A stretch of 64,000 nt of DNA, taken from assembly GCA_021613535.1 (NCBI GenBank), contig CP075493.1:17050001-17114000 (forward strand), written 5' to 3'. Both the position numbers and the translations under genes were made by a program. Of the stretch, positions 1-64,000 are shown piece after piece. Positions within the stretch are counted from its first letter, which is position 1. Every line of letters begins with the position of its first letter. Origin of the DNA: Adineta vaga (taxonomy: Eukaryota > Animalia > Rotifera). The notes beneath the pieces are model-generated. The model had not been told where the DNA came from, did not search any database, and saw nothing but the letters and a program-made list of their open reading frames with translations.

Positions 1-2
1 TT

Positions 3-677
3 TTATCTCATGAAAATGCACGAAATATTTTTGAGAAAATTCTTTCTTCAACTCATCCAACATTGGCAACTTGTTATAATAATATTGGTGATGTGTATCG
101 AGATCAAAATGATTACTCAAATGCAATTCTATTTTATGAAAAATCATTAGCAATTCGTGAAAAGATTTTTCCATCAGTTCATCCATGTATCGGTCAATCT
201 TATAATAATTTTGGTAAAGTATATAAATGTACAAAACAATTTTCCAAGGCATTATTATTCTTCGAAAAAGCGTGTCCAATTTTAGAAGAAATCTTTTCAT
301 CGAAAGGTCTCATTTTGGCTATTCTATATAACAATATAAGTGAAATACATCGAATGATGAAAGATAATCAAAAAGCACTTTTTTATGCGGAAAAATCATT
401 TGAAATCGCGAAAAATCTTTCTTCAGATAATCATTCTGAATTCATTGATATTTTGAAAAATATTGCTTTAGTTTATTCCAATGTGAATGATTATTCACAA
501 GCTCTTTTATACTTTAACTATGCATTCGATAAATTACAATGTTTATTACCTGCGGATCAAAACCAACCTCAACATCTAAAAAAACTTATTGAAACGACGG
601 AAAACAATATAAAAATGATCTGTTTCAATTTCAAAAATACAACTGACTTTTTTGCGATGCTTTCTTCCTATATCTGA
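3..677 (+). CDS. C-terminal part of a TPR-repeat protein (gene starts before the window)
   Basis: Frame is open from the window start. Kinesin-light-chain-type TPR repeats (LATCYNNIGDVY...ALLFFEKA, SYNNFGKVY). Confidence 0.85.
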   Translation, partial: LSHENARNIFEKILSSTHPTLATCYNNIGDVYRDQNDYSNAILFYEKSLAIREKIFPSVHPCIGQSYNNFGKVYKCTKQFSKALLFFEKACPILEEIFSSKGLILAILYNNISEIHRMMKDNQKALFYAEKSFEIAKNLSSDNHSEFIDILKNIALVYSNVNDYSQALLYFNYAFDKLQCLLPADQNQPQHLKKLIETTENNIKMICFNFKNTTDFFAMLSSYI

Positions 678-750
678 CATTAATTCTATTCACAATTTGA
701 AAACGTAATTGTAACTTTGTTCACCAGTAGAGACGTCATTCCTAATAACA

Positions 751-823
751 TGAGGGTGTGGGTGTGGGTGTGGGATGAACACTAGCTAATCATCTACACC
801 CACACCCCGGTGTCCTCATAAGA
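751..823. repeat. Head-to-head telomere-repeat junction element A
   Basis: TGAGGG(TGTGGG)3, about 20 nt spacer, then ACACCCACACCCC...CCTCATAAGA. Lies 74 nt after the TPR stop codon. Confidence 0.8.
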
Positions 824-2944
824 TGTGTATCATGTTTTAACATACGCCTTGTCAGAACAATGTCAATAAAAAAGTTATCAGCTATCACGATTCAATACCA
901 TCGCTGAAGATCATTCAATACATACATCACTATAGTTTGAGCATGGCCAAGACTTGCCATGGAATCTTGTTGATCGATGTTGATTATATAATTCCAGATG
1001 TATCCATTGATAGCCGCCAGCTCATAAACTTTGACGCTTCACTTGCGCGCTTTTTCAAGAATATATTGTTTGAACGAAAGCCTAGCTTGGTTCGAATTTT
1101 TGTTGCTGTTTCTCGAAAAATGCCAAAACTTGAGGAGCAACTCAAATTTCTCTCTCGACATAGAATTTTGAATGATCTCTGATATGTGCAACTGACTGCT
1201 ACTCTAGCAATGGCTCAGTTTCGGCATTTGTACCAACTCTATCTGAATAATAATTTCAAGAAACTCGAGCATCTCTTGATCAGTGATTGATGTTTTCATT
1301 GACTCTGTTGGGCCTTTCAACAGGACTTAATATGTCATATCATACGGTCTCTCAGCTGTTAAAACATTTGTTCAAACCAAATTGGCACTTAACCTTCTTT
1401 TTTAAACTTTCGTTTTAATTATCTCAGTAGAATTAATAGTGAAATTCGTCATTTTTATGGACATTTTGTATTCGAACGGAAGGTCATGATCAAATTTTGA
1501 AAACTGATGGTTTCAGTTCAGTCTCGATACTTTAATCTCACATGTGGATGACTCTTTTTGATGCTCCGTTCGTGAGATCATGTTCTTTAAAAATCACAAA
1601 TTTAGATGCATATGGACGATAGAAACAAATAAAGAAAACAAAAAACTCGCGACGAACTACTAAAGAGTGCCTTCGCACCGAAAAATCGGAAAGTTCCGCT
1701 CTCTTATCTTATATGTACTATCCGCATGATGTGAAAGAACGCAAAAGTAATTTCAGGAATTTCTCATATGATCGCTAAAAATCACTTATTATGTGATGTA
1801 ACAAAGAAGAGAACAATGAATAAACAGCGGGAGACAATAAAAAAAAAGTCACTAAGTGCATTTGTTAGAAGTTATTTCTTTACAAAAAATGAATATTTCG
1901 AAGAAGTTTCGAAGAAAACTGAACCATGATGTATGGGTTAATGTTGTTTTAACGTAAAGTTTAAAGTTCATCCAAATTTAAACAACATTGATCAATACAA
2001 TTCAGCACTATTAAAAAACGTCATACTACCAATTCCACCAGTTACTAATACTTTTCCATTTGATAATATGGATGCTGAATGACGTGCTCGAGCAGCATTC
2101 ATATATCCTGTTATTGTCCATCCTAAGAAAAATTAATGAACACAACAATATACAGAATTACTTAAAATGATATCATTTCACGAGCCTATTTTACGCTTAA
2201 ATAAAGCAAAAAACCATTTTAACTGCTATGCTTTAAAATGTCGTCTCTTATATTAATGTAAGTTTATATGTGTGTAAATTGATTGAAATAAATCTTCTTA
2301 ACCAATTAACAAAGAAAAGATTAAAATGAATTTACATGAATTAATTGTAAATTAATGAATAAATATTCATTTGAATTTGATTTATGATTTCATAGAAGTA
2401 AAAAAAACATTTTTTAAATATAAATAACCACTGAATGAAATTTTCTTTATATACAAGTGTTCTTCTGTTACGATAGGATTTGTTTTAATCGAGATTGGAA
2501 TTGGGATTTAGAGGCATTTCTTAACATTTTTAGTTGATTTTTCTATTGAATTTTTCTAAAATGAATTAGTCACTTCTAAACAAAGGAATTGTGTCATATT
2601 CAAATATGTTTTTCAAAATTTCATATCTTAATATCTATATTCTCTTAACTAAAATTGACACGCATGCAATTATAACATATGTTTTTTCTATAATTGAACT
2701 CTATCAAGAAAAATCAAGTGACGAATCATTGACTATTAACTTAGAAAAGGTAAAAACGCGAATGAGTCTATTTCAGTATTATCTAAATTATCAAATCGAG
2801 CTAATTGACCGAAGATATATACGGTTGGATTTTTCCAACGTTCAATTTTTCTCGATTAGAGATATTGTAGAGTTGAAGGATGCAGATGCGAGTGGAGTGT
2901 ACATTTTCCCTATATCTAACATCATCAATAAATGTTGATTCTCA

Positions 2945-3362
2945 CCTCTTTTACAATAATTCGTAAGCAACAGAGGTAAACATACAGGTGATAGTGAACA
3001 ACATGAATTAATAATACATATGGAATTGTTTGATGCGCAACTATATGTCACATTATCACATACTTCTAAAAATGAACATTGAATAGCAGGAGCACAATAA
3101 CTAATATTGTTTATTGTTAGATAATTGAAACAATAAGGTGTTAGTAACAAAGAACAAGTTTGATTATCAATTGAAGTTACATTACATTGTTGTAAAGAAC
3201 AACTTGATGCTGGATTTGATGCAGAATGATTTGCTGTTGATAATTCAAATTTGACAGTGATATTATTTTCATAACAAGAATAATCAGATGATGCGCTAGT
3301 AAAACCTATAGAAAACAAATTTCGAGGATGAAAATAAGAACGACGGGTGTAATCAATCGCAT
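2945..3362 (-). pseudogene. Secreted Cys-rich protein, frameshifted in the signal peptide
   Basis: ATG at 3362 gives MRLITPVVLIFILEICF, then a frameshift into SIGFTSA and a Cys-rich body (CSLQQC...YCAPAIQCSFLEVC...CIINSCC...VCLP). Confidence 0.55.
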
Positions 3363-3376
3363 GACGTTTTATGAAA

Positions 3377-3458
3377 TCTTGAGGGTGTGGGTGTATACGA
3401 TCGTTGGTTAAGATAGAATCCTTTTTCACACTCACACCAACACCTTCACTCTCACACT
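3377..3458. repeat. Telomere-repeat junction element B
   Basis: TCTTGAGGGTGTGGGTGT ... CACACTCACACCAACACC. Confidence 0.75.
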
Positions 3459-3639
3459 GTACGAGTAAAATACTTGAGTAGCGCCTTCCCCTCTCCCTTT
3501 GCATATATCTAATTATTATCAATCAATCGTCATAGAATATACTCCAATGTAAATTATTAGTTGAATCAAATGAATTAAAATGTGAAAATATCGATTCTAT
3601 ATTTTCAATTCATTATATCGTGAATTAATAATTAAAGTT

Positions 3640-3924
3640 CAATCTAAAACTGTTGTTGTAAGTTATTGTCGACGTTCCAATATCTCATATTCTCTTTGTC
3701 TAACATTATCATTAATCTGTCCATAATTTTCAATAGTAAAACTATATAACATTTATAATTCCAACAACTATAAAAACAAGTGCAAAAGCTTTATTTCCTT
3801 TTGAACTTAAAAGATTAAAATCCTAAAATAAAACAAAAAAGAAACAGAATTTAATTAAATTTGAAAATCTCTTAACTTGTTCAACAGCCATAATAAAAAT
3901 TAATAAAAGACAAGTACCAAGAAT
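3640..3924 (-). pseudogene. Probable aquaglyceroporin (MIP) fragment, truncated at junction C
   Basis: QILGTCLLLIFIMAV / intron / DFNLLSSKGNKAFALVFIVVGI resembles GlpF/AQP3 TM4-TM5. No NPA motif is retained. Confidence 0.45.
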
Positions 3925-3970
3925 TTGAGGGTGTGGATGATTCTCTTCTCTTTACCCTCACCCACACCCT
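3925..3970. repeat. Telomere-repeat junction element C
   Basis: TTGAGGGTGTGG-ATGATTCTCTTCTCTTTA-CCCTCACCCACACCCT. Confidence 0.8.
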
Positions 3971-4049
3971 TTTTTATTACGTTAACATTCAATTTTACTG
4001 ATATTATACTTTTCAACAACAAAAAATAAGCGAAAGTTTTAAAATTTTG

Positions 4050-5599
4050 TTAAATGAGTTTAAAACGTTGCACTCGATGATTGTTATAATCGGTGACATA
4101 CAAATAAGTTTCATTGTAATTAAGAGCAATACCTCTTGGTGCATTTAACATTGTTGAATTTGAACCTAATCCGCCAGAACCTACGATCGTCACACCACTT
4201 GTTGCTCCTGGACTCCAACGTTGTATTCGATTATTAAACGTATCAGCAATGTAAATATCGCCTGTCTTCTTCGAAACACATACAGAATATGGAGTATTTA
4301 ACTGCTGATTTCCTGTTCCCAAACCATATCCACCAGCAACTGTAGTGATATTTATAGTACTACCTAAATAATAACGTTGTATTCGATGATTAGAAGCATC
4401 AGCAATGTAGAGATACGATTTGATTTCATCAAAGTAAAGACCAGCAGGTTGATAAACTTGGTCAGTACTGTTACCGGACACACCTGTACCGGCTACCATT
4501 GTACCAAATGTGGCATTTACAGCCCATTTCATTACTCGATGAGTTGTAAAATCACTCACATAAACATTTCCCATTGAATCAACAGTAATACCATTTGGTT
4601 CTCGAAAAGTACTTGCAGTACTTCCTTGAGAACCACTACCAGCTACTTTAATTCCAACTGTTGCATTTTTACGCCATAACATTACTCGATAATTATCATT
4701 ATCAACTACATAAATATTTGATGATGAATCAACAAATAAATCAAGTGGGATCTTCAGTTGACCAGCGCTATTACCTGCTATACCTGTGCCAGCAATGGTC
4801 GTTCCTACTAATGATCCTTCTTGTAATTTGATCACTCTATTATTATTATAATCACTAACATAAATCGATTCATCAATGCCTATTCCTATTCCCCATGGAT
4901 AATTAAGAGCAGTAAGATCATTTCCTGCCGTTCCATTGCCATAACCTCCGACTGTAATACCATTTTGCAGAGATGTAGCTTTAAAACAAATTAAAAAATT
5001 GTTTCAAATTATAGGAATAAGTATCATCTCACACGTCAATACATACGTCCACATTGTTTTCGTGGTAAGCATGTGTAATTTCTATCCAAACGACATTCTT
5101 TTACATTGTTACACTTAGCTCCAACGAATTTTTGACTTTGACATATAAGTCCATTGAAAAATGTATTTGCTTGACATTGACAAGTAGAATTAATGCAAAT
5201 CAAATAACGACTACCTTCACAAAATGAACAAGAACGTCCGTGATGAATAAAATGTTCTGAATCTAACTGAATTAATCCAACATATGAATGAGAAAATGAA
5301 GAAATAACAATAGAACCCATCGTAATTATATCACCCTCGAAAATACGACAACGATCAGTTTGATCATCATAATCAAATATTCGACAATGTACTGTTGAAT
5401 GACAGATTTTTGTACAAGATTGAATTGAACTTGTATTGATTTTGAACAAAAGAAGAGCTTCTTCATCGATAGGAACAAATTCAAGACCATTATTTGATAA
5501 AATTATCGTTGATTGCCAACCAATTGAGATACTTTGTAGTTCTAACACATTCCAATAGAAGAAAGGAATAATGAATGGAAAATAATAACTAAAGATCAT
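4050..5599 (-). CDS. Secreted PAN/Apple-like + Cys-rich + NHL-repeat beta-propeller protein (2 exons, intron about 4980-5047)
   Basis: Signal-like N-terminus; CTKICHSTVHCRIFDYD (PAN-like); NHL repeats (PxGIxVDxxGNxYVxDxxNHRV). Confidence 0.85.
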
Positions 5600-5893
5600 T
5601 CTATAATAGAATTTCCCAAATAGTGTTAGAATATTAAGAAATTCAAAATCAAAATTTGAACATGAACGTTGTTTCTTTATAACTGTAGTGTTCTGATGAA
5701 CTAAAAAAAGTTTATTTTGAACTAAAAAATATAATTATGTTTTGTTTTATTATTGAGTGTGTCAAATGCTCTGACGGAATAGTAAAGGAAATTCATTTAT
5801 TTCCCACAAAATTATTCTCGGAAATATGTAAAAGTGCGTGACAGTTGATTATATTTTACAGTTGTATTTCTTTTCGTTGCACTTATAATCATT

Positions 5894-8005
5894 TCATTTC
5901 ATTTTTATATCTGAGTGCAAACTAAGTGCAATGCAACAGAAATAACAGAAATATAAAATTAAAAGGAATTTGTTTATGATGACTATTTTAATCGTTTGAT
6001 AATGTTGAATAATTGGATAAATTCCAACAATAATAAACGAAATTATTAACCAAACTATTCCAAAACAAATCCAAAAAGTAAAAAATATTCCATTAAATAT
6101 ATGATTTACCATAAAGAGGCCATGGCCAAATAATAGTTAAACATATTACTATTCCAATTGCTAATAAACGCACATATCGAGAATTTTCTTTGATATAATT
6201 AATTCCACGTTCTATATCTTCAATAGTCACTTTATTTGGATTTGGTAAATCATCATCAATTAATTTTATTTCTTTTAATGATACAAAATCATATGGAACT
6301 TAATTCATCTATGGTTTATTATATAACTAAACAGAGGAATGAATACTATTGGACTAAATAATGCAACAAGATTTCCAACAAGCATCGATAGATCTGATCC
6401 AGTTGATTCAATATCTATTTTTCCAAAAACATATTTAGCTGTTAATAACCATGATATTATCGAACAGATGAAACCCAATGGTGGTGAAAGACAAGTAGCT
6501 AATTTATTTTGTTTATTCCACAAAAGTATTAATACACTTGGTAAAACAGCACTCGAGATAATAATTCTCATCATTCTATATAAATATCCTAAACTTATTG
6601 AAATATAATATAAACCAATGGATAAAATACTCATAATTAAAGTAAAAATTAATAAAGATAATACGGAAATATAAAATAATTTTTTTTCCGATGCATTTGG
6701 ATTGAATTAAGTTCGATAAATATCAAATGTAACTATTAATCCAACGGAAATTAATTGTGCAGACATAGCGCTTGTACACATGCTAAATAGATCATGAGAA
6801 AACTTAATATACTTCCACTTTTTTCAAGTAAAACAATTGCAGCTGATGGTAATGTTAATCCAGAAGTAACATCATCTTCACTTAATCGATTTGGATACGT
6901 TGGAAATGCAGGTTGATCTTCAAGTGTAATGACAACAATACCCATTGTTGTACCAGTAAGAAATAGTATTGCAAACCATGCTATACCACCAAGAATATAA
7001 CCAAGTACAGCTGATGTTGAAGAAGCAGCAATAACTTTATTATAATATCTATTATCAAGAAAAACTGTACCAAAATTGCCAATTAAATTGATAATGAAAA
7101 ACATTAAACCATCACAAGATTTGATTGTTAAATAAGAATCTTGAAAATTTCCATCAAATGGATGAATTAAACTTGCATTCATAAGTAAATCATAGATTTT
7201 TGAAAATGAACCCAACAAAGGTCATGTTTGATATGTTGTTAATGAAAAAAAGAATATTATAATGATAATTGTTACTGTATGAACATAATTTGTTAGAAAT
7301 GTTGTTTTTGTTCCTCCAACTATTGTATAAATTATTGTTCCTAATGGTATTAACCCTTATACTCCCACCCTTCGTTTTGCAGCTTTTTTGGACATTAATA
7401 ACCTATACTGATATATCCCTATAAGGCCATCTGTCTCATCCAAAAATCCCACCTATAATTTAAAACTTGCTATTGTTCCATCCTCAAGTCTTCCCTCTGG
7501 CGTAGGTGCTTTGTATTCGCTCTCTATAAACGGTTCATACATATCCTACACTGACCCACATTCATAGTAGTATTGTCGATCTCATTTCGGAACTTTCTAA
7601 AAAAATATAAACCAAAAAAAATTTCATCATGCAGTTACATTTACTACTAATTGGGTCAAAAATGTCCCAGGCTGGGAGTATAAGGGTTAACAGACAAACA
7701 GTAATAATATTCATTCCACATAAAGAATGAATAACAGCTGAACAACCTGTTAATAACAATAATGTAACAATAATATTGGCAAATAAGAAAAATATAATAA
7801 ATATCCAATGACCTAAACGACCATATCGTGCATGAATAACTTCTAAATATGTATGAGCAAATGGTGCACGACGTTTAAATTCAATTACAATGATTGAAAA
7901 TAAGATAATTTGAATTGTTGCACCATTTGCATACCAAAATGCGCCAGATATTCCATATAAATAAGTGACAGATGTTGATTGTGATAATGGAAATGTTGTA
8001 AACAT
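5894..8005 (-). pseudogene. DUR3: Urea active transporter DUR3 (sodium:solute symporter family) pseudogene
   Basis: YGISGAFWYANGATIQIILF...KRRAPFAHTYLEVIHARYG; GNFGTVFLDNRYYNK; YILGGIAWFAI; WPWPLYG. Several frameshifts and a piggyBac MITE insertion. Confidence 0.85.
7354..7686. mobile_element. piggyBac-type MITE inserted in DUR3
   Basis: 14-bp TIR CCCTTATACTCCCA/TGGGAGTATAAGGG with TTAA on both sides. Removal restores [18 protein letters not shown]. Confidence 0.9.
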
Positions 8006-8643
8006 TGTTGTTTTGTCTAAAATAAATCAAACTTTCACTTACGTTGATCTTTATAGCAGAAAAAATGAAAGTGCGTCAATTCTTTACATTATATCTATGA
8101 AATGTCAGGAAATCTATTCTCTTTCAAATTTTCTGAAGCGAAGAAAAAAAAACAAATTATATTTTTAATATTTTATTCTGTTTAGTAATCATCAGAAGAG
8201 GAAAAGTCAGACATTTTGATTCAAGATATAATGGTTGTATATCCTGTATTTGTTAAACATGTCATTATCTTTAAAGATCAGGTTTTATTTTATGCATAGA
8301 AACAATACTTCATTTGGATGTAAATGAACTGCTGTATATTAAAAAACGACTATAAATAATTCATTAATGTCGATCTTTTCTTGTCTATTTTTTTCATAAA
8401 AAACAAACAATTCTAGTGTCAGATTTTAAAAGACGTAAGAGAATTATCTCAAGTAGAATCAGTCAAGAACGTTCTACTTATAATTACCTTTTCCTGTTTT
8501 TCTAACTATGGCATTCTTCATACATAATCTTAATGTTTACACAGAAATTATTTCGACTAAATAATCATCAATGAATATAAGAGAAAAAGTCAAAGTTTCT
8601 GAAATGACCTTTCATTTTTTAGTACTTGTTTGGGCGCTAGGCT

Positions 8644-9057
8644 AAAGTGTCGCAAGACAAAACGTCGCGGACATATCGTTGAGGACATAACAGACATGGG
8701 CAAGTCATTTTTACGCTATTTTGAAATCTTTCGTGATTTCATTTTGAGCAAAATATATGACTCTCATTCCAACGTAGTTCTGTTCAGAAATACTCAGGCT
8801 ACAAAATGATGTATTCGCGACATATTTTTTTCTGTATCAGACGTACTACGATATCCCATTTAAGAAATTACTTGACTTGATTTTCAATTCAAGTTATTTT
8901 GCCAAGTCGTCGCTTGAAAAAATCGAAAAAATGACTTGCCCATGTCTGGGACATAATGTCGCGGACAAATGGTTGTGGAGAGAATGTTACATGGACAAAT
9001 CGTTGCAGGAACAAAATGTCGCATAAACAGATAGTTACAGGGATAAAGTGTTGCAAC
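8644..9057. repeat. Degenerate 14-15 bp minisatellite (GGACAAAATGTCGC-like), interrupted by the hAT MITE
   Basis: Repeated gaca(a/t)aa(c/t)gtcgc(g) units on both sides of the MITE. Confidence 0.6.
8691..8948. mobile_element. hAT-type MITE
   Basis: 21-bp TIR CAGACATGGGCAAGTCATTTT and 8-bp TSD GGACATAA. Confidence 0.9.
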
Positions 9058-9814
9058 GAAAATATATTATATAGACGCAATTACACTTACAGATCCTCTG
9101 ACAGAAATTGAGTGCTTCTCGTAAATATTTGAATCAATGAGAGAATTAGAGAAATTAATCAACTTATCTTGTAATTAAGGAAGCGGATTCTCCTTAATTA
9201 AAACAAGGAGCATTTTCTTTGAGATGGATTGTTCTATTTGATATAGATATTAACTAATAGCCTAATTAGCTTTTGACTCTTTCGAGTTAATTATTATGTC
9301 AGAATAAGTCATATTCGCTTACGCTTTATAGGTACAGTAGACAGACAATACAAAAGCACAAAAGCGTTTGAAATAGACATGTTGTTTTTCAAAACTGTGA
9401 TCGATCGATAACTTAAGTATATTTACAAACAATGAAATAGTACAGATATAAATCTGCCAGAAATCGACTTATTCAATTAAGTGCTTTTAGTAATTCATCA
9501 ATCTTATCTGTAAATTGTTCAATTATGAATATCTTCAGACTATATTCAATCATATTATAAAACAATATTATCTACCAATCCAAAATTGGAATTACTGGAA
9601 TATAAATAAAAATATTTCTTCTCGACTATCACATAACTACATATATAATATATAAAACTGAAAAGAAAAGCAAAGATGACTATATATTTCATCTTGACCA
9701 ATAGAAAAAAAAGTATTCTTGTGATATTGATCAATTATGATTGGAGTATTTATATAATGACCTACATAAATTGAAACAATTCATTGATGTTTCTATACAG
9801 AATAACTTCTTAAA

Positions 9815-12019
9815 ATGAATATTTCAAAATTTGAATCCTTACCAACTGAATTATATTTATCAATATTTAGTTATTTATCATCTTTTGATGTATTCAATGC
9901 TGTTTTTCATATTAATAATAAACGTTTTCAACAAATTCTTCATTGTCAATCATTTATATTCAATACAAAATTCATATCATATTTAAAAATGAAGCAAATC
10001 TTGAACACATCAAATTATTTTCTTCTTGTAACAACAATTATTCTAGATCATTCAGATTCTTGTCGAGCTTTTTATAGATATTGGAGAAAGAATTCTTCGA
10101 TACTGATAACACCAAAACTCGAACGATTAATTGTCAAGAAAATGGAATCTTTTCGATATAGTTTTGTTGAATCTCCATTAACATCATTATCATATGGAAA
10201 ATCATTAAAACATCTTCATGTCATATTTCGTCATACATGTTCTGATTCATTATATATATTCTTGATTAATAATTTAATAAAAGCACAAATTTCATTTCAT
10301 ACAATGATATTTGAAATGGAAAAAGGTATGTAGAAAAAGTATAGAAATATTATTTAGATTTTTAAAGAAATTTATTTAGATTCATATTATGCTGAACGCT
10401 ATCCGTCTTCTTTAATTGAATTAAAAAACCTTCAATGGTCGAATACTGTACAACTATCTTTAATTGTTCAATTTCCATTTGAAATTCTATTTATTCTTCG
10501 AAAATCTGCTATACCATATCTCGAATATTTATATATAACTATTGAACAGGAACAATTGAATACAAAATCATATTCAGATAAACTATCAATTGAATTGCAA
10601 TTTTGTGAAAATCATATTCGTCAAATGACTGATGCAAGTCGACTTCAAACTCTTATATTACGTCATTTATCTCATGATAAAGTAACAATTTTAATTCGTT
10701 CTCTCAATATGCCTCTTTTAAAAAAATTAATACTTGTTGAAATATTTGATGAAAGTGAGTTATATTTAGATATAAGAATTAAAATCTAATTTCTTTTGAT
10801 TTTTAGCACTTAGACATTATGAAGAACTTCGTCAAATAGTTAATAATGAATATTTACCTTATTTAAAAGAACTTTATTTTCTTATTTATTTTCCTGAAAA
10901 TCTTTATCAAGAATTTCAAAAGAATATTATTAATAGATTGGATATGATATGGCCATTTCATAATCTTGCTTATCATATTGAAGATCAACTTGTTTGTTCT
11001 TATAATGTTTATCAAAAAACAAAACAAGTTATTCTTTTTTATACTTTTTCATTGGATATATTACTCAAATACACACGTACTATTCATAATCATTCATTTG
11101 CACAATATTCAAAACCGATTAATCGACATTGTATCAGATGGATGTGTAATCAAATAGATAATCTTATTCAATTAACAAATACATTTAATACATTGGCTAC
11201 TGACTATGTTGATATATTTGTTTTAGAATTTTATCAAATGCAAGTTAGTACATGATTGTTTAGAATATTTTGTTAGTATTGTTCAAAGAGAGGAAAAGAT
11301 ATATTCCAGGTTTTGATATCACCCAAAAGAATCGAAAAACATCTGCTTTTCTTCTTTTTTCTATTTGCATCGAAATACAATTCTCAATTATGAAAGTATA
11401 AAGGTGACAATGAATTGAATTACTTCTTTTATAAGATCTGAAAGAAATAATAAATTCAATTTTTTTTTAGAGATTTCTTCAAAATGATGAGTCGATGTCA
11501 TCATGGTCACGCATGCGCTTTCCTTGGTTACGTTCTGTGATTTTTAATTTTGAATATAATGTTATGAAACAATCAGATTGTGTTTATATTATTGATCAAA
11601 TACTTCGTAGTTCTCCTCGTCTTCAAAAACTTACTGTAGAATGGGAAGATCTACGTCTTTGTTCTTCTTCAAATAGAAATATCAAACATTTAAGTCTTTT
11701 AGTAAACGAAAGATGTCAAGATCCAACTGAATATATTAATATTGATTATCTTTTTCAATTATTACCTAATATTTCTTGTCTTGAAATTGGTCGAATTGAT
11801 TTATTATTTAATGAAGATTTCGTCAAATTTATTGTAAAAATTGTTGATACAATTATTAAACTTGTTCAGTTAGTTTTAAATAAAAATGGTTTAATACCAA
11901 TTGATCCAGAAATTCCAATTTTAATTCAACAAGAAATATTCAATACTGGAAATAAACGATTATTCAATTCACATATTTGTCAAATAACGTTTCCACGAAG
12001 AAATGAACTTCGAATTTAG
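9815..12019 (+). CDS. F-box/LRR-like protein, multi-exon (possibly slightly truncated at the C-terminus)
   Basis: N-terminal F-box FESLPTELYLSIFSYLS; LRR-like segments (SPRLQKLTVEW, LPNISCLEI); GT-AG introns. Confidence 0.75.
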
Positions 12020-14173
12020 TTATCATAGGCTTTTTTCTCATAGAAAATCAATTTAATATTAATTTTGTATATCTATTTTTTTTTGTTTATGAGAATATAG
12101 AAAATTATTTGTTGTCTCGTACGTTATTAATTAATCTCCTATAAATTTCTAAATGAGATAAGTTAAAAGTGATAGAATAACTTAATTTATCTATTTGTAG
12201 AAAGTCCTACATAAAATATCAATCGGATTTGACGTTCAAGAATATTTTTTATGTTGAAGATTATTTTCAATAAATAAACAAATTATTTTTATCTTCTTAT
12301 TGATGTTTTTTATTCTTATTAAGGTAATCGAAAATGATATTTACTTTTTCAACCATCATCAATAAACTTTTGCATTGCACATCTCGATGTCATCTTTATC
12401 GAGTGCTGTTTCCGTTTGACTCAATTTCGTTTGAAAACGATGAGATAAAGATACACAATAATTAATTAAATGGTCTGACGATGTAACAGTCAATTCAATA
12501 CCATTAATAGACTTTCCGTATTTTTTAAATTCACTACCGCATTGAATACAATGTTGGACAACACGTGTATTGAGACCTATACGAACAAAATAATAATTAT
12601 ATATAATTTGACTTTAAAAAAAAAGACGTTTTGAGAACGATTGAAAAGAAAACTTGGATTAAATCAATCTCTCATGAATATTGAAACTTTTTCTTAAATT
12701 CTTCGTAGTTTTAATGTACATGAATTTAAAAAAGTTTATTCTTTATCGAGATTTTTTCCTTCAACGCTATCAGGAAAACTGCTTTGTCATAATATACATC
12801 GATTATATCGTGAATAATTAATCTTTCCAATCAAATAATTGATTAGAATAAATTAGTATATTACATAAATTATTCGTTTTATTCTTATATCGATGAGGAT
12901 TATATTCAATAAAGCTTTCTCATAGAGAGAAGAATTAAAAATCTTGGCATATTATAAATATGTTCTCAGACACATTATTTGTACATAAATCAAGATAAAA
13001 ATTAACAATTATTTGTTATTTAAATGTTTTAAAAGTTAAATCAAGTCAGATTGAACTTGATATTTCTCGTATAATGAGGAAATTTAGATTTTTATGTAAA
13101 ACTCTATTTATCTGATAATTTTGAGAGAAAAATCAAAGAATTTTTTTAATTTTTTTCGCTATTAATCACCTTCAAGATATAGCTGGTCTTGCTCATGTTG
13201 GAAAAATTCAAACTACTAATGAAAAGTCTCTGATGTGAACAGTCATTTTTTTCACGTACCTGTTTGAGTTGGTGTTAGAGCAAATTCAATCTGATTGCTA
13301 TGAATCTTAAACACCATTAAACCGTTCAATAAATCCCATCCATTTATCTTTTTTACTCGTTGCAGTAAAACAATTGTTTGGTCGTTCAAGTTTTCTAAAT
13401 TGATGATGATGATGTCGACACTACATCAATCACCTTTTATTTGTTCTTCATTACCGGAATCCAGATTGAAGTTTGTATTAAGCAATTTAATATTTTTTAA
13501 AAAATCGCTATAATTTTGCAGTACCTCATCATTATCTACAAGATCTTCATCATCACGAGCTAAATCTTCTATTAAGTGTTGAAACTTTTGAAATCTTGAA
13601 GTGTTGGTCCCACCAAGAATATAATCAGCTCAAAATTTAATTAAAAAATAATTCATTAATTTTCCAATGATTGTAACTATTATGATTAATATCAATGAAA
13701 AGTGGAATTTCTACAAACAACAATAATTTTGATCCGTTCTATTTAGAAACAGGTTTTGCAATTCTTTCCTGCAATTTTCTGCAATAACTATGAAGTATAA
13801 TCAATTTCCTTTATCAAATTTATAATCAGTAAAATATTATTCTGTAGTATATTTCAAAACGATAATCTTACGTTATTTTATTCTTTGCTCCCTTCAAGAT
13901 AATATGTTCAATAACGTTTTTCAAGCAGAGTCGAACATTGTCTTTGGTGAATCTTTTGGGGAAAAATGCATCAGATCGATGTTCGACAAAAACTTTTTTT
14001 CCATTTCCAAGAAAGACAATAAAACATATGCAAGAACAAACACCTACAAGTGAGTTGAAAATAATATATTTAATAAGAATAAATATTAAATATTTATAAC
14101 TAAATTTCTTAGAACAAATTAAAACAAAATTAAATAAAAGCTTTCGTTATGATCATGACAAATGGAAGACCTA

Positions 14174-14555
14174 CAAGGGGGAAAAAGCGAAAAGTCGGTA
14201 CTCCAGTATACTCTTTGTACTCCCTCGGTAAGTTATCAGTATCCTTGAAATTTTTCTTAGTGTTTTCAAGTTCACCAGTGACCAGTGTTACAGTGCACCC
14301 GCTGGAGTACAATGTAACTAACACTAGCGAGCAGAAAGCCTCAAATACTCCAAAATACTCCAGTTTCGAAGTATCATGGAGTATTTGAACATTTCTATTC
14401 GCTAGGTTTATTTGCATTGTACTCCAGCGGGTGCACTGTAACACTGATCACCGGTGGACTTGAAAATACTGAAAAACCTCTCAAGAATACTCATAATTTA
14501 TCGCGGGAGTACAAAGAGTATACGGAAGTACCGACTTTTCGCTTTTTCCCCCTTG
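14174..14555. mobile_element. Foldback MITE with CAAGGGGGAAAAAGCG TIRs (copy 1)
   Basis: Long TIR beginning CAAGGGGGAAAAAGCGAAAAGTCGGTACT. A near-identical copy lies at 38046-38429 in the opposite orientation. TSD not resolved. Confidence 0.85.
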
Positions 14556-15065
14556 GGATAGGTGAGTGTAGGTAATCTTATCTTTCTTCACCCGTACCCT
14601 CAAAACCAGTTGAAGAGAATTGTCTTTCTCTGGTTAATTTATGAATAGCGTCGATATTCATCCATAAATGTTTTTCAAGTTCATCAGCTTTATTTGTTGC
14701 TATTGGTATTGAAGTTCCATTGTAACTATTAGTATCACCAGGATTAGCAAATTGATCTTTCATAGATTTATGTTTCTTTTATAAAGGCTCTAAAACTATT
14801 ACAGTGTTATTGATTAAATCCTAGTATCTCGTTTGATCGTTCATGTATATAAAGGTGTACCACATGGTTAGAATGCGTCGTATCGAAGTTACTAATTTCG
14901 ATATAACATATAAGAGTTCAGTTCAAAGTAGAATACCTGAATTTGAACTGAACTCTAATCCATTCTCCGATTTATACATGAAAAAGAAGAACAATGTTCT
15001 ATGGTGAAAAATAAAAGTTTTACTGTCAATTAGGAAACATGTAATAGGCAAGTGGTCTGTGCATT

Positions 15066-17150
15066 TCACAGAGCCTGTTTGACCTGTATGACGTATTTGC
15101 TTGGTCTGTCACAGGTTTCAAAATAACGGTCTGTGCTTGTCGTAGGCAGGCAGGCGTCATGACTTGTTTGAATCTCTTTTTTATCCTCATTTTGATCTTT
15201 CCAAGGTATCACATGTCCATCCTCTTTTTCATACATATTAAGATCACCAATGTATATGGAAATGAGCTTTGATTCGTCCAATGCTTTATGTGCTTGTTGC
15301 ACTGCTTTGTGATATTCTTCAGTATTTCGTTGATTAGAAGGAAATGATTGATCGACTATTTTATCTGCATAACAGTAGGCTTCTTCTTTTCGTCCCAATG
15401 TTTGTAATGATAAAGCGATAAAATAGTACGTAAACGTGATATCTGTATGTAATGATGGAAGAATAACGAGCAGAATATCAAGTGCACGATGATAATAAAT
15501 TAGAGCTTCGTCATCTTTTTCTTGTTGAGACAAAATATAAGCAATATTCTTATATCCTTCAGCAATTTTATTTTGATCTACTGGAGATAGACTTAACTGA
15601 ATATCTAAAGAACGCTTGTAATAGTCAAGAGACATGTCTAGATTGTCCTGACTAGCATAAATATTACCAATATTATCATAGCATTCACTGACAAATGAAT
15701 CTTCATGATAATGCTCTACTTGGATACAATCAACTGCTTTCTCACAATATTCGAGCGCTTGATCATATTTTTTCATCTCGTAATGTAATTTACCCATGTG
15801 ATTAAGTGCTATTGCGTTTTGTTTTGCATCTTTAATTCTTTCCAACGCTTTTTTATAGAACTCGTTAGCCTTCTCTTTTTCGTTCATATGAGACATCAAA
15901 TGTCCTAGCATGAGTAAAGGACCATTCGGATCATAGATATTTCTTTGTATGAAATTGGACAACTTTTTCATTTGAGGATCTGCATCGGATGTTAATTCTA
16001 GTTCAACTTGCCATAATCCCTTCTCTATCTGTTCAACAGATAACATTCGAAAGACGGTACCCATTGAGAACAGAAATTCACTCTCAGCTCCTTCAAAGGT
16101 ACTTTGTGTATCAGTACTTGCAACGGCAATATCTAAGTTCATTGTTGAATCTAGATGAATACACATAAAAACGGCTGTGATTTCTTCATTTCCAGAAGCA
16201 AACATTCGAGCAACATTGTGATCACCAGTAGTAGAAAGAAAATTCGAAATAGAAACAAGTCCACCTACATTTGATGCAAAGCGTTCAAATGTATCGTTCG
16301 GCATGCTAAGACCACGAAAAAGAACAGAAGGAAGTGTGAGTTCGGATTGTTGAGCAAGACTACGAAGTTGCTGATCGAGATGTCGTATAACAACTCGCAT
16401 AGCATAGATAGCATCAATCTCCAGCGTTCTTAATGCTTTATTAAGCATTCTGTATAGAAATGAATCACGTGTGTACCATTCGATACTATTTTCTGCACAA
16501 TATTCTCGCTCGAAGTCACCAATTTTCTTTAGTTCACTAACATTACCTTCATAAATTGTTCGACAATATACAAGCATATCATTCATATCTGTATCTGTCA
16601 TTTGAAGAATAATGTTCTTTATTATTTGAGTGTACATGAAACTTGATTCTTGCTTATTTTTTAGTTCTACACTTGTGGTTGTTTGATTTTGAGCAAATTC
16701 GAAACCAATCATATTTCTATCTGCTTGAGATATACTATCTTTTAATACTGCATTCATTGATTCAATATTTGTGAAGATACCCTGTACTTTGCGATAATAA
16801 TTTATTTTCTGTTGTTGTGTTTCTTTGTCAAGGTTCAAAATAAATATTGATTCGACTTGAACATATGAGTGAAGTTGCAGAATATTCTGTTCATCAAATA
16901 ATTCCGAAATAATAATAAAGATTTTTTCATGTTTGATTGTACTAATAAACTGAATACAGTCATCGATATTAAAAAAAGTATAAATATCATTTATAATTCG
17001 TTGTAATTCTTTTTCTTCAGCATCTTCTATTGGCCTACCAAGCCATACAAGAACAAAATTTTCTACATTAAATCGGTAACGTTCACGAATTGAAGCAGAA
17101 GACTGTACGATCTGTTCATTCGATTGCTGTACATTCTTTTCATTCAGCAT
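15066..17150 (-). CDS. ADP-ribosyltransferase (R-S-E type) + TPR repeat protein, intronless
   Basis: WYTRDSFLYRMLNKALR, LFRG, FLSTT and ESEFLF catalytic motifs followed by TPRs; 694 aa. Confidence 0.85.
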   Translation of the reverse strand: MLNEKNVQQSNEQIVQSSASIRERYRFNVENFVLVWLGRPIEDAEEKELQRIINDIYTFFNIDDCIQFISTIKHEKIFIIISELFDEQNILQLHSYVQVESIFILNLDKETQQQKINYYRKVQGIFTNIESMNAVLKDSISQADRNMIGFEFAQNQTTTSVELKNKQESSFMYTQIIKNIILQMTDTDMNDMLVYCRTIYEGNVSELKKIGDFEREYCAENSIEWYTRDSFLYRMLNKALRTLEIDAIYAMRVVIRHLDQQLRSLAQQSELTLPSVLFRGLSMPNDTFERFASNVGGLVSISNFLSTTGDHNVARMFASGNEEITAVFMCIHLDSTMNLDIAVASTDTQSTFEGAESEFLFSMGTVFRMLSVEQIEKGLWQVELELTSDADPQMKKLSNFIQRNIYDPNGPLLMLGHLMSHMNEKEKANEFYKKALERIKDAKQNAIALNHMGKLHYEMKKYDQALEYCEKAVDCIQVEHYHEDSFVSECYDNIGNIYASQDNLDMSLDYYKRSLDIQLSLSPVDQNKIAEGYKNIAYILSQQEKDDEALIYYHRALDILLVILPSLHTDITFTYYFIALSLQTLGRKEEAYCYADKIVDQSFPSNQRNTEEYHKAVQQAHKALDESKLISIYIGDLNMYEKEDGHVIPWKDQNEDKKEIQTSHDACLPTTSTDRYFETCDRPSKYVIQVKQAL

Positions 17151-17597
17151 CTATCTATATATATAAAGAAGACAGTCTGTCTGTCTGTTCGTTATGCATT
17201 CAGTCCCTGTAATAGCTAGGGTGTGGGTGTGGGTGTGGATTTAAAAGGAACAGAGCTATATGTCGTCTGCTTAGCGAGACAAGACCAGTATGAAAGAATC
17301 AATGAAGAGATGTAAAAAGTTCTGAAAAAAGAGACCTGGTGCATGACGCGAAAAGGGATATAGGAGGTACCCCAGTACGGAGGAGAAAGACGTGTGGAAG
17401 ACAGGTAACGCGAACTGAGTGACGATCTGAAGGCTTACATTAACACTAGCTAAGGCAGGACGGGAAAGGAAGGTGTAAGGATTTTTTGATACACGAAGGG
17501 TAAATACCAATGGAGAGGTCCGGTGGGTGATGAGAAGAGCACTGTTGTAGATGAAAAACTGAAATTGCGTCCTCTTTGCAGCGGGTATCTCCGCTAG
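17150..17597 (+). mobile_element. Non-autonomous Helitron
   Basis: 5' TCTATCTATATATATAAAG plus (CTGT)n; 3' GC hairpin AGCGG-GTATCT-CCGCT and terminal CTAG; inserted between A and T with no TSD. Confidence 0.7.
17218..17238 (+). repeat. One-armed telomeric tract D inside the Helitron
   Basis: AGGGTGTGGGTGTGGGTGTGG. Confidence 0.8.
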
Positions 17598-17906
17598 TAT
17601 TTAATAAACAACAGAAATCTCATTCGAAATAATCATGAAATTCAGTTGTCTTGTTTACTTTATAAGTTTAATTTTTACATATGTGGAGAAAAGAATGTGC
17701 CAGAAAAATAAAAAACGAAAAAAAGTCTCATGACACATTTATAAAAACTACCATGTGTACACAACGCATGTGATGGCGTTTGTAGTGATTTTTTCGCAGT
17801 AACGTCATTACTGAGTCGCACTACAACTCATAAAAAGATGTTTAATGATAAGAATTAAAACATCGTCGTTTAACTGCAGTAGTGTCAAACTTGAAACCTG
17901 AATTCA

Positions 17907-18080
17907 ATGGAATATCCTCGAATTTTCAACGTAAAATACTGCACACTCGTTGAGATATTGAATTGTAAAAGAATTATTTGTTTCATTCAACACGTAACAC
18001 AGAATAATGATTAATTTGAGAATTCAATGTCTCAACGAGGGTACAGTATTTTACGCTGGAAATCTCAGGATACACTATTG
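17907..18080. repeat. Imperfect inverted repeat of about 60 bp (degenerate MITE)
   Basis: cgtaaaatactgcacactcgttgagatattgaatt versus aattcaatgtctcaacgagggtacagtattttacg. Confidence 0.6.
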
Positions 18081-18750
18081 ATGGTTAGGCCTACTTATGA
18101 GAAAATTTTCAGTTAAAATTCCTCTTTTTTGACTTTACTCCACATCACAAAAACTGTCAAAAATTCAGTAAAGACCACATAACTCGGTCCCAAAGCCCTG
18201 GCGACCTAAATACTCTTAGGAATATGCTAGCCTTAAGAGTTCCTACATATGATCAAAATATCAACTCAAAAGCGGCTGAACAGTTAGTACCGCTCCCTCG
18301 TGAGCATCAAAATAGATCAAATGAGACGAGATCTAATTAAATAAGTATTCTCACATCCTCTCATTCCTCAAAAACAAATCTCCATGTAGTTATGATGATA
18401 AATACAGTCGAAAAAATATCAGTCTATCTATATATATGTCATGCCGAAATGTACAAATAATGGTCGCATAGTAAATACATTTTATATGATAGTGAATCGT
18501 ATTCAATTTGGCATTAACTTCTGAGAAAATACTGACTATTTTAGAACATCGAAAAAGCTACTCAGCATGTGGTCATCTATTGAAATTTTGTTCTTTCAAT
18601 TTTTGTTCTTGATTATTTGTATTTGAAAATAAATAAACTTATTTGATAAGCCTAATTATACACAAGAAAAAGAAGATTAATGATAAGATTGTTTCAAAAT
18701 AGTTTCTCACAGTGAAAGATATTCATTGTTGAAATTACAATCTTACAGAG

Positions 18751-19987
18751 TATGGCATATTCGATTTCATTACCTGCAAGAGTAAGTAAATGAACATTTG
18801 TTGAGAAGGAAATGGAATATTTTCATATAGATAACTACTGCTTTATCTGTAACAGCATCTTCAGAAACGTTAGTATCAACAACAGCTAGTGATAATATCA
18901 AATTCAAAAATGATTTCATTTCCAAAATATCGACAATGAGAAATGAATCATTGAATAATCCTGTTCTTACATTAGAACGATATGATGAAACAGTTAAAGT
19001 AATTCGAAGAGAAATGATAAAGAAATGTCATTATTAAAAACTTACGATGTAATTAATCTTGGTAATCAAGATAAATCAGTTAAGAAAATTTATGAAAGAG
19101 AAGATACTACAATTAAATATTATGTTCCGCTAAGTGAAATTTATGATGTAATTAGAATTGCTCATTCAAATATAAGTCATCATGGTATGAAATATACTTT
19201 AAAAGAAATTAAGAGACGATGTGCGAATGTTACTGGAAAACAAGTTAAATTATTTATTTCTAATTGTGAAGAATGCAAAATGAAACGTTCTAAACCTAGA
19301 AACTCATCAAAATTAGTGATAAATCCGATTCTTTCAAATTATTTTATTAATTCTCGTGGTCAGGTTGACCTTATTGACATGCAATCGTACCCCGACGGAC
19401 CGTTTAAGTTTATATTGAATTATCAAGATCATTTTACGAAATTATGTGTTTTACGACCTCTTAAAAAAAAAACAACAGCAGAAGTCGCTTAGCATTTATT
19501 AAATATTTTTGCGATATTTGGTGCACCACTTATCTTACAGTCAGATAATGGAAGAGAATTTACCGCTCATGTCATTGAAGATCGTCAATAGCAAACCACG
19601 ACATTCACAGTCGCAGGGATCTGTCGAGAGATGTGATCAAGACACGAAACAGTTGTTAGGTATGTCAGAATGACATAGTTAATGCGCAATATTTTATTTT
19701 GCTATTTAGGAACATGGATCCGTGAAAATAATTCCACAAGATGGTCTGAAGAAATGGGCTTTGTACAGTTTCAAAAAAAAATTTGTATCCATCGAGAATT
19801 AAATAATAGTCCATATTCCGTTTTATTTGGGAACGAACCAAAATTAGATTTATCCTCAACATCTTTACATCCATTTGTATTTAATAATATAAGAACAGAA
19901 GAAGAATTAAATATTGTTCTTAATAGGACACGTGATAGTGATTCTAAAGTTTCTGATGATTTACAAGCGACAAAAGGGTATTACTAA
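18751..19987 (+). mobile_element. Degraded KRBA2/SCAND3-like DDE integrase (Ginger-type DNA transposon)
   Basis: HHCC zinc motif, RGQVDLIDMQ, YQDHFTK, FGAPLILQSDNGREF, PRHSQSQGSVER. In-frame stop and frameshifts. 3' part ends near half-junction E. Confidence 0.8.
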
Positions 19988-20046
19988 TTTATGCAAACAG
20001 CACAAACATCCAACTCTTTAAGAACGCGCATAACTTCTGCTGACAA

Positions 20047-20064
20047 ACACTCACACCCTCAAGA
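20047..20064 (-). repeat. Half junction element E
   Basis: ACACTCACACCCTCAAGA. Confidence 0.7.
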
Positions 20065-20169
20065 TGGCATAGTTGACTCGTAAGACGGTTTGACTATCAT
20101 AAGATTTTCTTCTTGGTTATATAATTATTAATCGATAATAAAGATAATAAATCGTCTTGATTAAAAATA

Positions 20170-20230
20170 TTGAGGGTGTGGGTGTGGGTACAGCATCGAT
20201 CAGACACTCACACCCACCCCTTTCTCAAGA
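20170..20230. repeat. Telomere-repeat junction element F
   Basis: TTGAGGGTGTGGGTGTGGG-TACAGCATCGATCAG-ACACTCACACCCACCCC...CTCAAGA. Confidence 0.85.
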
Positions 20231-20250
20231 TATTAGAATTTCATGTCATG

Positions 20251-21360
20251 ATAAATATTGTTTTGACTACTTTAGCTTTTTTGATTTTTTTAGTTGCAAC
20301 ATTTTAAACCACTACAAATGGTTGTGCTCGTATTCATCAAATGAAACTATTTTGGTTAAATTTTTTATTTGTTAATAAATCCATTTTTATGAGAACCACA
20401 ATTTAAAAAGCAAAGTAAAAATATTAATAAATTGCAATTTCCTCATCCATTCACAATAGAATGTAGTTAGTAAAATTATACTAAGAGAAAGTATTGAATA
20501 AAAAAACAGGATATTATTAGGTTCTCATACAAATAACACACTATTTCGTACAACTAGTAGAGATAAATAATATTATAAATAAAGAAAATAGATTTGTTCG
20601 TCTCTATCCACTAATAACTTTAGTATTTCCGTCTGGTGATGACATTATTGGTTTTGCAACTCCAAAAACAACATTAGCGTTACTCGCCATAACTCCTCTG
20701 TATGTACCGACTTGATTGTCTCTTGTTTCTTCTGTACCATCAGAATATTTAATAGTTAGGTGAGATGTAAACGGAACTTCAACCGTTCCTTCTATAACAA
20801 ACATTGATGCATCTATGGTCGAATTTGCTGGTACTAGCACTTCTAATGTATATTCGTTTGATTTTTCTTCGGTTGTTTGCGAGCCGTATGAAAATCCTAC
20901 TGTGATACTTGCACTAACTTTCACTGTGCCTTCAGCAAGTATGGGAAATCCACATTTCAATGTGGTCTCTACGCCAACCTAAAATGGAAAGTATATAGTA
21001 ACAAAAAGAAAAGGTTCATGAACTATGAATAATGCCATCAGTTCTCATAAGGCATACGCTTGATGCATATGTTTTAGTTTTTTATTCAATAGTTTTAAAA
21101 TTTCTACCGATATTTTAGTGACCTATTGTAATAGTTCATTTTAATATATATAATCGAACAAGAATCTAGTTATCTAGCAATCTCAGTCTAAAAAACGATT
21201 ATAAATGTGTGAGTGCGATGTCTCTTCAATCTTTCATTATACCAATTAAATTCTATAGTTTGAAATAATTGAGAAAAATTCTTTTAGTCTGTGAAGATTT
21301 CACTTACTGACAGTTCAGCTGAGAAAGTAAACGATTGAGTACGACTAGTTTTATAGGTAA
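20251..21360 (-). pseudogene. 5'-truncated duplicate of the aerolysin-like toxin gene (3' UTR, last exon, last intron, end of the previous exon)
   Basis: High identity to 28706-29991. Homology stops exactly at TATAGGTAA|GGGTGTGGG. Confidence 0.9.
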
Positions 21361-21403
21361 GGGTGTGGGTGAAAGTGAAGAAGATATACCCACACCCTCA
21401 AGA
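21360..21403. repeat. Telomere-repeat junction element G
   Basis: AGGGTGTGGGTG-AAAGTGAAGAAGATATA-CCCACACCCTCAAGA. Confidence 0.85.
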
Positions 21404-22070
21404 TCAAATCGAAGTTCTTCGAGGTTATTAAATACTTTACAGAATTGTTCCAAATCTTCTAAATTCTCATTAGTAAAACATCCAATACGTAATTTCTTAA
21501 TGGATTTGTTTAAATATTCGCATAATTCATCATCACGGAGATAATCTATTGATACTTTTGGATGAATCTCGAGTGATGATAACTATGATGCCGCTTTTAA
21601 TATATCTTTTAATATAGCTGAACTTTCAACCCATACATAAGACATAGTTAAATGTTTGATAGTTGATAAATTAACGATTTTAAAAAGATGTTTTGTATTT
21701 TGAGTAGTCATTTTGTAATCTTCTTGCTTTCACGGTCCAACTTCGTCTGTAATACATAATGAAATAACACTCGGAAAATGATACTGACTCTTCTGTTTCA
21801 ACATTGCAGGAAAATACGTTAAATATGTAACAAAATCGAATGTGTTTACATGTTTTATTGATTCATTTATATATTTGTTAGTTTCTCCTGTATATTGAAG
21901 GGTATCGAATGCATATGGTATTGCATAAATTGATCTTGAATCTGTAGATATAAAATAATCTGTATACCAATGATGTTTTTTGCACCAAAAATCATTCTGA
22001 AATTGATTGAAAATTTCAAAAATATTATTTAATTCTGAATCTGAATAAATGTTACTGCTTTACTAATACT
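21404..22070 (-). pseudogene. Internal fragment of an F-box/LRR-like gene bounded by junction G and half-site H (22072-22082)
   Basis: FQNDFWCKKHHWYT...IYAIPYAF and LSTIKHL...ILKAAS..LSSL motifs typical of bdelloid F-box proteins. No start codon; stops present. Confidence 0.55.
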
Positions 22071-22326
22071 GACACCCTCAAAATAAAGAACGTGATGAAA
22101 GCGAAATCCTGACAAAGGAACACAAATAGAAAAAAATCAAACTAATCATGATTTATCCACTGACGCAAATCCTATATTTGTTAACAATGGAAAAATTTCT
22201 ATTTGATTTTAAGAAAAAACACGTTCCAGTATGAATACATCAATGTCTATCAAATCATATTTTGATTCCTTTTCTAACAAATTTCTTTTTTTTTATCAAT
22301 TACTTTAAAATTATTTTCTAGACAAA

Positions 22327-25300
22327 ATGTGGAATTTAAATCATTTTATCATAATTTTCCTTCTTTTTCTCATTTTCAACAATGAAGCATTAGGTAAGTC
22401 ATTTTACCGATCACTCATATTCATTATTCTCTTTACGAAAATTGTTTAACATAAATATTTTAGCTACTTCAACTAATCAACCAAACTTATCTACAACAGC
22501 AGTTTGGGATCGTAATGGAATCACGATTGCTAACCGTTCGATTGTTGGGGACTATCCTCGAGTTATTTTTGTCGATATCAACAATACAATCTATGTCACT
22601 AATCAAGGAAAGATATTGATATGGCATAACGATAGTATCAATCCAACAAAGATCATGCCAGTAAATTTTTCAAGTTCTATGGGTTTGTTTGTAACTTTAA
22701 ATGGTAATATTTATGTTAATGACGGTTTGTTCAGTGGTCAGGTGAAGAGATGGACACTAAAGACAAACACTTCTGATATTGTCATGAATGTGTATTCATC
22801 ATGTTATAGTCTATTTGTTGATATCAATGACAATTTGTATTGTTCAATACATATGTATAATCGAGTAGTGAAAAGAGACTTGACTAGTTCTTCTATGGAA
22901 ACGATCACGGTTGCTGGAACAGGTCGTCCAGGATATGAGTCTAATGAACTTGAGAACCCAAGAGGAATCTTCGTTGATACAAATTTCGATTTATATGTTG
23001 CTGACTGTTTCAATAATCGAGTTCAATTGTTTCAATTAGGTGAAACAAATGCTATCACAGTTGCAGGACAAGGATCGGTAGATTCAGCTCTTGTCTTGTA
23101 TTGTCCAAATGATATAATATTAGATTCTGACAAATATCTATGGATTTTAGAACAAACGAATTTTCGTATAGTCAGAGAAGGACCGTATGGTTTTCGTTGT
23201 ATAATTGGATGTTACAGACAAGGCTCCCAATCCAATAGATTGGATAGTTCGTTTACTTTTGGTATGAATGGTTTTGGTAACATATTCGTTGCTGATGTAG
23301 GAAATCATCGAGTTCAAAAATTTCAATTGATAAAAATCACTCCTGGTAGGTAGACGAAAAACAATAGCTGAATAAGGTCAATGATTTTACATTGAAAAAA
23401 CATTTTTCAGAAGTTCGGTTTCTTTTTTTAATGTTTTAGCTGTTCCATTTAATCAACCGCGATTTTGTCAAACAGCAACTTGGAATCGTTACGCAATCAC
23501 AATTGCTAACCAATCGATCGTTGGAAAAGATCCTACAGTTATGTTTGTCGATACAAAAAATACAATTTATGGCGCTAATTATGAAAAGAGCGAAATTTTA
23601 ATATGGCATAACGATAGTCTCACTCCGACAAAAATCATTTCAGGTAACTTTTCACATCCATCCTCTTTGTTCGTAACATTGAATGGTGATATTTATATTG
23701 ATGATGGTGATGTGGGTAATCAAGTAAAGAGATTGAAATCAAACACAAATACTTTTGATAATGTCATGAATGTGTATTCATCATGTTATGGTCTATTTGT
23801 CGATATCAATGACAACTTGTACTGTTCAATGTTGTATCATCATCAGGTGGTGAAAAGAGACTTGAATAGTCCTTCGATGGAAATGATCACGGTAGCTGGA
23901 ACTGGTACGAAAGGATTTAATTTTAGTGAACTTAATGGTCCACTTGGAATCTTTGTTGATATAAACTTGGACATATTTGTGGCAGATTGCTCGAATCATC
24001 GAATTCAGTTGTTTCAATCAGGTGAAAAAAATGCTAAAATAATTGTAGGATTTGACTTCGCACTATCATTAGTAAAGGATATTTCATTGAGTTATCCAAG
24101 CCATGTAATACTAGATTCTGACAAATATTTATTTATTGTGGATCGTGCGAATTCACGTATAGTTGGAGATGGACCACATGGTTTTCGATGTCTTGTTGGA
24201 TGTGATAAAGAAAGTATTCAATCCAATCAACTTAATTTGCTAACTACTGTTAGTTTTGATACTTTTGGTAACATGTTTGTTGTTAATCAAGTAATGAATC
24301 GATTCTTAAAATTTCAGTTCTTTGAAAATTCTTGTAGTAAGTAGATTTTATTATTAATAGAGTTTATCTCAAAACTTCCTCCTTGTTTAATAGCGTCTCC
24401 ATTCAATCAACCAAAATTTTGTGCAAAACCTGTTTGGGATCGAATTGGAAAGACTTTTACTACTGAAATCACACTTGGTATAAATCCTACTGCTATTTTT
24501 ATTAATGAAAAAAATTCAATTTACGCTATTAATCGAGAGAAGAAACAAATTTTAATTTGGCATAAAAATAGTACTGATCCATCAATGATCATTTCTACTG
24601 ATTTCTATAATATATCTTCGCTATTTGTTTCATTAAATGATGATATTTACATTGATAATGGAGTGAATGGTCGAGTAAAAAAGTGGATATCAAAAAGAAA
24701 TACATTTGTTAATGCGATGAATGTTTTCTCACCTTGTGTTAGTTTATTTGTCGATAGAAATGATTATTTATATTGTTCAATGTCTAATTTTCATCAAATT
24801 ATCAAAATATATATGCATGAACGTGCTATGACATGGATCGCCGTGGCTGGAACGGGTGAAGCAGGATTTACTTCTTTGGATCTTGATCACCCCTACGGCA
24901 TCTTTGTTGATTTAAAATTTGATTTATATGTGGCAGATTGTGGAAATAATCGAATCCAACGATATTTATCAGGAAATATAAATGGTATTACAGAAGTAGG
25001 AAGTACATCAGCACGACACACACTTGCACTTTCATGTCCAACTGAAGTTACACTCGATTATCAAGGATTTTTATTCATTGTCAATTCGAACAATCATCGT
25101 ATTCTTCGATCAGGATCCAATGGTATCCATTGTATTATTGGATGTCATCATAGTGGTTCCACATCCACTCAATTGTTATTTCCATTTAATATTGCTTTCG
25201 ATAGTTTTGGAAATCTATTTGCTGTAGATTCAGGAACTAATCGAATACTAAAGTTTCAATACTTAAAAAATTCTTGTGGTAAGTAAGACTATACACATGA

Positions 25301-27413
25301 ATTCAATACGGAGAAATCATAATAAGATTTATTTTGATTTCTGTTTCATAGATATGTCATCAATGATTAAATGGACAAATTTATCAACATTAACTAAAAA
25401 TAGTCCAATGTATTCTCAAGATTGTGATTGGCAAAGTTTTTATTATGACGCATTTCAAGTAAAAGTACCTGAAAATCGTTATTATACAATACGAAGTAAT
25501 GCTAAAATTGACACATATGGTTACCTATATGAGAATGAATTTGATCCACTTAATCCAACTGAAAATCTCCTACTAAAAGATGATGATGGTGGATATAATG
25601 GTCAATTCAAATTTGAAATTCCCCTCTATAATGATATGATATACATATTATTAGTGACTACATTTACTCCAATCACAGTTGGCGACATAGAAATTAATAT
25701 TTTCGGCTTGAAAAATGTTACTATCAAACGTCTTAGTAAGTAGATACATTATTTTATTGATTGTCAGTATGAGATCTGAAAAATATTCGAAGAGTAATGA
25801 ATAAACTTAAGATTAAAACGTTTTCATTGTAATTGAATAGCTACATCAGTAATTATTCAATCCACTTATTCATCTGAATTGACTACTAATAGTGCAAAAT
25901 ATTGTCGTGATTATAAAAAACCAAATTATTATTATGAAACATTAGAAATTAATGTTAAAAAGACAGGTTCATATGTTCTTTGGAGTAAAAGTGAAATCGA
26001 TACATATGGTTATCTTTATAAAGATGACTTTGATCCATTACAACCATTTGGTAATCTAATAACTCAACATAATGGAAAATGTAATCAAGGACAATTGAAA
26101 TTCTTTATTGACATCGAAGCAAATACAAAGTATATATTGGTTGTAACAACTTATTATTCAAATACAACAGGAAATTTTACTATTTTTATATCTGGTGAAA
26201 ATAATGTTACTGTTCAATATTTCGGTATGTATCTGATTCAATATCTTCGTACTTACATGAAAATAAATATTTTAGATTCAAAACAACGTAGTTGTTCTAT
26301 TGGAGATCGATGTCATTTCTATACGACAACTATTGGTTTACCTCTTGATGATATTTTACGTGGTGAAATTCAACCAAATGCAACATTATCTACTCAATTA
26401 GTTTCGATTCAAATAAGTGCTGGTCTAACAATCCTTATGTTCATTGGAGGATTAGTGAATAGTATTTTTTCTTATTTAACATTTAAAAATAGAGAAGTAC
26501 GACAAGTTGGATGTGGATTGTATCTTTATGCATCATCGATTACTTCTCTTCTAACAATTAGTATGTTTCTCGTCAATTTTTGGTTTGCAGTTCTCACTCA
26601 AATCAATGTATCGACAAGTTTTTCTATTCTTCATGGAGGTTGTATAATTATTGAACCTATTTTAAAACTCTTTCTCAACTGTGATACTTGGTTAAATGCT
26701 TGTATTGCTATCGAGCGGGCCATACAAGTTCTCAAAGGAATTCATTTTAACAGAAACAAGAGCAAACGTGTCGCTCGATGGATTATTTTCATTTTACCAT
26801 TTTGTATCATGGTGAGTCTTATTCACGAACCTTTGCATCGAAATATGTTTGAATATAAAACTGAAACTATCAAAGCTTATGTCAATAAAACTGAGAGTGA
26901 TTCAATAGATGTAATCAAATCAGAAAAGAATAAGAGATTAATAGAAACAATCTATCAAAGTACAACAGATCGACATGTATATGGTGTGTCATTCGTTATT
27001 CTTCTTCTGTTCAACAATACAATATTGCTATTCTATTTTTTCATCTTATTGTTCCATTTATTGCTAATTTATTTTCGGCTTTATTTATTATTTTTGGAGG
27101 TGCACGACAAAAATCAATAACAAAAACTGCTCAAACTTTTAAAGAACATGTTCATCAACAATTAAGTGAACATAAACAATTGATTATTAGTCCTATAGTA
27201 TTACTTCTTTTATCAATGCCTCGTCTAGTCATTTCAGCACTTCCTGGATGTATGAGAACATCACAAAACTTATGGGTGTATCTCACTGCTTATTTCTTGT
27301 CATTTACACCATCGATACTCATTTTTATGATCTTTGTTATACCTTCGAATCTCTACACGAAAATATTTATAAAATCTCTTACTTGCTGGCCACCTCGATC
27401 TCATCAATCTTGA
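22327..27413 (+). CDS. Class-A-like GPCR with a large ectodomain (signal peptide, 3 NHL propellers, 2 beta-sandwich repeats); frameshift near 26980
   Basis: Signal exon at 22327; three NHL exons; two YYxxxxIxV...IDTYGYLY...FDP repeats; 7TM with GLVNSIFS, CGLYL, ACIAIERA. A frameshift precedes WCVIRYS/TM5-7. Confidence 0.8.
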
Positions 27414-27447
27414 GGATTATGGAAGAGACGCACTACTCTCACCCACA
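27408..27447. repeat. Degenerate junction element I overlapping the GPCR stop codon
   Basis: TCTTGAGG...CTCTCACCCACA. Confidence 0.55.
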
Positions 27448-27490
27448 ATAAAGTTTCAATGACGTGTTTTATTTCAAAACTTTTTCCTAT

Positions 27491-28400
27491 TTAAACGTAG
27501 AGGTTTTTTATGTGTGATCTCGCGCAGTGGAGTAGTGTCAAACATTTAATTAATAAAAACTTTTCCACCACCTGCTTTTCGTCTAACACATTGATTAAAA
27601 CTAACATGCTCACATTATTGTCGAAAACGCCAACATCTCTGATCCGCCCAACCATTATAAACACATTCTTCACTCAAATACTTTCCATTATAAACAGCTG
27701 CATCACGAAAAGCTGGTTGTACCTGAATCAATGGATGATCATGTGGAATATTCCTTTGTTATTTATTGAAAATAATTTATTCATATTCGATTGCCAAGCA
27801 ATTGAAATCAAAGATGCTTGCCGAGAATATGCTATAAAATCAACTGACATTGTTGGTGATGCACGTTATGCCCAAAGATCATAATAAAAATCTGTTTGAG
27901 ATAAAATTATTGATTGTAAAGTTTGGCGATGAAACTTTATACTTAAATATAATTTTCATCGTTGATTTCCTACAGTATAAATATCAACATGTTTGGAATC
28001 ATTTAATGCCCATTGTTGAAGAAATCTTAATGTACCATCTTGAGAATCTGATTCACCTAGATAAATTTTATAATTTCCGAATGAACTTCCCATAGAAAGA
28101 ATATTATTTTGAAAATGAACAAGATCTTTTTCGACATTTCGACAACAAGCTGTTATGATTAACGTCAAATATGTTAAATTAACTTTATCAATGGTTATTA
28201 TTGGTGAAGGAATTAATTGATCATTTGATGATGTTTGATTATATTCCCAAAATGCTTTCGATATTATAATGGAGACACTTGAATAAGTCGATTATATATC
28301 TACGAATTATCATAATAATTAAGATCATAAACATTATCATTGATATCATACAATAATTCCTTACAATTTTTATTCGATAATTTAGTCGAGAAAATCTCAT
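27491..28400 (-). pseudogene. Glycosyltransferase (CAP59/GT-A-like) pseudogene
   Basis: IITACCRNVEKDL, IYLGESDSQDGT, YYDLWA*R, V(Q)PAF..AAVY motifs, with frameshifts. Confidence 0.6.
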
Positions 28401-28660
28401 TTTATTATTTAACCTATATTTTATTCTCGTACTTGATCAATTGAAATATGCAACGAACATATTATTTTATCTTAACATCGAATATAAAAACTGTCATAAA
28501 ACTTTCACCGATGTACTTTTTTTTCTTCTCTTATTTGCACGATTCATTGATTCATATACGTTCTCTTTCTTTCACACGTGATAGAAAATAAGTAACTAAC
28601 TACACCGAAGACTATTTTCATTAAATATTTATTTTACACTCTAACGATCGATCAGATACA

Positions 28661-28704
28661 TCTTGTGGGTGTGGGTGTTAGTATTAAATCTATCTAATAC
28701 CCAC
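28661..28704. repeat. Telomere-repeat junction element J
   Basis: TCTTGTGGGTGTGGGTGT-TAGTATTAAATCTATCTAA-TACCCAC. Abuts the start of the duplicated toxin 3' flank. Confidence 0.75.
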
Positions 28705-29065
28705 TATAAATATTATTTTGACTACTTTAGCTTTTTTGATTTTTTAGTTGCAATATTTTAAGCAGCTTCAAATTAAATAGTTTGTGCTCGTATTCATCAA
28801 ATGAAACTATTTTCGTTAAATTTTTTATTTGTTAATAAACTCATTGTTATAAGAACCACAATTTAAAGAAAACAATGTAGAGATATGAATACATTGCAAT
28901 TTCCTTATCCACTCAAAATAGAAAGTAGTTATTAAAATTATTCTAAGAGAAAGCATTGAATAAAAAAATAGGTTATTTTTAGGTTCTCATGCAAATAATA
29001 CACTATTTCGTACAACTAGTAGAGATAAATAATATTATAAATAAAGAAAATAGATTTGTTCGTCT

Positions 29066-32000
29066 CTATCCACTAATAACTTTAGTATTTCCATCTGGTG
29101 ATGACGTTATTGGTTTTGCAACTCCAAAAACAACATTAGCGTTACTGGCCATAACTCCTCTGTATGTACCGACTTGATTGTCTCTTGTATCTTCTGTACC
29201 ATCAGAATATTTAATAGTTAGATGAGATGTAAACGGAACTTCAACTGTTCCTTCTATAACAAACATTGATGCATCCATGGTCGAATTCGCTGGTACAACC
29301 ACTTCTAATGCATATTGGTTTGATTTTTCTTCAGTTGTTTGTGAGCCGTATGAAAATCCTACTGTGATACTTGCACTAACTTTCACTGTGCCTTCAGCAA
29401 GTATGGGAATTCCACATTTCAGTGTGGTCTCTACACCAACCTAAAATGGAAAGTATATAGTAATAAAAAGAAAAAATGTTCATGAACTTTGGATAATGCT
29501 ATCAGTTCTCATAAGGCATACGCTTGATGCATATATTTTAGTTTTTTATTCACTAGTTTAAAATTTCTACAAATATTCTAGCGACTTGTGTGGATTATAA
29601 TCTCAAAGGAAATGCTCATAATATAATAAATTATTTGGTCAAATATATGTTGTAATATATGAGAAGGAATTAAATACGGTACGAAAATATAAAGTTAACT
29701 GTAAGAACTCAGAAAATTTCTCTATGAGACATTTCAATCACTCGATCTAATCGAATAAGGATCTGGTTATCTAGCAATATCAGTCTAAAAAAACATTAGA
29801 AACTATTGGAAATATCGTCGATATGTATTATAAATGTGTGTGTGTGCGATGACTCTTCAATCGTTCATTATACCAATTAAATTCTATACTTTGATATAAT
29901 TGAGAAAAATTCTTTTAGTCTCTGAAGATTTCACTTACTGACAGTTCAGCTGAGAAAGTAAACGATTGAGTACGACTAGTTGTATAGGTAAATGCATAAG
30001 TTTGCTTTTGATTTAGTGGCGAATAATTTGTCAATACTGTGTTGAACACTGTTCGTGGAGTACCAGATTGTGTTATTTGAGCATTAGTTAAATCGTAAAC
30101 TACAGATGAAACAGTGTATTGTTGTTCTTCTTGAGTCCAATAAAATCTGATTTGATTGAGATAATTGCCAGATCTTCCACTTATATATGATAGGACATAA
30201 CCTGGATACTGTTCAACAAAATCCTTATTTGATGCGGCAGCACCACATCGAGGGCTTTTTCTTCCTTTGTTGGTAGTGAACATTAAGCCGCTCACAGCAG
30301 TGCCGACACTTCCTTCCACTTTTACAATCCGTTCATCGGCATCTATACTAAATTTACATTCGGATCCCCCAGTACCACCATGTTGCGATGCTTGACGTAT
30401 TATTCCACTAGCTGCTCCATAATTTATTTGAATAGCATCGATACTACTACCAGCTTTTATTATTATTAGTCTGGGAGTATATACTGCATCATAGCCAATC
30501 TCATCTATATCATTAAATGCATTGTCTGTATTGAAACCATGTGGATCACCTTTCAGTAGGTCCTTTAGCACTAAAATAAAAACAAATACAATAAACATAT
30601 TACGTATCGCTAATTATTACATTCATTTCTTATTTGTCATCTTTTATACAATATTAATTAAATATCAGATGATTATTAATAAGTACTAGTGAAAAATAAA
30701 ATTCATTCAGACTTACTTTGTGAACTATCACAGTATCCAGTCATGACACCAACTTCAGGGGTATCAGCTAATGCTGTTGTTAGTAAAAAGCATTTCTTTG
30801 CATTCTTAGCAGCACTTGCTGTATAATAGTTCCATACTTTGCAACTAGACATTTTGTCACATTCGCGCATACATGCTTCAGGGGATGCCTTGTCAACACC
30901 AGCATAACCATCCATCACTATTCCTCCTACAGTATTCATATTGCTCTTCATTTTTTTGCACGGTTGTTTAACAATATTTTCTAGAAACACAAACATAAAT
31001 AATTAAGATTCATTTTAAATTATTAACATTACTTAATACAAATATATTTTATGAACTATTAGAATAGGTATGGAAAAATAAATAGTTGAGATCCGTATTT
31101 TGATTAGAACTCATTTTTCTTTTCCATACAATTTTAGCTACTGACGACGAAAAACTACTTTTAAGAGTAAGATATGCTGATTTAGAAAGACGATGTTTGA
31201 AATCTTAATGACCAGAGTGCAAAGCGAATTCGTCTATCTGAAACACAGTTTTCATGTAACTACTATTATTGCTTACCAGGTTGTTTTTTTGCGTAGACAG
31301 AGAAGCCTTTTTGGTAATTTAGTGAAGGTTGACCACCATTGCACTCATGAAGATAACAATTTCCATTACTATTATCTATATCGAATGAATCGCAGCCTGC
31401 TTTTACATCACAAGCAGCTTTGCACCTAGCAAGACCCAGAGGGCCAGAACTGACTGTAAGAGGACACCTACTTCCATAAATATTGAAATCAGTCGCAATT
31501 AGCATGTAGTTGTCCGCTGAAGTAGTTACTAGAATAAAATGGATAATTAAAATTTAAAATCAATTGTATATGTACATGCAGGAAAAACAAGATTGCATTC
31601 TTCAGAATGGTGCTTCACATCGGGTATTTTGGATATGTGAAACTGCTGATATATATATGCACAACAGTGTGTAAAATATACCTTTAGTTTTTAAGCATAT
31701 ATACCTACGGCTTGCTTCGAAGCTGGAACATTATCGTCATCGTTCTCGTCTTGAGGGTGAGGATGAGGAGTGAAGGTGGAGATTAGTTCTACTACGTGAG
31801 AAATATCACATCTCCATCGTCCGTCTCCAAAAAAACCATCTACACTCACACCCACACCCATACCCTCAAATCGTTTTCATAAGATTTCTCTTACCTGTAG
31901 TAGTAGTAGTAGTAGTAGTCTTGTAGTATGCTTTTCTATTACTGCTTGGAGAAATATTCGGATATTCTGACGAACATTTCAGAAGATCACATCGAGTCGG

Positions 32001-32869
32001 ACTAACACTGTAGTTTATTCCATTACAATCAGTTGTTGACGAACACTTTTCTTTGCAAGCATCAACTGATAGTATATTGGTTATACCCCAAACAACAGAA
32101 GGACAAACTGCCAAACCAGACTCTGATAACGTCTTCCAACTATCACCTACAAATCAACAAAACAAGATCAAATAGAAATGTATATTATAAGTATTGCTGA
32201 AGTGTTGCATATGGAAGAGTAGACAATAGAATGTTATCGCCTCCTTTAACATGACTACATTGTCCGTATGATAATATCCGCACCGACACCCTCAACTGAA
32301 CTAGAACTTGTCACCCGTTGGAAACTAGTGAATCTTTGTATTGCTTTTTTTTCTCCAAATAACCCTTTCCTCCAGAGATCAATAGAATCAATCCTCAAAT
32401 AGTGCGTTTCTTATAGGTGATGATAAACTGTATTTGCGGGTTTGTTATTGCTCGGAAATTTGTGCCGGTGTGGAAAAATAATTTACTAGATCCAAGTCTG
32501 CATGGGTTATATTCATCGAAGATGCTAACTCAAGGAGGAAAAAGCGAAACTTCATATTTTAAATACTTCATTTCACGTCATCGATTCTTTGGATGAAAAA
32601 GGAAATGATCAATTTGAATGGAAAAACTTACCTGAAGAAGCACGCTCTTGCAATAATGTGCGAACTTCCTCGTTACTGTCTTCATCTTCAAGTGTCTGTT
32701 CTAGAACATGTCGCAATAACATATTTCTCTGCTTATTGTTGCCATACTTGTAACGATCACCTTGCCGACGTAGTGCTTCGATATAAGAGTCGTCTGTTGC
32801 AACTGACGAATGTTTCGCTAAAATTGCAACGAACACCATAATCACTATCACTATAGTGGATGAATGCAT
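29066..32869 (-). CDS. Secreted aerolysin/natterin-like pore-forming toxin: signal/pro exon, 3 PAN/Apple exons, jacalin lectin, aerolysin-type pore domain (6 exons)
   Basis: MHSSTIVIVIMVFVAILA signal; C-x3-C PAN motifs; jacalin GSSIDAIQ..HGGTGG..LMFTTNKGR; S/T-rich beta-hairpin TQSFTFSAELSVGVETTLKCGIP..VVPANS..VPFT. Confidence 0.85.
31749..31870. repeat. Junction element K inside a toxin-gene intron
   Basis: TCTTGAGGGTGAGGATGAGG ... ACACTCACACCCACACCCATACCCTCAAA. Confidence 0.8.
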
Positions 32870-33075
32870 TTGGTTGTTATTTTGGGTGAGGATATAAGAT
32901 AATGCGTCGATTGGTAGAATATCGTTAAATTTATACAATCGGTAAGTAAAGGTGCTCTTTCAACCATACCACGATGTTGTTTCAAAGGAAAGAAAAAGTA
33001 TTGCTAATTAAAATGCGCTGTCTATTCAACCAGAACTCGGTGTTGTTTCGCAAGATTAGAAAAAGGATATTTGTT

Positions 33076-33140
33076 GGGGTGGGTGTGGGTTTGGGTGTGA
33101 GGGTTTGATCGATGCAGTACCCACACCCACACCCTCAAGA
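33076..33140. repeat. Telomere-repeat junction element M
   Basis: GGGGTGGGTGTGGGTTTGGGTGTGAGGG-TTTGATCGATGCAGTA-CCCACACCCACACCCTCAAGA. Confidence 0.85.
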
Positions 33141-33734
33141 TCCTCGCTGAGATCCACATTAGAGCTGAGCATATAATAGAACACACGCCTTGTCCTGCAG
33201 ATAAGGGTTTCAGTTTTAATCCTGTCTTATCCGCTTCACAGGACGAGTGGGTCAGAGCAGTAGGCAGGGCAGGAGGAAAAAGTTTGTCCTTTGCTCACCT
33301 CTGACCAACATCCATTCCATGATAATACTTACTTAATTTGTCTCATTTTTGTTCTGAATTTTATCAGTTGAATTTGGATGATTATGGCATTTGCGATCAA
33401 ACATAATAGTGAGCAAAGTGTCCTTTCGAGCAACTGTCCTAAACCCATTTGCACATCAATCTCATTCATACCTTCAAGAAAAAAATTAAACTTAAAAGAT
33501 ATCATTAGATCATCTGTGTTCGTTATTTGATTATTTTTTGATACTGATGAATTGTTTTCAAATTCACTTGTATCCAATGGATCTTCCCAACATATTAAAT
33601 CACTATCATCTAGTTGTATATCGAGTTCATTACTTGAAGATAAAATATTATCTGATAACCGTTGATTGGTCACAAAAAGACATCTATAAAAGAGGAAAAA
33701 AAGAATATTATTTTAAAAGAAAGAATCAATGTAT

Positions 33735-34590
33735 TTACATATTCAGAATTAATGGAATGAGGGAAAGTCCAGCAGCTAATAGAAAAGTTAAATATGGTAG
33801 ATCGATAACAGTTAATGCATAGATCCAATTGAAAAATGCACTACCTAATATAGAACAACTTGTATATATAATTGCAATCAATGTAAATACTGTGCTAAAT
33901 TCATTTGGTTTTAACCATTCTGACATCATTGACCATGTTAATGAACTTTGATAATCTACAAATGGTACAATCAATAAGGTGATATATAATTGCCAATTTG
34001 TGTCGATAACCAATTGAAAGGAATGTCAAGTAAATACCAAAGTAAAATCGACCAAATCGCAGTATATGCCAATGAATAGAAAACATAGGAGAAAATAGTT
34101 AATAGAAGATTAATTGATTTCTTTTTCGATCGACCATAAAAACAATCCTTCAATTTCATTTTTGAACAACAACATGAATCTTTTATTTAAATATCATTAT
34201 ATAATTCTATCGATGATATTAATGGTGAATTAATTCTATTATAAGTATAGAATGTTGAGAAGAATATTTGAAAAAGAAAATAACAATAAATATTGATAAT
34301 AATTGTAATATAATTGAAAAGAAAAGTAAATCAGTAAAACTACGTCAAGTAATATAATAACCAATAATAAAATTTCTTATGAAGAGTTCCATCAGCACCA
34401 GTTAAATTAAGAATAAAAGCTGTAATATACCAACAATAAGTTTTTAATTGAAAATAAATAATCAATAACGAAATAAAAAGTTGAATCGATATACCAATCA
34501 TTGGTAAAATCAAAACAAATCTTCGACCTAATTTTGTCACATATAAACCTAATAAACAAGTCATAATAATCATTGGTATACTCTACTATC
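33735..34590 (-). pseudogene. MFS transporter (SLC46/PCFT-like) pseudogene
   Basis: LGRRFVLILP MFS motif, WYLLDIPFNW, GSAFFNWIY; fragmented by frameshifts. Confidence 0.65.
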
Positions 34591-34841
34591 GTTTATGTTA
34601 TCTAGTCAATGAAATAGGTGATTCCTCCTTTCCTTCATATGTATGCGAAGAAAAACTATCTACACAACACACACACGCAATATGAACAGAAGACAAACGT
34701 TCATTTTCTTGTCCTTTTTTTCTCGGCTTTTAGATAAGTTCTGTTACCAAAAGACAAAAAATTTCAAGATACTAGTGAACTGTATATCCTATGTGGTGTC
34801 GCTAATTTCTAATAGAAATTCAATTCTATTTCGAGAATACA

Positions 34842-35598
34842 ATGGGAAAATTAGATGGAAAAATAGCATTGATTACTGGTGGATCAGAAGGAATTGGTTT
34901 TGCAACAGCACAAAGTTTTATTATAGAAGGCGTTGAACATGTTTTTATTACGGGACGACGAAAACAAAAACTTGATGAAGCAGTGAAAAAAATTGGATCA
35001 AATAAAATAACAGCTACACAAGGTGATGCATCAAATATGGATCATCTCGATAAATTATTTGAGATTATTCGTAAGGAAAAAGGTCGTTTAGATATTATTT
35101 TTGCAAATGCAGCAAGTTGTTCATTTGCATTTTTTGGTACAATTTCAGAAAAACATTTTGATAATGGAATTTAATACGAATGTTAAAGGAGTTTTCTTTA
35201 CAGTTCAAAAAGCATTACCACTTTTAGTTGATGGAGCTTCTGTTATTCTTAATGGATCAAATTCTCCAAATAAAGGTGATCCTGAATTAACTGTTTATTG
35301 TGCAACAAAAGCTGCTTTACGTTCTTTTGCTCGTTGTATGACTGTGGATTTAAAAGAACGAAAAATTCGAGTTAATACATTAAGTCCAGGTGCAATTGAT
35401 ACACCTCTTTTAAGAACAATGGGTGGAAATGAACAAGAAATAGAAAAGAATCTTTTCATGTGGCAAGCAGCAACACCAATGAATCGTCTTGGAACACCTG
35501 ATGAAGTTGCTAAAGCTGTCGTTTTTCTCGCCTCAGATGATAGTAGTTATATTACTGGTATTGAATTATTTGTCGATGGAGGCTTATCACAAATTTAA
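34842..35598 (+). pseudogene. Short-chain dehydrogenase/reductase, intronless, single frameshift near 35168
   Basis: GKIALITGGSEGIG, YCATKAA, RVNTLSPGAIDT, FLASDDSSYITGIELFVDGG; bacterial-like sequence. Confidence 0.85.
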
Positions 35599-35671
35599 TT
35601 TATCTCTCTTAAACGTATAATAGAATTCGATGTCATTTATTTATCTTTATTAAAATAAAAACATATTCATA

Positions 35672-36944
35672 TTAATCATCATCTTCACTTTCACTCTTTT
35701 CTTCATTATCAATTGATGTTGGTAAAATGATCGGTTTTAAGTCTGGACTACCATCAAAAGAAGCGAATTCTTGAATTTCACGATATAAAGTTGATAGAAG
35801 TGTTCGTGCTTCTAAAATTGAATTTTGTAAATGAGATGATGGTGATTGTTGAAAATCATTTGAAAATGGAAATTTCAATGCATGAACATTGTGAACAGCT
35901 GTTGCAGTATTCTTTGGTAAATTACAAAAACCTTGTCGACCACTTGTAAAATGATACATTCCACCACGTAAACGTAATACAAGATACAAAGTAGTCTCCC
36001 TTTCTATAGAATAATCTGAAAGTGTTTTACCATCTTCTAATTGAATACCACGATTTATAAGACGTTGTTGATCGGAAGGAATTCCTTCTTTGCCCTGAAT
36101 TAATTCGCGAACAGTAGCTATATCCATTTCTGAATTGACATTTAACGTAAGATCTTTTCCAGTTAGCGTTTTTATGATTAGTTGAAAATATGAAATATTT
36201 GAATGAATATCAGAATCCTTGAAAAAGAAATATGAATGAGTATTTAAAAAGAAAGAAGAAAGGTTCGTTTACATTTTTATTGATTCTTTTTACCATAAGA
36301 ATCCAATTTTTTTGATATAATTCTGCTAATAAGATTGTATCTTCTAATTTTATTGATTTTCCTTCAATCCAATTCTTTTCATTTGGTCTTATATTTCCTT
36401 CAATTTCACATTTTTTCAATTGAATATCATCAAAATTTCGTTCTTCTTTTAATTTCATTTTAATTTTATTCATATTATCAGTTAGAAGAACATTTAATGT
36501 AATCCTTCTTGGTAAGAGATCTTCATAATATCCAATCCATAGAATAATTTCTACGTATATAACAAATACACATTCATGATCAAATTTTGAAACAGTTGAT
36601 TTTAATTCACATTCATTTAATGGTGAAATATTCTTGTCTTTTATTATTCCAATTTTAATCAAGTCTTGTAAATATTTTGGAACATAATCTTTTTTATATT
36701 TTCGAAGTATTTTCTCGATTAATTCATGATCCATGTATTTCTTAGTTGTTCGATTTCCATATGGATCAATAAATATAAATGAACGAGATTTGATTTGATT
36801 TTCAACTTTTTTCTCAATTTCATATCGACTGGAAAGAATATTTTCCATTCGAATCATTTGATTTTGAAGATTTTGAACTTGATATACTAAATCTTCGTAA
36901 ACAAATGATGTTGCCGTATTTGGAATTACTGCACTAGTTGCCAT
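35672..36944 (-). CDS. Ubiquitin-like domain protein (2 exons)
   Basis: [10 protein letters not shown]...[27 protein letters not shown]...LVLRLRGG followed by a C-terminal extension. Confidence 0.8.
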
Positions 36945-38045
36945 TTGATGGATATCTAAAAGAAATTTCATGACTTAATTTCATTTTAACGAACGATATT
37001 CACTCGAATTGATTCATTTAACAAAATGACTCAAATTCGACTATAATGATACTTTTTATTATATATCGATTCATAGAAATCGTTGACTTATTCAGTATTT
37101 TTTAACCTATAATTTCGTAGATATGAAGTAAATAAAAAATATAATTATATAGTTACTATTGATGTAGAAAGAAGACGAAAAAACCAAGTTACGATATGCA
37201 ATCAAATGAGTAATGGGTAAAAAAAAATGTTTTATATATGTAGTACATAGTTCGAATGAAGTCATCAGTACATTTACAGAAAGAAACGATGTGAGTCATG
37301 GTGTTTGTGATGTATAAGGTATAGTCCTTTACATAAGAACTTTTCCATATACATTCTATATGTGTTTTTCTTTCGTTCTTGTTTTTTTCCTATACATGCA
37401 TATGAGTGAGTTGCAACTTTATTGTACGATTGATTTTTTGACGTGTTTTGCTTTTAACTCCAGTTCTTGTTGACCGATTTAAACTTTTTTTGTTTTATTT
37501 TACTTCTTACCTCATGCTCGTACTGCCATATAATTTCCGAGTCTCTACCTTGCACATTCGTGGAGATATTCGCATTGGAGAACAAAAAAGAAACATTTTT
37601 GGATGACTCATCCAAGCTGAAACTAATTTTTCGAGCAAGGAAAGAGGAATAAAACAGAAAATAAATAGGACGTTTTGTAGAGTAATTTTCAGGCTATCGA
37701 AACATATGATTCATAAATTCATTTTATTTTATTTTTGTGATCCTTTATAGAGGTAATACTTTTACACACACATGTAGCTCCAGACGAAAACCAGCACTGT
37801 CAAATTACAGAAACCAGTTTTGGAAAAAAAGAATCTATCACAAGATAGAGTGTAAAAAACTCTGTCGAAATAGCCTAAAATATTCTAAAAAAAATTCTTT
37901 TTACGGCAAGAAAAACACAGAAACCCTTGTTGTCACTCACTTTGCAGCACTAGATTTTCGGAAGTTTTTTATCAATAGCTTTTGATGTACTTGTCCGATC
38001 TTGTTCAAGCTTTTACCCAAAAAGTTAGTAAACAAAAAGTTCTTC

Positions 38046-38429
38046 CCAAGGGGGAAAAAGCGAAAAGTCGGTACTTCAGTATACTCTTTGTACTCCCACG
38101 ATAAATTATAAGTATTCTTGAGAGGTTTTTCAGTATTTTCAAGCCCACCGGTGATCAGTGTTACAGTGCACCCGCTGGAGTACAATGCAAATAAACCTAG
38201 CGAATAAAAATATTCAAATACTCCATGATACTTCGAAACTGGAGTATTTTGGAGTATTTGAGGCTTTCTGCTCGCTAGTGTTAGTTACATTGTACTCCAG
38301 CGAGTGCGCTGTAACACTGGCCACTGGTGAACTTGAGAACACTAAGAAAAATGTCAAGGATACTGATAACTTATCGAGGGAGTACAAAGAGTATACTGGA
38401 GTACCGACTTTTCGCTTTTTCTCCCTTGG
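38046..38429. mobile_element. Foldback MITE with CCAAGGGGGAAAAAGCG TIRs (copy 2)
   Basis: Inverted near-identical copy of 14174-14555. Confidence 0.85.
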
Positions 38430-38724
38430 ATAATAATTAATTGTAAGTGGGCGTATATTCTGATTCCCGGATTCTGATTACATTTTGGTCAAGTTTTATG
38501 GGAAACAATATCCTTTTTTCTCACATTATTCTCGGAGCCATCAACGAATTGTGAACACAGAAGCAAGCAGACGATTTATGTTTGCTGGAGTATTCTCTAC
38601 GAGAAAGAGAATTACATATTTGTTTGCTCCTTAATTATCTTCTTCCGTACGATGCAGCCTATTGTTGACTTGTGATATTCTTGGTAGATACATTCGATCA
38701 ATCATCCAGCAACACAAAGCTATA

Positions 38725-38744
38725 CTCACCGGCACACCTCAAGA
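38725..38744 (-). repeat. Degenerate half junction N upstream of the NNT gene
   Basis: CTCACCGGCACACCTCAAGA. Confidence 0.5.
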
Positions 38745-38824
38745 CAGCAAAAAATCTCTCTCTCTCATCGTGCATAAAAAAAAACATTTTTCTCATAGAT
38801 TCTTCCTTGCGTGACGATTAACGT

Positions 38825-38833
38825 ATATATAAG
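38825..38833 (+). promoter_or_regulatory. Putative TATA box of the Cys-rich gene
   Basis: TATATATAAG about 100 nt upstream of ATG 38926; AATAAA near 39735 downstream. Confidence 0.45.
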
Positions 38834-38925
38834 ACCGAAGCACAAGTATAGATTCATACTATTTACATAGTTACTCATATTCATCGATCATCCTGCCTTC
38901 AAGCGTTGAGCAATAACAAACGACA

Positions 38926-39570
38926 ATGCAGAAAATCAACCAAATGATTTGTTTAATCGCGCTCTCGGTTTTCGTAGCTACAATATACATGCCACAGGCG
39001 GTGGCACTTTTTCCTAATTGTGGTTTTGATGATACTGATTGTTGTGCTGGTTGTACTTGTCGTTATGGTATTCCTCCTAATGATGTTCCTTATAGTTCTG
39101 TTGCTTCTCCTGCTCATTATCGTGATCCGAAGTATTATGCTGCTTTTATTAATGGCGGTGTTTGTCGTGGTAATAATGGTAATCGTAGTTGTCCTATTTG
39201 TGTTCGTAGTGGTGATAATTGTTCTGTTGATGGTCTTGACTGTTGTTATGGTAGTTGTGTTAATGGTCGTTGTACTCGTATTGCTGATGTTTGTTATGGT
39301 AATGGTGGTTCTTGTTTTGATTTTGATAATAATTGTATTATTGGTAGTAATTATGCTTGTTATGATTTTAATCGTCGTGTTGGTGTTTATCCTATTAATA
39401 TTCCTTGTTGTCCTACTAATTATTATCGTGATTATATTCCTGCTCGTAATCCTACTGGTGCTCTTATATATGAAGCTTATTGTAATGCTGGCCCTGGTGA
39501 TGGTAGTGATGCTCCTCCTTTTCCTAATTATAGTGGTGAAGTTGGTTATTGTAAGTTCAAATATTTTTAA
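38926..39570 (+). CDS. Secreted Cys/Gly/Tyr/Asn-rich protein with an almost pure NNT codon body
   Basis: Signal peptide at aa 1-27; knottin-like C-x6-C-x6-CC-x3-C-x4-C motif (CVRSGDNCSVDGLDCCYGSCVNGRC); intronless; 176/187 mature codons end in T. Confidence 0.85.
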   Translation: MQKINQMICLIALSVFVATIYMPQAVALFPNCGFDDTDCCAGCTCRYGIPPNDVPYSSVASPAHYRDPKYYAAFINGGVCRGNNGNRSCPICVRSGDNCSVDGLDCCYGSCVNGRCTRIADVCYGNGGSCFDFDNNCIIGSNYACYDFNRRVGVYPINIPCCPTNYYRDYIPARNPTGALIYEAYCNAGPGDGSDAPPFPNYSGEVGYCKFKYF

Positions 39571-40479
39571 ACTGCCGATCGAACATTACTATCCACCTTC
39601 ATTGACACTAACGAACATTATCGATTAGTTAGCTTTCTTCATTTATATTTTCAATTATGTGCTTCCGCTTCCCATATTCTCATATATTTTCTCTTTTCAG
39701 TTTCTTTTTAAAATTCTGCTCAATATTCAATTCCAATAAACAATACGCACTGAAAATGTATCCTACTTGGTCTCTTGAGAACAGTGCTATTTCGATTATT
39801 CTCTGTTCGCGTCAGAGTCCGACTTCGACCGAGACAGAACACGGATTAGATATGGTCACCGAAAAGATTTTCAACATTAGATCGGTTGGAATCACGGAAA
39901 AACTGCTGCGTCGGATTCTGGTTCGCATCGCTAGTTCTTTTAACTATCGTGTCTCTTAAATAAAAAATAATAAAAACAGCCATTTTTCGTTTACTCAATC
40001 AATATGCTGCATCGCAATTCTCTTCGATCAATGCCTGAAATAAGCTGTCTCCATCTTTCAGTTATAGTCCCCTTCTGGAAGTAAATGATTTGAAAAGTAG
40101 CGTTGAGACGCCAACTATGTTATACTAGCCGAGACTATCTCTTTGACAGATTATCATACATCTTACTTTTGTTCAGGAATCATGACCGGGCAAAACAGTC
40201 ATTAAACATCAAGGCTTCTCACTAAATGACAAAGCCATCTCCAAATGGTTTGCTGTTTGTTTCTCTATATTTTCATTGGGATTTCTAAATTCTAAATATC
40301 TTTCTTATTTCAAATAAACCACCCTACCTAAAAAAATTGCGCATAGACATTCGAATAAACATTAACAAAAAACCTTCATCAATTTTCTAGACGCACATGA
40401 ATGATGAGAGAAAGCAAGAATGCGTGGTAATTAAAGATAATGACAACTCATCTTGAATATGACAGTGACTTGAGGCTAG

Positions 40480-41036
40480 GGATGTAACAATACCAATACT
40501 CCAATACCGTATCGGTATTGTTACATCCCTACCATTGAACACAATGGTGGAATACCGATATTCTAAAAACCAATTCGACCTGGATGATCTTGAATGGTTG
40601 TATAAGTTCCACTTTATAATTTTAATTGTTTCTTTTCGATTTAGATCATGAACAACAATTTTTGTCAATAAAGAATTATAAAATGGTGAAATTTCTATTC
40701 CATTACAAATCCAGCTATCAATACGAACATCTTTTGATAGAAATTCAACTTGATAAAAACCTGATGATAGACGAAAATCATGTAAAAGATCTTCACTACA
40801 AATTCGATCTTCATTTGATGAATCAATTGATTTTGCAGTAAATTATATAATTCATCAATTGTTTCACCAGCTGCTAATCTTATCATCCATTCAACAAGAT
40901 CAATACCAAATATTGCTTCAGTAACGGGGATATTCAACCTTCAAAAAAAATTATTAATAAGTAAAATTCAAATTGAAAATTTAATTTAATTGTAAACGAC
41001 AATTTGCTTCAAGGGAATAATTCTTTTTTGAAATTC
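40480..41036 (-). pseudogene. Urea carboxylase / urea amidolyase fragment
   Basis: SLEANCRLQ/VEYPVTEAIFGIDLVEWMIRLAAG (biotin carboxylase), VRIDSWI.NG.EISPFY, then YST...YWSIGI (start of the carboxyltransferase domain). Truncated at junction O. Confidence 0.75.
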
Positions 41037-41268
41037 GAGGGTGTGGGTGCTTGCGTGTGTTTTCTCTTTCATCATCCACACCCACACCCACACCCACACC
41101 CACACCCACACCCACCCAGACCCAGACCCACACCCACCCAGACCCAGACCCAGACCCACACCCACACCCACACCCACACCCACACCCACCCAGACCCAGA
41201 CCCACACCCACCCAGACCCAGACCCAGACCCACACCCACACCCACACCCACACCCACACCCACACCCT
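41037..41268. repeat. Junction element O with an expanded (CCCACA/CCCAGA)n arm
   Basis: GAGGGTGTGGGTG, spacer, then about 180 bp of CCCACA and variant CCCAGA hexamers. Confidence 0.9.
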
Positions 41269-41407
41269 GAATGTAAACAATTAGAACAATTAAATCAAAT
41301 GATTGATATGAGCAAGTTATTAAAGAACTATATTGTATATCGTCAATACGAACGATTTTATATAACAATGGAAATGAATTTAGTTTAATAATTAGAATAC
41401 CATTGAT

Positions 41408-44400
41408 CAGTGTTTTTAATAGACCGTGCCAGCTGTGTGAGCAAAGTACCAGCGGCACGGAGAAATTTGAAAAGGCACGGTATTTGGCACTTTGCTAAAA
41501 AAAATGAGATATCTAGATGGTACTTTGTTAAATGAAAAAGTACCTTGCTTATTGGTTATCATAGCTTATCTATGAATCACTTTTTCCTTCCTTTATTTTA
41601 TTTCTACTTGTAGATGGAGCTAAAATAGTTTATTCTTCCACAAGATTTATTGTTGTTTTTAACTAGACAGGTTATTTAATTCGTTTTTTTCTTACATTTT
41701 TTTCTGGTTTCTCATTTGGTTTGGTGATTTGCTGTATTAATTTTCTCAACGTCTTTTTCAAATCTACGTTGGTATGTGATTATTTCGTTAGATTATTTCG
41801 AACCTTTGTTTTATACTTAGAACTATACAAGTTCGATATTCATTGTATTGAACAAGATATTCAATTCGTTTTTTTATTATTTTATTTCCGGTTTTCGTTT
41901 CTTTGTTGATTTGCGGATTTCTTAGTACTTTGTCGAAGACTAAGTAAGTGCATTTTCGTGATTATTTCATTTTTCTCATTCAGTTTATATTTATAATAGC
42001 TGTCTATGGATCAATCAAATTCTATTGAACTTCTTCATGATAGTTTATCATCTATTGGTATTCAAAAAGATGAACAAAATCTAAATGATTTATTAGCTAA
42101 TAATGGTGAAGTTTCATCTGAAGAAAATGAAATAAGTGATATTGATATTATTTTAACTGGTGTTATTGACAAATGTGCTGATGGAAATCGATTAGATATG
42201 TTATCAGATGTAACCATTAATCACGTTTGTGATACTTCATTAAAAAAAGGAAATCCAGCAGTAAAACAAACAACACATAATTCGAAACGATCAGAAAAGG
42301 AGAAACGTCGTTATTTGTCGTCATGGGAATCAGAACCAGTATGTTTTTATAAAACTTATTATTATGATATGCACAATGTTATGCTCGAAAGAAAAGTATG
42401 TTGGTTATATAAGAAAACCGATAAAAATGGTGATGACCGTATTTATTGTAAACTTTGTGCAAAATATCCAGGAATAAAATCAACAAATCGAAAAAGTAAT
42501 CCTTGGTGCACAGATGGTTATAGTATATTGAAAATGGCAAAAATCAAAGATCATGCAGCTAGTAATACTCATAAACAAGCTGAACAACTTGAATTACAAA
42601 CATCATCTAAAGTTCAACCGAACTGGTTGGTAGCACAAAATAAAGAACGAAGCAAACATGAGCTTTCAATTCAAAACTTAATTTTATCTTCTGTATATTT
42701 ATGTCAACAAGATCAATCAATAAATTCCTTTGGAAAATTATGTGTATTGATTGAAGCACTCGGTGTTAAATTATTACCAGCAGAGTTAGGTGGAGTTTCC
42801 TATCGAAACGATAATGCAGCTATAGAATTTTTGCGTCATGTTTCTGCTGGTTTACATGAAGAATTAGTACAAAAACTCAACCAAAGTCCATCGATCGGTA
42901 TAAAAAAATTACTTAAATTACCAAATATTTATTTTCTTGTTTTTTTAGGTTGGATGCTTGATGAAAGTACATCACGTACTGTTGAAAAAAGTTTAATAAT
43001 GTATGTTAGGTATTTCGAGAACAATGAAGCTAGGATTCAGTTTTATGGGATTTTGAAGTTAGATAGTGATGGTACAGCACATAACATTGTAGAATCTATT
43101 AAATTAATTTGGCAAAAAGATGGTTTTAATCCCGAAAAGACTTGTTGGTTTTCTACTGATAATGCTGCAACTTTCACAAGTACTAATTATTTATTGAAAT
43201 AATAAAATCTAATCTAATTGTTGAAGGTATAAATAATGGTGTTGTGACTAAATTGAAACGTGATTTTGGTCTTGCATTCATGGAATTAAACACTTGTGTA
43301 GCACATTCTTTTGCATTAGTAGGAAGTCAATCTGGTCTTTTCAAAGAAGGTATAAATTATCTAGTTTTATACATTGTTAAACAAGTTATTCTTTAGATGG
43401 TGGTAAACTGAAAAAACGAGATTTAATATGTAAAATGGAAAATATTATTGGAAAGATTTATTTATATTTCGGATCAAGTGCCATTCGAACTTTTAAATTG
43501 AAATCATGGCAAAATCTACTCGATATTCGTGAACTGAAATTTAAGAAATTGTTTCACATTCGATGGTCATCTATTAGAGATTCGATAAAACCAATTATCT
43601 TGAATGTTACACCAAGTAAATTGTTTTGAAAATTATTTAACATAATGTTATTATACTTATTATTTTATCATAGCAAAGCAAGCACTGTTAGCAACTTTAG
43701 AAACAATCAAATTTAACACGAAATTACCTGTCGATGATCGTGAATTTGCAGGAGAATTATTGGATTCGATACTTGATGATCAATTTTTGTTCATCCTCCA
43801 TTTTCACTATGACTTACATGAATGTGTTTTAGGTAAGATAATCTTATTACTTTTTAGAATTGTATCATTTGTTTTATAGGAGAATTAACAAAGATCTTAC
43901 AAGATGATGATTTACCATATTTTACCATGATGAACATATTAAATGAAAAGAAAAAGATATTGAATAACTGGTTATCTCAAAAAGATGAACTAGAACCTAT
44001 ACTTGGTCCTTCATTGAATGAATATGCAAATTCTACAGAAAAAAATCAGTCCTATGGTGCATTTACAATCATTACTGGTGATAGATCGAAACTTTTAAAT
44101 GAATGTTTTACACATATCAATCAATTATTAATAGAAATTGATAAAAGATTTAAACCTTCTTATGTACAACAACGTTTTATTGTTTTATTCGAACCTGATT
44201 ATTTAATTCAGCACAAAAGTGAGGTTGATAAACCTGGTTACGGTCGACAAGTACTTGATTTTCTTCGTATTAAATACCAACATTTACCTGAATTAAATAT
44301 GGATCAATGTCGAATTGAATGGGAAAAAATGAAGGTATCATTAAGTGAATTTGTTTTAAATAATCAAGAAAAAAATTCTCGACGAACATTTTGGAAATCT

Positions 44401-45454
44401 TTTATATTATGGAAAGAACCACTTGATAATTGTTTTCATGAACAATATAAAAATATCTTGATATTATTATCTATCTATTTGATATCATCACTTAGTTCCA
44501 CTGAATGTGAACGTGGTTATTCTGTTGCAAACAGAATTCAAACAAATGGACGTTCACGAATTATGATAGAAACACTTGATGTCTTGATGAATGTTCGATT
44601 ACTTTTACCAGATGATTTGAGAAGGTAAAAATATTGCCTGGTGCTGTGTCAGAAGACGCCGTTAAATTCTTAAATTAATTTTAGTGATCGATGTCGACAA
44701 GTAATTCAACAAGCATATAATTCATGGAATGGTATTAACGAAAATCGTCGAATCTTTAGCACAAAATTGATTATTGATGTACCAGATGATTATGAACCAA
44801 TAAAACACTCGCGTGCTACACATAAACGAAAACAAGAATCAGCAACAACTGACATTAGTCTACCTGAATCAAAAAAAAGAAAGTTAAAGATATAAAATGT
44901 GCTAATCGTTGTGGAAAATGTATCACTGATGATGATCCAGAAGAAATCCACGCCATACAATGTTGTCATCAGCAGGAATATTATGATTGGATTGAAGCTA
45001 ATTGTTCTCGTTGGTTATGCAATGTATGTCGTGTAAAATTAGGAATATCTATAGATACATTATCATGGTTTTGTGAAGATTGTATTGACATGCACGCAAA
45101 CGAATAATTGATTAGCGTTTTATTTTTTTGTTTGATATTGTATATAGTATGTTTACCATATTGTGGTTACTATTAGTTCATGAAAATATTCTTAATTTAT
45201 AGTCAGATATTTATGTATTTATTGTTGTTGGTGTTGATGTGTTTTACTTTATATTTGTATTATTTTTTCCATAGAGCTATCTCGTTATGAAAATATACTG
45301 ATAGTAAAAACTTTCACTATGTTTTCCTGTTATTTTTTTAAACTTTGGTACGGTATGGTACTTTGCCACTTAAAACAAAGTACCACATGGCACTTTGACT
45401 ATACATTGAACGTGCCAGTAGGCCTTCTGCTCCGGATTCCTATTAAAAACACTG
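41408..45454 (+). mobile_element. Full-length hAT transposon (ZNF862-like transposase)
   Basis: 15-bp TIR CAGTGTTTTTAATAG; 8-bp TSD CCATTGAT at 41400-41407 and 45455-45462. Confidence 0.93.
42006..45107 (+). CDS. hAT transposase, multi-exon, with a C-terminal PHD-like Cys cluster (frameshift in the A-run near 44875)
   Basis: CKLC..H..H zinc finger, MLDEST, STDNAA, CVAH, IRWSS, SSTECERGYS dimerisation motif. Confidence 0.8.
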
Positions 45455-45787
45455 CCATTGATATTGGTTATATTGTTAATTCAGTATACTATAACATCTG
45501 GAACAAATTCGTTGTTCATTTGAAGTCTTGACTACTATGATTATAGCAATGAAAATAGTACATTTTTATGTTAAATATTGATCGAATCACGTGTATTTAC
45601 TTTTCTTTTTGCTTGATGTTTATTTAAATAACGAAAAGAAATGACGTTAGATTCCTATACTTAACTTGGAAACTTTTCAAATGTCTTGTATTACTTCCTC
45701 TCAAGTACACACACACTCTTTGCTGATGCTATATAAATGCATGCAATCACAGTTTCTTCTCATTGTCAATTGATTTTTTAGTCAAAT

Positions 45788-46589
45788 ATGCAGAAGATGA
45801 ATCCCAAGGTGAGGGTAATATAACAATTTAATGTATGATTCGACCTTATATTTTAGGTCGATGTATTACTTTCTTATGAAAAAGTTGTAGAAAATTTAAA
45901 TGAACCACCACCATCCTATATAACAACTACCTCAACTGAATTACCTTCTGGATCTCAACAAGACGCTCGTTATCGAATCATTTTCAAATCACTTGTCAAA
46001 CATTTTGCTGCAAATAAATTGTCCACAGTAATTATAATTGTTTTTATTTCATTCTCAATTGTTTCATTAGCCGCTGTGCTTGTCGGAGCTCGTGATCATT
46101 CAAATTGTCCTCGAAAACTGAAACCAGCTATATGGTTGATTTGCTTGGTGCATTTACATTCATTTGGTGTTGAATTATGAGTATTTTAGTAGGTTTATCG
46201 AAAATAGAATGAGTATAATCAATAATTTCTTATTTTATAGGATCAATTCTTAAATCTATCAAACGTTTTAGACTATTAGTCGAACTCTATGTGATGATCC
46301 ATATCGTCGATAGTGTAAAATTGTATTAATTATTGCTTTTATTTTGATTTCCATATTCAATATGATTTGGGGCATTCTTGTACGTAATATTATCTTATTG
46401 TTTTGGAAATTCATGAAACAACTCTTTTTTTCCTAGGAATTTACTTTAGCTTCTGCCAACCCAGATAAGAATTCAGTTGATCAATGTGATTCATCCGTTG
46501 TGAGCTTCGCACAGGGTCTGAGTTTCTTTATAATGACTATATGGCTTGCTGTGTATTTGGTCTTGTCTTTGGTTAAAATTCACTATTAG
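45788..46589 (+). pseudogene. TMEM272-like multi-TM protein pseudogene
   Basis: PPPSY motif, then TM, VG..DHSNCP....AIWLI; stops and frameshifts downstream. Confidence 0.4.
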
Positions 46590-46900
46590 CTTGATTGAAT
46601 TTTGTAAACATGAACATATTTTATCAATACAATTGATCATTTACGTTTAAAAAAATGTTCAAATTCTATGTATATCAGTTTAGAAAAATGTACAATAACT
46701 GTGCTATATATTCTAAATGTTATCTTTTAGAAGAAGATCATTCTAGACGAGTTTTATGTTCGTAAAATAGCATCGATTATAAATCAATCCTAATTGATGA
46801 GATAGAAGACATAGGGAAGTCATAGAGAAATATCAGTATTTTTTTAATAACTCAGGAATCGCTCATCCAATCAGACTCATCTTCGAACTCGAGTGAGATA

Positions 46901-46951
46901 TGGGGTGAGGGTGAGTGTTGGTTAACTACGTAGATCCACACTCTCACACTC
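46901..46951. repeat. Degenerate junction element P
   Basis: TGGGGTGAGGGTGAGTGT ... CCACACTCTCACACTC. Confidence 0.6.
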
Positions 46952-47773
46952 TACGTTAAAAAGAACATCAAGGTAAGATACAATGATTAAACGCAAAACG
47001 AAGTAGTAGCCCTCATGGAGAATATGAAAGCATTACATATTTCTCCAATCAACATATGTTTTCCATTAATCCCATCTGCCTCAACACTTTTTAGAAGACG
47101 TGTGTGTATGCGTTAAATTGAAGAAGTAGTTTTCTCTTCGCCTTTGGTATAATGATGCTTATTTACCGTTTGAACATATAACAATATTCAATTAGATTTG
47201 GTTTCTCATATATTGACAAACTTTGATACATAGGCCACACGTGTGAAATAACATCCATCGATTTTATTCTGAAATTATCGCCAAATAATAATTTAAAATC
47301 TGTTAAAACACAAATAAGCAAGTGTAATTGATAAAAATCGTGTTATTTATTTTAATTTCTCATTGCCATCCAATATAATGCTATAGTTAGTCGTTTAACT
47401 GTTATATCACTAGATCAAATATCATCACTACACGAGCACTTTTGACTATGCAGAATCAGTTACGAGGAAGTAAAATGCTGCGTTTGTGACTTATGTGATA
47501 AATGATTTTCGATTTCATCGATAAAATCAAATACTTGCTATCGAATGAAAAACAGAAGTGATTGAAAATATCAAACGGAAGAGAATAGTAGGGTGATAAG
47601 TACAGAATGAAATCAATGACATCATTCTAAAGGGTAGCATATCTCTCTCTCTTTCTCTATTATCTATTTCTACACTAAATATGATATTTATATATTGTAT
47701 ATAAAAGTATTCGTACTATTCATTGTTTTTCAACATTAAACATAATTGTTTATACAAAGATTCACAGATACAA

Positions 47774-48772
47774 ATGAGATAACAACAATTAAATATCATC
47801 ACTTTTCTTTGGTTTTTAATAAAAATTTTCACTTATGAATGTAAAAGAAACAGCAATAACTCAAGATCCTTTCTATATTATTGCACATATGGCTAATAAT
47901 CGTGAAACTCTTGATTGGGCAGTATTAAGAGGTGCCAATGCAATTGAAAATGATTTTTAATTTAATAATGATGGATATCCTAGTGTTGTTGAACATGGAC
48001 GAATATGTGATTGTGATTGCAATATTCACAAAGATAGCATTTGTTATCATGGACTAGATAAAAAAATATGTAGGATCGAAAGCCAGAGATGATGTTACAG
48101 CTTATGTAAGACATGTTGCACAACTTAATGGTGTCGCTTTGTTCATTGTCGATTCGAAAATAAAAGCTAAATTGGAAAATGGACTTAATCAAAGCTGGAG
48201 AGACAATTATTTCTTTTCTTGATAGCAATTTCTTTAAATATGGTTACAAAGGAAAAGTCATTATTGAATCTTCAAAAGTCGATACATTCAAATATATACA
48301 AGCTACAGTTAAAGCAGCGAATAATTCAGTAAATAGAGATCATTATTTATTGACATTCGATGGAGAAGATAATAATTATCAAAATGTTATATCAATATTG
48401 TCTGGTTTAACAAATCATCGTGTATATGAAACAGGAATTACTATCTGTTCTGGAAAAACATTTTATACTGCTATTCAGAATAGTATTAATGGTAAAAGTA
48501 ATGGAGAACATGGTATGACTTAACTCTGAACTATAAATGAAAAATCTTCTATGAAAGATTAAATTAATCGAGGTGCTCAATGAATCGTGACAAATCGAAT
48601 CGCTTTAGCCAAACGAGTAGCAGTCTCAATGGGTGTAACAATGGCAAAGGTTTCTACGTCTATTCTTATCTCGAAAGTTTCTACATCATCGATAGATAAA
48701 TGTGATTGTGATTATCATAGAGGAGGTTGTATGATTTCGTGGCCTGCACCAAGTAAAAAAGCTTGCCAATAA
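47774..48772 (+). pseudogene. GDPD-like sphingomyelinase D / phospholipase D (SicTox-like) pseudogene with a C-terminal Cys-rich domain
   Basis: PFYIIAHMAN, GANAIEND, EHGRICDC, IVDSK, IVTNR, CDCDYHRGGC; several in-frame stops and frameshifts. Confidence 0.85.
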
Positions 48773-49138
48773 TTTATTTGATTTCAATCAGTTTTTCCCC
48801 CATTGCTAATTAGCTTCTTTTATGCCTCAAAGTTCCAACGAATAAAACAAAACAAAAATGTTTATTTTTGCTAAAAAGTTTACAAAGTCAGACATGCTGA
48901 AGTTTTTTACAATATTATTTGTCGAGCTCTAACATATTTCTATTTGATATCAAATTTCCTTATATATTCTTGTAGAGAATTTGACGCCACATCTTTTGGT
49001 AAAAACCTGAGGAAAAACAATTGGACCATATAGAGAAAAATAATAAAAAAATTCGGCTCCGTTCCCCTGGATCACCCGTTATACATATATGAATAGTTCG
49101 AGTAAATTTGAAAAAAAACTACAATGATAACAGTAATT

Positions 49139-49888
49139 TTAATATTGTTCATCGCCTGTTTCTGGATAGATACGAAGTTCATCAATAACTAAGCCAATAG
49201 TAAGCAACAAGCCAAATTCAGAAGAACTATATTGTGTGTGGTTCATAACCATGAATTCGTATGCATAATCATCAAATGGATATTTTGGGCGTTGATAATT
49301 AATGTATGCTATGGCTTTCGTACTATTCGTATTTGTAATCGTCATTCGAAAAGGATGCATTTCTAAAGCAGCAAGAGTGAACATTGGATATATTTTGGTG
49401 AATGTCCAGCTTGATTCATTTCGTGTTCTTTCTGTTTCATTAATAATAACTTGTTTCCCACTTGTTGTAGAAATGAGATCAAGTGATAATGGTGTATTGA
49501 CTGAGAAATTAATTAAGTCATCTTGGCAAAGTTGTAACGCACCTTTTGGCTCGGTTAATGTTGTGTAGATAACATAACATTTTATTCTTGAGCTGTCACA
49601 TGAATGAACACAATCTTGTACAAAATCGCAGAGTTGCTCAGTATTATTTGATTTAAAAACAAGACTGTAGTTAGCATATGATGATATGGGTTGTTTTACC
49701 ATATAATTTGCTGGCAAATGAAATTCATCCTGCCAATTTTTTTGTAATAATCCATGTGGTACCATTAATTTGATACATTCTCCTCTTGAGAAAAAAAACA
49801 TGTAACTAAATAAAATATGAGACGCTGTCATCTTAGTGAGCAATAAACTTTTTAATGTTCGACGAGAGCAAATAGAAACACGGTTCAT
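49139..49888 (-). CDS. Putative LURP1/Tubby-C/scramblase-like protein
   Basis: Beta-rich body and a C-terminal hydrophobic helix ending in D (FGLLLTIGLVIDEL); intronless. Confidence 0.5.
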   Translation of the reverse strand: MNRVSICSRRTLKSLLLTKMTASHILFSYMFFFSRGECIKLMVPHGLLQKNWQDEFHLPANYMVKQPISSYANYSLVFKSNNTEQLCDFVQDCVHSCDSSRIKCYVIYTTLTEPKGALQLCQDDLINFSVNTPLSLDLISTTSGKQVIINETERTRNESSWTFTKIYPMFTLAALEMHPFRMTITNTNSTKAIAYINYQRPKYPFDDYAYEFMVMNHTQYSSSEFGLLLTIGLVIDELRIYPETGDEQY

Positions 49889-51313
49889 CTCTCAGTCAAT
49901 ATAATGTGAACTTCTTCATCTTCAATACACATTATAACGAGTTGGATAGAATATACTCCTATTGGTGCACTGCTTTTTTTCTCCATTCTTACCGCTTCTT
50001 TTTTCAAGTCGTGTACATCTTCTTGTACATATGAGAGAACAATCTATTCACGACAGAAAAAGAAGACGAAAAGTAAGCGGTCACATACTGACTAGGAGAG
50101 AAAAGAGAACAAGGCGAGGAGTATAGAGATTATAAAAGAAGACGAATAGAGAAGGAATGATTAAACATTCTCTTTCTTCCCAAACGTTCATAGCTAACTT
50201 AATGTTTGTTCATAGTTTGAGCACGTAAGTTCAGTTGTTCTTTTCATGAACGTGTGGCGAATGCAAATACTTAAAATTTAATTCTTACAGAGTTTTTTCA
50301 ATACAGTGAGTGCTATAAACATATACGCATTATAAGAGTATTTAGAAAATTTTGTTTGAAAAAAATGTATTTTAAGCTATTTTACAGTGTTTAGTATTTT
50401 GATTATAACATTATCATTCTTCAATAAAATTCAAAAAGTTTTTACCAAAATGATCAGCGAAAAAAGCTCTACAAAGTCGGTCAACAAACAAAATTTTCTG
50501 AATACCCTTATAATTTGTATATGTGTAAAAAAATTAAACCGTACATGCTTTTGCGGCACTCACTGTGTCATCTTGATGTAGTAGAACTTGGATAAATATG
50601 TATCCGCTGCAGAAATAGATTGAATAGAACCATTCCTTAAGATTTTACACTCGGGGTAAGCTTTTTTTTTTCTAACAGAAGCAATATTTCTGACATTGAT
50701 CAGCAGTAATAAATAACTCGATCTTTTGAAATTTAAGGAAATGAGAAGGTGAGAATTTTATCTGAGGCAATGTGCATTTAAAAATAGAAAACTTTGTTAT
50801 TTATTCTTTCTGTATTTACTCTACATATGCAATACAGTTCAATCAATATTATTGCTTAAAAAAAGCGTGCATTAGAAAAAAAGATAGATATATAGAGGTA
50901 TAACGATAGAAAAAGTGGACAAGCAGAAGAGATGTATGCAGAGATATTTCAATCTGATCAATATTGGGAGGTAGAGTGACATTTTTTCAAGAAAGTTGAG
51001 ATTATCTTCTTTGGTTATTTATTTTGTAACAACTTTTTCCGATTCAGGAGAACTTTATAAAATAAAAAACCTCAATTTTACCCTCCAGTCTTTTGAGAAG
51101 AAAAATTATTTTTGTACAGAATTCAAAATAGTTTTTCCATACTTTTAACACCGTGGACATTCATACCAGCGAATATTGATCAAAATCATGCTATATAGAA
51201 AGCACAACTATGTAAATGTCTCAGCATTAAGCTCTAAATCTTTGAAAATCTGGTTACATTCATGCAACTCATATTGTTTATTAAAGAGAAATTTTTCCTC
51301 CTAATAAAAACTC

Positions 51314-51657
51314 CCCAGACAGACAAGGACCGAAAAAATACGCGTAAAAACGGTGATATTTTAACGAAAATAAAATCGGGAAAAGCGCACATTTTCAGGA
51401 ATTAATACGCGTTAAATTTCTTTCGTAGCGTTAAAAACCCGTTAATCCTTGGCATTTAACGAGTAATACTGCGTTTAATCTTATAAAATAACGGGTTATT
51501 ACGAAGAAATCTTGAACGCATTAAAATATTTATGCGTAAAAACACGTTTAAGATTCGTCAAAACGGCGTTTTTACGATTGCGAACTGTTACTACGCCGTT
51601 TTAACAAAATCTCAACGTGTTTTTACGCGTTTTTTTGATAAGTTTTGTCTGTCTGGG
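51314..51657. mobile_element. CMC/EnSpm-type MITE
   Basis: TIR CCCAGACAGACAA, 2-bp TSD TC, internal ACGCGT/AAAAACG repeats. Confidence 0.75.
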
Positions 51658-52673
51658 TCCGCTTTTCCTTCAATTTTTTTTCAGAGACTAAACCGTTGTT
51701 AAATACATCTTATGGTATTTCTTAAGAATTTTCACGTTATTCGCCCATACCTAATTCCAGTTATGTTTATTACAAAGTCATATTTTTAGGCCAACATTGA
51801 GCTTCTGGTTGTCCTCATACTTAGCCCATGATGGACACAAATAAAGAGATGAACATCACTGATTTTATACGAAAAGATAGAGAAAAAAGTTGTCTATTTG
51901 CTCAATATTGAATTAAATCGAAAAGAAGAAATTGATATACAATTTGAGCCTGACTACTCCATTTTTGATAGGAATTTTTCCGAAGTCGATCACTTTCAGT
52001 CGTGTTTTTATAATCATGATCATACATAAAAATATTTTACTATATATAATTTGATAGAGAATTTTGAGCTCTACAAAACTATATATTTTCCAAGGTCTAG
52101 AAACGTTGGTTACTAAGGGAATTGTTAGTCATACTGTTCTGAGATGCGATTTTAGCATTTTCTCGGCCACTATTTAGTCATCTCTAATTGAGAAAACTCT
52201 AGATTATGTCGAAACTGATATTATATTCGCAATCAGCACTCAAGAGTAGCCGCCTACTTCGACTTCGAATATAAATAAAGATTTTGACAAAGCGTTCCTA
52301 GACGTAGTTTTTGGAAGATAAATATTTAGTTTTTGTTACTCATCAATATAATTCATAAACAAAGATACATATGTGCATATTTTAGGATTATAATGAATGG
52401 CAACCAATGTAAAACTATTCCTATTCTCACTGGAAAACATTCTTTGTGAATTGTAATCACTTATAGATAAAAGAAAATCTATTCCTGTTCTATAGAGAAA
52501 CTCTAGCTCAAGTTTTATCATTTATTTTCGAAGTGATACCAAATAGTTGAATGTGCATTTATATTCGAATTCAAACTAGGCAGCTCATTTGAAAAAGAAG
52601 CCATACACAAATCTTCTATTTTGAAAGAACATTTTTATGAACTATTGTGTCATGTCTTCATTTTATTTAGAAG

Positions 52674-53291
52674 ATGTTGATTATTCAAATTAATCTGGCG
52701 ATATTGATTCTATCAAACATCTTATTATTGGCTGCGGATGATCAGCAAAAAGAAAAAAATCGACTAAGCTTTGATGTACCACGTCGTTTATTATTCCATT
52801 CTAATAAGGAACATCTACTTTTCATCGGAAAAAATGCAGCCAATATTAGCACCAACGGTTCAAGATTTAACATTCGTTTTCGTTATAGTATTCATGATTT
52901 TCGTCTCATCATTACAGATTCAAATGATGATCATAAATTTTATAAAGTAATGTGTAATATATATTACAAATGTCGTATTTTACAAGATGGAATAGAATTA
53001 ATTCGATTGAATGGATCGATCATAAAAAAACTTCACTTTGATACGTTTAGCAATCGTCAATCAATTAACATAGGAAATAATTGGACCATGTTAATTATGT
53101 CTGACGAAGATAAAGTAATGCTATTTCATGCGGCTTATAGCAATCAACAACCTCTAGTAGAGCTTGCTCCATTCAAGCTTTCTGGCATACGTTCAATGAA
53201 TTGTACCTACTCAATCAACATCATTCAGCAACCTCTTTTCAAACCTGCATTTCTCATTGCAATGGGTATCATAGTTGACGGTCTAACATGA
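52674..53291 (+). CDS. Secreted LURP1/Tubby-C-like protein
   Basis: Signal peptide MLIIQINLAILILSNILLLAA; C-terminal YSINI...PAFLIAMGIIVD. Confidence 0.55.
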   Translation: MLIIQINLAILILSNILLLAADDQQKEKNRLSFDVPRRLLFHSNKEHLLFIGKNAANISTNGSRFNIRFRYSIHDFRLIITDSNDDHKFYKVMCNIYYKCRILQDGIELIRLNGSIIKKLHFDTFSNRQSINIGNNWTMLIMSDEDKVMLFHAAYSNQQPLVELAPFKLSGIRSMNCTYSINIIQQPLFKPAFLIAMGIIVDGLT

Positions 53292-53777
53292 ATATCAATA
53301 TAAGAAAGTCAAAAATCTATTGACTATTAGCATTACGTTCTTAACTAATTTTGTTTCCATTTAAATTATTCAATAAAAACATGAATTTATATAAGAAAAT
53401 CTATGACAATGGTCGTATAGTAAACATAAAATAGAATAAAAAAGGATATAGATACAATCAAGGCTAACATTGAATAGAAATGAAATAAATGCAGAGAAAT
53501 GAAACATAAAGACTAGGGCAATTCCATGGGATCTCAACCACAGTGTACAAAATTTTTCTCTGATTCTGATGAAATTCTCAGCGTTTGTAGAGCTTTTAGT
53601 TCTGAGTATTTTAATAGAAAAAAATTCAAAATCTTTTATTTCCGCGGATAGATACTAAAGACAGTTTTATCACTAAAATGTCGAAAAAAACTCGACAAAC
53701 GAGTTGTTAGCATCATTTTGACCAATAGTTTGGGATAGTTTTTGTCATCAAAGCAAAATCAAACATGAAATGTAAGG

Positions 53778-54716
53778 AGGTACCTGTAATTTATGCAATC
53801 ACCCGTAATCACCCAACCTTTTGAGATACGATAAAAGTGAGTCTGACAACCACCTACAACTCGATGAGTTATGTTCACAAACAGCCACAATCACCCACAT
53901 TTGATGAGTTTTAGACGAAATAAACCGCCCACAAAGGTGAAAAAAATAGTCCTCTTCAAAACAACCATCCAGAATCTCTCTTATAGTTCCACAAACGTCA
54001 GAAGTTGTCTCCTACAACCACCCATAGAATTACAAAAGCTACATTTTCTCAAGCACAAGTAGTGGGTTTACATAGGCCTGTAAGGATCTGAATGGGGGTG
54101 TGGGTGAGTGTGCATATAGTTCTCAGTTTGGCGTATAAGCGCGCAAAGGGTGTCCACATTCGCTTGCCTGATATTCGCACTAACATATGATGTTGAATAA
54201 GTATGAGTACGGTTATAATTAGTGAAACTATCAGTGTGGGTGTGGGTGTACTTGTACATCTCGTCGATGAAGAGTGAGTTAATTAGAATGTGTGAATTGG
54301 TTAAGTTTTGGGAGTGAGGAAGGAAATGTGGACACCCTTTGCGCGCTTATACGCCAAACTGAGAACTATATGCACACTCACCCACACCCCCATTCAGATC
54401 CTTACAGGCCTATGTAAACCCACTACTTGTGCTTGAGAAAATGTAGCTTTTGTAATTCTATGGGTGGTTGTAGGAGACAACTTCTGACGTTTGTGGAACT
54501 ATAAGAGAGATTCTGGATGGTTGTTTTGAAGAGGACTATTTTTTTCACCTTTGTGGGCGGTTTATTTCGTCTAAAACTCATCAAATGTGGGTGATTGTGG
54601 CTGTTTGTGAACATAACTCATCGAGTTGTAGGTGGTTGTCAGACTCACTTTTATCGTATCTCAAAAAGTTGGGTGGTTGTGGTGATTGCGGGTGATTGCA
54701 TAAATTACAGGTACCC
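53778..54716. mobile_element. MULE-type foldback element
   Basis: Near-perfect arms of about 385 bp (53778-54160 and 54325-54716); 9-bp TSD AATGTAAGG. Confidence 0.9.
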
Positions 54717-55693
54717 AATGTAAGGCCATATTAAAATTCCTCATGAAAAGGCGCATCGGATGGTACCAAATTGAATTTCAGTTTCGAAGAAAATTTGGAT
54801 TTCAATATGTCATGATGATTCATAACTGCCCACTAGTATACTGTGTGATTGACATTTTTGATCACGATCACGAATTTTCACGATCAAATTCACGATTAAG
54901 ATCAAAAGTATTGTATAATGTATCGCACCATAGGAAAAATATTTCATCGATCAGTTGTTCCATCTATCAGATACATTCTATTGGATGTGATCAAAAGGCA
55001 AAGGGGAAAAAGCGGATTTAAATGAGACAAAAATCAAACTTAAATCATGTAAATCACGTTTAAATCAGTTAAGTCACTTTTACATCATTTAAACTCATTA
55101 AGAAAATTTTACGAAATTAGTACTACAACTAGTTTAGTTATAACAGGTCACCCTTATGTGCGTTACTGGATGCTCATGTAGTATTGTAGAGCAAAACTAA
55201 TAACTTTTTCGGTTTGATTTTACGACAAACATGTGTCTTCGATAGTTGTAGAATATTTTCATAGATAATTTCTTCTTGCCTTTCTATTTAAAACAAATAA
55301 GTTAGAATCTAGAAGAATTCTATTCGATTTATTACTATCATTAAGAAAGAGAGCTGGAGAGAAAAGATATTCTCTCAAGGGTAAAAACCGATTTACGATT
55401 TTCATGATTTAAACAATTTAATTATGATTTTCAAATGATTTAAATTAGTTTAAATCATCAAAACTCATTATTTTATATGATTTGTCAAGGAGGAAAAGCT
55501 GGTTGCAATGATTCCCACTGAGTGTCATCCGTTTTCTTACTATCTGATCACGTGTTCAAGTGTTTTCTGAAAATGCATACAGTTTTCAATTATAAACCAT
55601 GGCAATCATCTTTTCACAGGCTCGAGTGGACAATAGATTTTTTAGTGTTAGCGTCTATGATGAATCATTCGACGCTGAACTTGAGATTTAGAG

Positions 55694-55768
55694 GGTCGTT
55701 CTAGTCTAACTGGCTTAGGACATCTGCCCAGATAGCAGAAGATGTGGGTTCGAATCCCACGAAGATCA
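55694..55768 (+). tRNA. tRNA-like gene with a non-canonical anticodon loop (AGA), inside a MITE
   Basis: A box TAGTCTAACTGG; anticodon arm TCTGC-CCAGATA-GCAGA; T arm GTGGG-TTCGAAT-CCCAC; acceptor GGTC(G)TTC/GAAGATC; T5 terminator. Confidence 0.6.
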
Positions 55769-56043
55769 ATTTTTCTCTATTTTCTCTTTCTTTCGTTCTC
55801 TTTCACTGATGAACCCTTTCATGGCTCATATATGTAGCTAACCTTTAGTAACCATGATTATTAATGATTGCTCTCGTTATTTTGCCTATCATGCAATGAA
55901 CTCAGGTTGCATCTGATAGGACTTCTTATTTACATTATTCAGCAATGTGACAATCGTGTTATATAAGTGAACTTACGTCTGATGTTCAATGATTGCTTTG
56001 CATGCAATCAGCTTTTTCTCCCTTGTGATTTAATGTGATTTAA

Positions 56044-56469
56044 CCCTGTGAGGACGGGATTACTTTTAAGAGAGGAAATGAAAATTTCGAAATTCTAAAA
56101 GATATATTTATTCTTATCCATAACAGAAAAGTCTAAAAGTACTTTAGAGTACGCTAATCTTGAAAATAATAGAAAGCTCAAAGTCCGACATCATCCTCAA
56201 CACATACGTATCTGGTGTCAGTTCTCTTTTTGGTTCTACTTCCTGTTTCCGCCCAAACAACACATTTTTTAAAGATTTTCTTTGGTCAATGTTGAAGATA
56301 TAAATGCAACAGAAAAAAAGTGAATGAGGTCGCAGTATAAATGGTAGTATAACAGTTTGACAGTCTATGTGCTAATTCAGATCATAAAAACATCGTAAGA
56401 GGTACGCACTAATTAATTATGAGTTAATTTCAAGCAAGACGTATATATACGTCACGCGTCCCCAAGGGG
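56044..56469. mobile_element. piggyBac-type MITE
   Basis: TTAA-CCCTGTGAGGACG ... CGTCCCCAAGGGG-TTAA. Confidence 0.7.
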
Positions 56470-57129
56470 TTAAAATGATTTATTTATGATTTACAGTCGA
56501 TTTAAATCAGCCTGTTCCCTCTTGGTAAATCTCCAAGTTTTTTACATGTACTAATTCATCGTTCACTTCAACAATAACTTGATAGATTAGCGAGGAGGAA
56601 TCGGTAAATCGTAGCTCCTCGGAGTTCTTTTCTCAAGTCCTGAAACCCATAGCCTTGGAGTCCTGAAAAGTCCCATAGAGTCCACTAAACCCTAGATTCC
56701 ACGAGTCGCAGTTTTCTCAAGCTCTTGGAGCTCAGTATTCTTGACATCTGCCATATCCCCGTATGAAATTCGACAAAATTTTCATATAGTATTTTATCAT
56801 GGATTCTACGACTTCGGGACTCCACTGGTATCCCAGAGTCTGCCGTTTTCCCTTGGTAGACTAGTTGAATAAAAAATTAGTACAAGTACTTATATAACTT
56901 ATGAACATTTCCAGGGAAATAGTAACTTTATACCATTGTAAAATCCTATTGTAAAGCTTGATTTACACGAGTTTTAAATTAGTTAAACTCAATTCAAGTC
57001 ATAAAAATCACTTTAACTCATTTTAAACCACTAAATCATAAATCACTTTTTCCCCCTTGGAATAAAACCTGACAGGGTTCTGAGTCAGAGCTTAAACCTC
57101 AAATAGTTTCCTATGGCGTCATTTTTTTT

Positions 57130-57695
57130 TACAGAGTAGCACCGCTTATGGCTGATCTAAATCCCAAGAAGGTGATGCTGAGCGTTTGGTGGGTGTCAAT
57201 AGGATTATTCATTGGGAAATTCTTCCAAATGGTTGCAACATCACTGCTGATCTCTACTGTCAACAACTGCATCGGGTTGCCAAAATACTCAAGGGAAAGC
57301 AGGATCGAATTTATCATTTGCATGAAAACTCAAGACCCCATGTTGCAAAGTCAATCTTTGAAAAATTATTGAAGCTCGGATGGATTACCATTCCTCCTCT
57401 ACCTTATTCTCCTAACTTAGCTCCAACGGACTATCATTTGTTTCGTTCTCTTTTTCATCATTTGCATGAGAAAAAGGTCGACGCCGAGAACGACGTGAAA
57501 ATGGATATCGCCAACTTCTTTGATAACAAATCCTAGGTCTACTACGAACATGGGAACTGATCTCTGCCAGAGCGTTGCGACAAGTCATATATAGTAGTGG
57601 TGCATATATCACTGAAAGCTAGTTCTACTGTTGAAGTTAAAAAATACTAATAAAATTTTTGAAAAAAACGCAAAAGCGTTGTTGTCGACCTAATA
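57130..57695 (+). mobile_element. 5'-truncated mariner transposon
   Basis: KKVMLSVWW, YCQQL, HENSRPH, PYSPNLAPTDYHLFRSL; 3' end ...GACCTAATA-TA. Confidence 0.85.
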
Positions 57696-58455
57696 TAGTT
57701 TATATGGCATTGATAAATTATTCTGTTTCTCGTAGAGAAGAGTCTAGCATACATAAATTGTCTGCTTGCTTGCTTGTATGTTCACACTTCACTGATTGGT
57801 TCAAGAAAAAGGTGAAAATAAAAGGGATAGTTATCTGCAAAACTTAACCAAAGGGTAATCGATGACGGAAGTTTAAATCAGAGGTCTGACTAAATTAATG
57901 AGCTATTGATTAGTTATTAATTGTTTATTAATTATTAATGTTTTTCATAAAACTTCGCCAAAGGGTAATCGGGAATTGGAAGTTCAAATCTAATCTTAGT
58001 TTTATTTCATGAATTACTAGTTAATTATTAACTGTTTAACTATTGATGTTTTGCTTTGAAAATAAATCAAAGGTAATCTGGAATGAAAAGTGCACATCTG
58101 AGGTTCTTTTTTATTAATTAATGAGAGTAAGTAAGTTGCTGTCAATTCCAAAACACCATTTCTACGAAAAAGAGCTGAGCGAGTCCTCGGACGAACGTTA
58201 CTTGTTATGTTATATATATTTTTATTTAATTAATAATGAAAAATATAAGGATGAGAAAGTAATGGTAATATATGCGCAAATAAGGAAAGGTTAAATATAT
58301 ATATATATACAATTCTTGTAGAAGGTAAGGTAAAGCTGTGATGCCAAAAGTATACAAGAAAATAAAATCCAAGTATTGGAGTGACTTAAATAGGATAAAA
58401 GGCAAAAATTTATTACTCGTAGGACGTTATCTTTCATGCATGAACTGTATTTTTG

Positions 58456-59076
58456 TTATTTTAAGAGTAGATCCATGGCGATTGCAGTTGCAATGACGAG
58501 AGGCTTGTTTTTCTGTAGCGGTGACCGGAACGAAACAGTGTATGTATTTTGGTTCTGTAAATGTAGGTTCATTCTAACGACGTGAGCGTCTATTGTTTTG
58601 GTGAATTGATTCTCTATCTGGTATCGGTACAGTGTTTTGTCAACGCATCTCACAAGTAAAACACCAGTATCTTCTGCTCCAACCTTCATGACAAACGATG
58701 GATTTCTATTCAATCCGTCGCTTCCCATGAACAATGGTACACTAGTTGTCGCCGAGTCTATCATAACTTGACGTTGTCGACGAGGAGGGCCATGTTCAAT
58801 GCCAGTTATTCGAAATAATACATTATTGGAAAGACTTTTTAAATAAATGGAAGTCATCCCTGTCCGCATGCCTTTGATTTTCTCGACAAGAAACACAGGT
58901 TTCAATGCTTCATTAAGAATTTCCGCGTTGATGTTTTGGTTTGTGTTTGTGTCGTGTAATGAAATGCTCTGAGGAACAATACAAAGTGAAGGTAGTAATG
59001 ATGTACAATGGTTAATTTGCGCTTCAGAGCCACCAATAGTAGCTCCCAAAATGACGATTATTAGTAAAACATCCAT
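58456..59076 (-). CDS. Secreted LURP1/Tubby-C-like protein
   Basis: Signal MDVLLIIVILGATIGGSEA; C-terminal NTYTVSF...KPLVIATAIAMDLL. Confidence 0.6.
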   Translation of the reverse strand: MDVLLIIVILGATIGGSEAQINHCTSLLPSLCIVPQSISLHDTNTNQNINAEILNEALKPVFLVEKIKGMRTGMTSIYLKSLSNNVLFRITGIEHGPPRRQRQVMIDSATTSVPLFMGSDGLNRNPSFVMKVGAEDTGVLLVRCVDKTLYRYQIENQFTKTIDAHVVRMNLHLQNQNTYTVSFRSPLQKNKPLVIATAIAMDLLLK

Positions 59077-59156
59077 GTTTTTATTGGGTTATGCTAAATA
59101 TCTTGATATATATATATACCTTCGTAGAGCCCATACTGTTCTTGCTTTGTTTACTA

Positions 59157-59333
59157 ATCACGCGCTGGATGATGGAGCAATAGTTCTTATCGATCACATG
59201 CTAAATGATGGATTAATATTTCGATTCTATCACGCGCTCGACAGTGGAGCAATAGTTCTTATCGATCACATGCTAAATGATGAATTAATATTTCGATTCT
59301 ATCACGCGCTCGACAGTGGAGCAATAGTTCTTA
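59157..59333. repeat. 72-bp tandem repeat, about 2.5 copies
   Basis: ATCACGCGCT recurs at 59157, 59229 and 59301. Confidence 0.9.
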
Positions 59334-60829
59334 CACAACTAACGCTGGCCAGACGATGTTTTTGTGAAACCCAATATTGAGTTTTATCAGGAATGTGACG
59401 CTCGTGGAGTGCGGAGGTGCGCACCCCTCCAACTTTAGAAAATTTTCAGTTTTTCACAGCCAAAATCGTATATTTTATTGAAAAAGAAGAACGTAAAATT
59501 AAAAAAATTAATTTTGCACTAGCACTTTTAAAACATTATGTATACATACCTCCGAAAATTCGAAAAAAATTTTCTGACTCATCCCTTCGTTTTACCATTG
59601 AGAAATAAATTAGTTATGTATGTCTTTTCTTTTTGCCAGATATACTCTTTAAAAAAATCTGCACCATTAAAGGTTTTAAAGAAAATCCTGAAGCTTTTTA
59701 GGTTCCTTTCAGTTATTAATAAACCATCAGAAGGTTCCAGATAATTTCAAGAACGTGACAGACAGAAAAGATGGTTCGATACATTTAAAAAAGTTCCATC
59801 TCACACCAGTTTTTTCTATAAATAAATGCGGAAACCTCGGATTTAAATCCAAGTGTTATGTGTACTTCAAAAAGTCACAAAGGATATTCATTTTTTTATT
59901 ACTGTAATTTAATTTAGGTTCAAAATGACATCTATTTTAAATCTAAAAGATTTGTTTTGTCACATTTTAATTTCGTTTTTACTAAAAGAGATTTTATTCA
60001 TATTACTATTATTAATTAAAACTTTTTCATATTTTGAATCAAATGATATAGTTTTATGTTTATATAATAAATGAAAATAATGATATTTGTTTTCCACCAA
60101 TGATAATAAGTAGTTCTTTTTTCTTACTTTGTTTAAAATCTAAGCATTCAATAGGTTTTTATCCTTCTTTCTTAAATCTATCTTAATTAAAACAATTAAT
60201 TTGATTATTATGACAAATATGAAAGAAATTTTGATATTTAATATATCTCTCATTAAATTGAGATAAAGAATATGTTTGTCCAGGTGTTTGACAACACTAT
60301 AGTTCAAGTGTTAAATAAACTGATATCCTAATAAATGTTCCATTTTGGACATAATGATGAAAGTTGGAATCTTTCAAACCTGATTCTTCCAAAAACTGGT
60401 ATATTTTCACTTCTTTTCCAGTATTTTTTATGATTTATTATTTCATTTAACGATAAATATGTATTTTATTTATTAAATACATCTGATGAAACATATTGAT
60501 AGTGACATTTCTCTATTAGTTATTGATAAAAAAGGCTAGGATTTAATAGATCAGTAAAATAGATTAAATGATCAGTAAACTAATCAGATGATCAGTTATT
60601 AAACAAAAAACCGCTCTTTAATAAATTATATGATTAGTAAATAAAATATTTTACCAGTCAGTTATATTAAACTATCAGTGGAAAAGTCGAAACGGACTAG
60701 GATGTGTTCGAGTTGTTGTTTGTTTACTTTCTTTTTTTCCCTCTCGTTCAGTATAAATGACTGACTACACATGTACTCTATTCTCATTTCGATTTAAACT
60801 TTATCCAGATAATACAGAAGAAAATGAAT

Positions 60830-61550
60830 ACACAAAAGGTTATTCCATACATGAACGGATCATACGATGATGAAGTAGAAACAAATGATAATGATTTACA
60901 ATCAAATAAGAAAATCAAGAATAGACAAACTAAATATTGGTTAAAATAAGCTGAATTTAGCAATGCCGATGAAGTTCAAGCATCAGTTGAACTTATATGG
61001 TCAAAACACTATACAAATCATAGTGATATTGGAAGAAAAGTATATTACCGGTGCAAAAAATCTAAACTCCATGGTCCTCAATATCGTGCAGGTATATATT
61101 TACTATATCATGCAGATAGTGACAAAGTGTCCATGTATAAAACGGAAGATGATCATGATCACAACGAACAAGATATTCGTGGTATCGATGAAAATGTCAA
61201 GAAATCTATTCGAGAATTATTTAATGACGGTATTATGAAGCCAAAGCAAATTATTCGAGCATTGAAAGCAAGAAATATAACAATACCATCCACCGATTAT
61301 AAAGATGAAAAATTATCTGGCTCAATATAAAAAGAAAAAATTTGGATCTTACCATTATAAGTTTAGGAGAATTAGAGGAATAGTGCAAAATAAATCTTAA
61401 TATTCCAGTTAATGAAAATAAATCTTTTGTTGTTTCTTATCAAATAATATATGAAGGTGAAGATAATGAAGATAATGACGATGATGAAGACATTAATGAA
61501 AATAAATTTCGTATATTTATCTCATCGTTACGATTGTTAACCATTGCTTC
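60830..61550 (+). mobile_element. Degraded MULE-like transposase fragment
   Basis: WSKHY...KVYYRCKK...HDH zinc-knuckle, KPKQI, FRIFISSLRLL; stops and frameshift. Confidence 0.55.
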
Positions 61551-62276
61551 CATTCCAGATCAACCGATACTACGATCGTAAACGACCGTATACGTGCCGT
61601 TTTCCATCGTATTCGAACTTGAACAGCCGTAAAAAACCGTGATATTCGAAATTTCAAAACCACTTCACTGGAATTTCCCCAGAATTTCATTAGGATTTCA
61701 AAAAGATTGCATTAGGATTTTGTCATGATTTCAATAGGATTTCACCATATCATGCAATCCTTTTTGCATTTCATATGCAAAAGGTCTATTTACTTATATA
61801 GACCAATGTCCGCAAAACACAAAAGGTGAATGTAATCTGGACAGAATCCAGATTTCGTGTATTTCAATTATTGCTGTTGCGCTGGAGAGTAAAGAAGTTT
61901 ATAGAGTGAAGAAGTGTTTAGGAACAGAGGCTAGTGTATATATTTCTTATATATCATGGTGATTACATGAAAACTCCTTGTATGATCTGTGAAATGTTGT
62001 TTAAGTGGAACTTTGCTAAACATATGTTTTGATGGAACTGTAGCCGCTAAAGTTTAGTGGATACTTGAACAATCCAGAACTGTGAACAAGTAGAGACTCA
62101 TGAGTAACGAATTTTTGAGGCGCATCAGAATATCCATGGCTTTGCTCAGTTGTATATTCAGAAATTGTTTCTTGTGTGAAATAAACACTACACTCCAAGA
62201 AACATCAATATTGACGCATGCATTTGAACTTATGATGGGCAGAGGTGATACATTATGCAGATGGTAGAAATACTTT

Positions 62277-62385
62277 TGGGTTTGGATGGGTGTGGGTGTG
62301 GGTGGGTGTGTAGGTTTGGGTGAAGAAAAGAGATTTAACCCACACCCGCCCACACCCATCCATCCACCACACCCACACTCTCAAG
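62277..62385. repeat. Telomere-repeat junction element Q
   Basis: (TGTGGG)-like run, GAAGAAAAGAGATTTAA spacer, (CCCACA)-like run, CTCTCAAG. Confidence 0.85.
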
Positions 62386-62509
62386 TTACATCAATTGCAG
62401 CTAAATAGATAGCGTCCACATATATGAACGAGCAATTCTGTATAGATGTTTAATTGTAAGTTATTTATTTTGAAATTATGATATTAAAATATTGAAAAGA
62501 TAATCAATT

Positions 62510-64000
62510 TTACGAATTACTCATCACTATCTGGATGAGAATAATATCAACAATGTTTAGAATTGTTAATATTCCAACATTTCGAATCATATTCACACGG
62601 CATTGGTGAATCATAATAATCTTCACGTCATTTCGATTGTGGAGATGAGTCAGATTTCTTGTAGACTTGTTCACCGTGTGAAAATTCAATTCGATGTTCA
62701 AATGAATCATTATAACAGGCATTTTGATGACGACATGGAATAAGAAAGTCCGGTAAATTCGTATGACGATATTCAACTCGATGAAATGGATCATTGATCT
62801 CTTTACATTTCTTGTCATATTTACATTTTGGTGCATTATGTGATTCATGTGTCAAGTGTGCTTCTTTCGTCGTACAGAGTTCAGAGAATAAACATGGATG
62901 AGAATATGTTACATTGTGAGCTGGTCCATAACGCTTCGAATGTTGAAGAAGACAATTGACATTGTCTCGACAAGGAATTAAATCAGTTTTTTTAACTACT
63001 TTTTTTGGTAAAATATTCAAATGAATCGGTTCCTTTGAGCTTACAGAAGAAATAGTACTGAAATCTTTGTCAAATGTTGGATGTAAATGAGTTTGTTTTT
63101 CAAAACAAACAATTAAATTTCGAACTGGAACTGTGCGAGAACCACAACTTATATGTATAAATTCCAATACTTGTAAATCAAGTCGAGATTTATCGAATGT
63201 AAAAGAAATTTTTTCATGATTATAAATTGAATTTGGACCAGCATGTGAAAGTATAACCATACCAATTGAAAATTGAATTTCGAGACAAAATGTCATTAAA
63301 TAATCTGTATTACAACCGACAAAGAATTGATTAGATTTCGCAGCAAATTTGTTTTGTTCTCTTAGAACAAGATGTTGAAATGGTGCACTATCATTGACAT
63401 ACGAATAATATTCATGATAAGTTGTATCATTCAATGAACCTTTTCCTGCAATATAACAACTTAAACATTGAAGATTCGATTTTCTTCCTTTCGATAGAAT
63501 TGATTCATTGGATAATGTTAAGATCATATCACCACCAACGACTTGCCAATAAATATAATATGTTTCATCCTTCGGTTGACGTCGATTAGCATAGCGATAT
63601 TGTTTATATGCTTGTGAAATTGTTAGAGGTAAAAGATACGTTTTAGTAAAATCAGCGAATGGCATTGTAATCGCAGCACCTTGAATAGATGTCCATGATG
63701 GATGTTGAACACGTTCGATAAATTTCTTACGTAATTCTTCAACAACAAAATTTTGAAAATCTTCACGAGATTTTGTAGGTGGTGTTGGGCCATGTGGGTT
63801 TTGTGGTTGAATGGGTATACCATCATATGGAACTACAGTAAAAGAATTTCTGAAGGTTGCATTCATTGTTTTTTGTGAAGTTCTACTAAGTAAATTATAT
63901 AAATTTTGTGGAATATATATATGTTCGATATAACTCAATGGAATGAGTTGTGGTAAATGTCCTTCAATTGTTAAATGAGAGTCAACATTGAACCATCGTT
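62510..64000 (-). CDS. C-terminal part of a large protein with tandem PBZ-like C-x5-C-x(6-7)-H-x5-H zinc fingers (continues beyond the window)
   Basis: CKYDKKCKEINDPFHRVEYRH and CRHQNACYNDSFEHRIEFSH; a further copy follows the stop at 62628. Confidence 0.65.

Follow-up and report, generated by a model that had tools for sequence, protein, structure and literature searches.

Head-to-head telomere-repeat elements lie at joints between mostly unrelated DNA pieces in Adineta vaga

The window, the whole 64,000-nucleotide stretch of Adineta vaga DNA analysed here, carries genes whose named homologues are all from Adineta, interspersed with short elements of telomere-type repeats at a density of one per 3-4 kb. 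The repeat, TGTGGG, is the bdelloid telomeric repeat, as had been proposed and as stated in the accessible parts of two papers (PMC8494291, PMC7943196), and its short tracts place the host telomere repeat at internal sites, as in ITS. An unbiased scan for arms (12-mers with up to two mismatches, clustered) found 16 G-rich and 16 C-rich clusters in the window. Ten G-then-C pairs lie within 100 nt, versus no C-then-G pair, which bears out the predicted geometry of two facing G-strand ends. Fifty block-wise dinucleotide shuffles gave means of 0.64 G and 0.98 C clusters and no pairs. Three degenerate pairs (at 14562, 27411 and 28664) were added by eye, resulting in 13 pairs of G arm, spacer and C arm and five solo arms, with a single polarity throughout. 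The original prediction of about 16 short elements at 17 coordinates holds, with an arm at all 17. Its arrangement of G arm, spacer and C arm also stands, and its count of about 11 such sites becomes 12 pairs, the other five being solo arms; one pair (14562-14602) had been overlooked. The arms are 6-46 nt long, with one exception of 199 nt. Of 18 metagenome matches, nine AT-rich contigs carry the same element.

The pair at 747-822 has a G arm at 751-774, a 21-nt spacer and a C arm at 796-807, with a degenerate outer end. The next pair (3376-3455), with a gene of the Cys-rich and Kelch type on its left, has a complete ATCT-TGAGGG start, a 32-nt spacer and a degenerate C arm, and is followed by a pair with a 13-nt spacer at 3926-3972. 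Degenerate pairs are located at 14562-14602 (14-nt spacer, abutting a MITE at 14174-14558), 27407-27447 (15 nt) and 46903-46951 (20 nt). The pair at 28660-28704 has a 20-nt spacer and a C arm of 6 nt, the arms at 31748-31872 are separated by 73 nt with degenerate repeats within, and the pair at 62284-62387 has arms of 40 and 46 nt around a 14-nt spacer. The solo arms comprise a G arm on the plus strand at 17218-17238, which lacks a spacer, and C arms on the minus strand at 20047-20065, 22067-22084 (listed as 22072), 32281-32298 and 38725-38746, the last being degenerate and recognized by eye below the scan thresholds.

Comparisons with homologues showed that a lectin gene copy, an F-box/LRR gene, a urea-carboxylase-like gene and a Helitron-like repeat are cut at the arms. 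The lectin duplicate, the 3' part of a jacalin and ETX/MTX2-domain gene (20251-21360, minus strand), shares 92% and 81% identity with 28706-29991. Both copies begin beside an element, and the 20251 copy ends at the 21358 arm; homology to the DNA paralogue ends at 21360, where the arm continues in register. At the pair 21358-21404 (15-nt spacer), the cut end of the lectin duplicate meets that of an F-box/LRR-type gene. The latter is an internal piece cut at both ends (21403-22047, minus strand), equivalent to residues 291-505 of a 571-aa A. vaga homologue whose alignment limits are 21403 and 22047, and the solo C arm at 22067 is ~20 nt off its other cut end. The internal piece of a urea-carboxylase-like gene (40535-41035, minus strand, left limit approximate) aligns with residues 326-351 and 362-429 in a chain of 1236 aa and starts at the G arm of the pair at 41036-41270, which has a 22-nt spacer and a C arm extended with variant units. 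The solo G arm at 17218 separates the 5' part of a Helitron-like high-copy repeat from the 3' part, and 22-24 contigs of the repeat family diverge at this position. A contig of 90% identity stops matching at 33138 and continues into unlike sequence. Native sequence is interrupted at the tract at 21360, 21403, 17218 and 41036, and the arms replace it at the cut points, indicating that the arms postdate the break. At the pairs with homologues, all compared with paralogues, the far side is a different sequence. The two different genes joined at 21360 agree with the earlier view that the flanks are usually unrelated; as for the flank labels, urea carboxylase stands as urea-carboxylase-like, and Pfam did not confirm 'aquaporin' or 'glycosyltransferase'.

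The elements had been described as joints without target-site duplications. When the best direct repeat is taken for each junction, the mean is 2.6 nt, compared with 3.1 nt for mismatched pairs, and only one of 24 junctions reaches 5 nt, so that no target-site duplication is supported across these 24. This result and the homologues cut at the arms indicate that the elements are joints between cut, mostly unrelated DNA pieces rather than insertions. Alternatively, but less likely, the pairs may have arisen by insertion first and rearrangement later. The solo arm at 17218 presumably represents a one-sided join with a deletion and may be a rejoining of the same element. Microhomology is 1 nt at 21360 and 17218 and at most 3 nt at 21403, as judged from a conserved Asp; these three cases of 1-3 nt could be chance.

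TGAGGG opens the arms; a fading ATCT stands before it, and TGTGGG comes next. The first hexamer is of the A type in 19 of 27 window arms (four arms skipped) versus 3 of the 42 hexamers that come later (Fisher p 4e-8). Going outward, the matches among the 27 arms are G 19, T 21, T 18, C 8, T 14 and A 15. Arms of the metagenome loci (n = 22), which were partly selected on the motif, exhibit the same trend (16/22 vs. 15/48). Priming on a single fixed RNA template would produce such a start, and the constant ATCT is a candidate trace of the telomerase RNA. Start registers vary between elements. Within a pair, arm lengths show no significant correlation (rho 0.30, p 0.15) and the outer flanks are not mirrored. 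Arms that share an element resemble each other slightly more than arms from separate elements do (p 0.01). Literature searches and Rfam gave no rotifer telomerase RNA, and no telomerase-RNA fragment was identifiable beside the arms. In the accessible part of one survey, TERT was not found in A. vaga (PMC5405514).

The window spacers measure 13, 14, 14, 14, 14, 15, 15, 20, 20, 21, 22, 32 and 73 nt, with a minimum of 13 nt and 7 of 13 in a mode at 13-15 nt. This mode comprises 11 of 24 spacers overall (p ≤ 0.001 under three simple nulls) and is not predicted by ordinary end-joining or plain fusion. The spacers have an A/purine skew and a GC content of 0.34 (0.32 in the genome). Comparison with the 300-nt flanks gave 6.92 versus 6.95, showing that they are not copied from the flanks.

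We consider it fairly likely that the elements are repair scars, left by broken ends that first received an RNA-templated cap and were afterwards connected by a linker of ~14 bases. In the first step, a telomerase-type enzyme (TERT or an Athena-like reverse transcriptase) would pair a broken 3' end with 1-4 nt of the RNA, which is predicted to hold the complement of ATCTTGAGGGTGTGGG. This stretch would be copied once from a variable start, and 1-5 TGTGGG units would then be added. In the second step, the capped end would be joined instead of maturing into a telomere, producing a solo arm with an uncapped end and a pair with a second capped end. A linker is needed because two G-tails cannot anneal; most likely, an A/purine-rich tail would be added without a template or a short duplex would be captured, and microhomology and fill-in would close the joint. 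In the third step, old modules could act as donors or break again, placing a module between new flanks. The outcome would be a patchwork of genes and gene fragments, probably in a subtelomeric position, without the order of a cassette system. Capping by telomerase or an Athena-type reverse transcriptase followed by ligation, as originally proposed, is still the best reading; the enzyme's identity and the linker's origin are parts that we infer. No arm was found to carry an Athena/Terminon end, and no PLE reverse transcriptase was seen at the arms. Rfam gave no hammerhead match at E ≤ 1, and a hammerhead core pattern has four sites in the window, none at an arm; divergent motifs could escape these searches.

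The elements resemble the short ITS and TERC-ITS at double-strand breaks in having a few repeats at the break (PMC2246262, PMC8537989). In the accessible text of these papers, such sites show in-register microhomology, RNA-complementary bases, deletions and apparently random added sequence; in mammalian ITS the extra bases are complementary to the part of the RNA immediately 3' of the template (PMC2246262). The 17218 solo arm is consistent with this type. However, a single orientation and rejoining of the same locus are usual in ITS and head-to-head sites are rare, the accessible text giving two lemur loci and one Xenopus locus, for which a second telomerase acting on the other end was proposed (PMC2246262, PMC8537989). 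In contrast, the elements here are head-to-head in the majority (13 of 18), join unrelated pieces and have a 13-nt spacer floor. New repeats at an internal break that later fuses also occur in cancer neotelomeres, telomere-spanning fusions and fusion ITS; as far as the available text goes, those tracts are hundreds of bases long, sporadic and somatic (10.1101/2023.11.30.569101), whereas the tracts here are short (6-46 nt, apart from the 199-nt arm), stereotyped and common to several sequencing runs. For A. vaga, telomeric repeats have been reported at induced deletion breakpoints in the accessible part of PMC13564844. The accessible parts of the bdelloid subtelomere literature (PMC6431247, PMC2861651, PMC8494291, PMC13564844) describe short repeat stretches that truncate elements, with the same repeat and neighbourhood (TPR, LRR, Kelch, transposons and foreign-type genes). 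However, those caps are head-to-tail, in one orientation and beside hammerhead-bearing retroelement ends, and inverted pairs with a linker are not described there. Our literature searches found no paper describing the head-to-head element.

The linker may instead have been copied, an unlikely but still serious alternative. A whole arm-spacer-arm module would be the donor: a G-tailed end would invade it or be bridged by its RNA, the spacer and C arm would be copied, and the product would anneal to a second G-tailed end. Spacers would then be old lineages, with only the outer repeats being new. The pairs at 20167-20231 and 33072-33141, each with a 14-nt spacer, are sisters: both arms and the spacer are 92% identical over 50 nt (in inverted orientation at 33092-33141), and their flanks are unrelated. 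Thus, at least one whole module appears to have been copied between unrelated flanks. A 13-mer at 28647, immediately left of the 28660 pair, matches the end of the 20170 spacer at 12 of 13 positions, the sole such match in the window. This module and the likeness of arms within an element both fit a copied unit, inheritance could explain the fixed spacer length, and the inner repeats look more degenerate than the outer ones by eye. However, the 20170/33076 pair is the only one with a shared spacer among the 13, and most spacers are unrelated. Ten spacers of 13-15 nt, with one sister removed, align no better than their own shuffles (29/150), and in a separate comparison the mean pairwise similarity of spacers is only slightly above the null (4.84 vs. 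4.70; 5/200). The five linkers listed for other genomic copies are of unequal length (15-32 nt), and the origin of the first modules is left unexplained.

AttC sites and MITEs have conserved inverted ends and a variable centre and are dispersed between genes, features shared by the elements here. It is improbable that the elements are a small inverted-repeat transposon or an attC-like site whose copies recombined later to give unrelated flanks. The duplicated module and the slight arm likeness within an element would suit this reading, and a true MITE in the window (53779-54715) has arm-like sequence in its inverted repeats. Unlike attC sites and MITEs, the elements lack target-site duplications and intact one-gene cassettes, their termini vary, with different start registers, repeat numbers are unequal among arms, and five are solo arms. 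Self-complementarity of the spacer ends is below that of genomic windows (24 vs. 38), and the interiors are unrelated. A Pfam scan of 85 ORFs, five of them from loci outside the window, gave no tyrosine or other site-specific recombinase. The variable registers and the single shared spacer pair speak against a MITE with fixed termini and a conserved interior. The integron-like array of gene cassettes proposed originally is not supported either: single intact ORFs bounded by sites were not seen, cuts inside exons destroy genes, the pieces between elements vary 150-fold in length (101 bp to 15,314 bp), 5 of 18 elements are solo arms, and no element lies at the joints of the three tandem NHL copies.

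It is quite improbable that the elements are sites of programmed breakage and telomere seeding like the SFE of Oscheius tipulae, with seeds cut by a dimeric factor and both ends healed, so that they cause rearrangements rather than record them. According to PMC13060919, the SFE is a degenerate palindrome of 29 bp, and its inner triplets act as primers for adding telomeres to either side. The elements share the degenerate palindrome, the inward telomere-priming bases and the tight spacing; their geometry suits a two-way seed, and one arm is extended to 199 nt (41075-41270). However, the SFE is present before the break; its spacer measures 3 bp, and it contains conserved non-telomeric blocks but no repeat arrays (PMC13060919), whereas the arms here are added sequence and replace the native continuation at 21360, 21403 and 17218. 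Repeat number is variable, solo arms are common and genes are destroyed. Contigs cross the elements with no differences, although contigs drop rare forms. Literature searches joining programmed elimination, rotifers and telomere addition found nothing.

Insertion of repeats at opposite-strand nicks ~14 nt apart, leaving native DNA as the spacer, would explain polarity and fixed spacer in one step and agrees with the genome-like spacer GC. This reading is very unlikely, as no continuation of the left paralogue or of the right protein homologue is seen in the spacer at 21360, and the flanks there are different genes. Short-read contigs from three of four runs bridge at least 8 of 10 elements in 16500-34500 with no differences; the three runs come from three studies, of which two may be the source of the window and one (X5) carries no such mark. 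Chimeras that the assembly created at telomere repeats therefore have a negligible probability, even though repeats lie at the joints and 17218 and 21360 have no bridging contigs among the matches listed, the spacers being unique and nine metagenome contigs having the same form; the original prediction survived this challenge.

The joints bear on how bdelloids reassemble shattered chromosomes, shuffle their subtelomeres and acquire foreign genes. They mark one repair route with a sequence signature that can be counted, supply a string with which to search for the template RNA, and offer a marker for scoring the irradiated and desiccated lines that already exist; they also allow a test of whether horizontally acquired genes enter via capped ends. 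If the 14-nt ruler is genome-wide, it would point to an undescribed joining step; if not, the elements would be unusually dense but ordinary telomere scars of break repair. We tentatively raise the possibility, for now a doubtful one, of a dedicated bdelloid cap-and-link pathway, in which an RNA-templated standard adaptor is placed on any broken end and a 14-nt-ruler factor or a copied module links the adaptors. The enzyme would possibly not be a canonical TERT, and the arms would spell the bdelloid telomere template. Such a pathway would allow any two DNA fragments to be joined without homology, offering a route for subtelomeric gene shuffling and foreign DNA uptake.

A telomere-like arm was found at every position named in the original prediction. 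An unbiased scan of the window recovered 10 pairs in which a G arm is followed by a C arm no more than 100 nt away and none in the reverse order, and 50 shuffles of the window yielded no pair. Including three degenerate pairs recognized by eye, the window holds 13 pairs and five solo arms. In the matches listed from independent short-read contigs, arm copies elsewhere in the genome have different linkers and unrelated flanks, and single arm positions are the end points of 14–28 contigs, with a flank agreement of 0.4–0.5. A pattern scan of metagenomes gave 18 matches. Nine of them lie in AT-rich contigs that carry this same element and contribute 11 further pairs; the other nine, GC-rich perfect hairpins that are probably bacterial, were removed before all counts. 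Scans for the pattern gave no match in viral contigs or in prokaryotic genomes; two single-arm matches in further scans of viral contigs were attributed to chance.

Comparison of the arms showed that the outermost hexamer is of the A type (TGAGGG) in 19 of the 27 window arms vs. 3 of the 42 later hexamers (p = 4e-8, four arms skipped), and that the match to ATCTTG declines outward along the arms. TGAGGG is the Philodina repeat. The later hexamer, TGTGGG, is the bdelloid telomeric repeat in the relevant parts of PMC8494291, PMC7943196 and PMC13564844. The start register of the arms varies where the native sequence is known: one A precedes the arm at both 21360 and 17218, and the 21403 arm begins after a conserved Asp codon. 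Judged by their sequences, the arms look as if written from one template. The pattern of a leading A-type hexamer and a fading start would be expected of an enzyme that anneals the DNA end at a break to several bases of one fixed RNA, copies this RNA once and then realigns; the template RNA is predicted to hold the complement of ATCTTGAGGGTGTGGG. Two signs of this kind are described for mammalian interstitial telomeric sequences (ITSs) in the pertinent section of PMC2246262: microhomology in register with the repeat and, at 8 of 14 loci, bases that complement the RNA segment immediately 3' of the template. In a few A. vaga lines, breakpoints of induced deletions carried telomeric repeats, according to the corresponding passage of PMC13564844. 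No hammerhead and no Penelope-like (PLE) RT turned up at the arms. Bdelloid TERT sequences were reportedly presented in the 2007 Athena paper. TERT was sought in A. vaga and not found, according to the portion of PMC5405514 that deals with it.

The spacers between the arms are 13–15 nt long in 7 of the 13 window pairs, none being shorter. Together with the metagenome loci, 11 of 24 spacers fall in this range and one is shorter (p ≤ 0.0009 under three simple nulls, uncorrected), although these loci were picked by the motif with a gap of 8–38 nt and are thus not an unbiased sample. The GC content of the spacers is genomic. On one strand they show a purine skew (p = 0.02 vs. genomic windows, uncorrected and in a small set), and 31 of 48 spacer ends start with A, the arm caller absorbing G and some T. 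No copying from the 300-nt flanks was found, so local templating was discarded, as was foldback extension into the spacer, its ends being less complementary than expected. Common ancestry of all the short spacers was not supported, their alignments being no better than those of their own shuffles. A 12-mer that the 751 spacer has in common with 17442 does not exceed chance once the large number of words compared is considered. The usual joining route is inferred to be an untemplated or captured linker, which would be closed by microhomology, with copying from a donor as a putative secondary route. The elements at 20170 and 33076 share one whole module, inverted, and the end of their spacer matches the sequence just left of 28661 at 12 of 13 positions, indicating that modules can be copied or break again. 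A copied linker as the main route is unlikely.

The elements are joints, not insertions. In agreement with the original prediction, no target-site duplication was found at the elements. Genes are cut at the arms. Interpretation of the elements as MITEs or recombination sites is quite improbable. MITEs do occur in the window, as an almost fully palindromic 385-bp element in two copies of 97% identity (14174–14558 and 38044–38428) and as one with ~390-bp inverted repeats (53779–54715), which holds arm-like stretches within the repeats at 54093 and 54381 and a further G tract at 54235. Decayed transposons comprise one with an integrase and an H2C2 finger (18998–19987), a hAT-type one with a C17orf113 finger (42000–44628) and a mariner-type one (57073–57536). 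A tRNA-like sequence (55695–55768), whose 38.7 bits exceed the Rfam gathering score, is possibly a pseudogene or a SINE head. The high-copy repeat at 17154–17598, with a GTCT microsatellite at its 5' end and a GC hairpin and CTAG at its 3' end, is presumably Helitron-like from these end motifs, and 17240–17598 is better read as the 3' end of such a Helitron-like repeat than as a Terminon end. Its summed contig depth exceeds 1,600 vs. ~14 for unique contigs in one sequencing run (X6). The repeat is split by a solo G arm, and its family parts from the window at 17218 (22–24 contigs, three runs). One contig likewise stops at 33138.

Cut genes are found at several further elements. Both copies of a 1.1-kb duplicate (20251–21360 and 28706–29991) start beside an element, and in the former the exon is broken off with the 21358 arm continuing in register. 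The gene at 28500–30613 encodes jacalin and ETX/MTX2 domains (natterin-like), and 20251–21360 duplicates its 3' part in truncated form. Across the 21358 element, an F-box/LRR piece corresponds to residues 291–505 of a 571-aa homologue and is bounded by 21403, against the C arm, and by 22047, ~20 nt from the next arm. A urea-carboxylase-like piece starts at the 41036 arm and, compared with PDB sequences, matches residues 326–429 of 1236; the homologue search for it returned none. Decayed fragments resembling a urea transporter (6305–8026, recognized by eye with no Pfam match) and a urea carboxylase (40535–41035) lie 33 kb apart, and a 55-bp palindrome (40477–40531), preceded by an arm-like CTTGAGG, is located near the 3' end of the latter. 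Left of 3377, homology in the Cys-rich/Kelch gene stops 10–95 nt short of the arm, and in the transporter right of 33076 it stops more than 350 nt away, which makes both cases uninformative. A cut sequence resuming beyond the element was seen in no pair. Programmed breakage would follow the same inward-facing logic as the Sequence For Elimination of Oscheius tipulae in the relevant section of PMC13060919; however, that sequence exists before the break, whereas the window arms replace native sequence, and this explanation is very unlikely. Insertion at staggered nicks is highly improbable.

The elements are hardly assembly chimeras, an explanation that had been raised and can be practically dismissed: at least 8 of the 10 elements in 16500–34500 are spanned by contigs with zero differences, in three of four runs among the matches listed; two of these three runs may be the source of the window itself. 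At ~29.7–31.5 kb and 32.1–32.7 kb the depth equals that of the window's own contigs, whereas paralogous contigs have roughly twice as much, which hints only weakly at hemizygosity, as gaps in contig cover prove nothing.

The integron-like gene cassette array of the original prediction was not borne out, as the segments range from 101 to 15,314 bp and the cuts lie within exons; the region is a patchwork. Three tandem NHL-repeat exons (22454–25285; 65–68% identical) are joined with no telomere element, showing that not every rearrangement uses the elements. The elements at 31749 and 32281 lie among and next to three small PAN-domain ORFs (30703–32153), and a 456-codon open frame of no Pfam family (62631–63998, minus strand) lies right of the 62277 element. 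In the metagenome loci, a gene for an LCIB/C-type beta carbonic anhydrase of algal/bacterial type (L005, 645–1664; E = 1e-50) lies 165 nt from an element, and an ORF resembling a non-LTR RT fragment by eye, with no Pfam match (L014, 1243–1521, minus strand), enters the C arm. For two window proteins, every named homologue belongs to Adineta (1 of 1 and 10 of 10). The gene content of the window (TPR, NHL, Kelch, F-box, PAN and transposon debris) resembles the gene list for subtelomeric bdelloid fosmids in PMC2861651, as far as that list is set out there, and a subtelomeric position is inferred.

Short telomeric stretches are already known from bdelloid subtelomeres (PMC6431247, section 8). In the main accounts consulted on bdelloid interstitial or head-to-head repeats, junctions, rotifer elimination and Adineta telomerase RNA, no inverted pairs with a linker are described; such junctions may have been described before, for example in fig. 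S25 of PMC13564844 or in earlier bdelloid papers. As portrayed in the relevant parts of the sources, the elements act like short ITSs formed at breaks (PMC8537989) and like neotelomere fusions (10.1101/2023.11.30.569101), and comparison with the corresponding part of 10.1101/2022.10.31.514589 was not decisive. They are not a plain member of either class because the flanks of a pair are not one locus. The elements are real, recurrent and non-random, and probably represent telomere scars of break repair that combine a template signature with a spacer ruler.

Follow-up and report, generated by a model that had tools for sequence, protein, structure and literature searches.

The nearest known kind of element to those described here is the vertebrate TERC-ITS, short interstitial telomeric repeats that lie at breaks and whose flank derives from a known RNA (Sola et al., 2021; PMC8537989). 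In the passages cited, type B loci show read-through past the template, and type C, with one of 41 loci, consists of head-to-head repeats beside sequence from immediately downstream of the template (PMC8537989). In Adineta vaga, a bdelloid rotifer, the telomeric repeat is given as TGTGGG (PMC8494291, PMC7943196), and A. vaga lines are described in which telomeric repeats lie at the breakpoints of deletions (PMC13564844). These neotelomeres share with our elements the species, the TGTGGG repeat and the position at breakpoints. However, they cap persisting broken ends in experimental lines and are not rejoined, two-armed scars; the cited account makes no mention of a leader (PMC13564844).

We analyzed 64,000 nucleotides of A. 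vaga DNA (the window, in which positions are counted from the first base) and found 23 arms made of TGTGGG repeats. As in TERC-ITS, the repeats match the telomeric type of the host: a count of GGGTGTGGGT in the window gave 41 matches, compared with a mean of 0.00 in 100 shuffles. Insertion at a break relative to an uninterrupted homolog was seen for the natterin-like, LRR-type, integrase, and Helitron-like sequences discussed below, the comparators being paralogs or homologs rather than empty orthologous alleles. By analogy, the rotifer elements appear to work like a TERC-ITS, the RNA match aside. Unlike TERC-ITS as reported, they are dense (~23 arms in 64 kb) and include joints that link unrelated genes, and whereas head-to-head repeats occur at 3 of 41 vertebrate loci (PMC8537989), 8 of the 9 close opposite-strand arm pairs here face inward, with the G-rich arm followed by the C-rich arm.

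The literature searched, with some key papers and supplements outside its scope, yielded no description of a two-armed bdelloid form. Fusion-type interstitial telomeres, such as human 2q13, have the same G-rich then C-rich polarity; in contrast to those whole-chromosome fusions, the arms here measure 10–30 nt, sit within genes, and have a leader of non-telomeric sequence. MITEs and telomere-bearing transposons such as ciliate TBE1 also have short inverted ends with telomere-like repeats, but our elements have no fixed ends, no clear target duplication, and mostly unique interiors, and their polarity is opposite to that of an element carrying its own telomeres.

A natterin-like gene and its partial copy

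An intact, two-exon gene on the minus strand (29066..30598) is 100% identical to P0002, whose source name is Natterin-like protein, Adineta vaga (221 of 221 and 124 of 124 residues). Pfam returned a Jacalin domain (E 3e-18) and an ETX_MTX2 domain (E ~1e-5); the predicted product has the lectin and aerolysin-type domains of natterin-like proteins. According to the original prediction, positions 20251–21360 are a copy of 28706–29991, the latter being the matching stretch of this intact gene (copy B, minus strand). MAFFT and self-BLAST agreed, with an overall identity of 92%. Positions 20251–21122 and 28706–29585 are 92.1% identical over 882 nt, and positions 21148–21360 and 29745–29991 are 81% identical when gaps, which lie in the intron, are included, rising to 95% across the ungapped 155-nt end.

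Copy A (20251..21360, minus strand) comprises the 3′ part of a natterin-like (jacalin plus aerolysin/ETX-MTX2) gene, spanning approximately residues 203–344, the intron, and 3′ flank. Unlike natterin-like proteins, it has neither a start nor the jacalin lectin domain, and it is an ordinary pseudogene piece that serves here as a breakpoint marker. The predicted end of homology in mid-exon at element G was found near codon 203 of 344: homology ends exactly at positions 21360 and 29991, and in the copy this end is at the first base of G, within 1 nt of the element. Up to this point both copies read TATAGGTAA, after which the intact gene continues with ATGC and the copy with the telomeric repeat GGGTGTGGGT. 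Only 0.12% of the window lies as near to an arm edge as position 21360. No open natterin frame was found across G. At the opposite ends, both copies adjoin elements, as had also been proposed. Element F ends ~20 nt before 20251, and the short right arm of element J ends 2 nt before 28706.

In both copies the last exon is open, and between them 10 of 90 synonymous sites and 7 of 282 non-synonymous sites differ (dS 0.12, dN 0.025, ratio 0.21, Fisher p 0.002). A ratio of 0.21 indicates that purifying selection acted on copy A or its source gene during most of the divergence, and thus that it was functional as a paralog well before the break occurred at G. These values do not bear out the proposal that the elements mark the limits of the duplication event; the duplicate was probably not created by the elements and probably predates G. 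G then records either a break in an old paralog or the taking up of a fragment from a third copy. A protein search for a third, intact source of copy A gave only P0002, which is copy B itself, a result that constitutes weak evidence of absence. The left boundary that the two copies have in common is best read as an older scar site that was either inherited by both or broken again in one.

Three PAN/apple-domain exons (30703–32153) that are lacking from P0002 lie on the strand of the natterin-like gene, upstream of it. Element K (31748–31871) is located between two of these exons and is apparently intronic.

Element G and the breaks around it

Element G (21360..21404) is 45 bases long and consists of a G-rich arm with a 1-nt leader, a 17-nt spacer, and a C-rich arm with a 7-nt leader. 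It folds as a hairpin (z −5.9) and joins the natterin-like piece to a piece of an unrelated LRR-type gene. The latter (21403..22047, minus strand) is an internal piece that corresponds to residues 291–505 of the 571-aa homolog P0001 and has two in-frame stops. In a tblastn search with P0001, the only homolog found, these residues aligned at 56%, ending at 21403, the right edge of G, with 66 homolog residues left over; no further parts of the gene were detected in the window. The putative F-box/LRR label is read from the sequence, and Pfam gave no match. At its other end (22047), the piece begins 13–30 nt from element H.

A simple insertion would leave the same gene on both sides. Since two genes flank G, we conclude that it is a rearrangement joint. 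At the joint, the bases that overlap the leader are A from the natterin end and AT from the LRR end. We consider it likely that G is a repair scar, formed when both broken ends were extended with RNA-templated telomere repeats and then joined through short filler. The original prediction was that telomeric repeats are attached directly at a gene breakpoint. It held, and the case is stronger than first stated, because the other arm of G ends a second gene and elements D, E, and H mark more breaks. Plain telomere addition, however, does not describe G, which is a joint of two arms with a spacer between them and a leader that is not telomeric.

The other breaks lie within the same few kilobases. 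A decayed KRBA2-like integrase gene (18831..19963, plus strand) aligns to residues 11–393 of a 540-aa homolog and breaks off at element E (20047..20065), a single C-rich arm with a 7-nt leader; the last 147 of the 540 residues are absent from the window. Firm alignment ceases ~85 nt short of E, and to the eye, similarity in the frame continues as far as E. Element H (22060..22084), a single degenerate C-rich arm, lies beside the 5′ break of the LRR-type piece. Element D (17218..17239), a single G-rich arm, replaces part of a high-copy repeat (17150–17598) that we take from its ends to be Helitron-like. In each run, 14–20 contigs track this repeat to 17218, beyond which their sequence differs from that of the window. 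Overall, the region from 17.2 to 22.1 kb is a patchwork in which a repeat arm stands at five coding or repeat breaks. For four of these breaks (E left out), 0.1–2% of the window lies equally close to an arm edge. In run X1, the summed contig depth of the Helitron-like repeat was ~4100, compared with ~70 for its neighbours.

We considered whether E could be the terminal repeat of an integrase-bearing element and rejected this, as E cuts the gene and does not bound it, and the search for a left TIR to match E found none.

Some scar units were evidently copied rather than newly written, which counts against our preferred reading. Element F (20167..20230) and element M (33074..33141), both two-armed and in reverse orientation to each other, have a spacer in common and are alike at 46 of 50 positions of arm and spacer, with unrelated flanks, and in one contig another G-rich arm is joined to the spacer and right arm of G. 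Element J (28660..28704) consists of a G-rich arm with a leader and, on the right, a short arm mirroring the left arm's end (11-bp stem). F aligns to J without gaps, and a 10-nt piece of the F spacer lies just upstream of J. These resemblances, and the single common point at which both natterin copies start beside an element, are what would be expected if older interstitial scars were fragile or recombinogenic and the patchwork at 20–22 kb arose by template switching or ectopic exchange, with units such as M copied into F. As the origin of the joints we regard such exchange as quite improbable. It needs scars inside intact exons, and the intact natterin gene carries no scar at 29991. It also leaves the leader and the polarity unexplained, so that it is possible only as a second step on top of repair by repeat addition and end joining.

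Assembly support came from contigs. The F-to-copy junction (19531–20351) and the J-to-gene junction (27869–28811) were each bridged by contigs from 4 of 4 runs with no differences, and contigs also reach into G from its right side. One contig of 4727 nt begins within G, at 21376, and extends rightward, with 29 letters on the G side, just below the 31-letter rule. The left junction of G has no bridging piece among the 32 contig pieces listed, beside which there are 5216 further pieces, and to this extent the junctions could be assembly artefacts at short repeats. With the other junctions bridged and the two natterin copies differing by 8%, we find that explanation extremely improbable. Between 16500 and 34000, the depth of long window contigs is roughly half that of paralog contigs in runs X2, X5, and X6; in X1 it is not. 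A haplotype-specific region may be the reason, contig depth being a poor measure of copy number.

Leaders, trailers, and spacers of the repeat family

The 23 arms of the window were identified by repeat pattern alone. At least TTGA precedes 7 of them, compared with an expectation of 0.6% (p 9e-11); ATCTTGA precedes four, ten have no leader, and leader lengths range from 0 to 7. We also scanned metagenomes and obtained at least 120 stretches, from which 48 AT-rich loci were kept by eye; the 72 that were dropped were mostly GC-rich or repeated and bacterial-looking. Removal of one homolog left 47 loci with 48 matches, whose bdelloid origin is presumed rather than taxonomically verified.

Among the 48 matches as listed, further leader letters upstream of the search pattern were present at 60 of 97 nested positions, those at which every nearer letter also matched, and at 45 of 191 non-nested positions, where 52 were expected from composition (Fisher p 3e-10). 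As the leader letters were chosen on the tested loci, the nested figure is inflated; the metagenome pattern itself fixed TCTTGA. The non-nested figure is informative, because a fixed end decayed by point changes, or a preferred target, would be expected to show signal at those positions. The nested fall-off of the leader fits truncation and not decay or target preference. In metagenome locus L041, the leader occurs twice, the second time inside the arm, which makes an origin from the target site impossible for the inner copy.

These data bear on a MITE origin, in which the family would have telomere-like terminal inverted repeats and a 2-bp AT target duplication, and transposase acting on one end would have produced adjacent deletions and rearrangements, with elements remaining at the breakpoints. 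A strongly preferred start is present, since among the metagenome matches listed 18 of the 39 that have the A stop at ATCTTGA, and the hairpin anatomy exemplified by G and the shared terminus also resemble a MITE. However, the ends are ragged and nested rather than fixed, as the range of leader lengths in the window shows, G has no terminus of the kind a transposase would need at the junction, and the leader recurs inside the L041 arm. No C-rich arm lies within 170 nt in 28 of 58 seeds, a count that includes loci cut short and misses some degenerate arms; with this proviso, many elements are one-armed, contrary to the MITE reading.

Spacers point in the same direction. In 30 elements they range from 9 to 82 nt and are mostly unique, with a local score of at least 9 in 5 of 435 pairs; contigs contain other copies in the same species, with further differing spacers. 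A MITE family would have near-identical interiors, as F and M do within their unrelated flanks, but that pair is the clear exception. A 9-nt spacer type also recurs and favors the MITE reading. By inspection, no target-site duplication was visible beside 10 window elements, while the long-TIR element at 53779–54716, examined as a control, has a 9-bp target duplication. The fully two-armed loci L075 and L121 have AT at both ends, where a 2-bp AT duplication is possible. Nor is the nearby integrase gene the autonomous partner, being cut by E instead of bounded. On balance, we consider a MITE family unlikely and favor scars left by repair.

Sequence beyond the repeats was constant in a subset of cases. 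Of the 12 continuations after GTG(A/C)GGGT whose first letter is other than G, 6 agree with AAAGAGAAGA in 9 or 10 of 10 letters. One of these six 10-nt trailers is in the window and five come from a single metagenome, three having an equal 9-nt spacer length, and the cases may represent one copied family. A scan of genome contigs with the trailer motif gave three matches, in bacterial MAG records, and a scan of viral contigs gave nine matches; all of these were treated as chance. A second trailer type, AAGAAGA, was found directly after none of 109 arms, and similar words occur inside several spacers.

We also examined where the C-rich arms and spacers come from. Fold-back copying was rejected as a general source of C-rich arms, since stem scores within elements were like those between elements (3.92 versus 3.88, permutation p 0.44, 26 elements); J may be an exception. 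Copying of spacers from within 400 nt was not supported in 8 window elements, the longest match being 6–8 nt.

In the longest scar (41037–41269), C-rich repeats extend for ~190 nt, with CCAGAC variants and an internal duplication of 74 nt that is near-perfect. Toward the inner end of arms, the variant GTAGAT recurs in L021, L022, L034, L040, and L078 and in the window at 754–807 and 31748–31871. Most repeat variants resemble G-to-A changes.

A possible repair route and its genomic setting

The breaks and the anatomy of the arms are observed, and from them we infer the priming, the enzyme, and the order of events. Double-strand breaks would first have occurred in two genes, one natterin-like and one of the LRR type. 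Each 3′ end would then have primed on an RNA, pairing through 1–2 nt of microhomology at a variable position 3′ of the template, such that 1–12 nt of flank were copied before the first GGGTGTGGGTG. A few repeats would have been added, sometimes with re-priming in the flank or reading beyond the far boundary. Finally, end joining with filler would have ligated the two G-rich overhangs nose to nose. The one-armed elements D, E, and H would correspond to breaks at which only one end was extended.

The most likely writer of the repeats is telomerase, because the number of repeats varies and the sequence after them is mostly not constant. Bdelloid TERT was reportedly described in 2007, alongside Athena elements. 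In one survey, as cited, TERT was not found in A. vaga (PMC5405514). This survey, the cited evidence that endonuclease-lacking Penelope-like elements prime at breaks and chromosome ends in bdelloids (PMC3846280), and Athena fragments described at breakpoints (PMC13564844) would suit an Athena/Terminon enzyme that copied the end of its own RNA at breaks, making the arms extremely short retroelement insertions. We think this very unlikely. Copying of an element RNA predicts constant sequence after the repeats, but here the constant part precedes them and the later sequence is mostly unique, and no reverse transcriptase gene was detected among 16 ORFs scanned against Pfam.

The scars may perhaps also disclose part of the RNA that was copied. 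In a single pass of the G strand, they read leader GAACTATCTTGA, core GGGTGTGGGTG, and trailer AGGGTAAAGAGAAGA, and we offer, tentatively and at somewhat less than even odds, the idea that they spell the predicted template region of the bdelloid telomere RNA, which would be the reverse complement in one ~38-nt run, and that the healing and shuffling of broken genes in bdelloids is routine work of an enzyme whose priming takes place outside its template. A literature search returned no bdelloid telomerase RNA, and an Rfam scan of the window gave only one match, which is tRNA-like and weak (55695–55768, 38.7 bits). Neither an RNA nor a gene with the predicted template region came to light, and no empty allele was observed; a metagenome leader probe recovered nothing in 4 runs, two of them presumably RNA, a result that tells neither way. 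Should the repair reading be correct, a telomere-writing enzyme would be a routine participant in break repair and gene shuffling at bdelloid chromosome ends rather than a rare accident as in vertebrates. Every scar would mark an old break, making past rearrangement countable. The leader and trailer would provide a probe for the bdelloid telomere RNA and a way to tell telomerase from an Athena enzyme as the maker of TGTGGG.

The window contains transposon remains, TPR genes, and NHL-like genes. Three tandem genes at 22394–25286 are presumably NHL-repeat-like, and a gene at 15066–17150 has ART and TPR domains in Pfam. NHL-repeat-like and ART/TPR genes are typical of bdelloid variable regions. 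Remains of hAT-like and mariner-like transposases were identified with Pfam at 42000–44628 and 57156–57536. This content fits the variable subtelomeric regions described in the cited passages (PMC8494291, PMC7943196), and the window would occupy such a chromosomal position. Two 385-bp copies of a palindromic MITE (14174–14558 and 38044–38429) are 97% alike. The palindromic element that served as the control above (53779–54716) has ~390-bp arms that are 97% alike, and we assume it to be Mutator-like. Each of its arms holds a telomere-like G-rich arm, and the G-rich arm in its loop (54234) is preceded by part of the extended leader.

What the first reader, a model, noticed from the sequence alone, without database searches (positions are those of the whole stretch)
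20170..33140. Junction spacers fall into families: F and M are near-identical in inverted orientation
Seen: the reverse complement of F is GGGTGTGAGTGTCTGATCGATGCTGTACCCACACCCACACCCTCAA, and M reads GGGTGTGAGGGTTTGATCGATGCAGTACCCACACCCACACCCTCAA, with unrelated flanks, bracketing about 13 kb. A second, purine-rich spacer type appears in G (GGGTGAAAGTGAAGAAGATATACCC), Q (GGGTGAAGAAAAGAGATTTAACCC) and the reverse complements of C and O. Inference: spacers are not random NHEJ filler. They are copied from a few templates (linker RNAs) or reused as recombination sites, like attC hairpins.
Basis: partly seen in the sequence, partly recalled or inferred. Interest (0 to 1): 0.72.

Follow-up and report, generated by a model that had tools for sequence, protein, structure and literature searches.

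The report
Self-copying telomere splints in bdelloid DNA
In bdelloid rotifer DNA, unrelated pieces are joined every few kilobases by two short telomere tracts that face each other across a 10–35-base spacer, and some spacers recur at unrelated sites, which likely means that broken ends healed with telomere repeats are rejoined by copying an existing joint as a bridge.

Summary
Observation confirmed; interpretation partly supported. The window is bdelloid DNA (99% protein match to Adineta vaga). F and M are real, match at 43 of 46 bases in inverted orientation, and have unrelated flanks. They belong to a common cassette: [ATCT]TGAGGG-TGTGGG(n), spacer, mirrored tract. I found 11 in the window and 54 in wild AT-rich metagenome contigs, 4 of them tied to bdelloids by protein. 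Spacers are not random filler. One strand stays purine-rich across the whole spacer, the modal length is 16 nt, and close pairs exceed every null. But 43–53 of 63 are singletons and family members diverge by up to a third between intact arms, which argues against a few fixed RNA templates. The purine-rich set holds for C, D and Q, weakly for G and O. All five testable tracts mark breakpoints or deletions; no target duplication or empty site was seen. Best model (0.5): telomerase-type healing puts G-tails on both ends; one tail copies spacer and C-arm from an existing cassette and then anneals to the other. Closest known: vertebrate TERC-ITS and worm TALT. No sign of attC-type sites or a 13-kb element.

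The parts
20171..20231 (.). Cassette F: G-arm 20171-20189, spacer 20190-20205, degenerate C-arm 20206-20231
   Evidence: hairpin z -3.3; bridged by contigs
33072..33141 (.). Cassette M: G-arm 33072-33104, spacer 33105-33118, C-arm 33119-33137, AGAT 33138-33141; inverted near-copy of F
   Evidence: hairpin z -2.9; bridged
21361..21404 (.). Cassette G, purine-rich spacer 21371-21387; its G-arm starts where a duplicated gene piece is cut off
   Evidence: alignment to the longer paralog ends at GGTAA
20232..21360 (-). Truncated copy of the jacalin/aerolysin-type gene region, between F and G; 92% to 28706-29585 and 81% to 29745-29991
28664..28704 (.). Cassette at the start of the longer gene copy; breakpoint about 30 nt away from the one next to F
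   Evidence: bridged by contig 27869-28811
27411..27448 (.). Decayed cassette at the stop codon of the NHL-repeat/GPCR-like gene
   Evidence: bridged
31752..31869 (.). Cassette with long (91 nt) spacer that begins as G-to-A decayed TGAGGG units
20046..20065 (.). C-arm with canonical outer end, 107 nt left of F; partner G-arm not clearly recognisable
22068..22081 (.). Single decayed C-arm
32278..32295 (.). Single decayed C-arm
751..807 (.). Cassette A, clean arms, unique spacer
3380..3458 (.). Cassette B
3926..3969 (.). Cassette C; on the minus strand arm plus first 9 spacer bases are identical to wild locus L102
14562..14603 (.). Cassette D, decayed, purine-rich on the minus strand; closest to Q
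41036..41267 (.). Cassette O with a 190-nt C-arm
46903..46951 (.). Decayed cassette
62277..62384 (.). Cassette Q, purine-rich 16-nt spacer
17219..17238 (+). Tract E: single G-arm that interrupts a high-copy repeat; other copies continue with non-telomeric sequence
   Evidence: loose ends at 17218 in 20-23 contigs per run in three runs

Best explanation
F, M and their neighbours are head-to-head telomeric cassettes at rearrangement joints, and they are likely made when telomerase heals two broken ends and one new G-tail copies the spacer and opposite arm from an existing cassette, which then would anneal to the other tail. Step 1, break and healing. Shown: tracts start at breakpoints with 2-4 matching host bases, first unit often TGAGGG, ATCT strongly preferred before it. 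Inferred: the enzyme is telomerase and ATCT mirrors the RNA just 3' of its template. Step 2, bridging (inferred). Two G-tails cannot pair, so one invades an existing cassette by repeat homology, is extended across spacer and C-arm, and is released with a C-rich 3' end that pairs with the second G-tail. Step 3, consequence (pattern shown, cause inferred). Outer arms are renewed at each event while spacers are inherited and drift, giving polar spacers, a modal length, graded families and unrelated flanks. F would be a local inverted copy of M or of a common donor.
For: Polarity: 7 strict head-to-head and 0 tail-to-tail in the window, shuffle mean 0.005. None of 65 cassettes lacks a spacer; shortest 9 nt (the scan required 8 or more for 48 wild hits). 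Breakpoints in 5 of 5 testable cases: G cuts a gene copy at GGTAA; F and 28664 start the same gene region about 30 nt apart; L011 and L063 carry cassettes at reciprocal deletions of one locus, L063 primed at GTGA; E interrupts a repeat; M's right-flank paralog starts at 33138 and no contig joins M's two flanks. ATCT precedes the outer TGAGGG in 15 of 47 ends against 0.56% background. The two halves of a spacer are coupled: r -0.53 for purine content, 0 of 5000 permutations; window alone -0.63, p 0.006. Close pairs: 7 at score 24 or more against 0.5 under a polarity-keeping order-3 Markov null, 0 of 100. Arm-anchored 9-mers within one mismatch: 18 pairs against 0.86. Graded family: 11 of 40 at 8/12 or more to L061. 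Both pieces at 20171-21360 have their homologs within 28.7-33.1 kb at about 92%, which suggests local DNA donors. Precedent for copying a repeat-flanked sequence to chromosome ends: TALT (PMC8034613, passages).
Against: No intermediate or donor-recipient pair with dated direction was seen. Most spacers have no relative in the sample, and after removing members at 8/12 or more the rest show no link to the main family (p 0.14); window spacers as a set do not match it either (p 0.63). C shares only the first part of its spacer with L102, which suits one-sided read-through as well. Genome-wide copy number of F/M is unresolved: 11 of 49 contigs laid on M are 95-99% alike, but their extents are not shown and could be arm-only. 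ATCT at both ends of some cassettes also fits insertion of a whole preformed unit. The spacer trimming rule behind the 16-nt mode was set after seeing the data. 27 of 28 named wild loci come from three assemblies, so they may be one or a few species.
Confidence: 0.5

Rival explanations
1. Spacers are reverse transcribed from RNA: read-through past the telomerase template (as in TERC-ITS), very short cDNA of Terminon/Athena 3' ends, or a small hairpin linker RNA copied by a telomerase-like enzyme.
For: Arm-anchored motifs recur across species (C and L102; L036, L024, L119 within 1-2 mismatches). Strand polarity. Terminon RNAs end in ACACCC/TCACCC stretches that pair with G-overhangs (PMC6431247 section 8). 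TERC read-through with head-to-head repeats is known in 3 of 41 vertebrate loci (PMC8537989 section 11).
Against: Six clean-armed cassettes in one window carry five different spacers. Family members differ by up to a third despite exact arms. No spacer runs on into a longer shared element, and no hammerhead core lies next to any cassette in the window. A Terminon insertion gives repeats in one orientation, not a mirrored arm 16 nt later.
Confidence: 0.22
2. Each spacer is made anew by untemplated, purine-biased addition to one healed end, followed by a jump onto the other end's G-tail; identical pairs such as F/M are rare later copies.
For: Explains polarity and the many singletons. Several purine-rich spacers begin like G-to-A decayed repeats (G, 31752, Q). 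A. vaga has six Pol lambda copies and one Pol theta (PMC6264785 passages).
Against: Families exceed nulls that keep purine polarity and short-word bias; three wild spacers share an exact 12-mer; modal length of 16.
Confidence: 0.13
3. The cassette is a 50-bp MITE with telomere-like terminal inverted repeats, moved by a DNA transposase; flanking rearrangements are secondary.
For: Sharp outer boundary ATCT-TGAGGG on both arms, modal core size, hairpin folding; TIR transposons are the largest TE class in A. vaga (PMC8494291 passage).
Against: No direct repeat longer than 4 nt at the ends of 8 two-ended cassettes; no empty site in 5 testable cases; many ends lack ATCT and fade into host microhomology; arms up to 190 nt; single arms occur alone (E).
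Confidence: 0.1
4. Cassettes are attC-like sites for a site-specific recombinase, and F and M bound an invertible or mobile 13-kb unit.
For: Hairpin potential; inverted F/M pair.
Against: No target duplication outside F and M; several other cassettes inside; breakpoints differ between paralogs; no recombinase domain in the ORFs scanned. Inversion itself was not tested: contigs drop rare forms.
Confidence: 0.03

Closest known systems
Vertebrate short ITS and TERC-ITS (PMC8537989: abstract and section 11 read)
   Same: Telomeric repeats inserted at repaired breaks with deletions and microhomology; non-telomeric sequence beside the repeats; head-to-head form exists.
   Different: There 41 loci in 22 species, 3 head-to-head, insert traced to telomerase RNA. 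Here head-to-head is the rule, about one per 5 kb in this window, with many spacer lineages and no RNA source shown.
TALT elements of C. elegans telomerase mutants (PMC8034613: passages)
   Same: A unique sequence flanked by telomeric repeats is copied to new ends through repeat homology.
   Different: TALTs are 135-1446 bp, copied in one direction as new telomeres; these cassettes have inverted arms, a 9-40 nt core and join two pieces.
Terminon/Athena retroelements (PMC6431247 section 8; PMC5537684 passages; the primary papers were not held)
   Same: Same animals, same TGTGGG/TGAGGG repeats, attachment to G-tails, subtelomeric gene capture.
   Different: Kilobase elements with RT and hammerhead in head-to-tail chains; none of these features at the cassettes.
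Neotelomeres at deletion breakpoints in A. vaga (PMC13564844: passages)
   Same: Telomeric repeats added at breaks in this species.
   Different: Reported as end caps; the passages seen do not describe rejoined, mirrored cassettes or spacers.
Integron attC sites; Oxytricha TBE and Euplotes Tec circle junctions (recalled, no call)
   Same: Inverted arms around a short variable core.
   Different: No recombinase or transposase tie, no fixed cargo boundary, variable arm length.

Membership tests
Short ITS inserted at repaired breaks | Telomeric repeats of the host at an internal site | tested here: met
   TGTGGG/TGAGGG tracts; TGTGGG is the A. vaga repeat (PMC8494291)
Short ITS inserted at repaired breaks | Related locus shows a break with deletion or rearrangement at the tract | tested here: met
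   G, F/28664, L011/L063, E, M
TERC-ITS | Non-telomeric insert matches the telomerase RNA | not testable with these tools
   No rotifer telomerase RNA found in searches; no whole genome held
TALT-type copied template | Same core at several unrelated sites | tested here: met
   F/M; wild families
TALT-type copied template | Flanking repeats in one direction, tandem arrays at chromosome ends | tested here: not met
   Arms are inverted, single units, internal
Terminon/Athena | Hammerhead ribozyme next to the repeat stretch | tested here: not met
   No Rfam hammerhead at E up to 1; 5 core-motif matches in the window, none beside a cassette
Terminon/Athena | Athena-type RT ORF | tested here: not met
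   No RT domain in 38 of the 43 ORFs of 120 aa or more that were scanned
MITE / TIR transposon | Terminal inverted repeats | tested here: met
   Mirrored arms, hairpins
MITE / TIR transposon | Target-site duplication and empty sites | tested here: not met
   0 of 8 with a direct repeat above 4 nt (a 2-bp AT cannot be excluded); no joint across M
attC-type recombination site | Cognate tyrosine recombinase and fixed crossover point | tested here: not met
   None in scanned ORFs; breakpoints vary. The rest of the genome was not searched.

The most novel reading that the evidence does not exclude
Bdelloids carry a minimal self-propagating element of about 50 bp, a telomere splint that encodes nothing and spreads by serving as the bridge whenever two telomerase-healed ends are rejoined; it is the standard joint by which host and foreign gene pieces are stitched into subtelomeres, and its outer end spells out part of the unknown rotifer telomerase RNA template region (window 33124-33141).
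Probability: 0.3. Interest if true: 0.85.

Novelty: new variant of a known kind. Interest (0 to 1): 0.66.

Why it matters
How bdelloids rejoin shattered chromosomes and take foreign genes into subtelomeres is an open question. A stereotyped, countable joint with heritable spacers gives a sequence mark for each repair event and a way to date and order rearrangements and gene insertions. It also gives a concrete query for the rotifer telomerase RNA. Existing irradiation and desiccation lines can test the model directly.

Tried and rejected
No whole genome is held, so no genome-wide spacer census. No RNA holder was listed for 19500-29400; this says nothing about expression. The F/M spacer pattern found 0 hits in prokaryote genomes and viral contigs. 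General patterns in viral contigs (3 and 16 hits) and prokaryote genomes (6 hits) gave 41-69% GC viral contigs or bacterial records; the viral hits read looked like chance or terminator-like hairpins, and the 6 bacterial hits were not read. 72 of 120 metagenome loci (GC 44.5% or more) were dropped before counting; two allelic duplicates (L049:325, L120) and, for most tests, the 91-nt spacer were also dropped. Rfam gave only a tRNA above threshold; miRNA matches were far below it. One ancestral spacer for all cassettes: not supported. Two independent G-rich extensions meeting in the middle: a G-to-C gradient exists but halves are coupled. Hypermutable loop: allelic pairs L029/L049 and L053/L120 differ no more in spacer than in flank. 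Segments as pack-type elements with fixed ends: the two gene copies start at different points. Three look-ups in earlier scan findings were empty. A recalled lead, purine-preferring rvt enzymes, found no paper to cite.
Full report
Setting. The window is about 30% GC with TPR, NHL, ART, jacalin, SDR and transposase-domain ORFs. One ORF is 99% and 95% identical to two proteins named Adineta vaga. TGTGGG is the published A. vaga telomeric repeat (PMC8494291, passages). The gene mix and repeat density fit a subtelomere; that placement is inferred.

Observation. The reverse complement of F and M match at 43 of 46 quoted bases, and their 500-nt flanks align no better than random pairs. The central 17 nt match at 14, reached by 1 of 200,000 shuffles. 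Contigs from runs of three studies span F and M without differences. A fuzzy tract scan found 11 G-tract/spacer/C-tract cassettes in the window, plus two decayed ones and several single arms read by eye. A strict pattern gives 7 head-to-head, 0 tail-to-tail, shuffle mean 0.005. Five of six cassettes folded form hairpins with z -2.9 to -4.7; D does not.

Wider sample. 48 were AT-rich and showed the same cassette. L077 encodes a GPCR whose closest named relatives are bdelloid (65% to A. steineri, 49% to A. vaga). L009 and L085 match the window's NHL genes, and L061 holds a similar GPCR. The other 44 are assumed bdelloid from composition and cassette form. 27 of the 28 named ones come from three assemblies. 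After dropping two allelic duplicates, 65 cassettes remained, 54 wild and 11 from the window. The scan pattern forced exact arms and a gap of 8-38 nt on 48 of the wild hits, so arm quality and spacer length there are biased.

Outer ends. The outermost unit is TGAGGG in 67 of 130 arms, TGTGGG in 44 (partly forced by the scan). ATCT precedes it in 3 of 8 window ends and 12 of 39 wild ends, against 0.56% background. Where a longer paralog exists, the tract starts at a break with a few matching bases. G cuts the duplicated jacalin/aerolysin-type region at GGTAA. L063 leaves its paralog L011 at GTGA, and the two carry cassettes at reciprocal deletions of 69 and about 140 nt. F and the 28664 cassette open the same gene region about 30 nt apart. 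At E, 20-23 contigs per run continue with non-telomeric sequence where the window has a single G-tract. M's right-flank paralog begins at 33138, so it shares AGAT but not the arm, and no contig joins M's two flanks. No direct repeat above 4 nt flanks 8 two-ended cassettes. This is the pattern of repeat addition primed on broken ends. A. vaga is reported to place telomeric repeats at deletion breakpoints (PMC13564844, passages). That telomerase does it here, and that ATCT reflects its RNA, is inference.

Spacers. Median length 23 nt by the strict rule; after trimming decayed units the mode is 16 (12 of 64; 25 of 64 at 14-18), with the caveat that the trimming rule was set after seeing the data. 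One strand stays purine-rich across the spacer: the two halves correlate at -0.53 when each is read from its own arm (0 of 5000 permutations; A/T skew alone -0.41). So the spacer was made or copied as one piece. Close pairs exceed composition, half-wise and polarity-keeping nulls: 21 pairs at score 20 against 5.5, and 7 at score 24 against 0.5, under the strictest null. Arm-anchored 9-mers within one mismatch number 18 against 0.86 among 80 of 128 arms; three 9-nt spacers count on both arms. Three families stand out: F/M; a wild family around GATGAATATAAT, 11 of 40 at 8/12 or better; and a purine start shared by C, D, Q, B and wild L102, L036, L024, L119, L108.

Results against a simple family picture. 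43 of 63 cores are singletons at score 20 and 53 at 22. Without the 11 closer members, the rest do not match the main family (p 0.14), nor do window spacers as a set (p 0.63); M scores 7/12. G and O are not significant partners of the other purine-rich window spacers, and several purine starts read as G-to-A decay of TGAGGG. For F/M elsewhere in the genome: 49 contigs were laid on M, 11 at 95-99%, depth over the spacer about 1330 against 62 for the window's own contig, loose ends unrelated (agreement 0.55-0.63). At the 80% cut-off, arms alone can carry an alignment, and the extents of the 11 are not shown. Two contigs aligned through F's spacer with a one-base insertion. The family therefore has between 2 and about 13 members.

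Mechanism. Two healed ends both carry G-rich 3' tails and cannot pair. If one tail invades an existing cassette and copies spacer and C-arm, it gains a C-rich end that pairs with the other tail. This gives head-to-head polarity, an obligatory polar spacer, fresh outer arms on unrelated flanks, and spacer lineages that drift. Graded divergence between exact arms is what many DNA donors predict and what one RNA master does not. Locally, both parts of 20171-21360 have their homologs within 28.7-33.1 kb at about 92%, as expected if F and the gene piece were copied from nearby DNA in one episode. None of these steps was observed; I put the model at 0.5, RNA templating at 0.22, untemplated addition at 0.13, a MITE at 0.10, site-specific recombination at 0.03.

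Comparison and novelty. It works like vertebrate ITS insertion at breaks combined with TALT-like copying. It meets the tests for break-associated ITS, cannot be tested for TERC-ITS, and fails defining features of TALT, Terminon, MITE and attC. Head-to-head repeats around a TERC piece are known in 3 of 41 vertebrate loci (PMC8537989). Short telomeric stretches in bdelloid subtelomeres are known (PMC2861651, passages; PMC7943196, passages). I found no description of mirrored cassettes, spacer families or the ATCT signature in eight literature searches or in the passages read. The 2007 Athena and 2017 Terminon papers were not held, the 2008 gene-transfer paper was not looked up, and no supplements were read, so prior notice cannot be excluded.

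Verdict. Real, reproducible across bdelloid samples and more ordered than repair filler. New variant of a known kind, interest 0.66.

Noticed in passing
window 17150-17598: High-copy repeat (summed contig depth about 2,000-30,000 against about 70) with Helitron-like ends, 5' TC and 3' hairpin plus CTAG (features recalled); its interior is replaced by the single G-tract E.
   Followed up: partly
window 53779-54715: Large palindrome, 359-nt arms at 99% with a 154-nt centre, holding telomere-like tracts; looks like a fold-back or breakage-fusion product.
   Followed up: no
window 14174-14558 and 38044-38428: 385-nt self-complementary MITE-like pair, 97% alike; one copy abuts cassette D.
   Followed up: no
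window 41070-41271: 190-nt C-strand tract with CCAGAC variants and a 74-nt internal duplication.
   Followed up: no
window 28700-31750 (-) and 20232-21360 (-): Gene with jacalin and ETX/MTX2 aerolysin-type domains, and a truncated second copy.
   Followed up: partly
L074 1976-3103; L038 645-1664; L069 538-1158: Uninterrupted ORFs of types unusual for animals or often foreign in bdelloids (carboxyl methyltransferase, LCIB carbonic anhydrase, GNAT) lie next to cassettes; the L074 gene is bracketed by two. Origin not tested.
   Followed up: partly
window 22080-27413 and others: Several segments between cassettes are about one gene long, with a cassette at or just past the stop codon (27411; L021; L068). 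May reflect selection for intact genes.
   Followed up: no
window 55695-55768: tRNA-like match above Rfam threshold.
   Followed up: no
window 59157-59333: 72-nt tandem repeat, 2.5 copies, inside an ORF.
   Followed up: no
window 14664-16655 and 29936-31263: Depth of one contig only at the 80% cut-off, suggesting this region has no allelic partner in these runs.
   Followed up: no

Follow-up and report, generated by a model that had tools for sequence, protein, structure and literature searches.

The window, i.e. the whole stretch of 64,000 nucleotides of Adineta vaga DNA analyzed here, is AT-rich eukaryotic DNA carrying NHL, TPR, jacalin, PAN, and F-box-like genes. On its forward strand, positions 38926-39570 form an uninterrupted, intron-free open reading frame (ORF) of 214 codons, whose product starts with a hydrophobic leader, after which come 187 residues including 21 cysteines. 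The features of this gene, hereafter the window gene, are as follows.

38824..38832, forward strand: TATA-box-like element placed by motif position, of putative function, aligning with the same element upstream of a homologue (contig L001)
38926..39006, forward strand: leader and likely signal peptide, codons 1-27, with 17/27 codons ending in A or G
39007..39567, forward strand: mature coding region in T-ending (NNT) codons, with the change point at codon 27/28
39019..39192, forward strand: cysteine frame 1, C32-C89; eight cysteines with the spacing 6-5-0-2-1-n-8 in the homologues, seven in the window gene
39199..39273, forward strand: cysteine frame 2, C92-C116, C-x6-C-x6-CC-x3-C-x4-C, knottin (ICK)-like
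39292..39552, forward strand: cysteine frame 3, C123-C209, eight cysteines with long inserted loops
39568..39740, forward strand: TAA stop codon (39568-39570) and 3' UTR, with AATAAA at 39735 and no three-base T phase
38978..39628, forward strand: shadow open frame with T at mid-codon, hydrophobic residues only, a by-product of the NNT codons
38953..39585, reverse strand: antisense shadow open frame, likewise a by-product of the NNT codons

The cleavage site of the leader was judged by eye from the hydrophobic core and the small residues ahead of codon 28. The two long shadow frames were rejected as genes, since they are arithmetic consequences of the NNT pattern; the antisense frame is open because ANN codons cannot be stops. 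The other elements of the window considered here are listed below.

15066-17150, reverse strand: ADP-ribosyltransferase-like plus TPR gene
19025-19492, forward strand: integrase zinc-finger remnant
22442-25286, forward strand: three tandem NHL-repeat ORFs
38046..38429, unstranded: MITE-like element bounded by terminal inverted repeats, lying 500 bp upstream of the window gene
40387-40842, reverse strand: biotin carboxylase C-terminal exon
42006-44628, forward strand: hAT-type transposase pieces

The MITE-like element has a second copy at 14174-14558 (96.6% alike) and many more copies in the DNA runs; we treat it as a co-located feature only, a link to the codon pattern not being shown. A second dispersed repeat upstream of the window gene (38560-38611 and 57720-57860) is also multi-copy in the DNA runs. 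ORFs with an ETX_MTX2 (aerolysin-type pore-forming) domain above the Pfam cut-off were found on the reverse strand at 20604-20978 and 29066-29440, and the latter lies just downstream of a jacalin-domain ORF (29915-30598, reverse strand), which suggests a lectin-pore-former gene split by introns. A tRNA-Ser gene with the anticodon AGA (55694-55768) and a CCACAC/CCAGAC array (41076-41267) that has 33 units and a higher-order repeat of 74 bp were also present.

T-ending codons accounted for 176/187 (94%) of codons 28-214 versus 4/27 of codons 1-27, exactly as counted in the preliminary description of this DNA. The change point follows codon 27, and codons 27-28 lie within 2 log-likelihood units. 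Based on the local codon use (14 Pfam-supported ORFs of the window, 3650 codons), 113.2 T endings were expected from the same amino acids in the mature part (P = 1.8e-33), indicating that amino-acid composition does not explain the excess of T at the third codon position (T3). By the same amino-acid-matched comparison, the leader was depleted of T endings (4 observed, 10.2 expected; P = 0.002). In the mature four-fold boxes, T occupied 80 of the 83 sites (96%), with two C, one G, and no A, compared with 43% T and 41% A at the four-fold sites of the neighbouring genes, and the two-fold NNY boxes ended 87 times in T and twice in C. The four-fold T share ranked first among 175 stop-to-stop frames (0.85 including the leader; next 0.68, median 0.35). 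The longest pure NNT run extends over 75 codons (106-180) and uses 15 of the 16 NNT codons. For serine, AGT was as frequent as TCT (AGT:TCT, 7:4 in the window gene and 6:6 in the L001 homologue). The absence of Gln, Met, and Trp from the mature chain and the presence of only three Lys and two Glu were also confirmed, these five residue types making up 5/187 versus 18.8% locally. The claim that the DNA pattern constrains the protein holds only in part, since the homologues keep 9-16 of these residues in 169-179 mature residues. The contrast between leader and body was absent in four other genes of the window, three of them with apparent leaders, where four-fold T was 34-54%. DRACH (m6A-type) motifs occurred once in 39007-39567 versus about 10 at the average rate of the window, probably as a by-product of the codon pattern.

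The T content of the mature region (46%) would be in keeping with a local, strand-biased mutation to T, with selection at the protein level clearing positions 1 and 2. However, codon position 2 of the mature region is T-poor (17%), and no comparable excess was observed in the 5' leader (30%), the signal region (27%), or the 3' region (40%). The boundary is one codon sharp within a single exon, and the leader and the UTRs have no in-phase T excess, which argues against a regional mutation bias. This explanation is therefore considered very improbable. The sequence is also not a simple repeat, in agreement with the preliminary description: the in-frame self-match of the window gene was no better than that of codon shuffles (P = 0.55-0.99), and the sole array detected by TRF was a weak one of 21 bp (65%) at 39158-39222. 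The L001 gene gave P = 0.04 at 15 codons against codon shuffles in one of six tests. Since the look-alike stretches match the codon-shuffle level and internal repeats are absent, in-frame triplet slippage, which had been proposed as one origin of the pattern, and internal duplication were rejected.

Relatives of the protein were confined to Adineta (A. vaga, A. steineri, plus metagenome contigs), the closest named one being I4U23_000218 of A. vaga. A length-free search of 1.84 billion representatives gave a family of two clusters at 50% identity, and no shorter member was found at E <= 10 among 32 candidates. No relative was confirmed among 209 pattern matches in viral contigs or 39 in prokaryotic genomes, and no rotifer contig was found in the viral collection with the neighbouring TPR protein as the query. 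In searches of the open-access literature, we found no report of the protein family or of an NNT-coded animal gene. The L001 contig, from a JGI metagenome, carries the gene of P0006, whose product is about 50% identical to the window protein; the 3' regions of the two genes are 69% identical. In the L001 gene, 154 of the 179 mature codons end in T (expected 104, P = 3.9e-21) versus 8/29 in the leader, and the change point lies at the place homologous to that of the window gene. Orthologues with normal synonymous codons, which the preliminary description had named as the case against its reading, did not occur here. The T3 pattern is real, heritable, and unusual.

A search for paralogues, as suggested in that description, was also productive. 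The paralogue P0003 was recovered from DNA runs of the same organism, where 40/238 bases differ in one contig aligned to 39141-39378. Of the coding differences listed (29), 12 fall at codon position 1, 11 at position 2, and 6 at position 3; T is lost at 5 of the 6 third-position differences listed, and 7 of the 16 changed codons of this piece differ at both positions 1 and 2. P0003 is annotated without a leader and has more non-T third bases, and one of its contig variants misses a conserved cysteine; selection on this paralogue may be relaxed. In three of the four runs guessed as RNA, one piece of 38-42 nt (6-7 differences, <90% alike) covered the start codon and part of the 5' leader; in two such runs it continues into a different sequence. 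This is a weak hint that other genes share the 5' leader and start of the window gene. None of the four runs gave a piece on the body, a result that speaks neither for nor against expression. The coding sequence of the window gene was identical in four DNA runs from four studies, as assembled in contigs, which drop rare variants. Two of these runs (X4 and X6) showed no difference over 38402-40100, and the other two (X1 and X3) showed seven over 38347-40100, which we infer to sit in the upstream repeat.

The mature part has 22 cysteines in most homologues, compared with 21 in the window gene, where frame 1 has seven because a six-residue stretch with the second cysteine is absent. This frame contains a lineage-specific loop (codons 49-74, T3 24/26), and the tail of frame 3 (codons 165-208, T3 40/44) is unlike the conserved tail of all homologues. 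The C-C-CC-C-C spacing of frame 2 with knottin loop lengths is present in the window gene and most homologues, and all six of its cysteines align with ICK peptides, with weak profile matches (best E = 0.027). Frames 1 and 3 look like eight-cysteine knottin-like versions with inserted loops. The atlas neighbours were mostly knottin toxin families with scores of 0.75-0.79, which serve as leads only, and the best scores were 0.81 and 0.79 (<0.9). The structure models had a pLDDT of 41.5 at full length and 62.7 for a domain, and with these low-pLDDT models no fold match was found in Foldseek at E <= 0.001 or in VIA at Z >= 2. No Pfam family reached the cut-off for the window protein; Toxin_29 (E = 0.011) appeared in only two of nine members. 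A knottin is defined by the disulfides I-IV, II-V, and III-VI, which form the knot (PMC2984590). Given the poor models and empty fold searches, the knot is predicted here from cysteine spacing. The product is likely a secreted protein with three predicted knottin-like domains. A defence or toxin-like product is plausible because of the knottin likeness and the loop variability; of the immune, adhesive, or toxin repertoire gene suggested earlier, it is this part that finds support in the cysteine frames.

The frames invite comparison with ICK peptides such as omega-atracotoxin-Hv1a and the omega-conotoxins and with the multi-domain MgCRP-I precursors of mussels, which likewise combine a leader with C-C-CC-C-C frames and variable loops. 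In MgCRP-I, a conserved leader precedes a positively selected mature region with repeated cysteine modules (PMC4558851). Unlike these, the window protein has three frames per chain with long inserted loops, is net acidic, and shows no dibasic pro-region and no Pfam family at the cut-off.

The window gene and the L001 gene, the only two full coding sequences compared, were aligned in a gap-free block of 88 codons. In this block 25 amino acids differ; positions 1 and 2 were both altered in 11 of these 25 codons, and 23 of the 25 retain T in both genes. The dS of the block was 0.18 and the dN 0.20, whereas the leader had a dS of 0.93 on 15 synonymous sites, about five times that of the body. With flank divergences of 0.34 (3') and 0.61 (5'), the silent divergence of the body is thus below that of the neutral flanks in this one gene pair. 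Codons of the same amino acid differed at 7/80 positions in the core versus 5/14 degenerate positions in the leader (Fisher P = 0.015), although the aligned four-fold sites (7/37 differing) were not clearly below the 3' flank (57/207). The idea of a constant leader with a variable body was consequently borne out for the body, which varies at positions 1 and 2 with T3 kept, but not, at the DNA level, for the leader. Leaders may have been exchanged among paralogues, which would affect the estimate of leader divergence.

AAY template codons of DGRs lead to variation at codon positions 1 and 2 with the pyrimidine fixed at position 3. The concentration of the variation at positions 1 and 2 of the window gene is similar, and the preliminary description had proposed A-to-N copying from such a template; an integrase zinc-binding remnant (19025-19492) also lies 19 kb off. 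However, no 50-nt template matching all non-A bases was found on either strand of the 64-kb window or in the flanks of L001, the fewest mismatches being four, and no RT family was detected in 72 ORFs (26 + 46), a search that intron-split genes could escape. Of the 45 differences between the window gene and L001, 22 occur without an A in either gene, and the two genes have 35 A in common; made with no template for reference, this count speaks neither for nor against the adenine restriction of DGRs. The coding sequence is the same in the four runs from four studies, and a DGR would not bring invariant codons (Cys, Gly, Pro, and Arg) to T3. Furthermore, known repeats span about 120 bp and DGRs were not found in eukaryotes according to PMC3521204, whereas the body here is 561 nt long and the host is an animal. 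On the evidence of the window and the L001 flanks, DGR-like mutagenic retrohoming from an adenine-rich template is thus hardly credible.

Another explanation is that the body module was NNT-coded on arrival, its source being an extreme-T3 donor or triplet-periodic DNA. After its fusion to a rotifer leader it would now be decaying slowly, while positive selection changes positions 1 and 2 quickly. The sharp boundary at the leader and the absence of an intron fit such a joining, and the pieces labelled as RNA (38-42 nt, <90% alike) weakly suggest that the leader start is joined to other sequences. The loss of T at 5/6 of the third-position differences listed for the paralogue points in the same direction, and L001, with 11/83 non-T four-fold sites, is compatible with neutral decay from an all-T ancestor at flank rates (P = 0.50 and 0.08). 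The window gene, by contrast, is too pure, its 3/83 non-T sites being too few for neutral decay at these rates (P = 0.002 or 1.5e-5). Sequence new to the lineage of the window gene is also NNT (24/26, 40/44, and 10/11), including the lineage-specific loop and tail, in which conserved K/Q codons were replaced. Moreover, a donor was not found: relatives occur only in Adineta and in none of the viral or prokaryotic contigs, and viral NNT runs, with T in at least 46 successive third positions, were repeats of low complexity in 122/122 among the matches listed, unlike the window gene. These loci, represented by the first match each, use 2-12 distinct triplets per 46, and the comparison with the 75-codon run is not length-matched. 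We regard an inherited pattern as possible but doubtful.

The double changes bear on a further explanation, namely that an undescribed codon-phased process rewrites the body and reshuffles the amino acids with T fixed, for example by in-register conversion among a larger pool of NNT genes or through a specialised tRNA pool. In the tRNA-pool variant, only codons read by G34, I34, or Q34 would be used. The changes at both positions 1 and 2 in 11/25 codons with T kept in both genes at 23/25, the 7/16 double changes of the paralogue piece, and the near loss of K/E/Q/M/W (5/187 versus 18.8% locally) are what such a process would leave, and the window gene, the most diverged of the family, is also the purest in T. 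However, loop sites that are positively selected would be expected to show double changes as well. No donor pool was seen (two clusters at 50% identity; 0/32 shorter candidates), internal repeats are absent, and the four DNA runs are invariant, albeit in contigs that drop rare variants. The tRNA-pool model also leaves unexplained the loss of C-ending codons, which are read by the same tRNAs, and the A/G-rich leader. We consider a codon-phased process unlikely.

The most likely explanation is that codon selection takes an extreme form in this new multi-knottin-like family and that the mature part is kept in T-ending codons by strong silent-site selection for translation that is fast and unstructured; in this specific form we hold the explanation with roughly even confidence. 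In both of two divergent genes the T3 pattern begins where the leader meets the body, and silent divergence in the body is below that of the leader and flanks. Since the codon phase and this boundary are both seen by translation, silent-site selection is favoured. A two-state mutation-selection model of the four-fold sites gave S = 3.6 for the window gene and 2.2 for L001, and the fraction of neutral flux predicted by the model (0.23-0.57) was close to the observed ratios (0.19-0.52). Compared with 150 synonymous recodings, the predicted local mRNA folding was weaker (z = +4.3 for the window gene and +2.0 for L001), and by computation T at all four-fold sites gave the least folded predicted mRNA among the uniform choices. 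Low contents of A and C may account for this weak folding as a side effect.

According to this selection model, T-ending codons would be those preferred in highly expressed Adineta genes, as in other AT-rich animals. The favoured sets of the AT-rich insects Oncopeltus and Gryllus are close to the NNT set of the window gene (PMC4632051). In Oncopeltus, each of the eight four- to six-fold amino acids has an optimal codon ending in T, as do Asn, Asp, Cys, His, Phe, Tyr, and Ile, and CTT, CGT, CCT, TGT, GAT, and TAT are favourites shared with the window gene (PMC4632051, Table 1). A codon table for bdelloids was not found in the literature, including the accessible part of PMC8351084. The window gene would yield its product abundantly, perhaps in bursts, for use as a defence peptide. 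The leader may be exempt from T3, or kept slow for secretory targeting; signal-sequence codons that are non-optimal help secretion in insect cells (PMC4689351). Ordinary point mutation, acted on by positive selection, would diversify the loops between the cysteines, with the changes visible only at positions 1 and 2 because position 3 is held. Several observations stand against silent-site selection. The bias, with T at 96% of the four-fold sites, is far above the modest shifts in insects (delta RSCU, 0.1-0.37), and AGT is freely used, yet it is not optimal in the Oncopeltus table (PMC4632051). The T3 pattern is missing from other secreted-looking genes of the window, and L001 by itself is compatible with an all-T ancestor that decayed neutrally.

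The nearest precedent is the preservation of cysteine codons in conotoxins, spider toxins, and mussel MgCRP-I, which concerns Cys codons only (PMC3823881; PMC4029134; PMC4558851). In conotoxins and funnel-web spider toxins, silent sites are conserved within the hypervariable mature region, and a mutator has been proposed for the preservation of the Cys codons, for which direct evidence is described as lacking (PMC4029134; PMC3823881). The toxin bias is position-specific and restricted to Cys codons, often TGC, whereas that of the window gene is always to T and covers all 15 T-capable amino acids, variable loops included.

Taken together, selection of S ~2-3.5 on silent sites, acting on the mature part only and starting at the signal cleavage site, would be stronger and sharper than in the published animal cases compared. 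The window gene thus offers a clean test of why the leaders and bodies of secreted proteins differ in codons, and a test of the efficiency of codon selection in asexual bdelloids. The Adineta-only family with three knottin-like frames has no name in the databases searched and is a candidate for an antimicrobial or defence peptide of rotifers. If expression does not explain T3, the pattern would point to an undescribed route of gene diversification in animals. Secreted defence genes of bdelloids might, though we think it improbable, be kept in pure NNT by an undescribed codon-phased mechanism, such as in-register conversion or reliance on a limited tRNA pool of the producing cell, as a stop-free NNT peptide library behind a shared leader.
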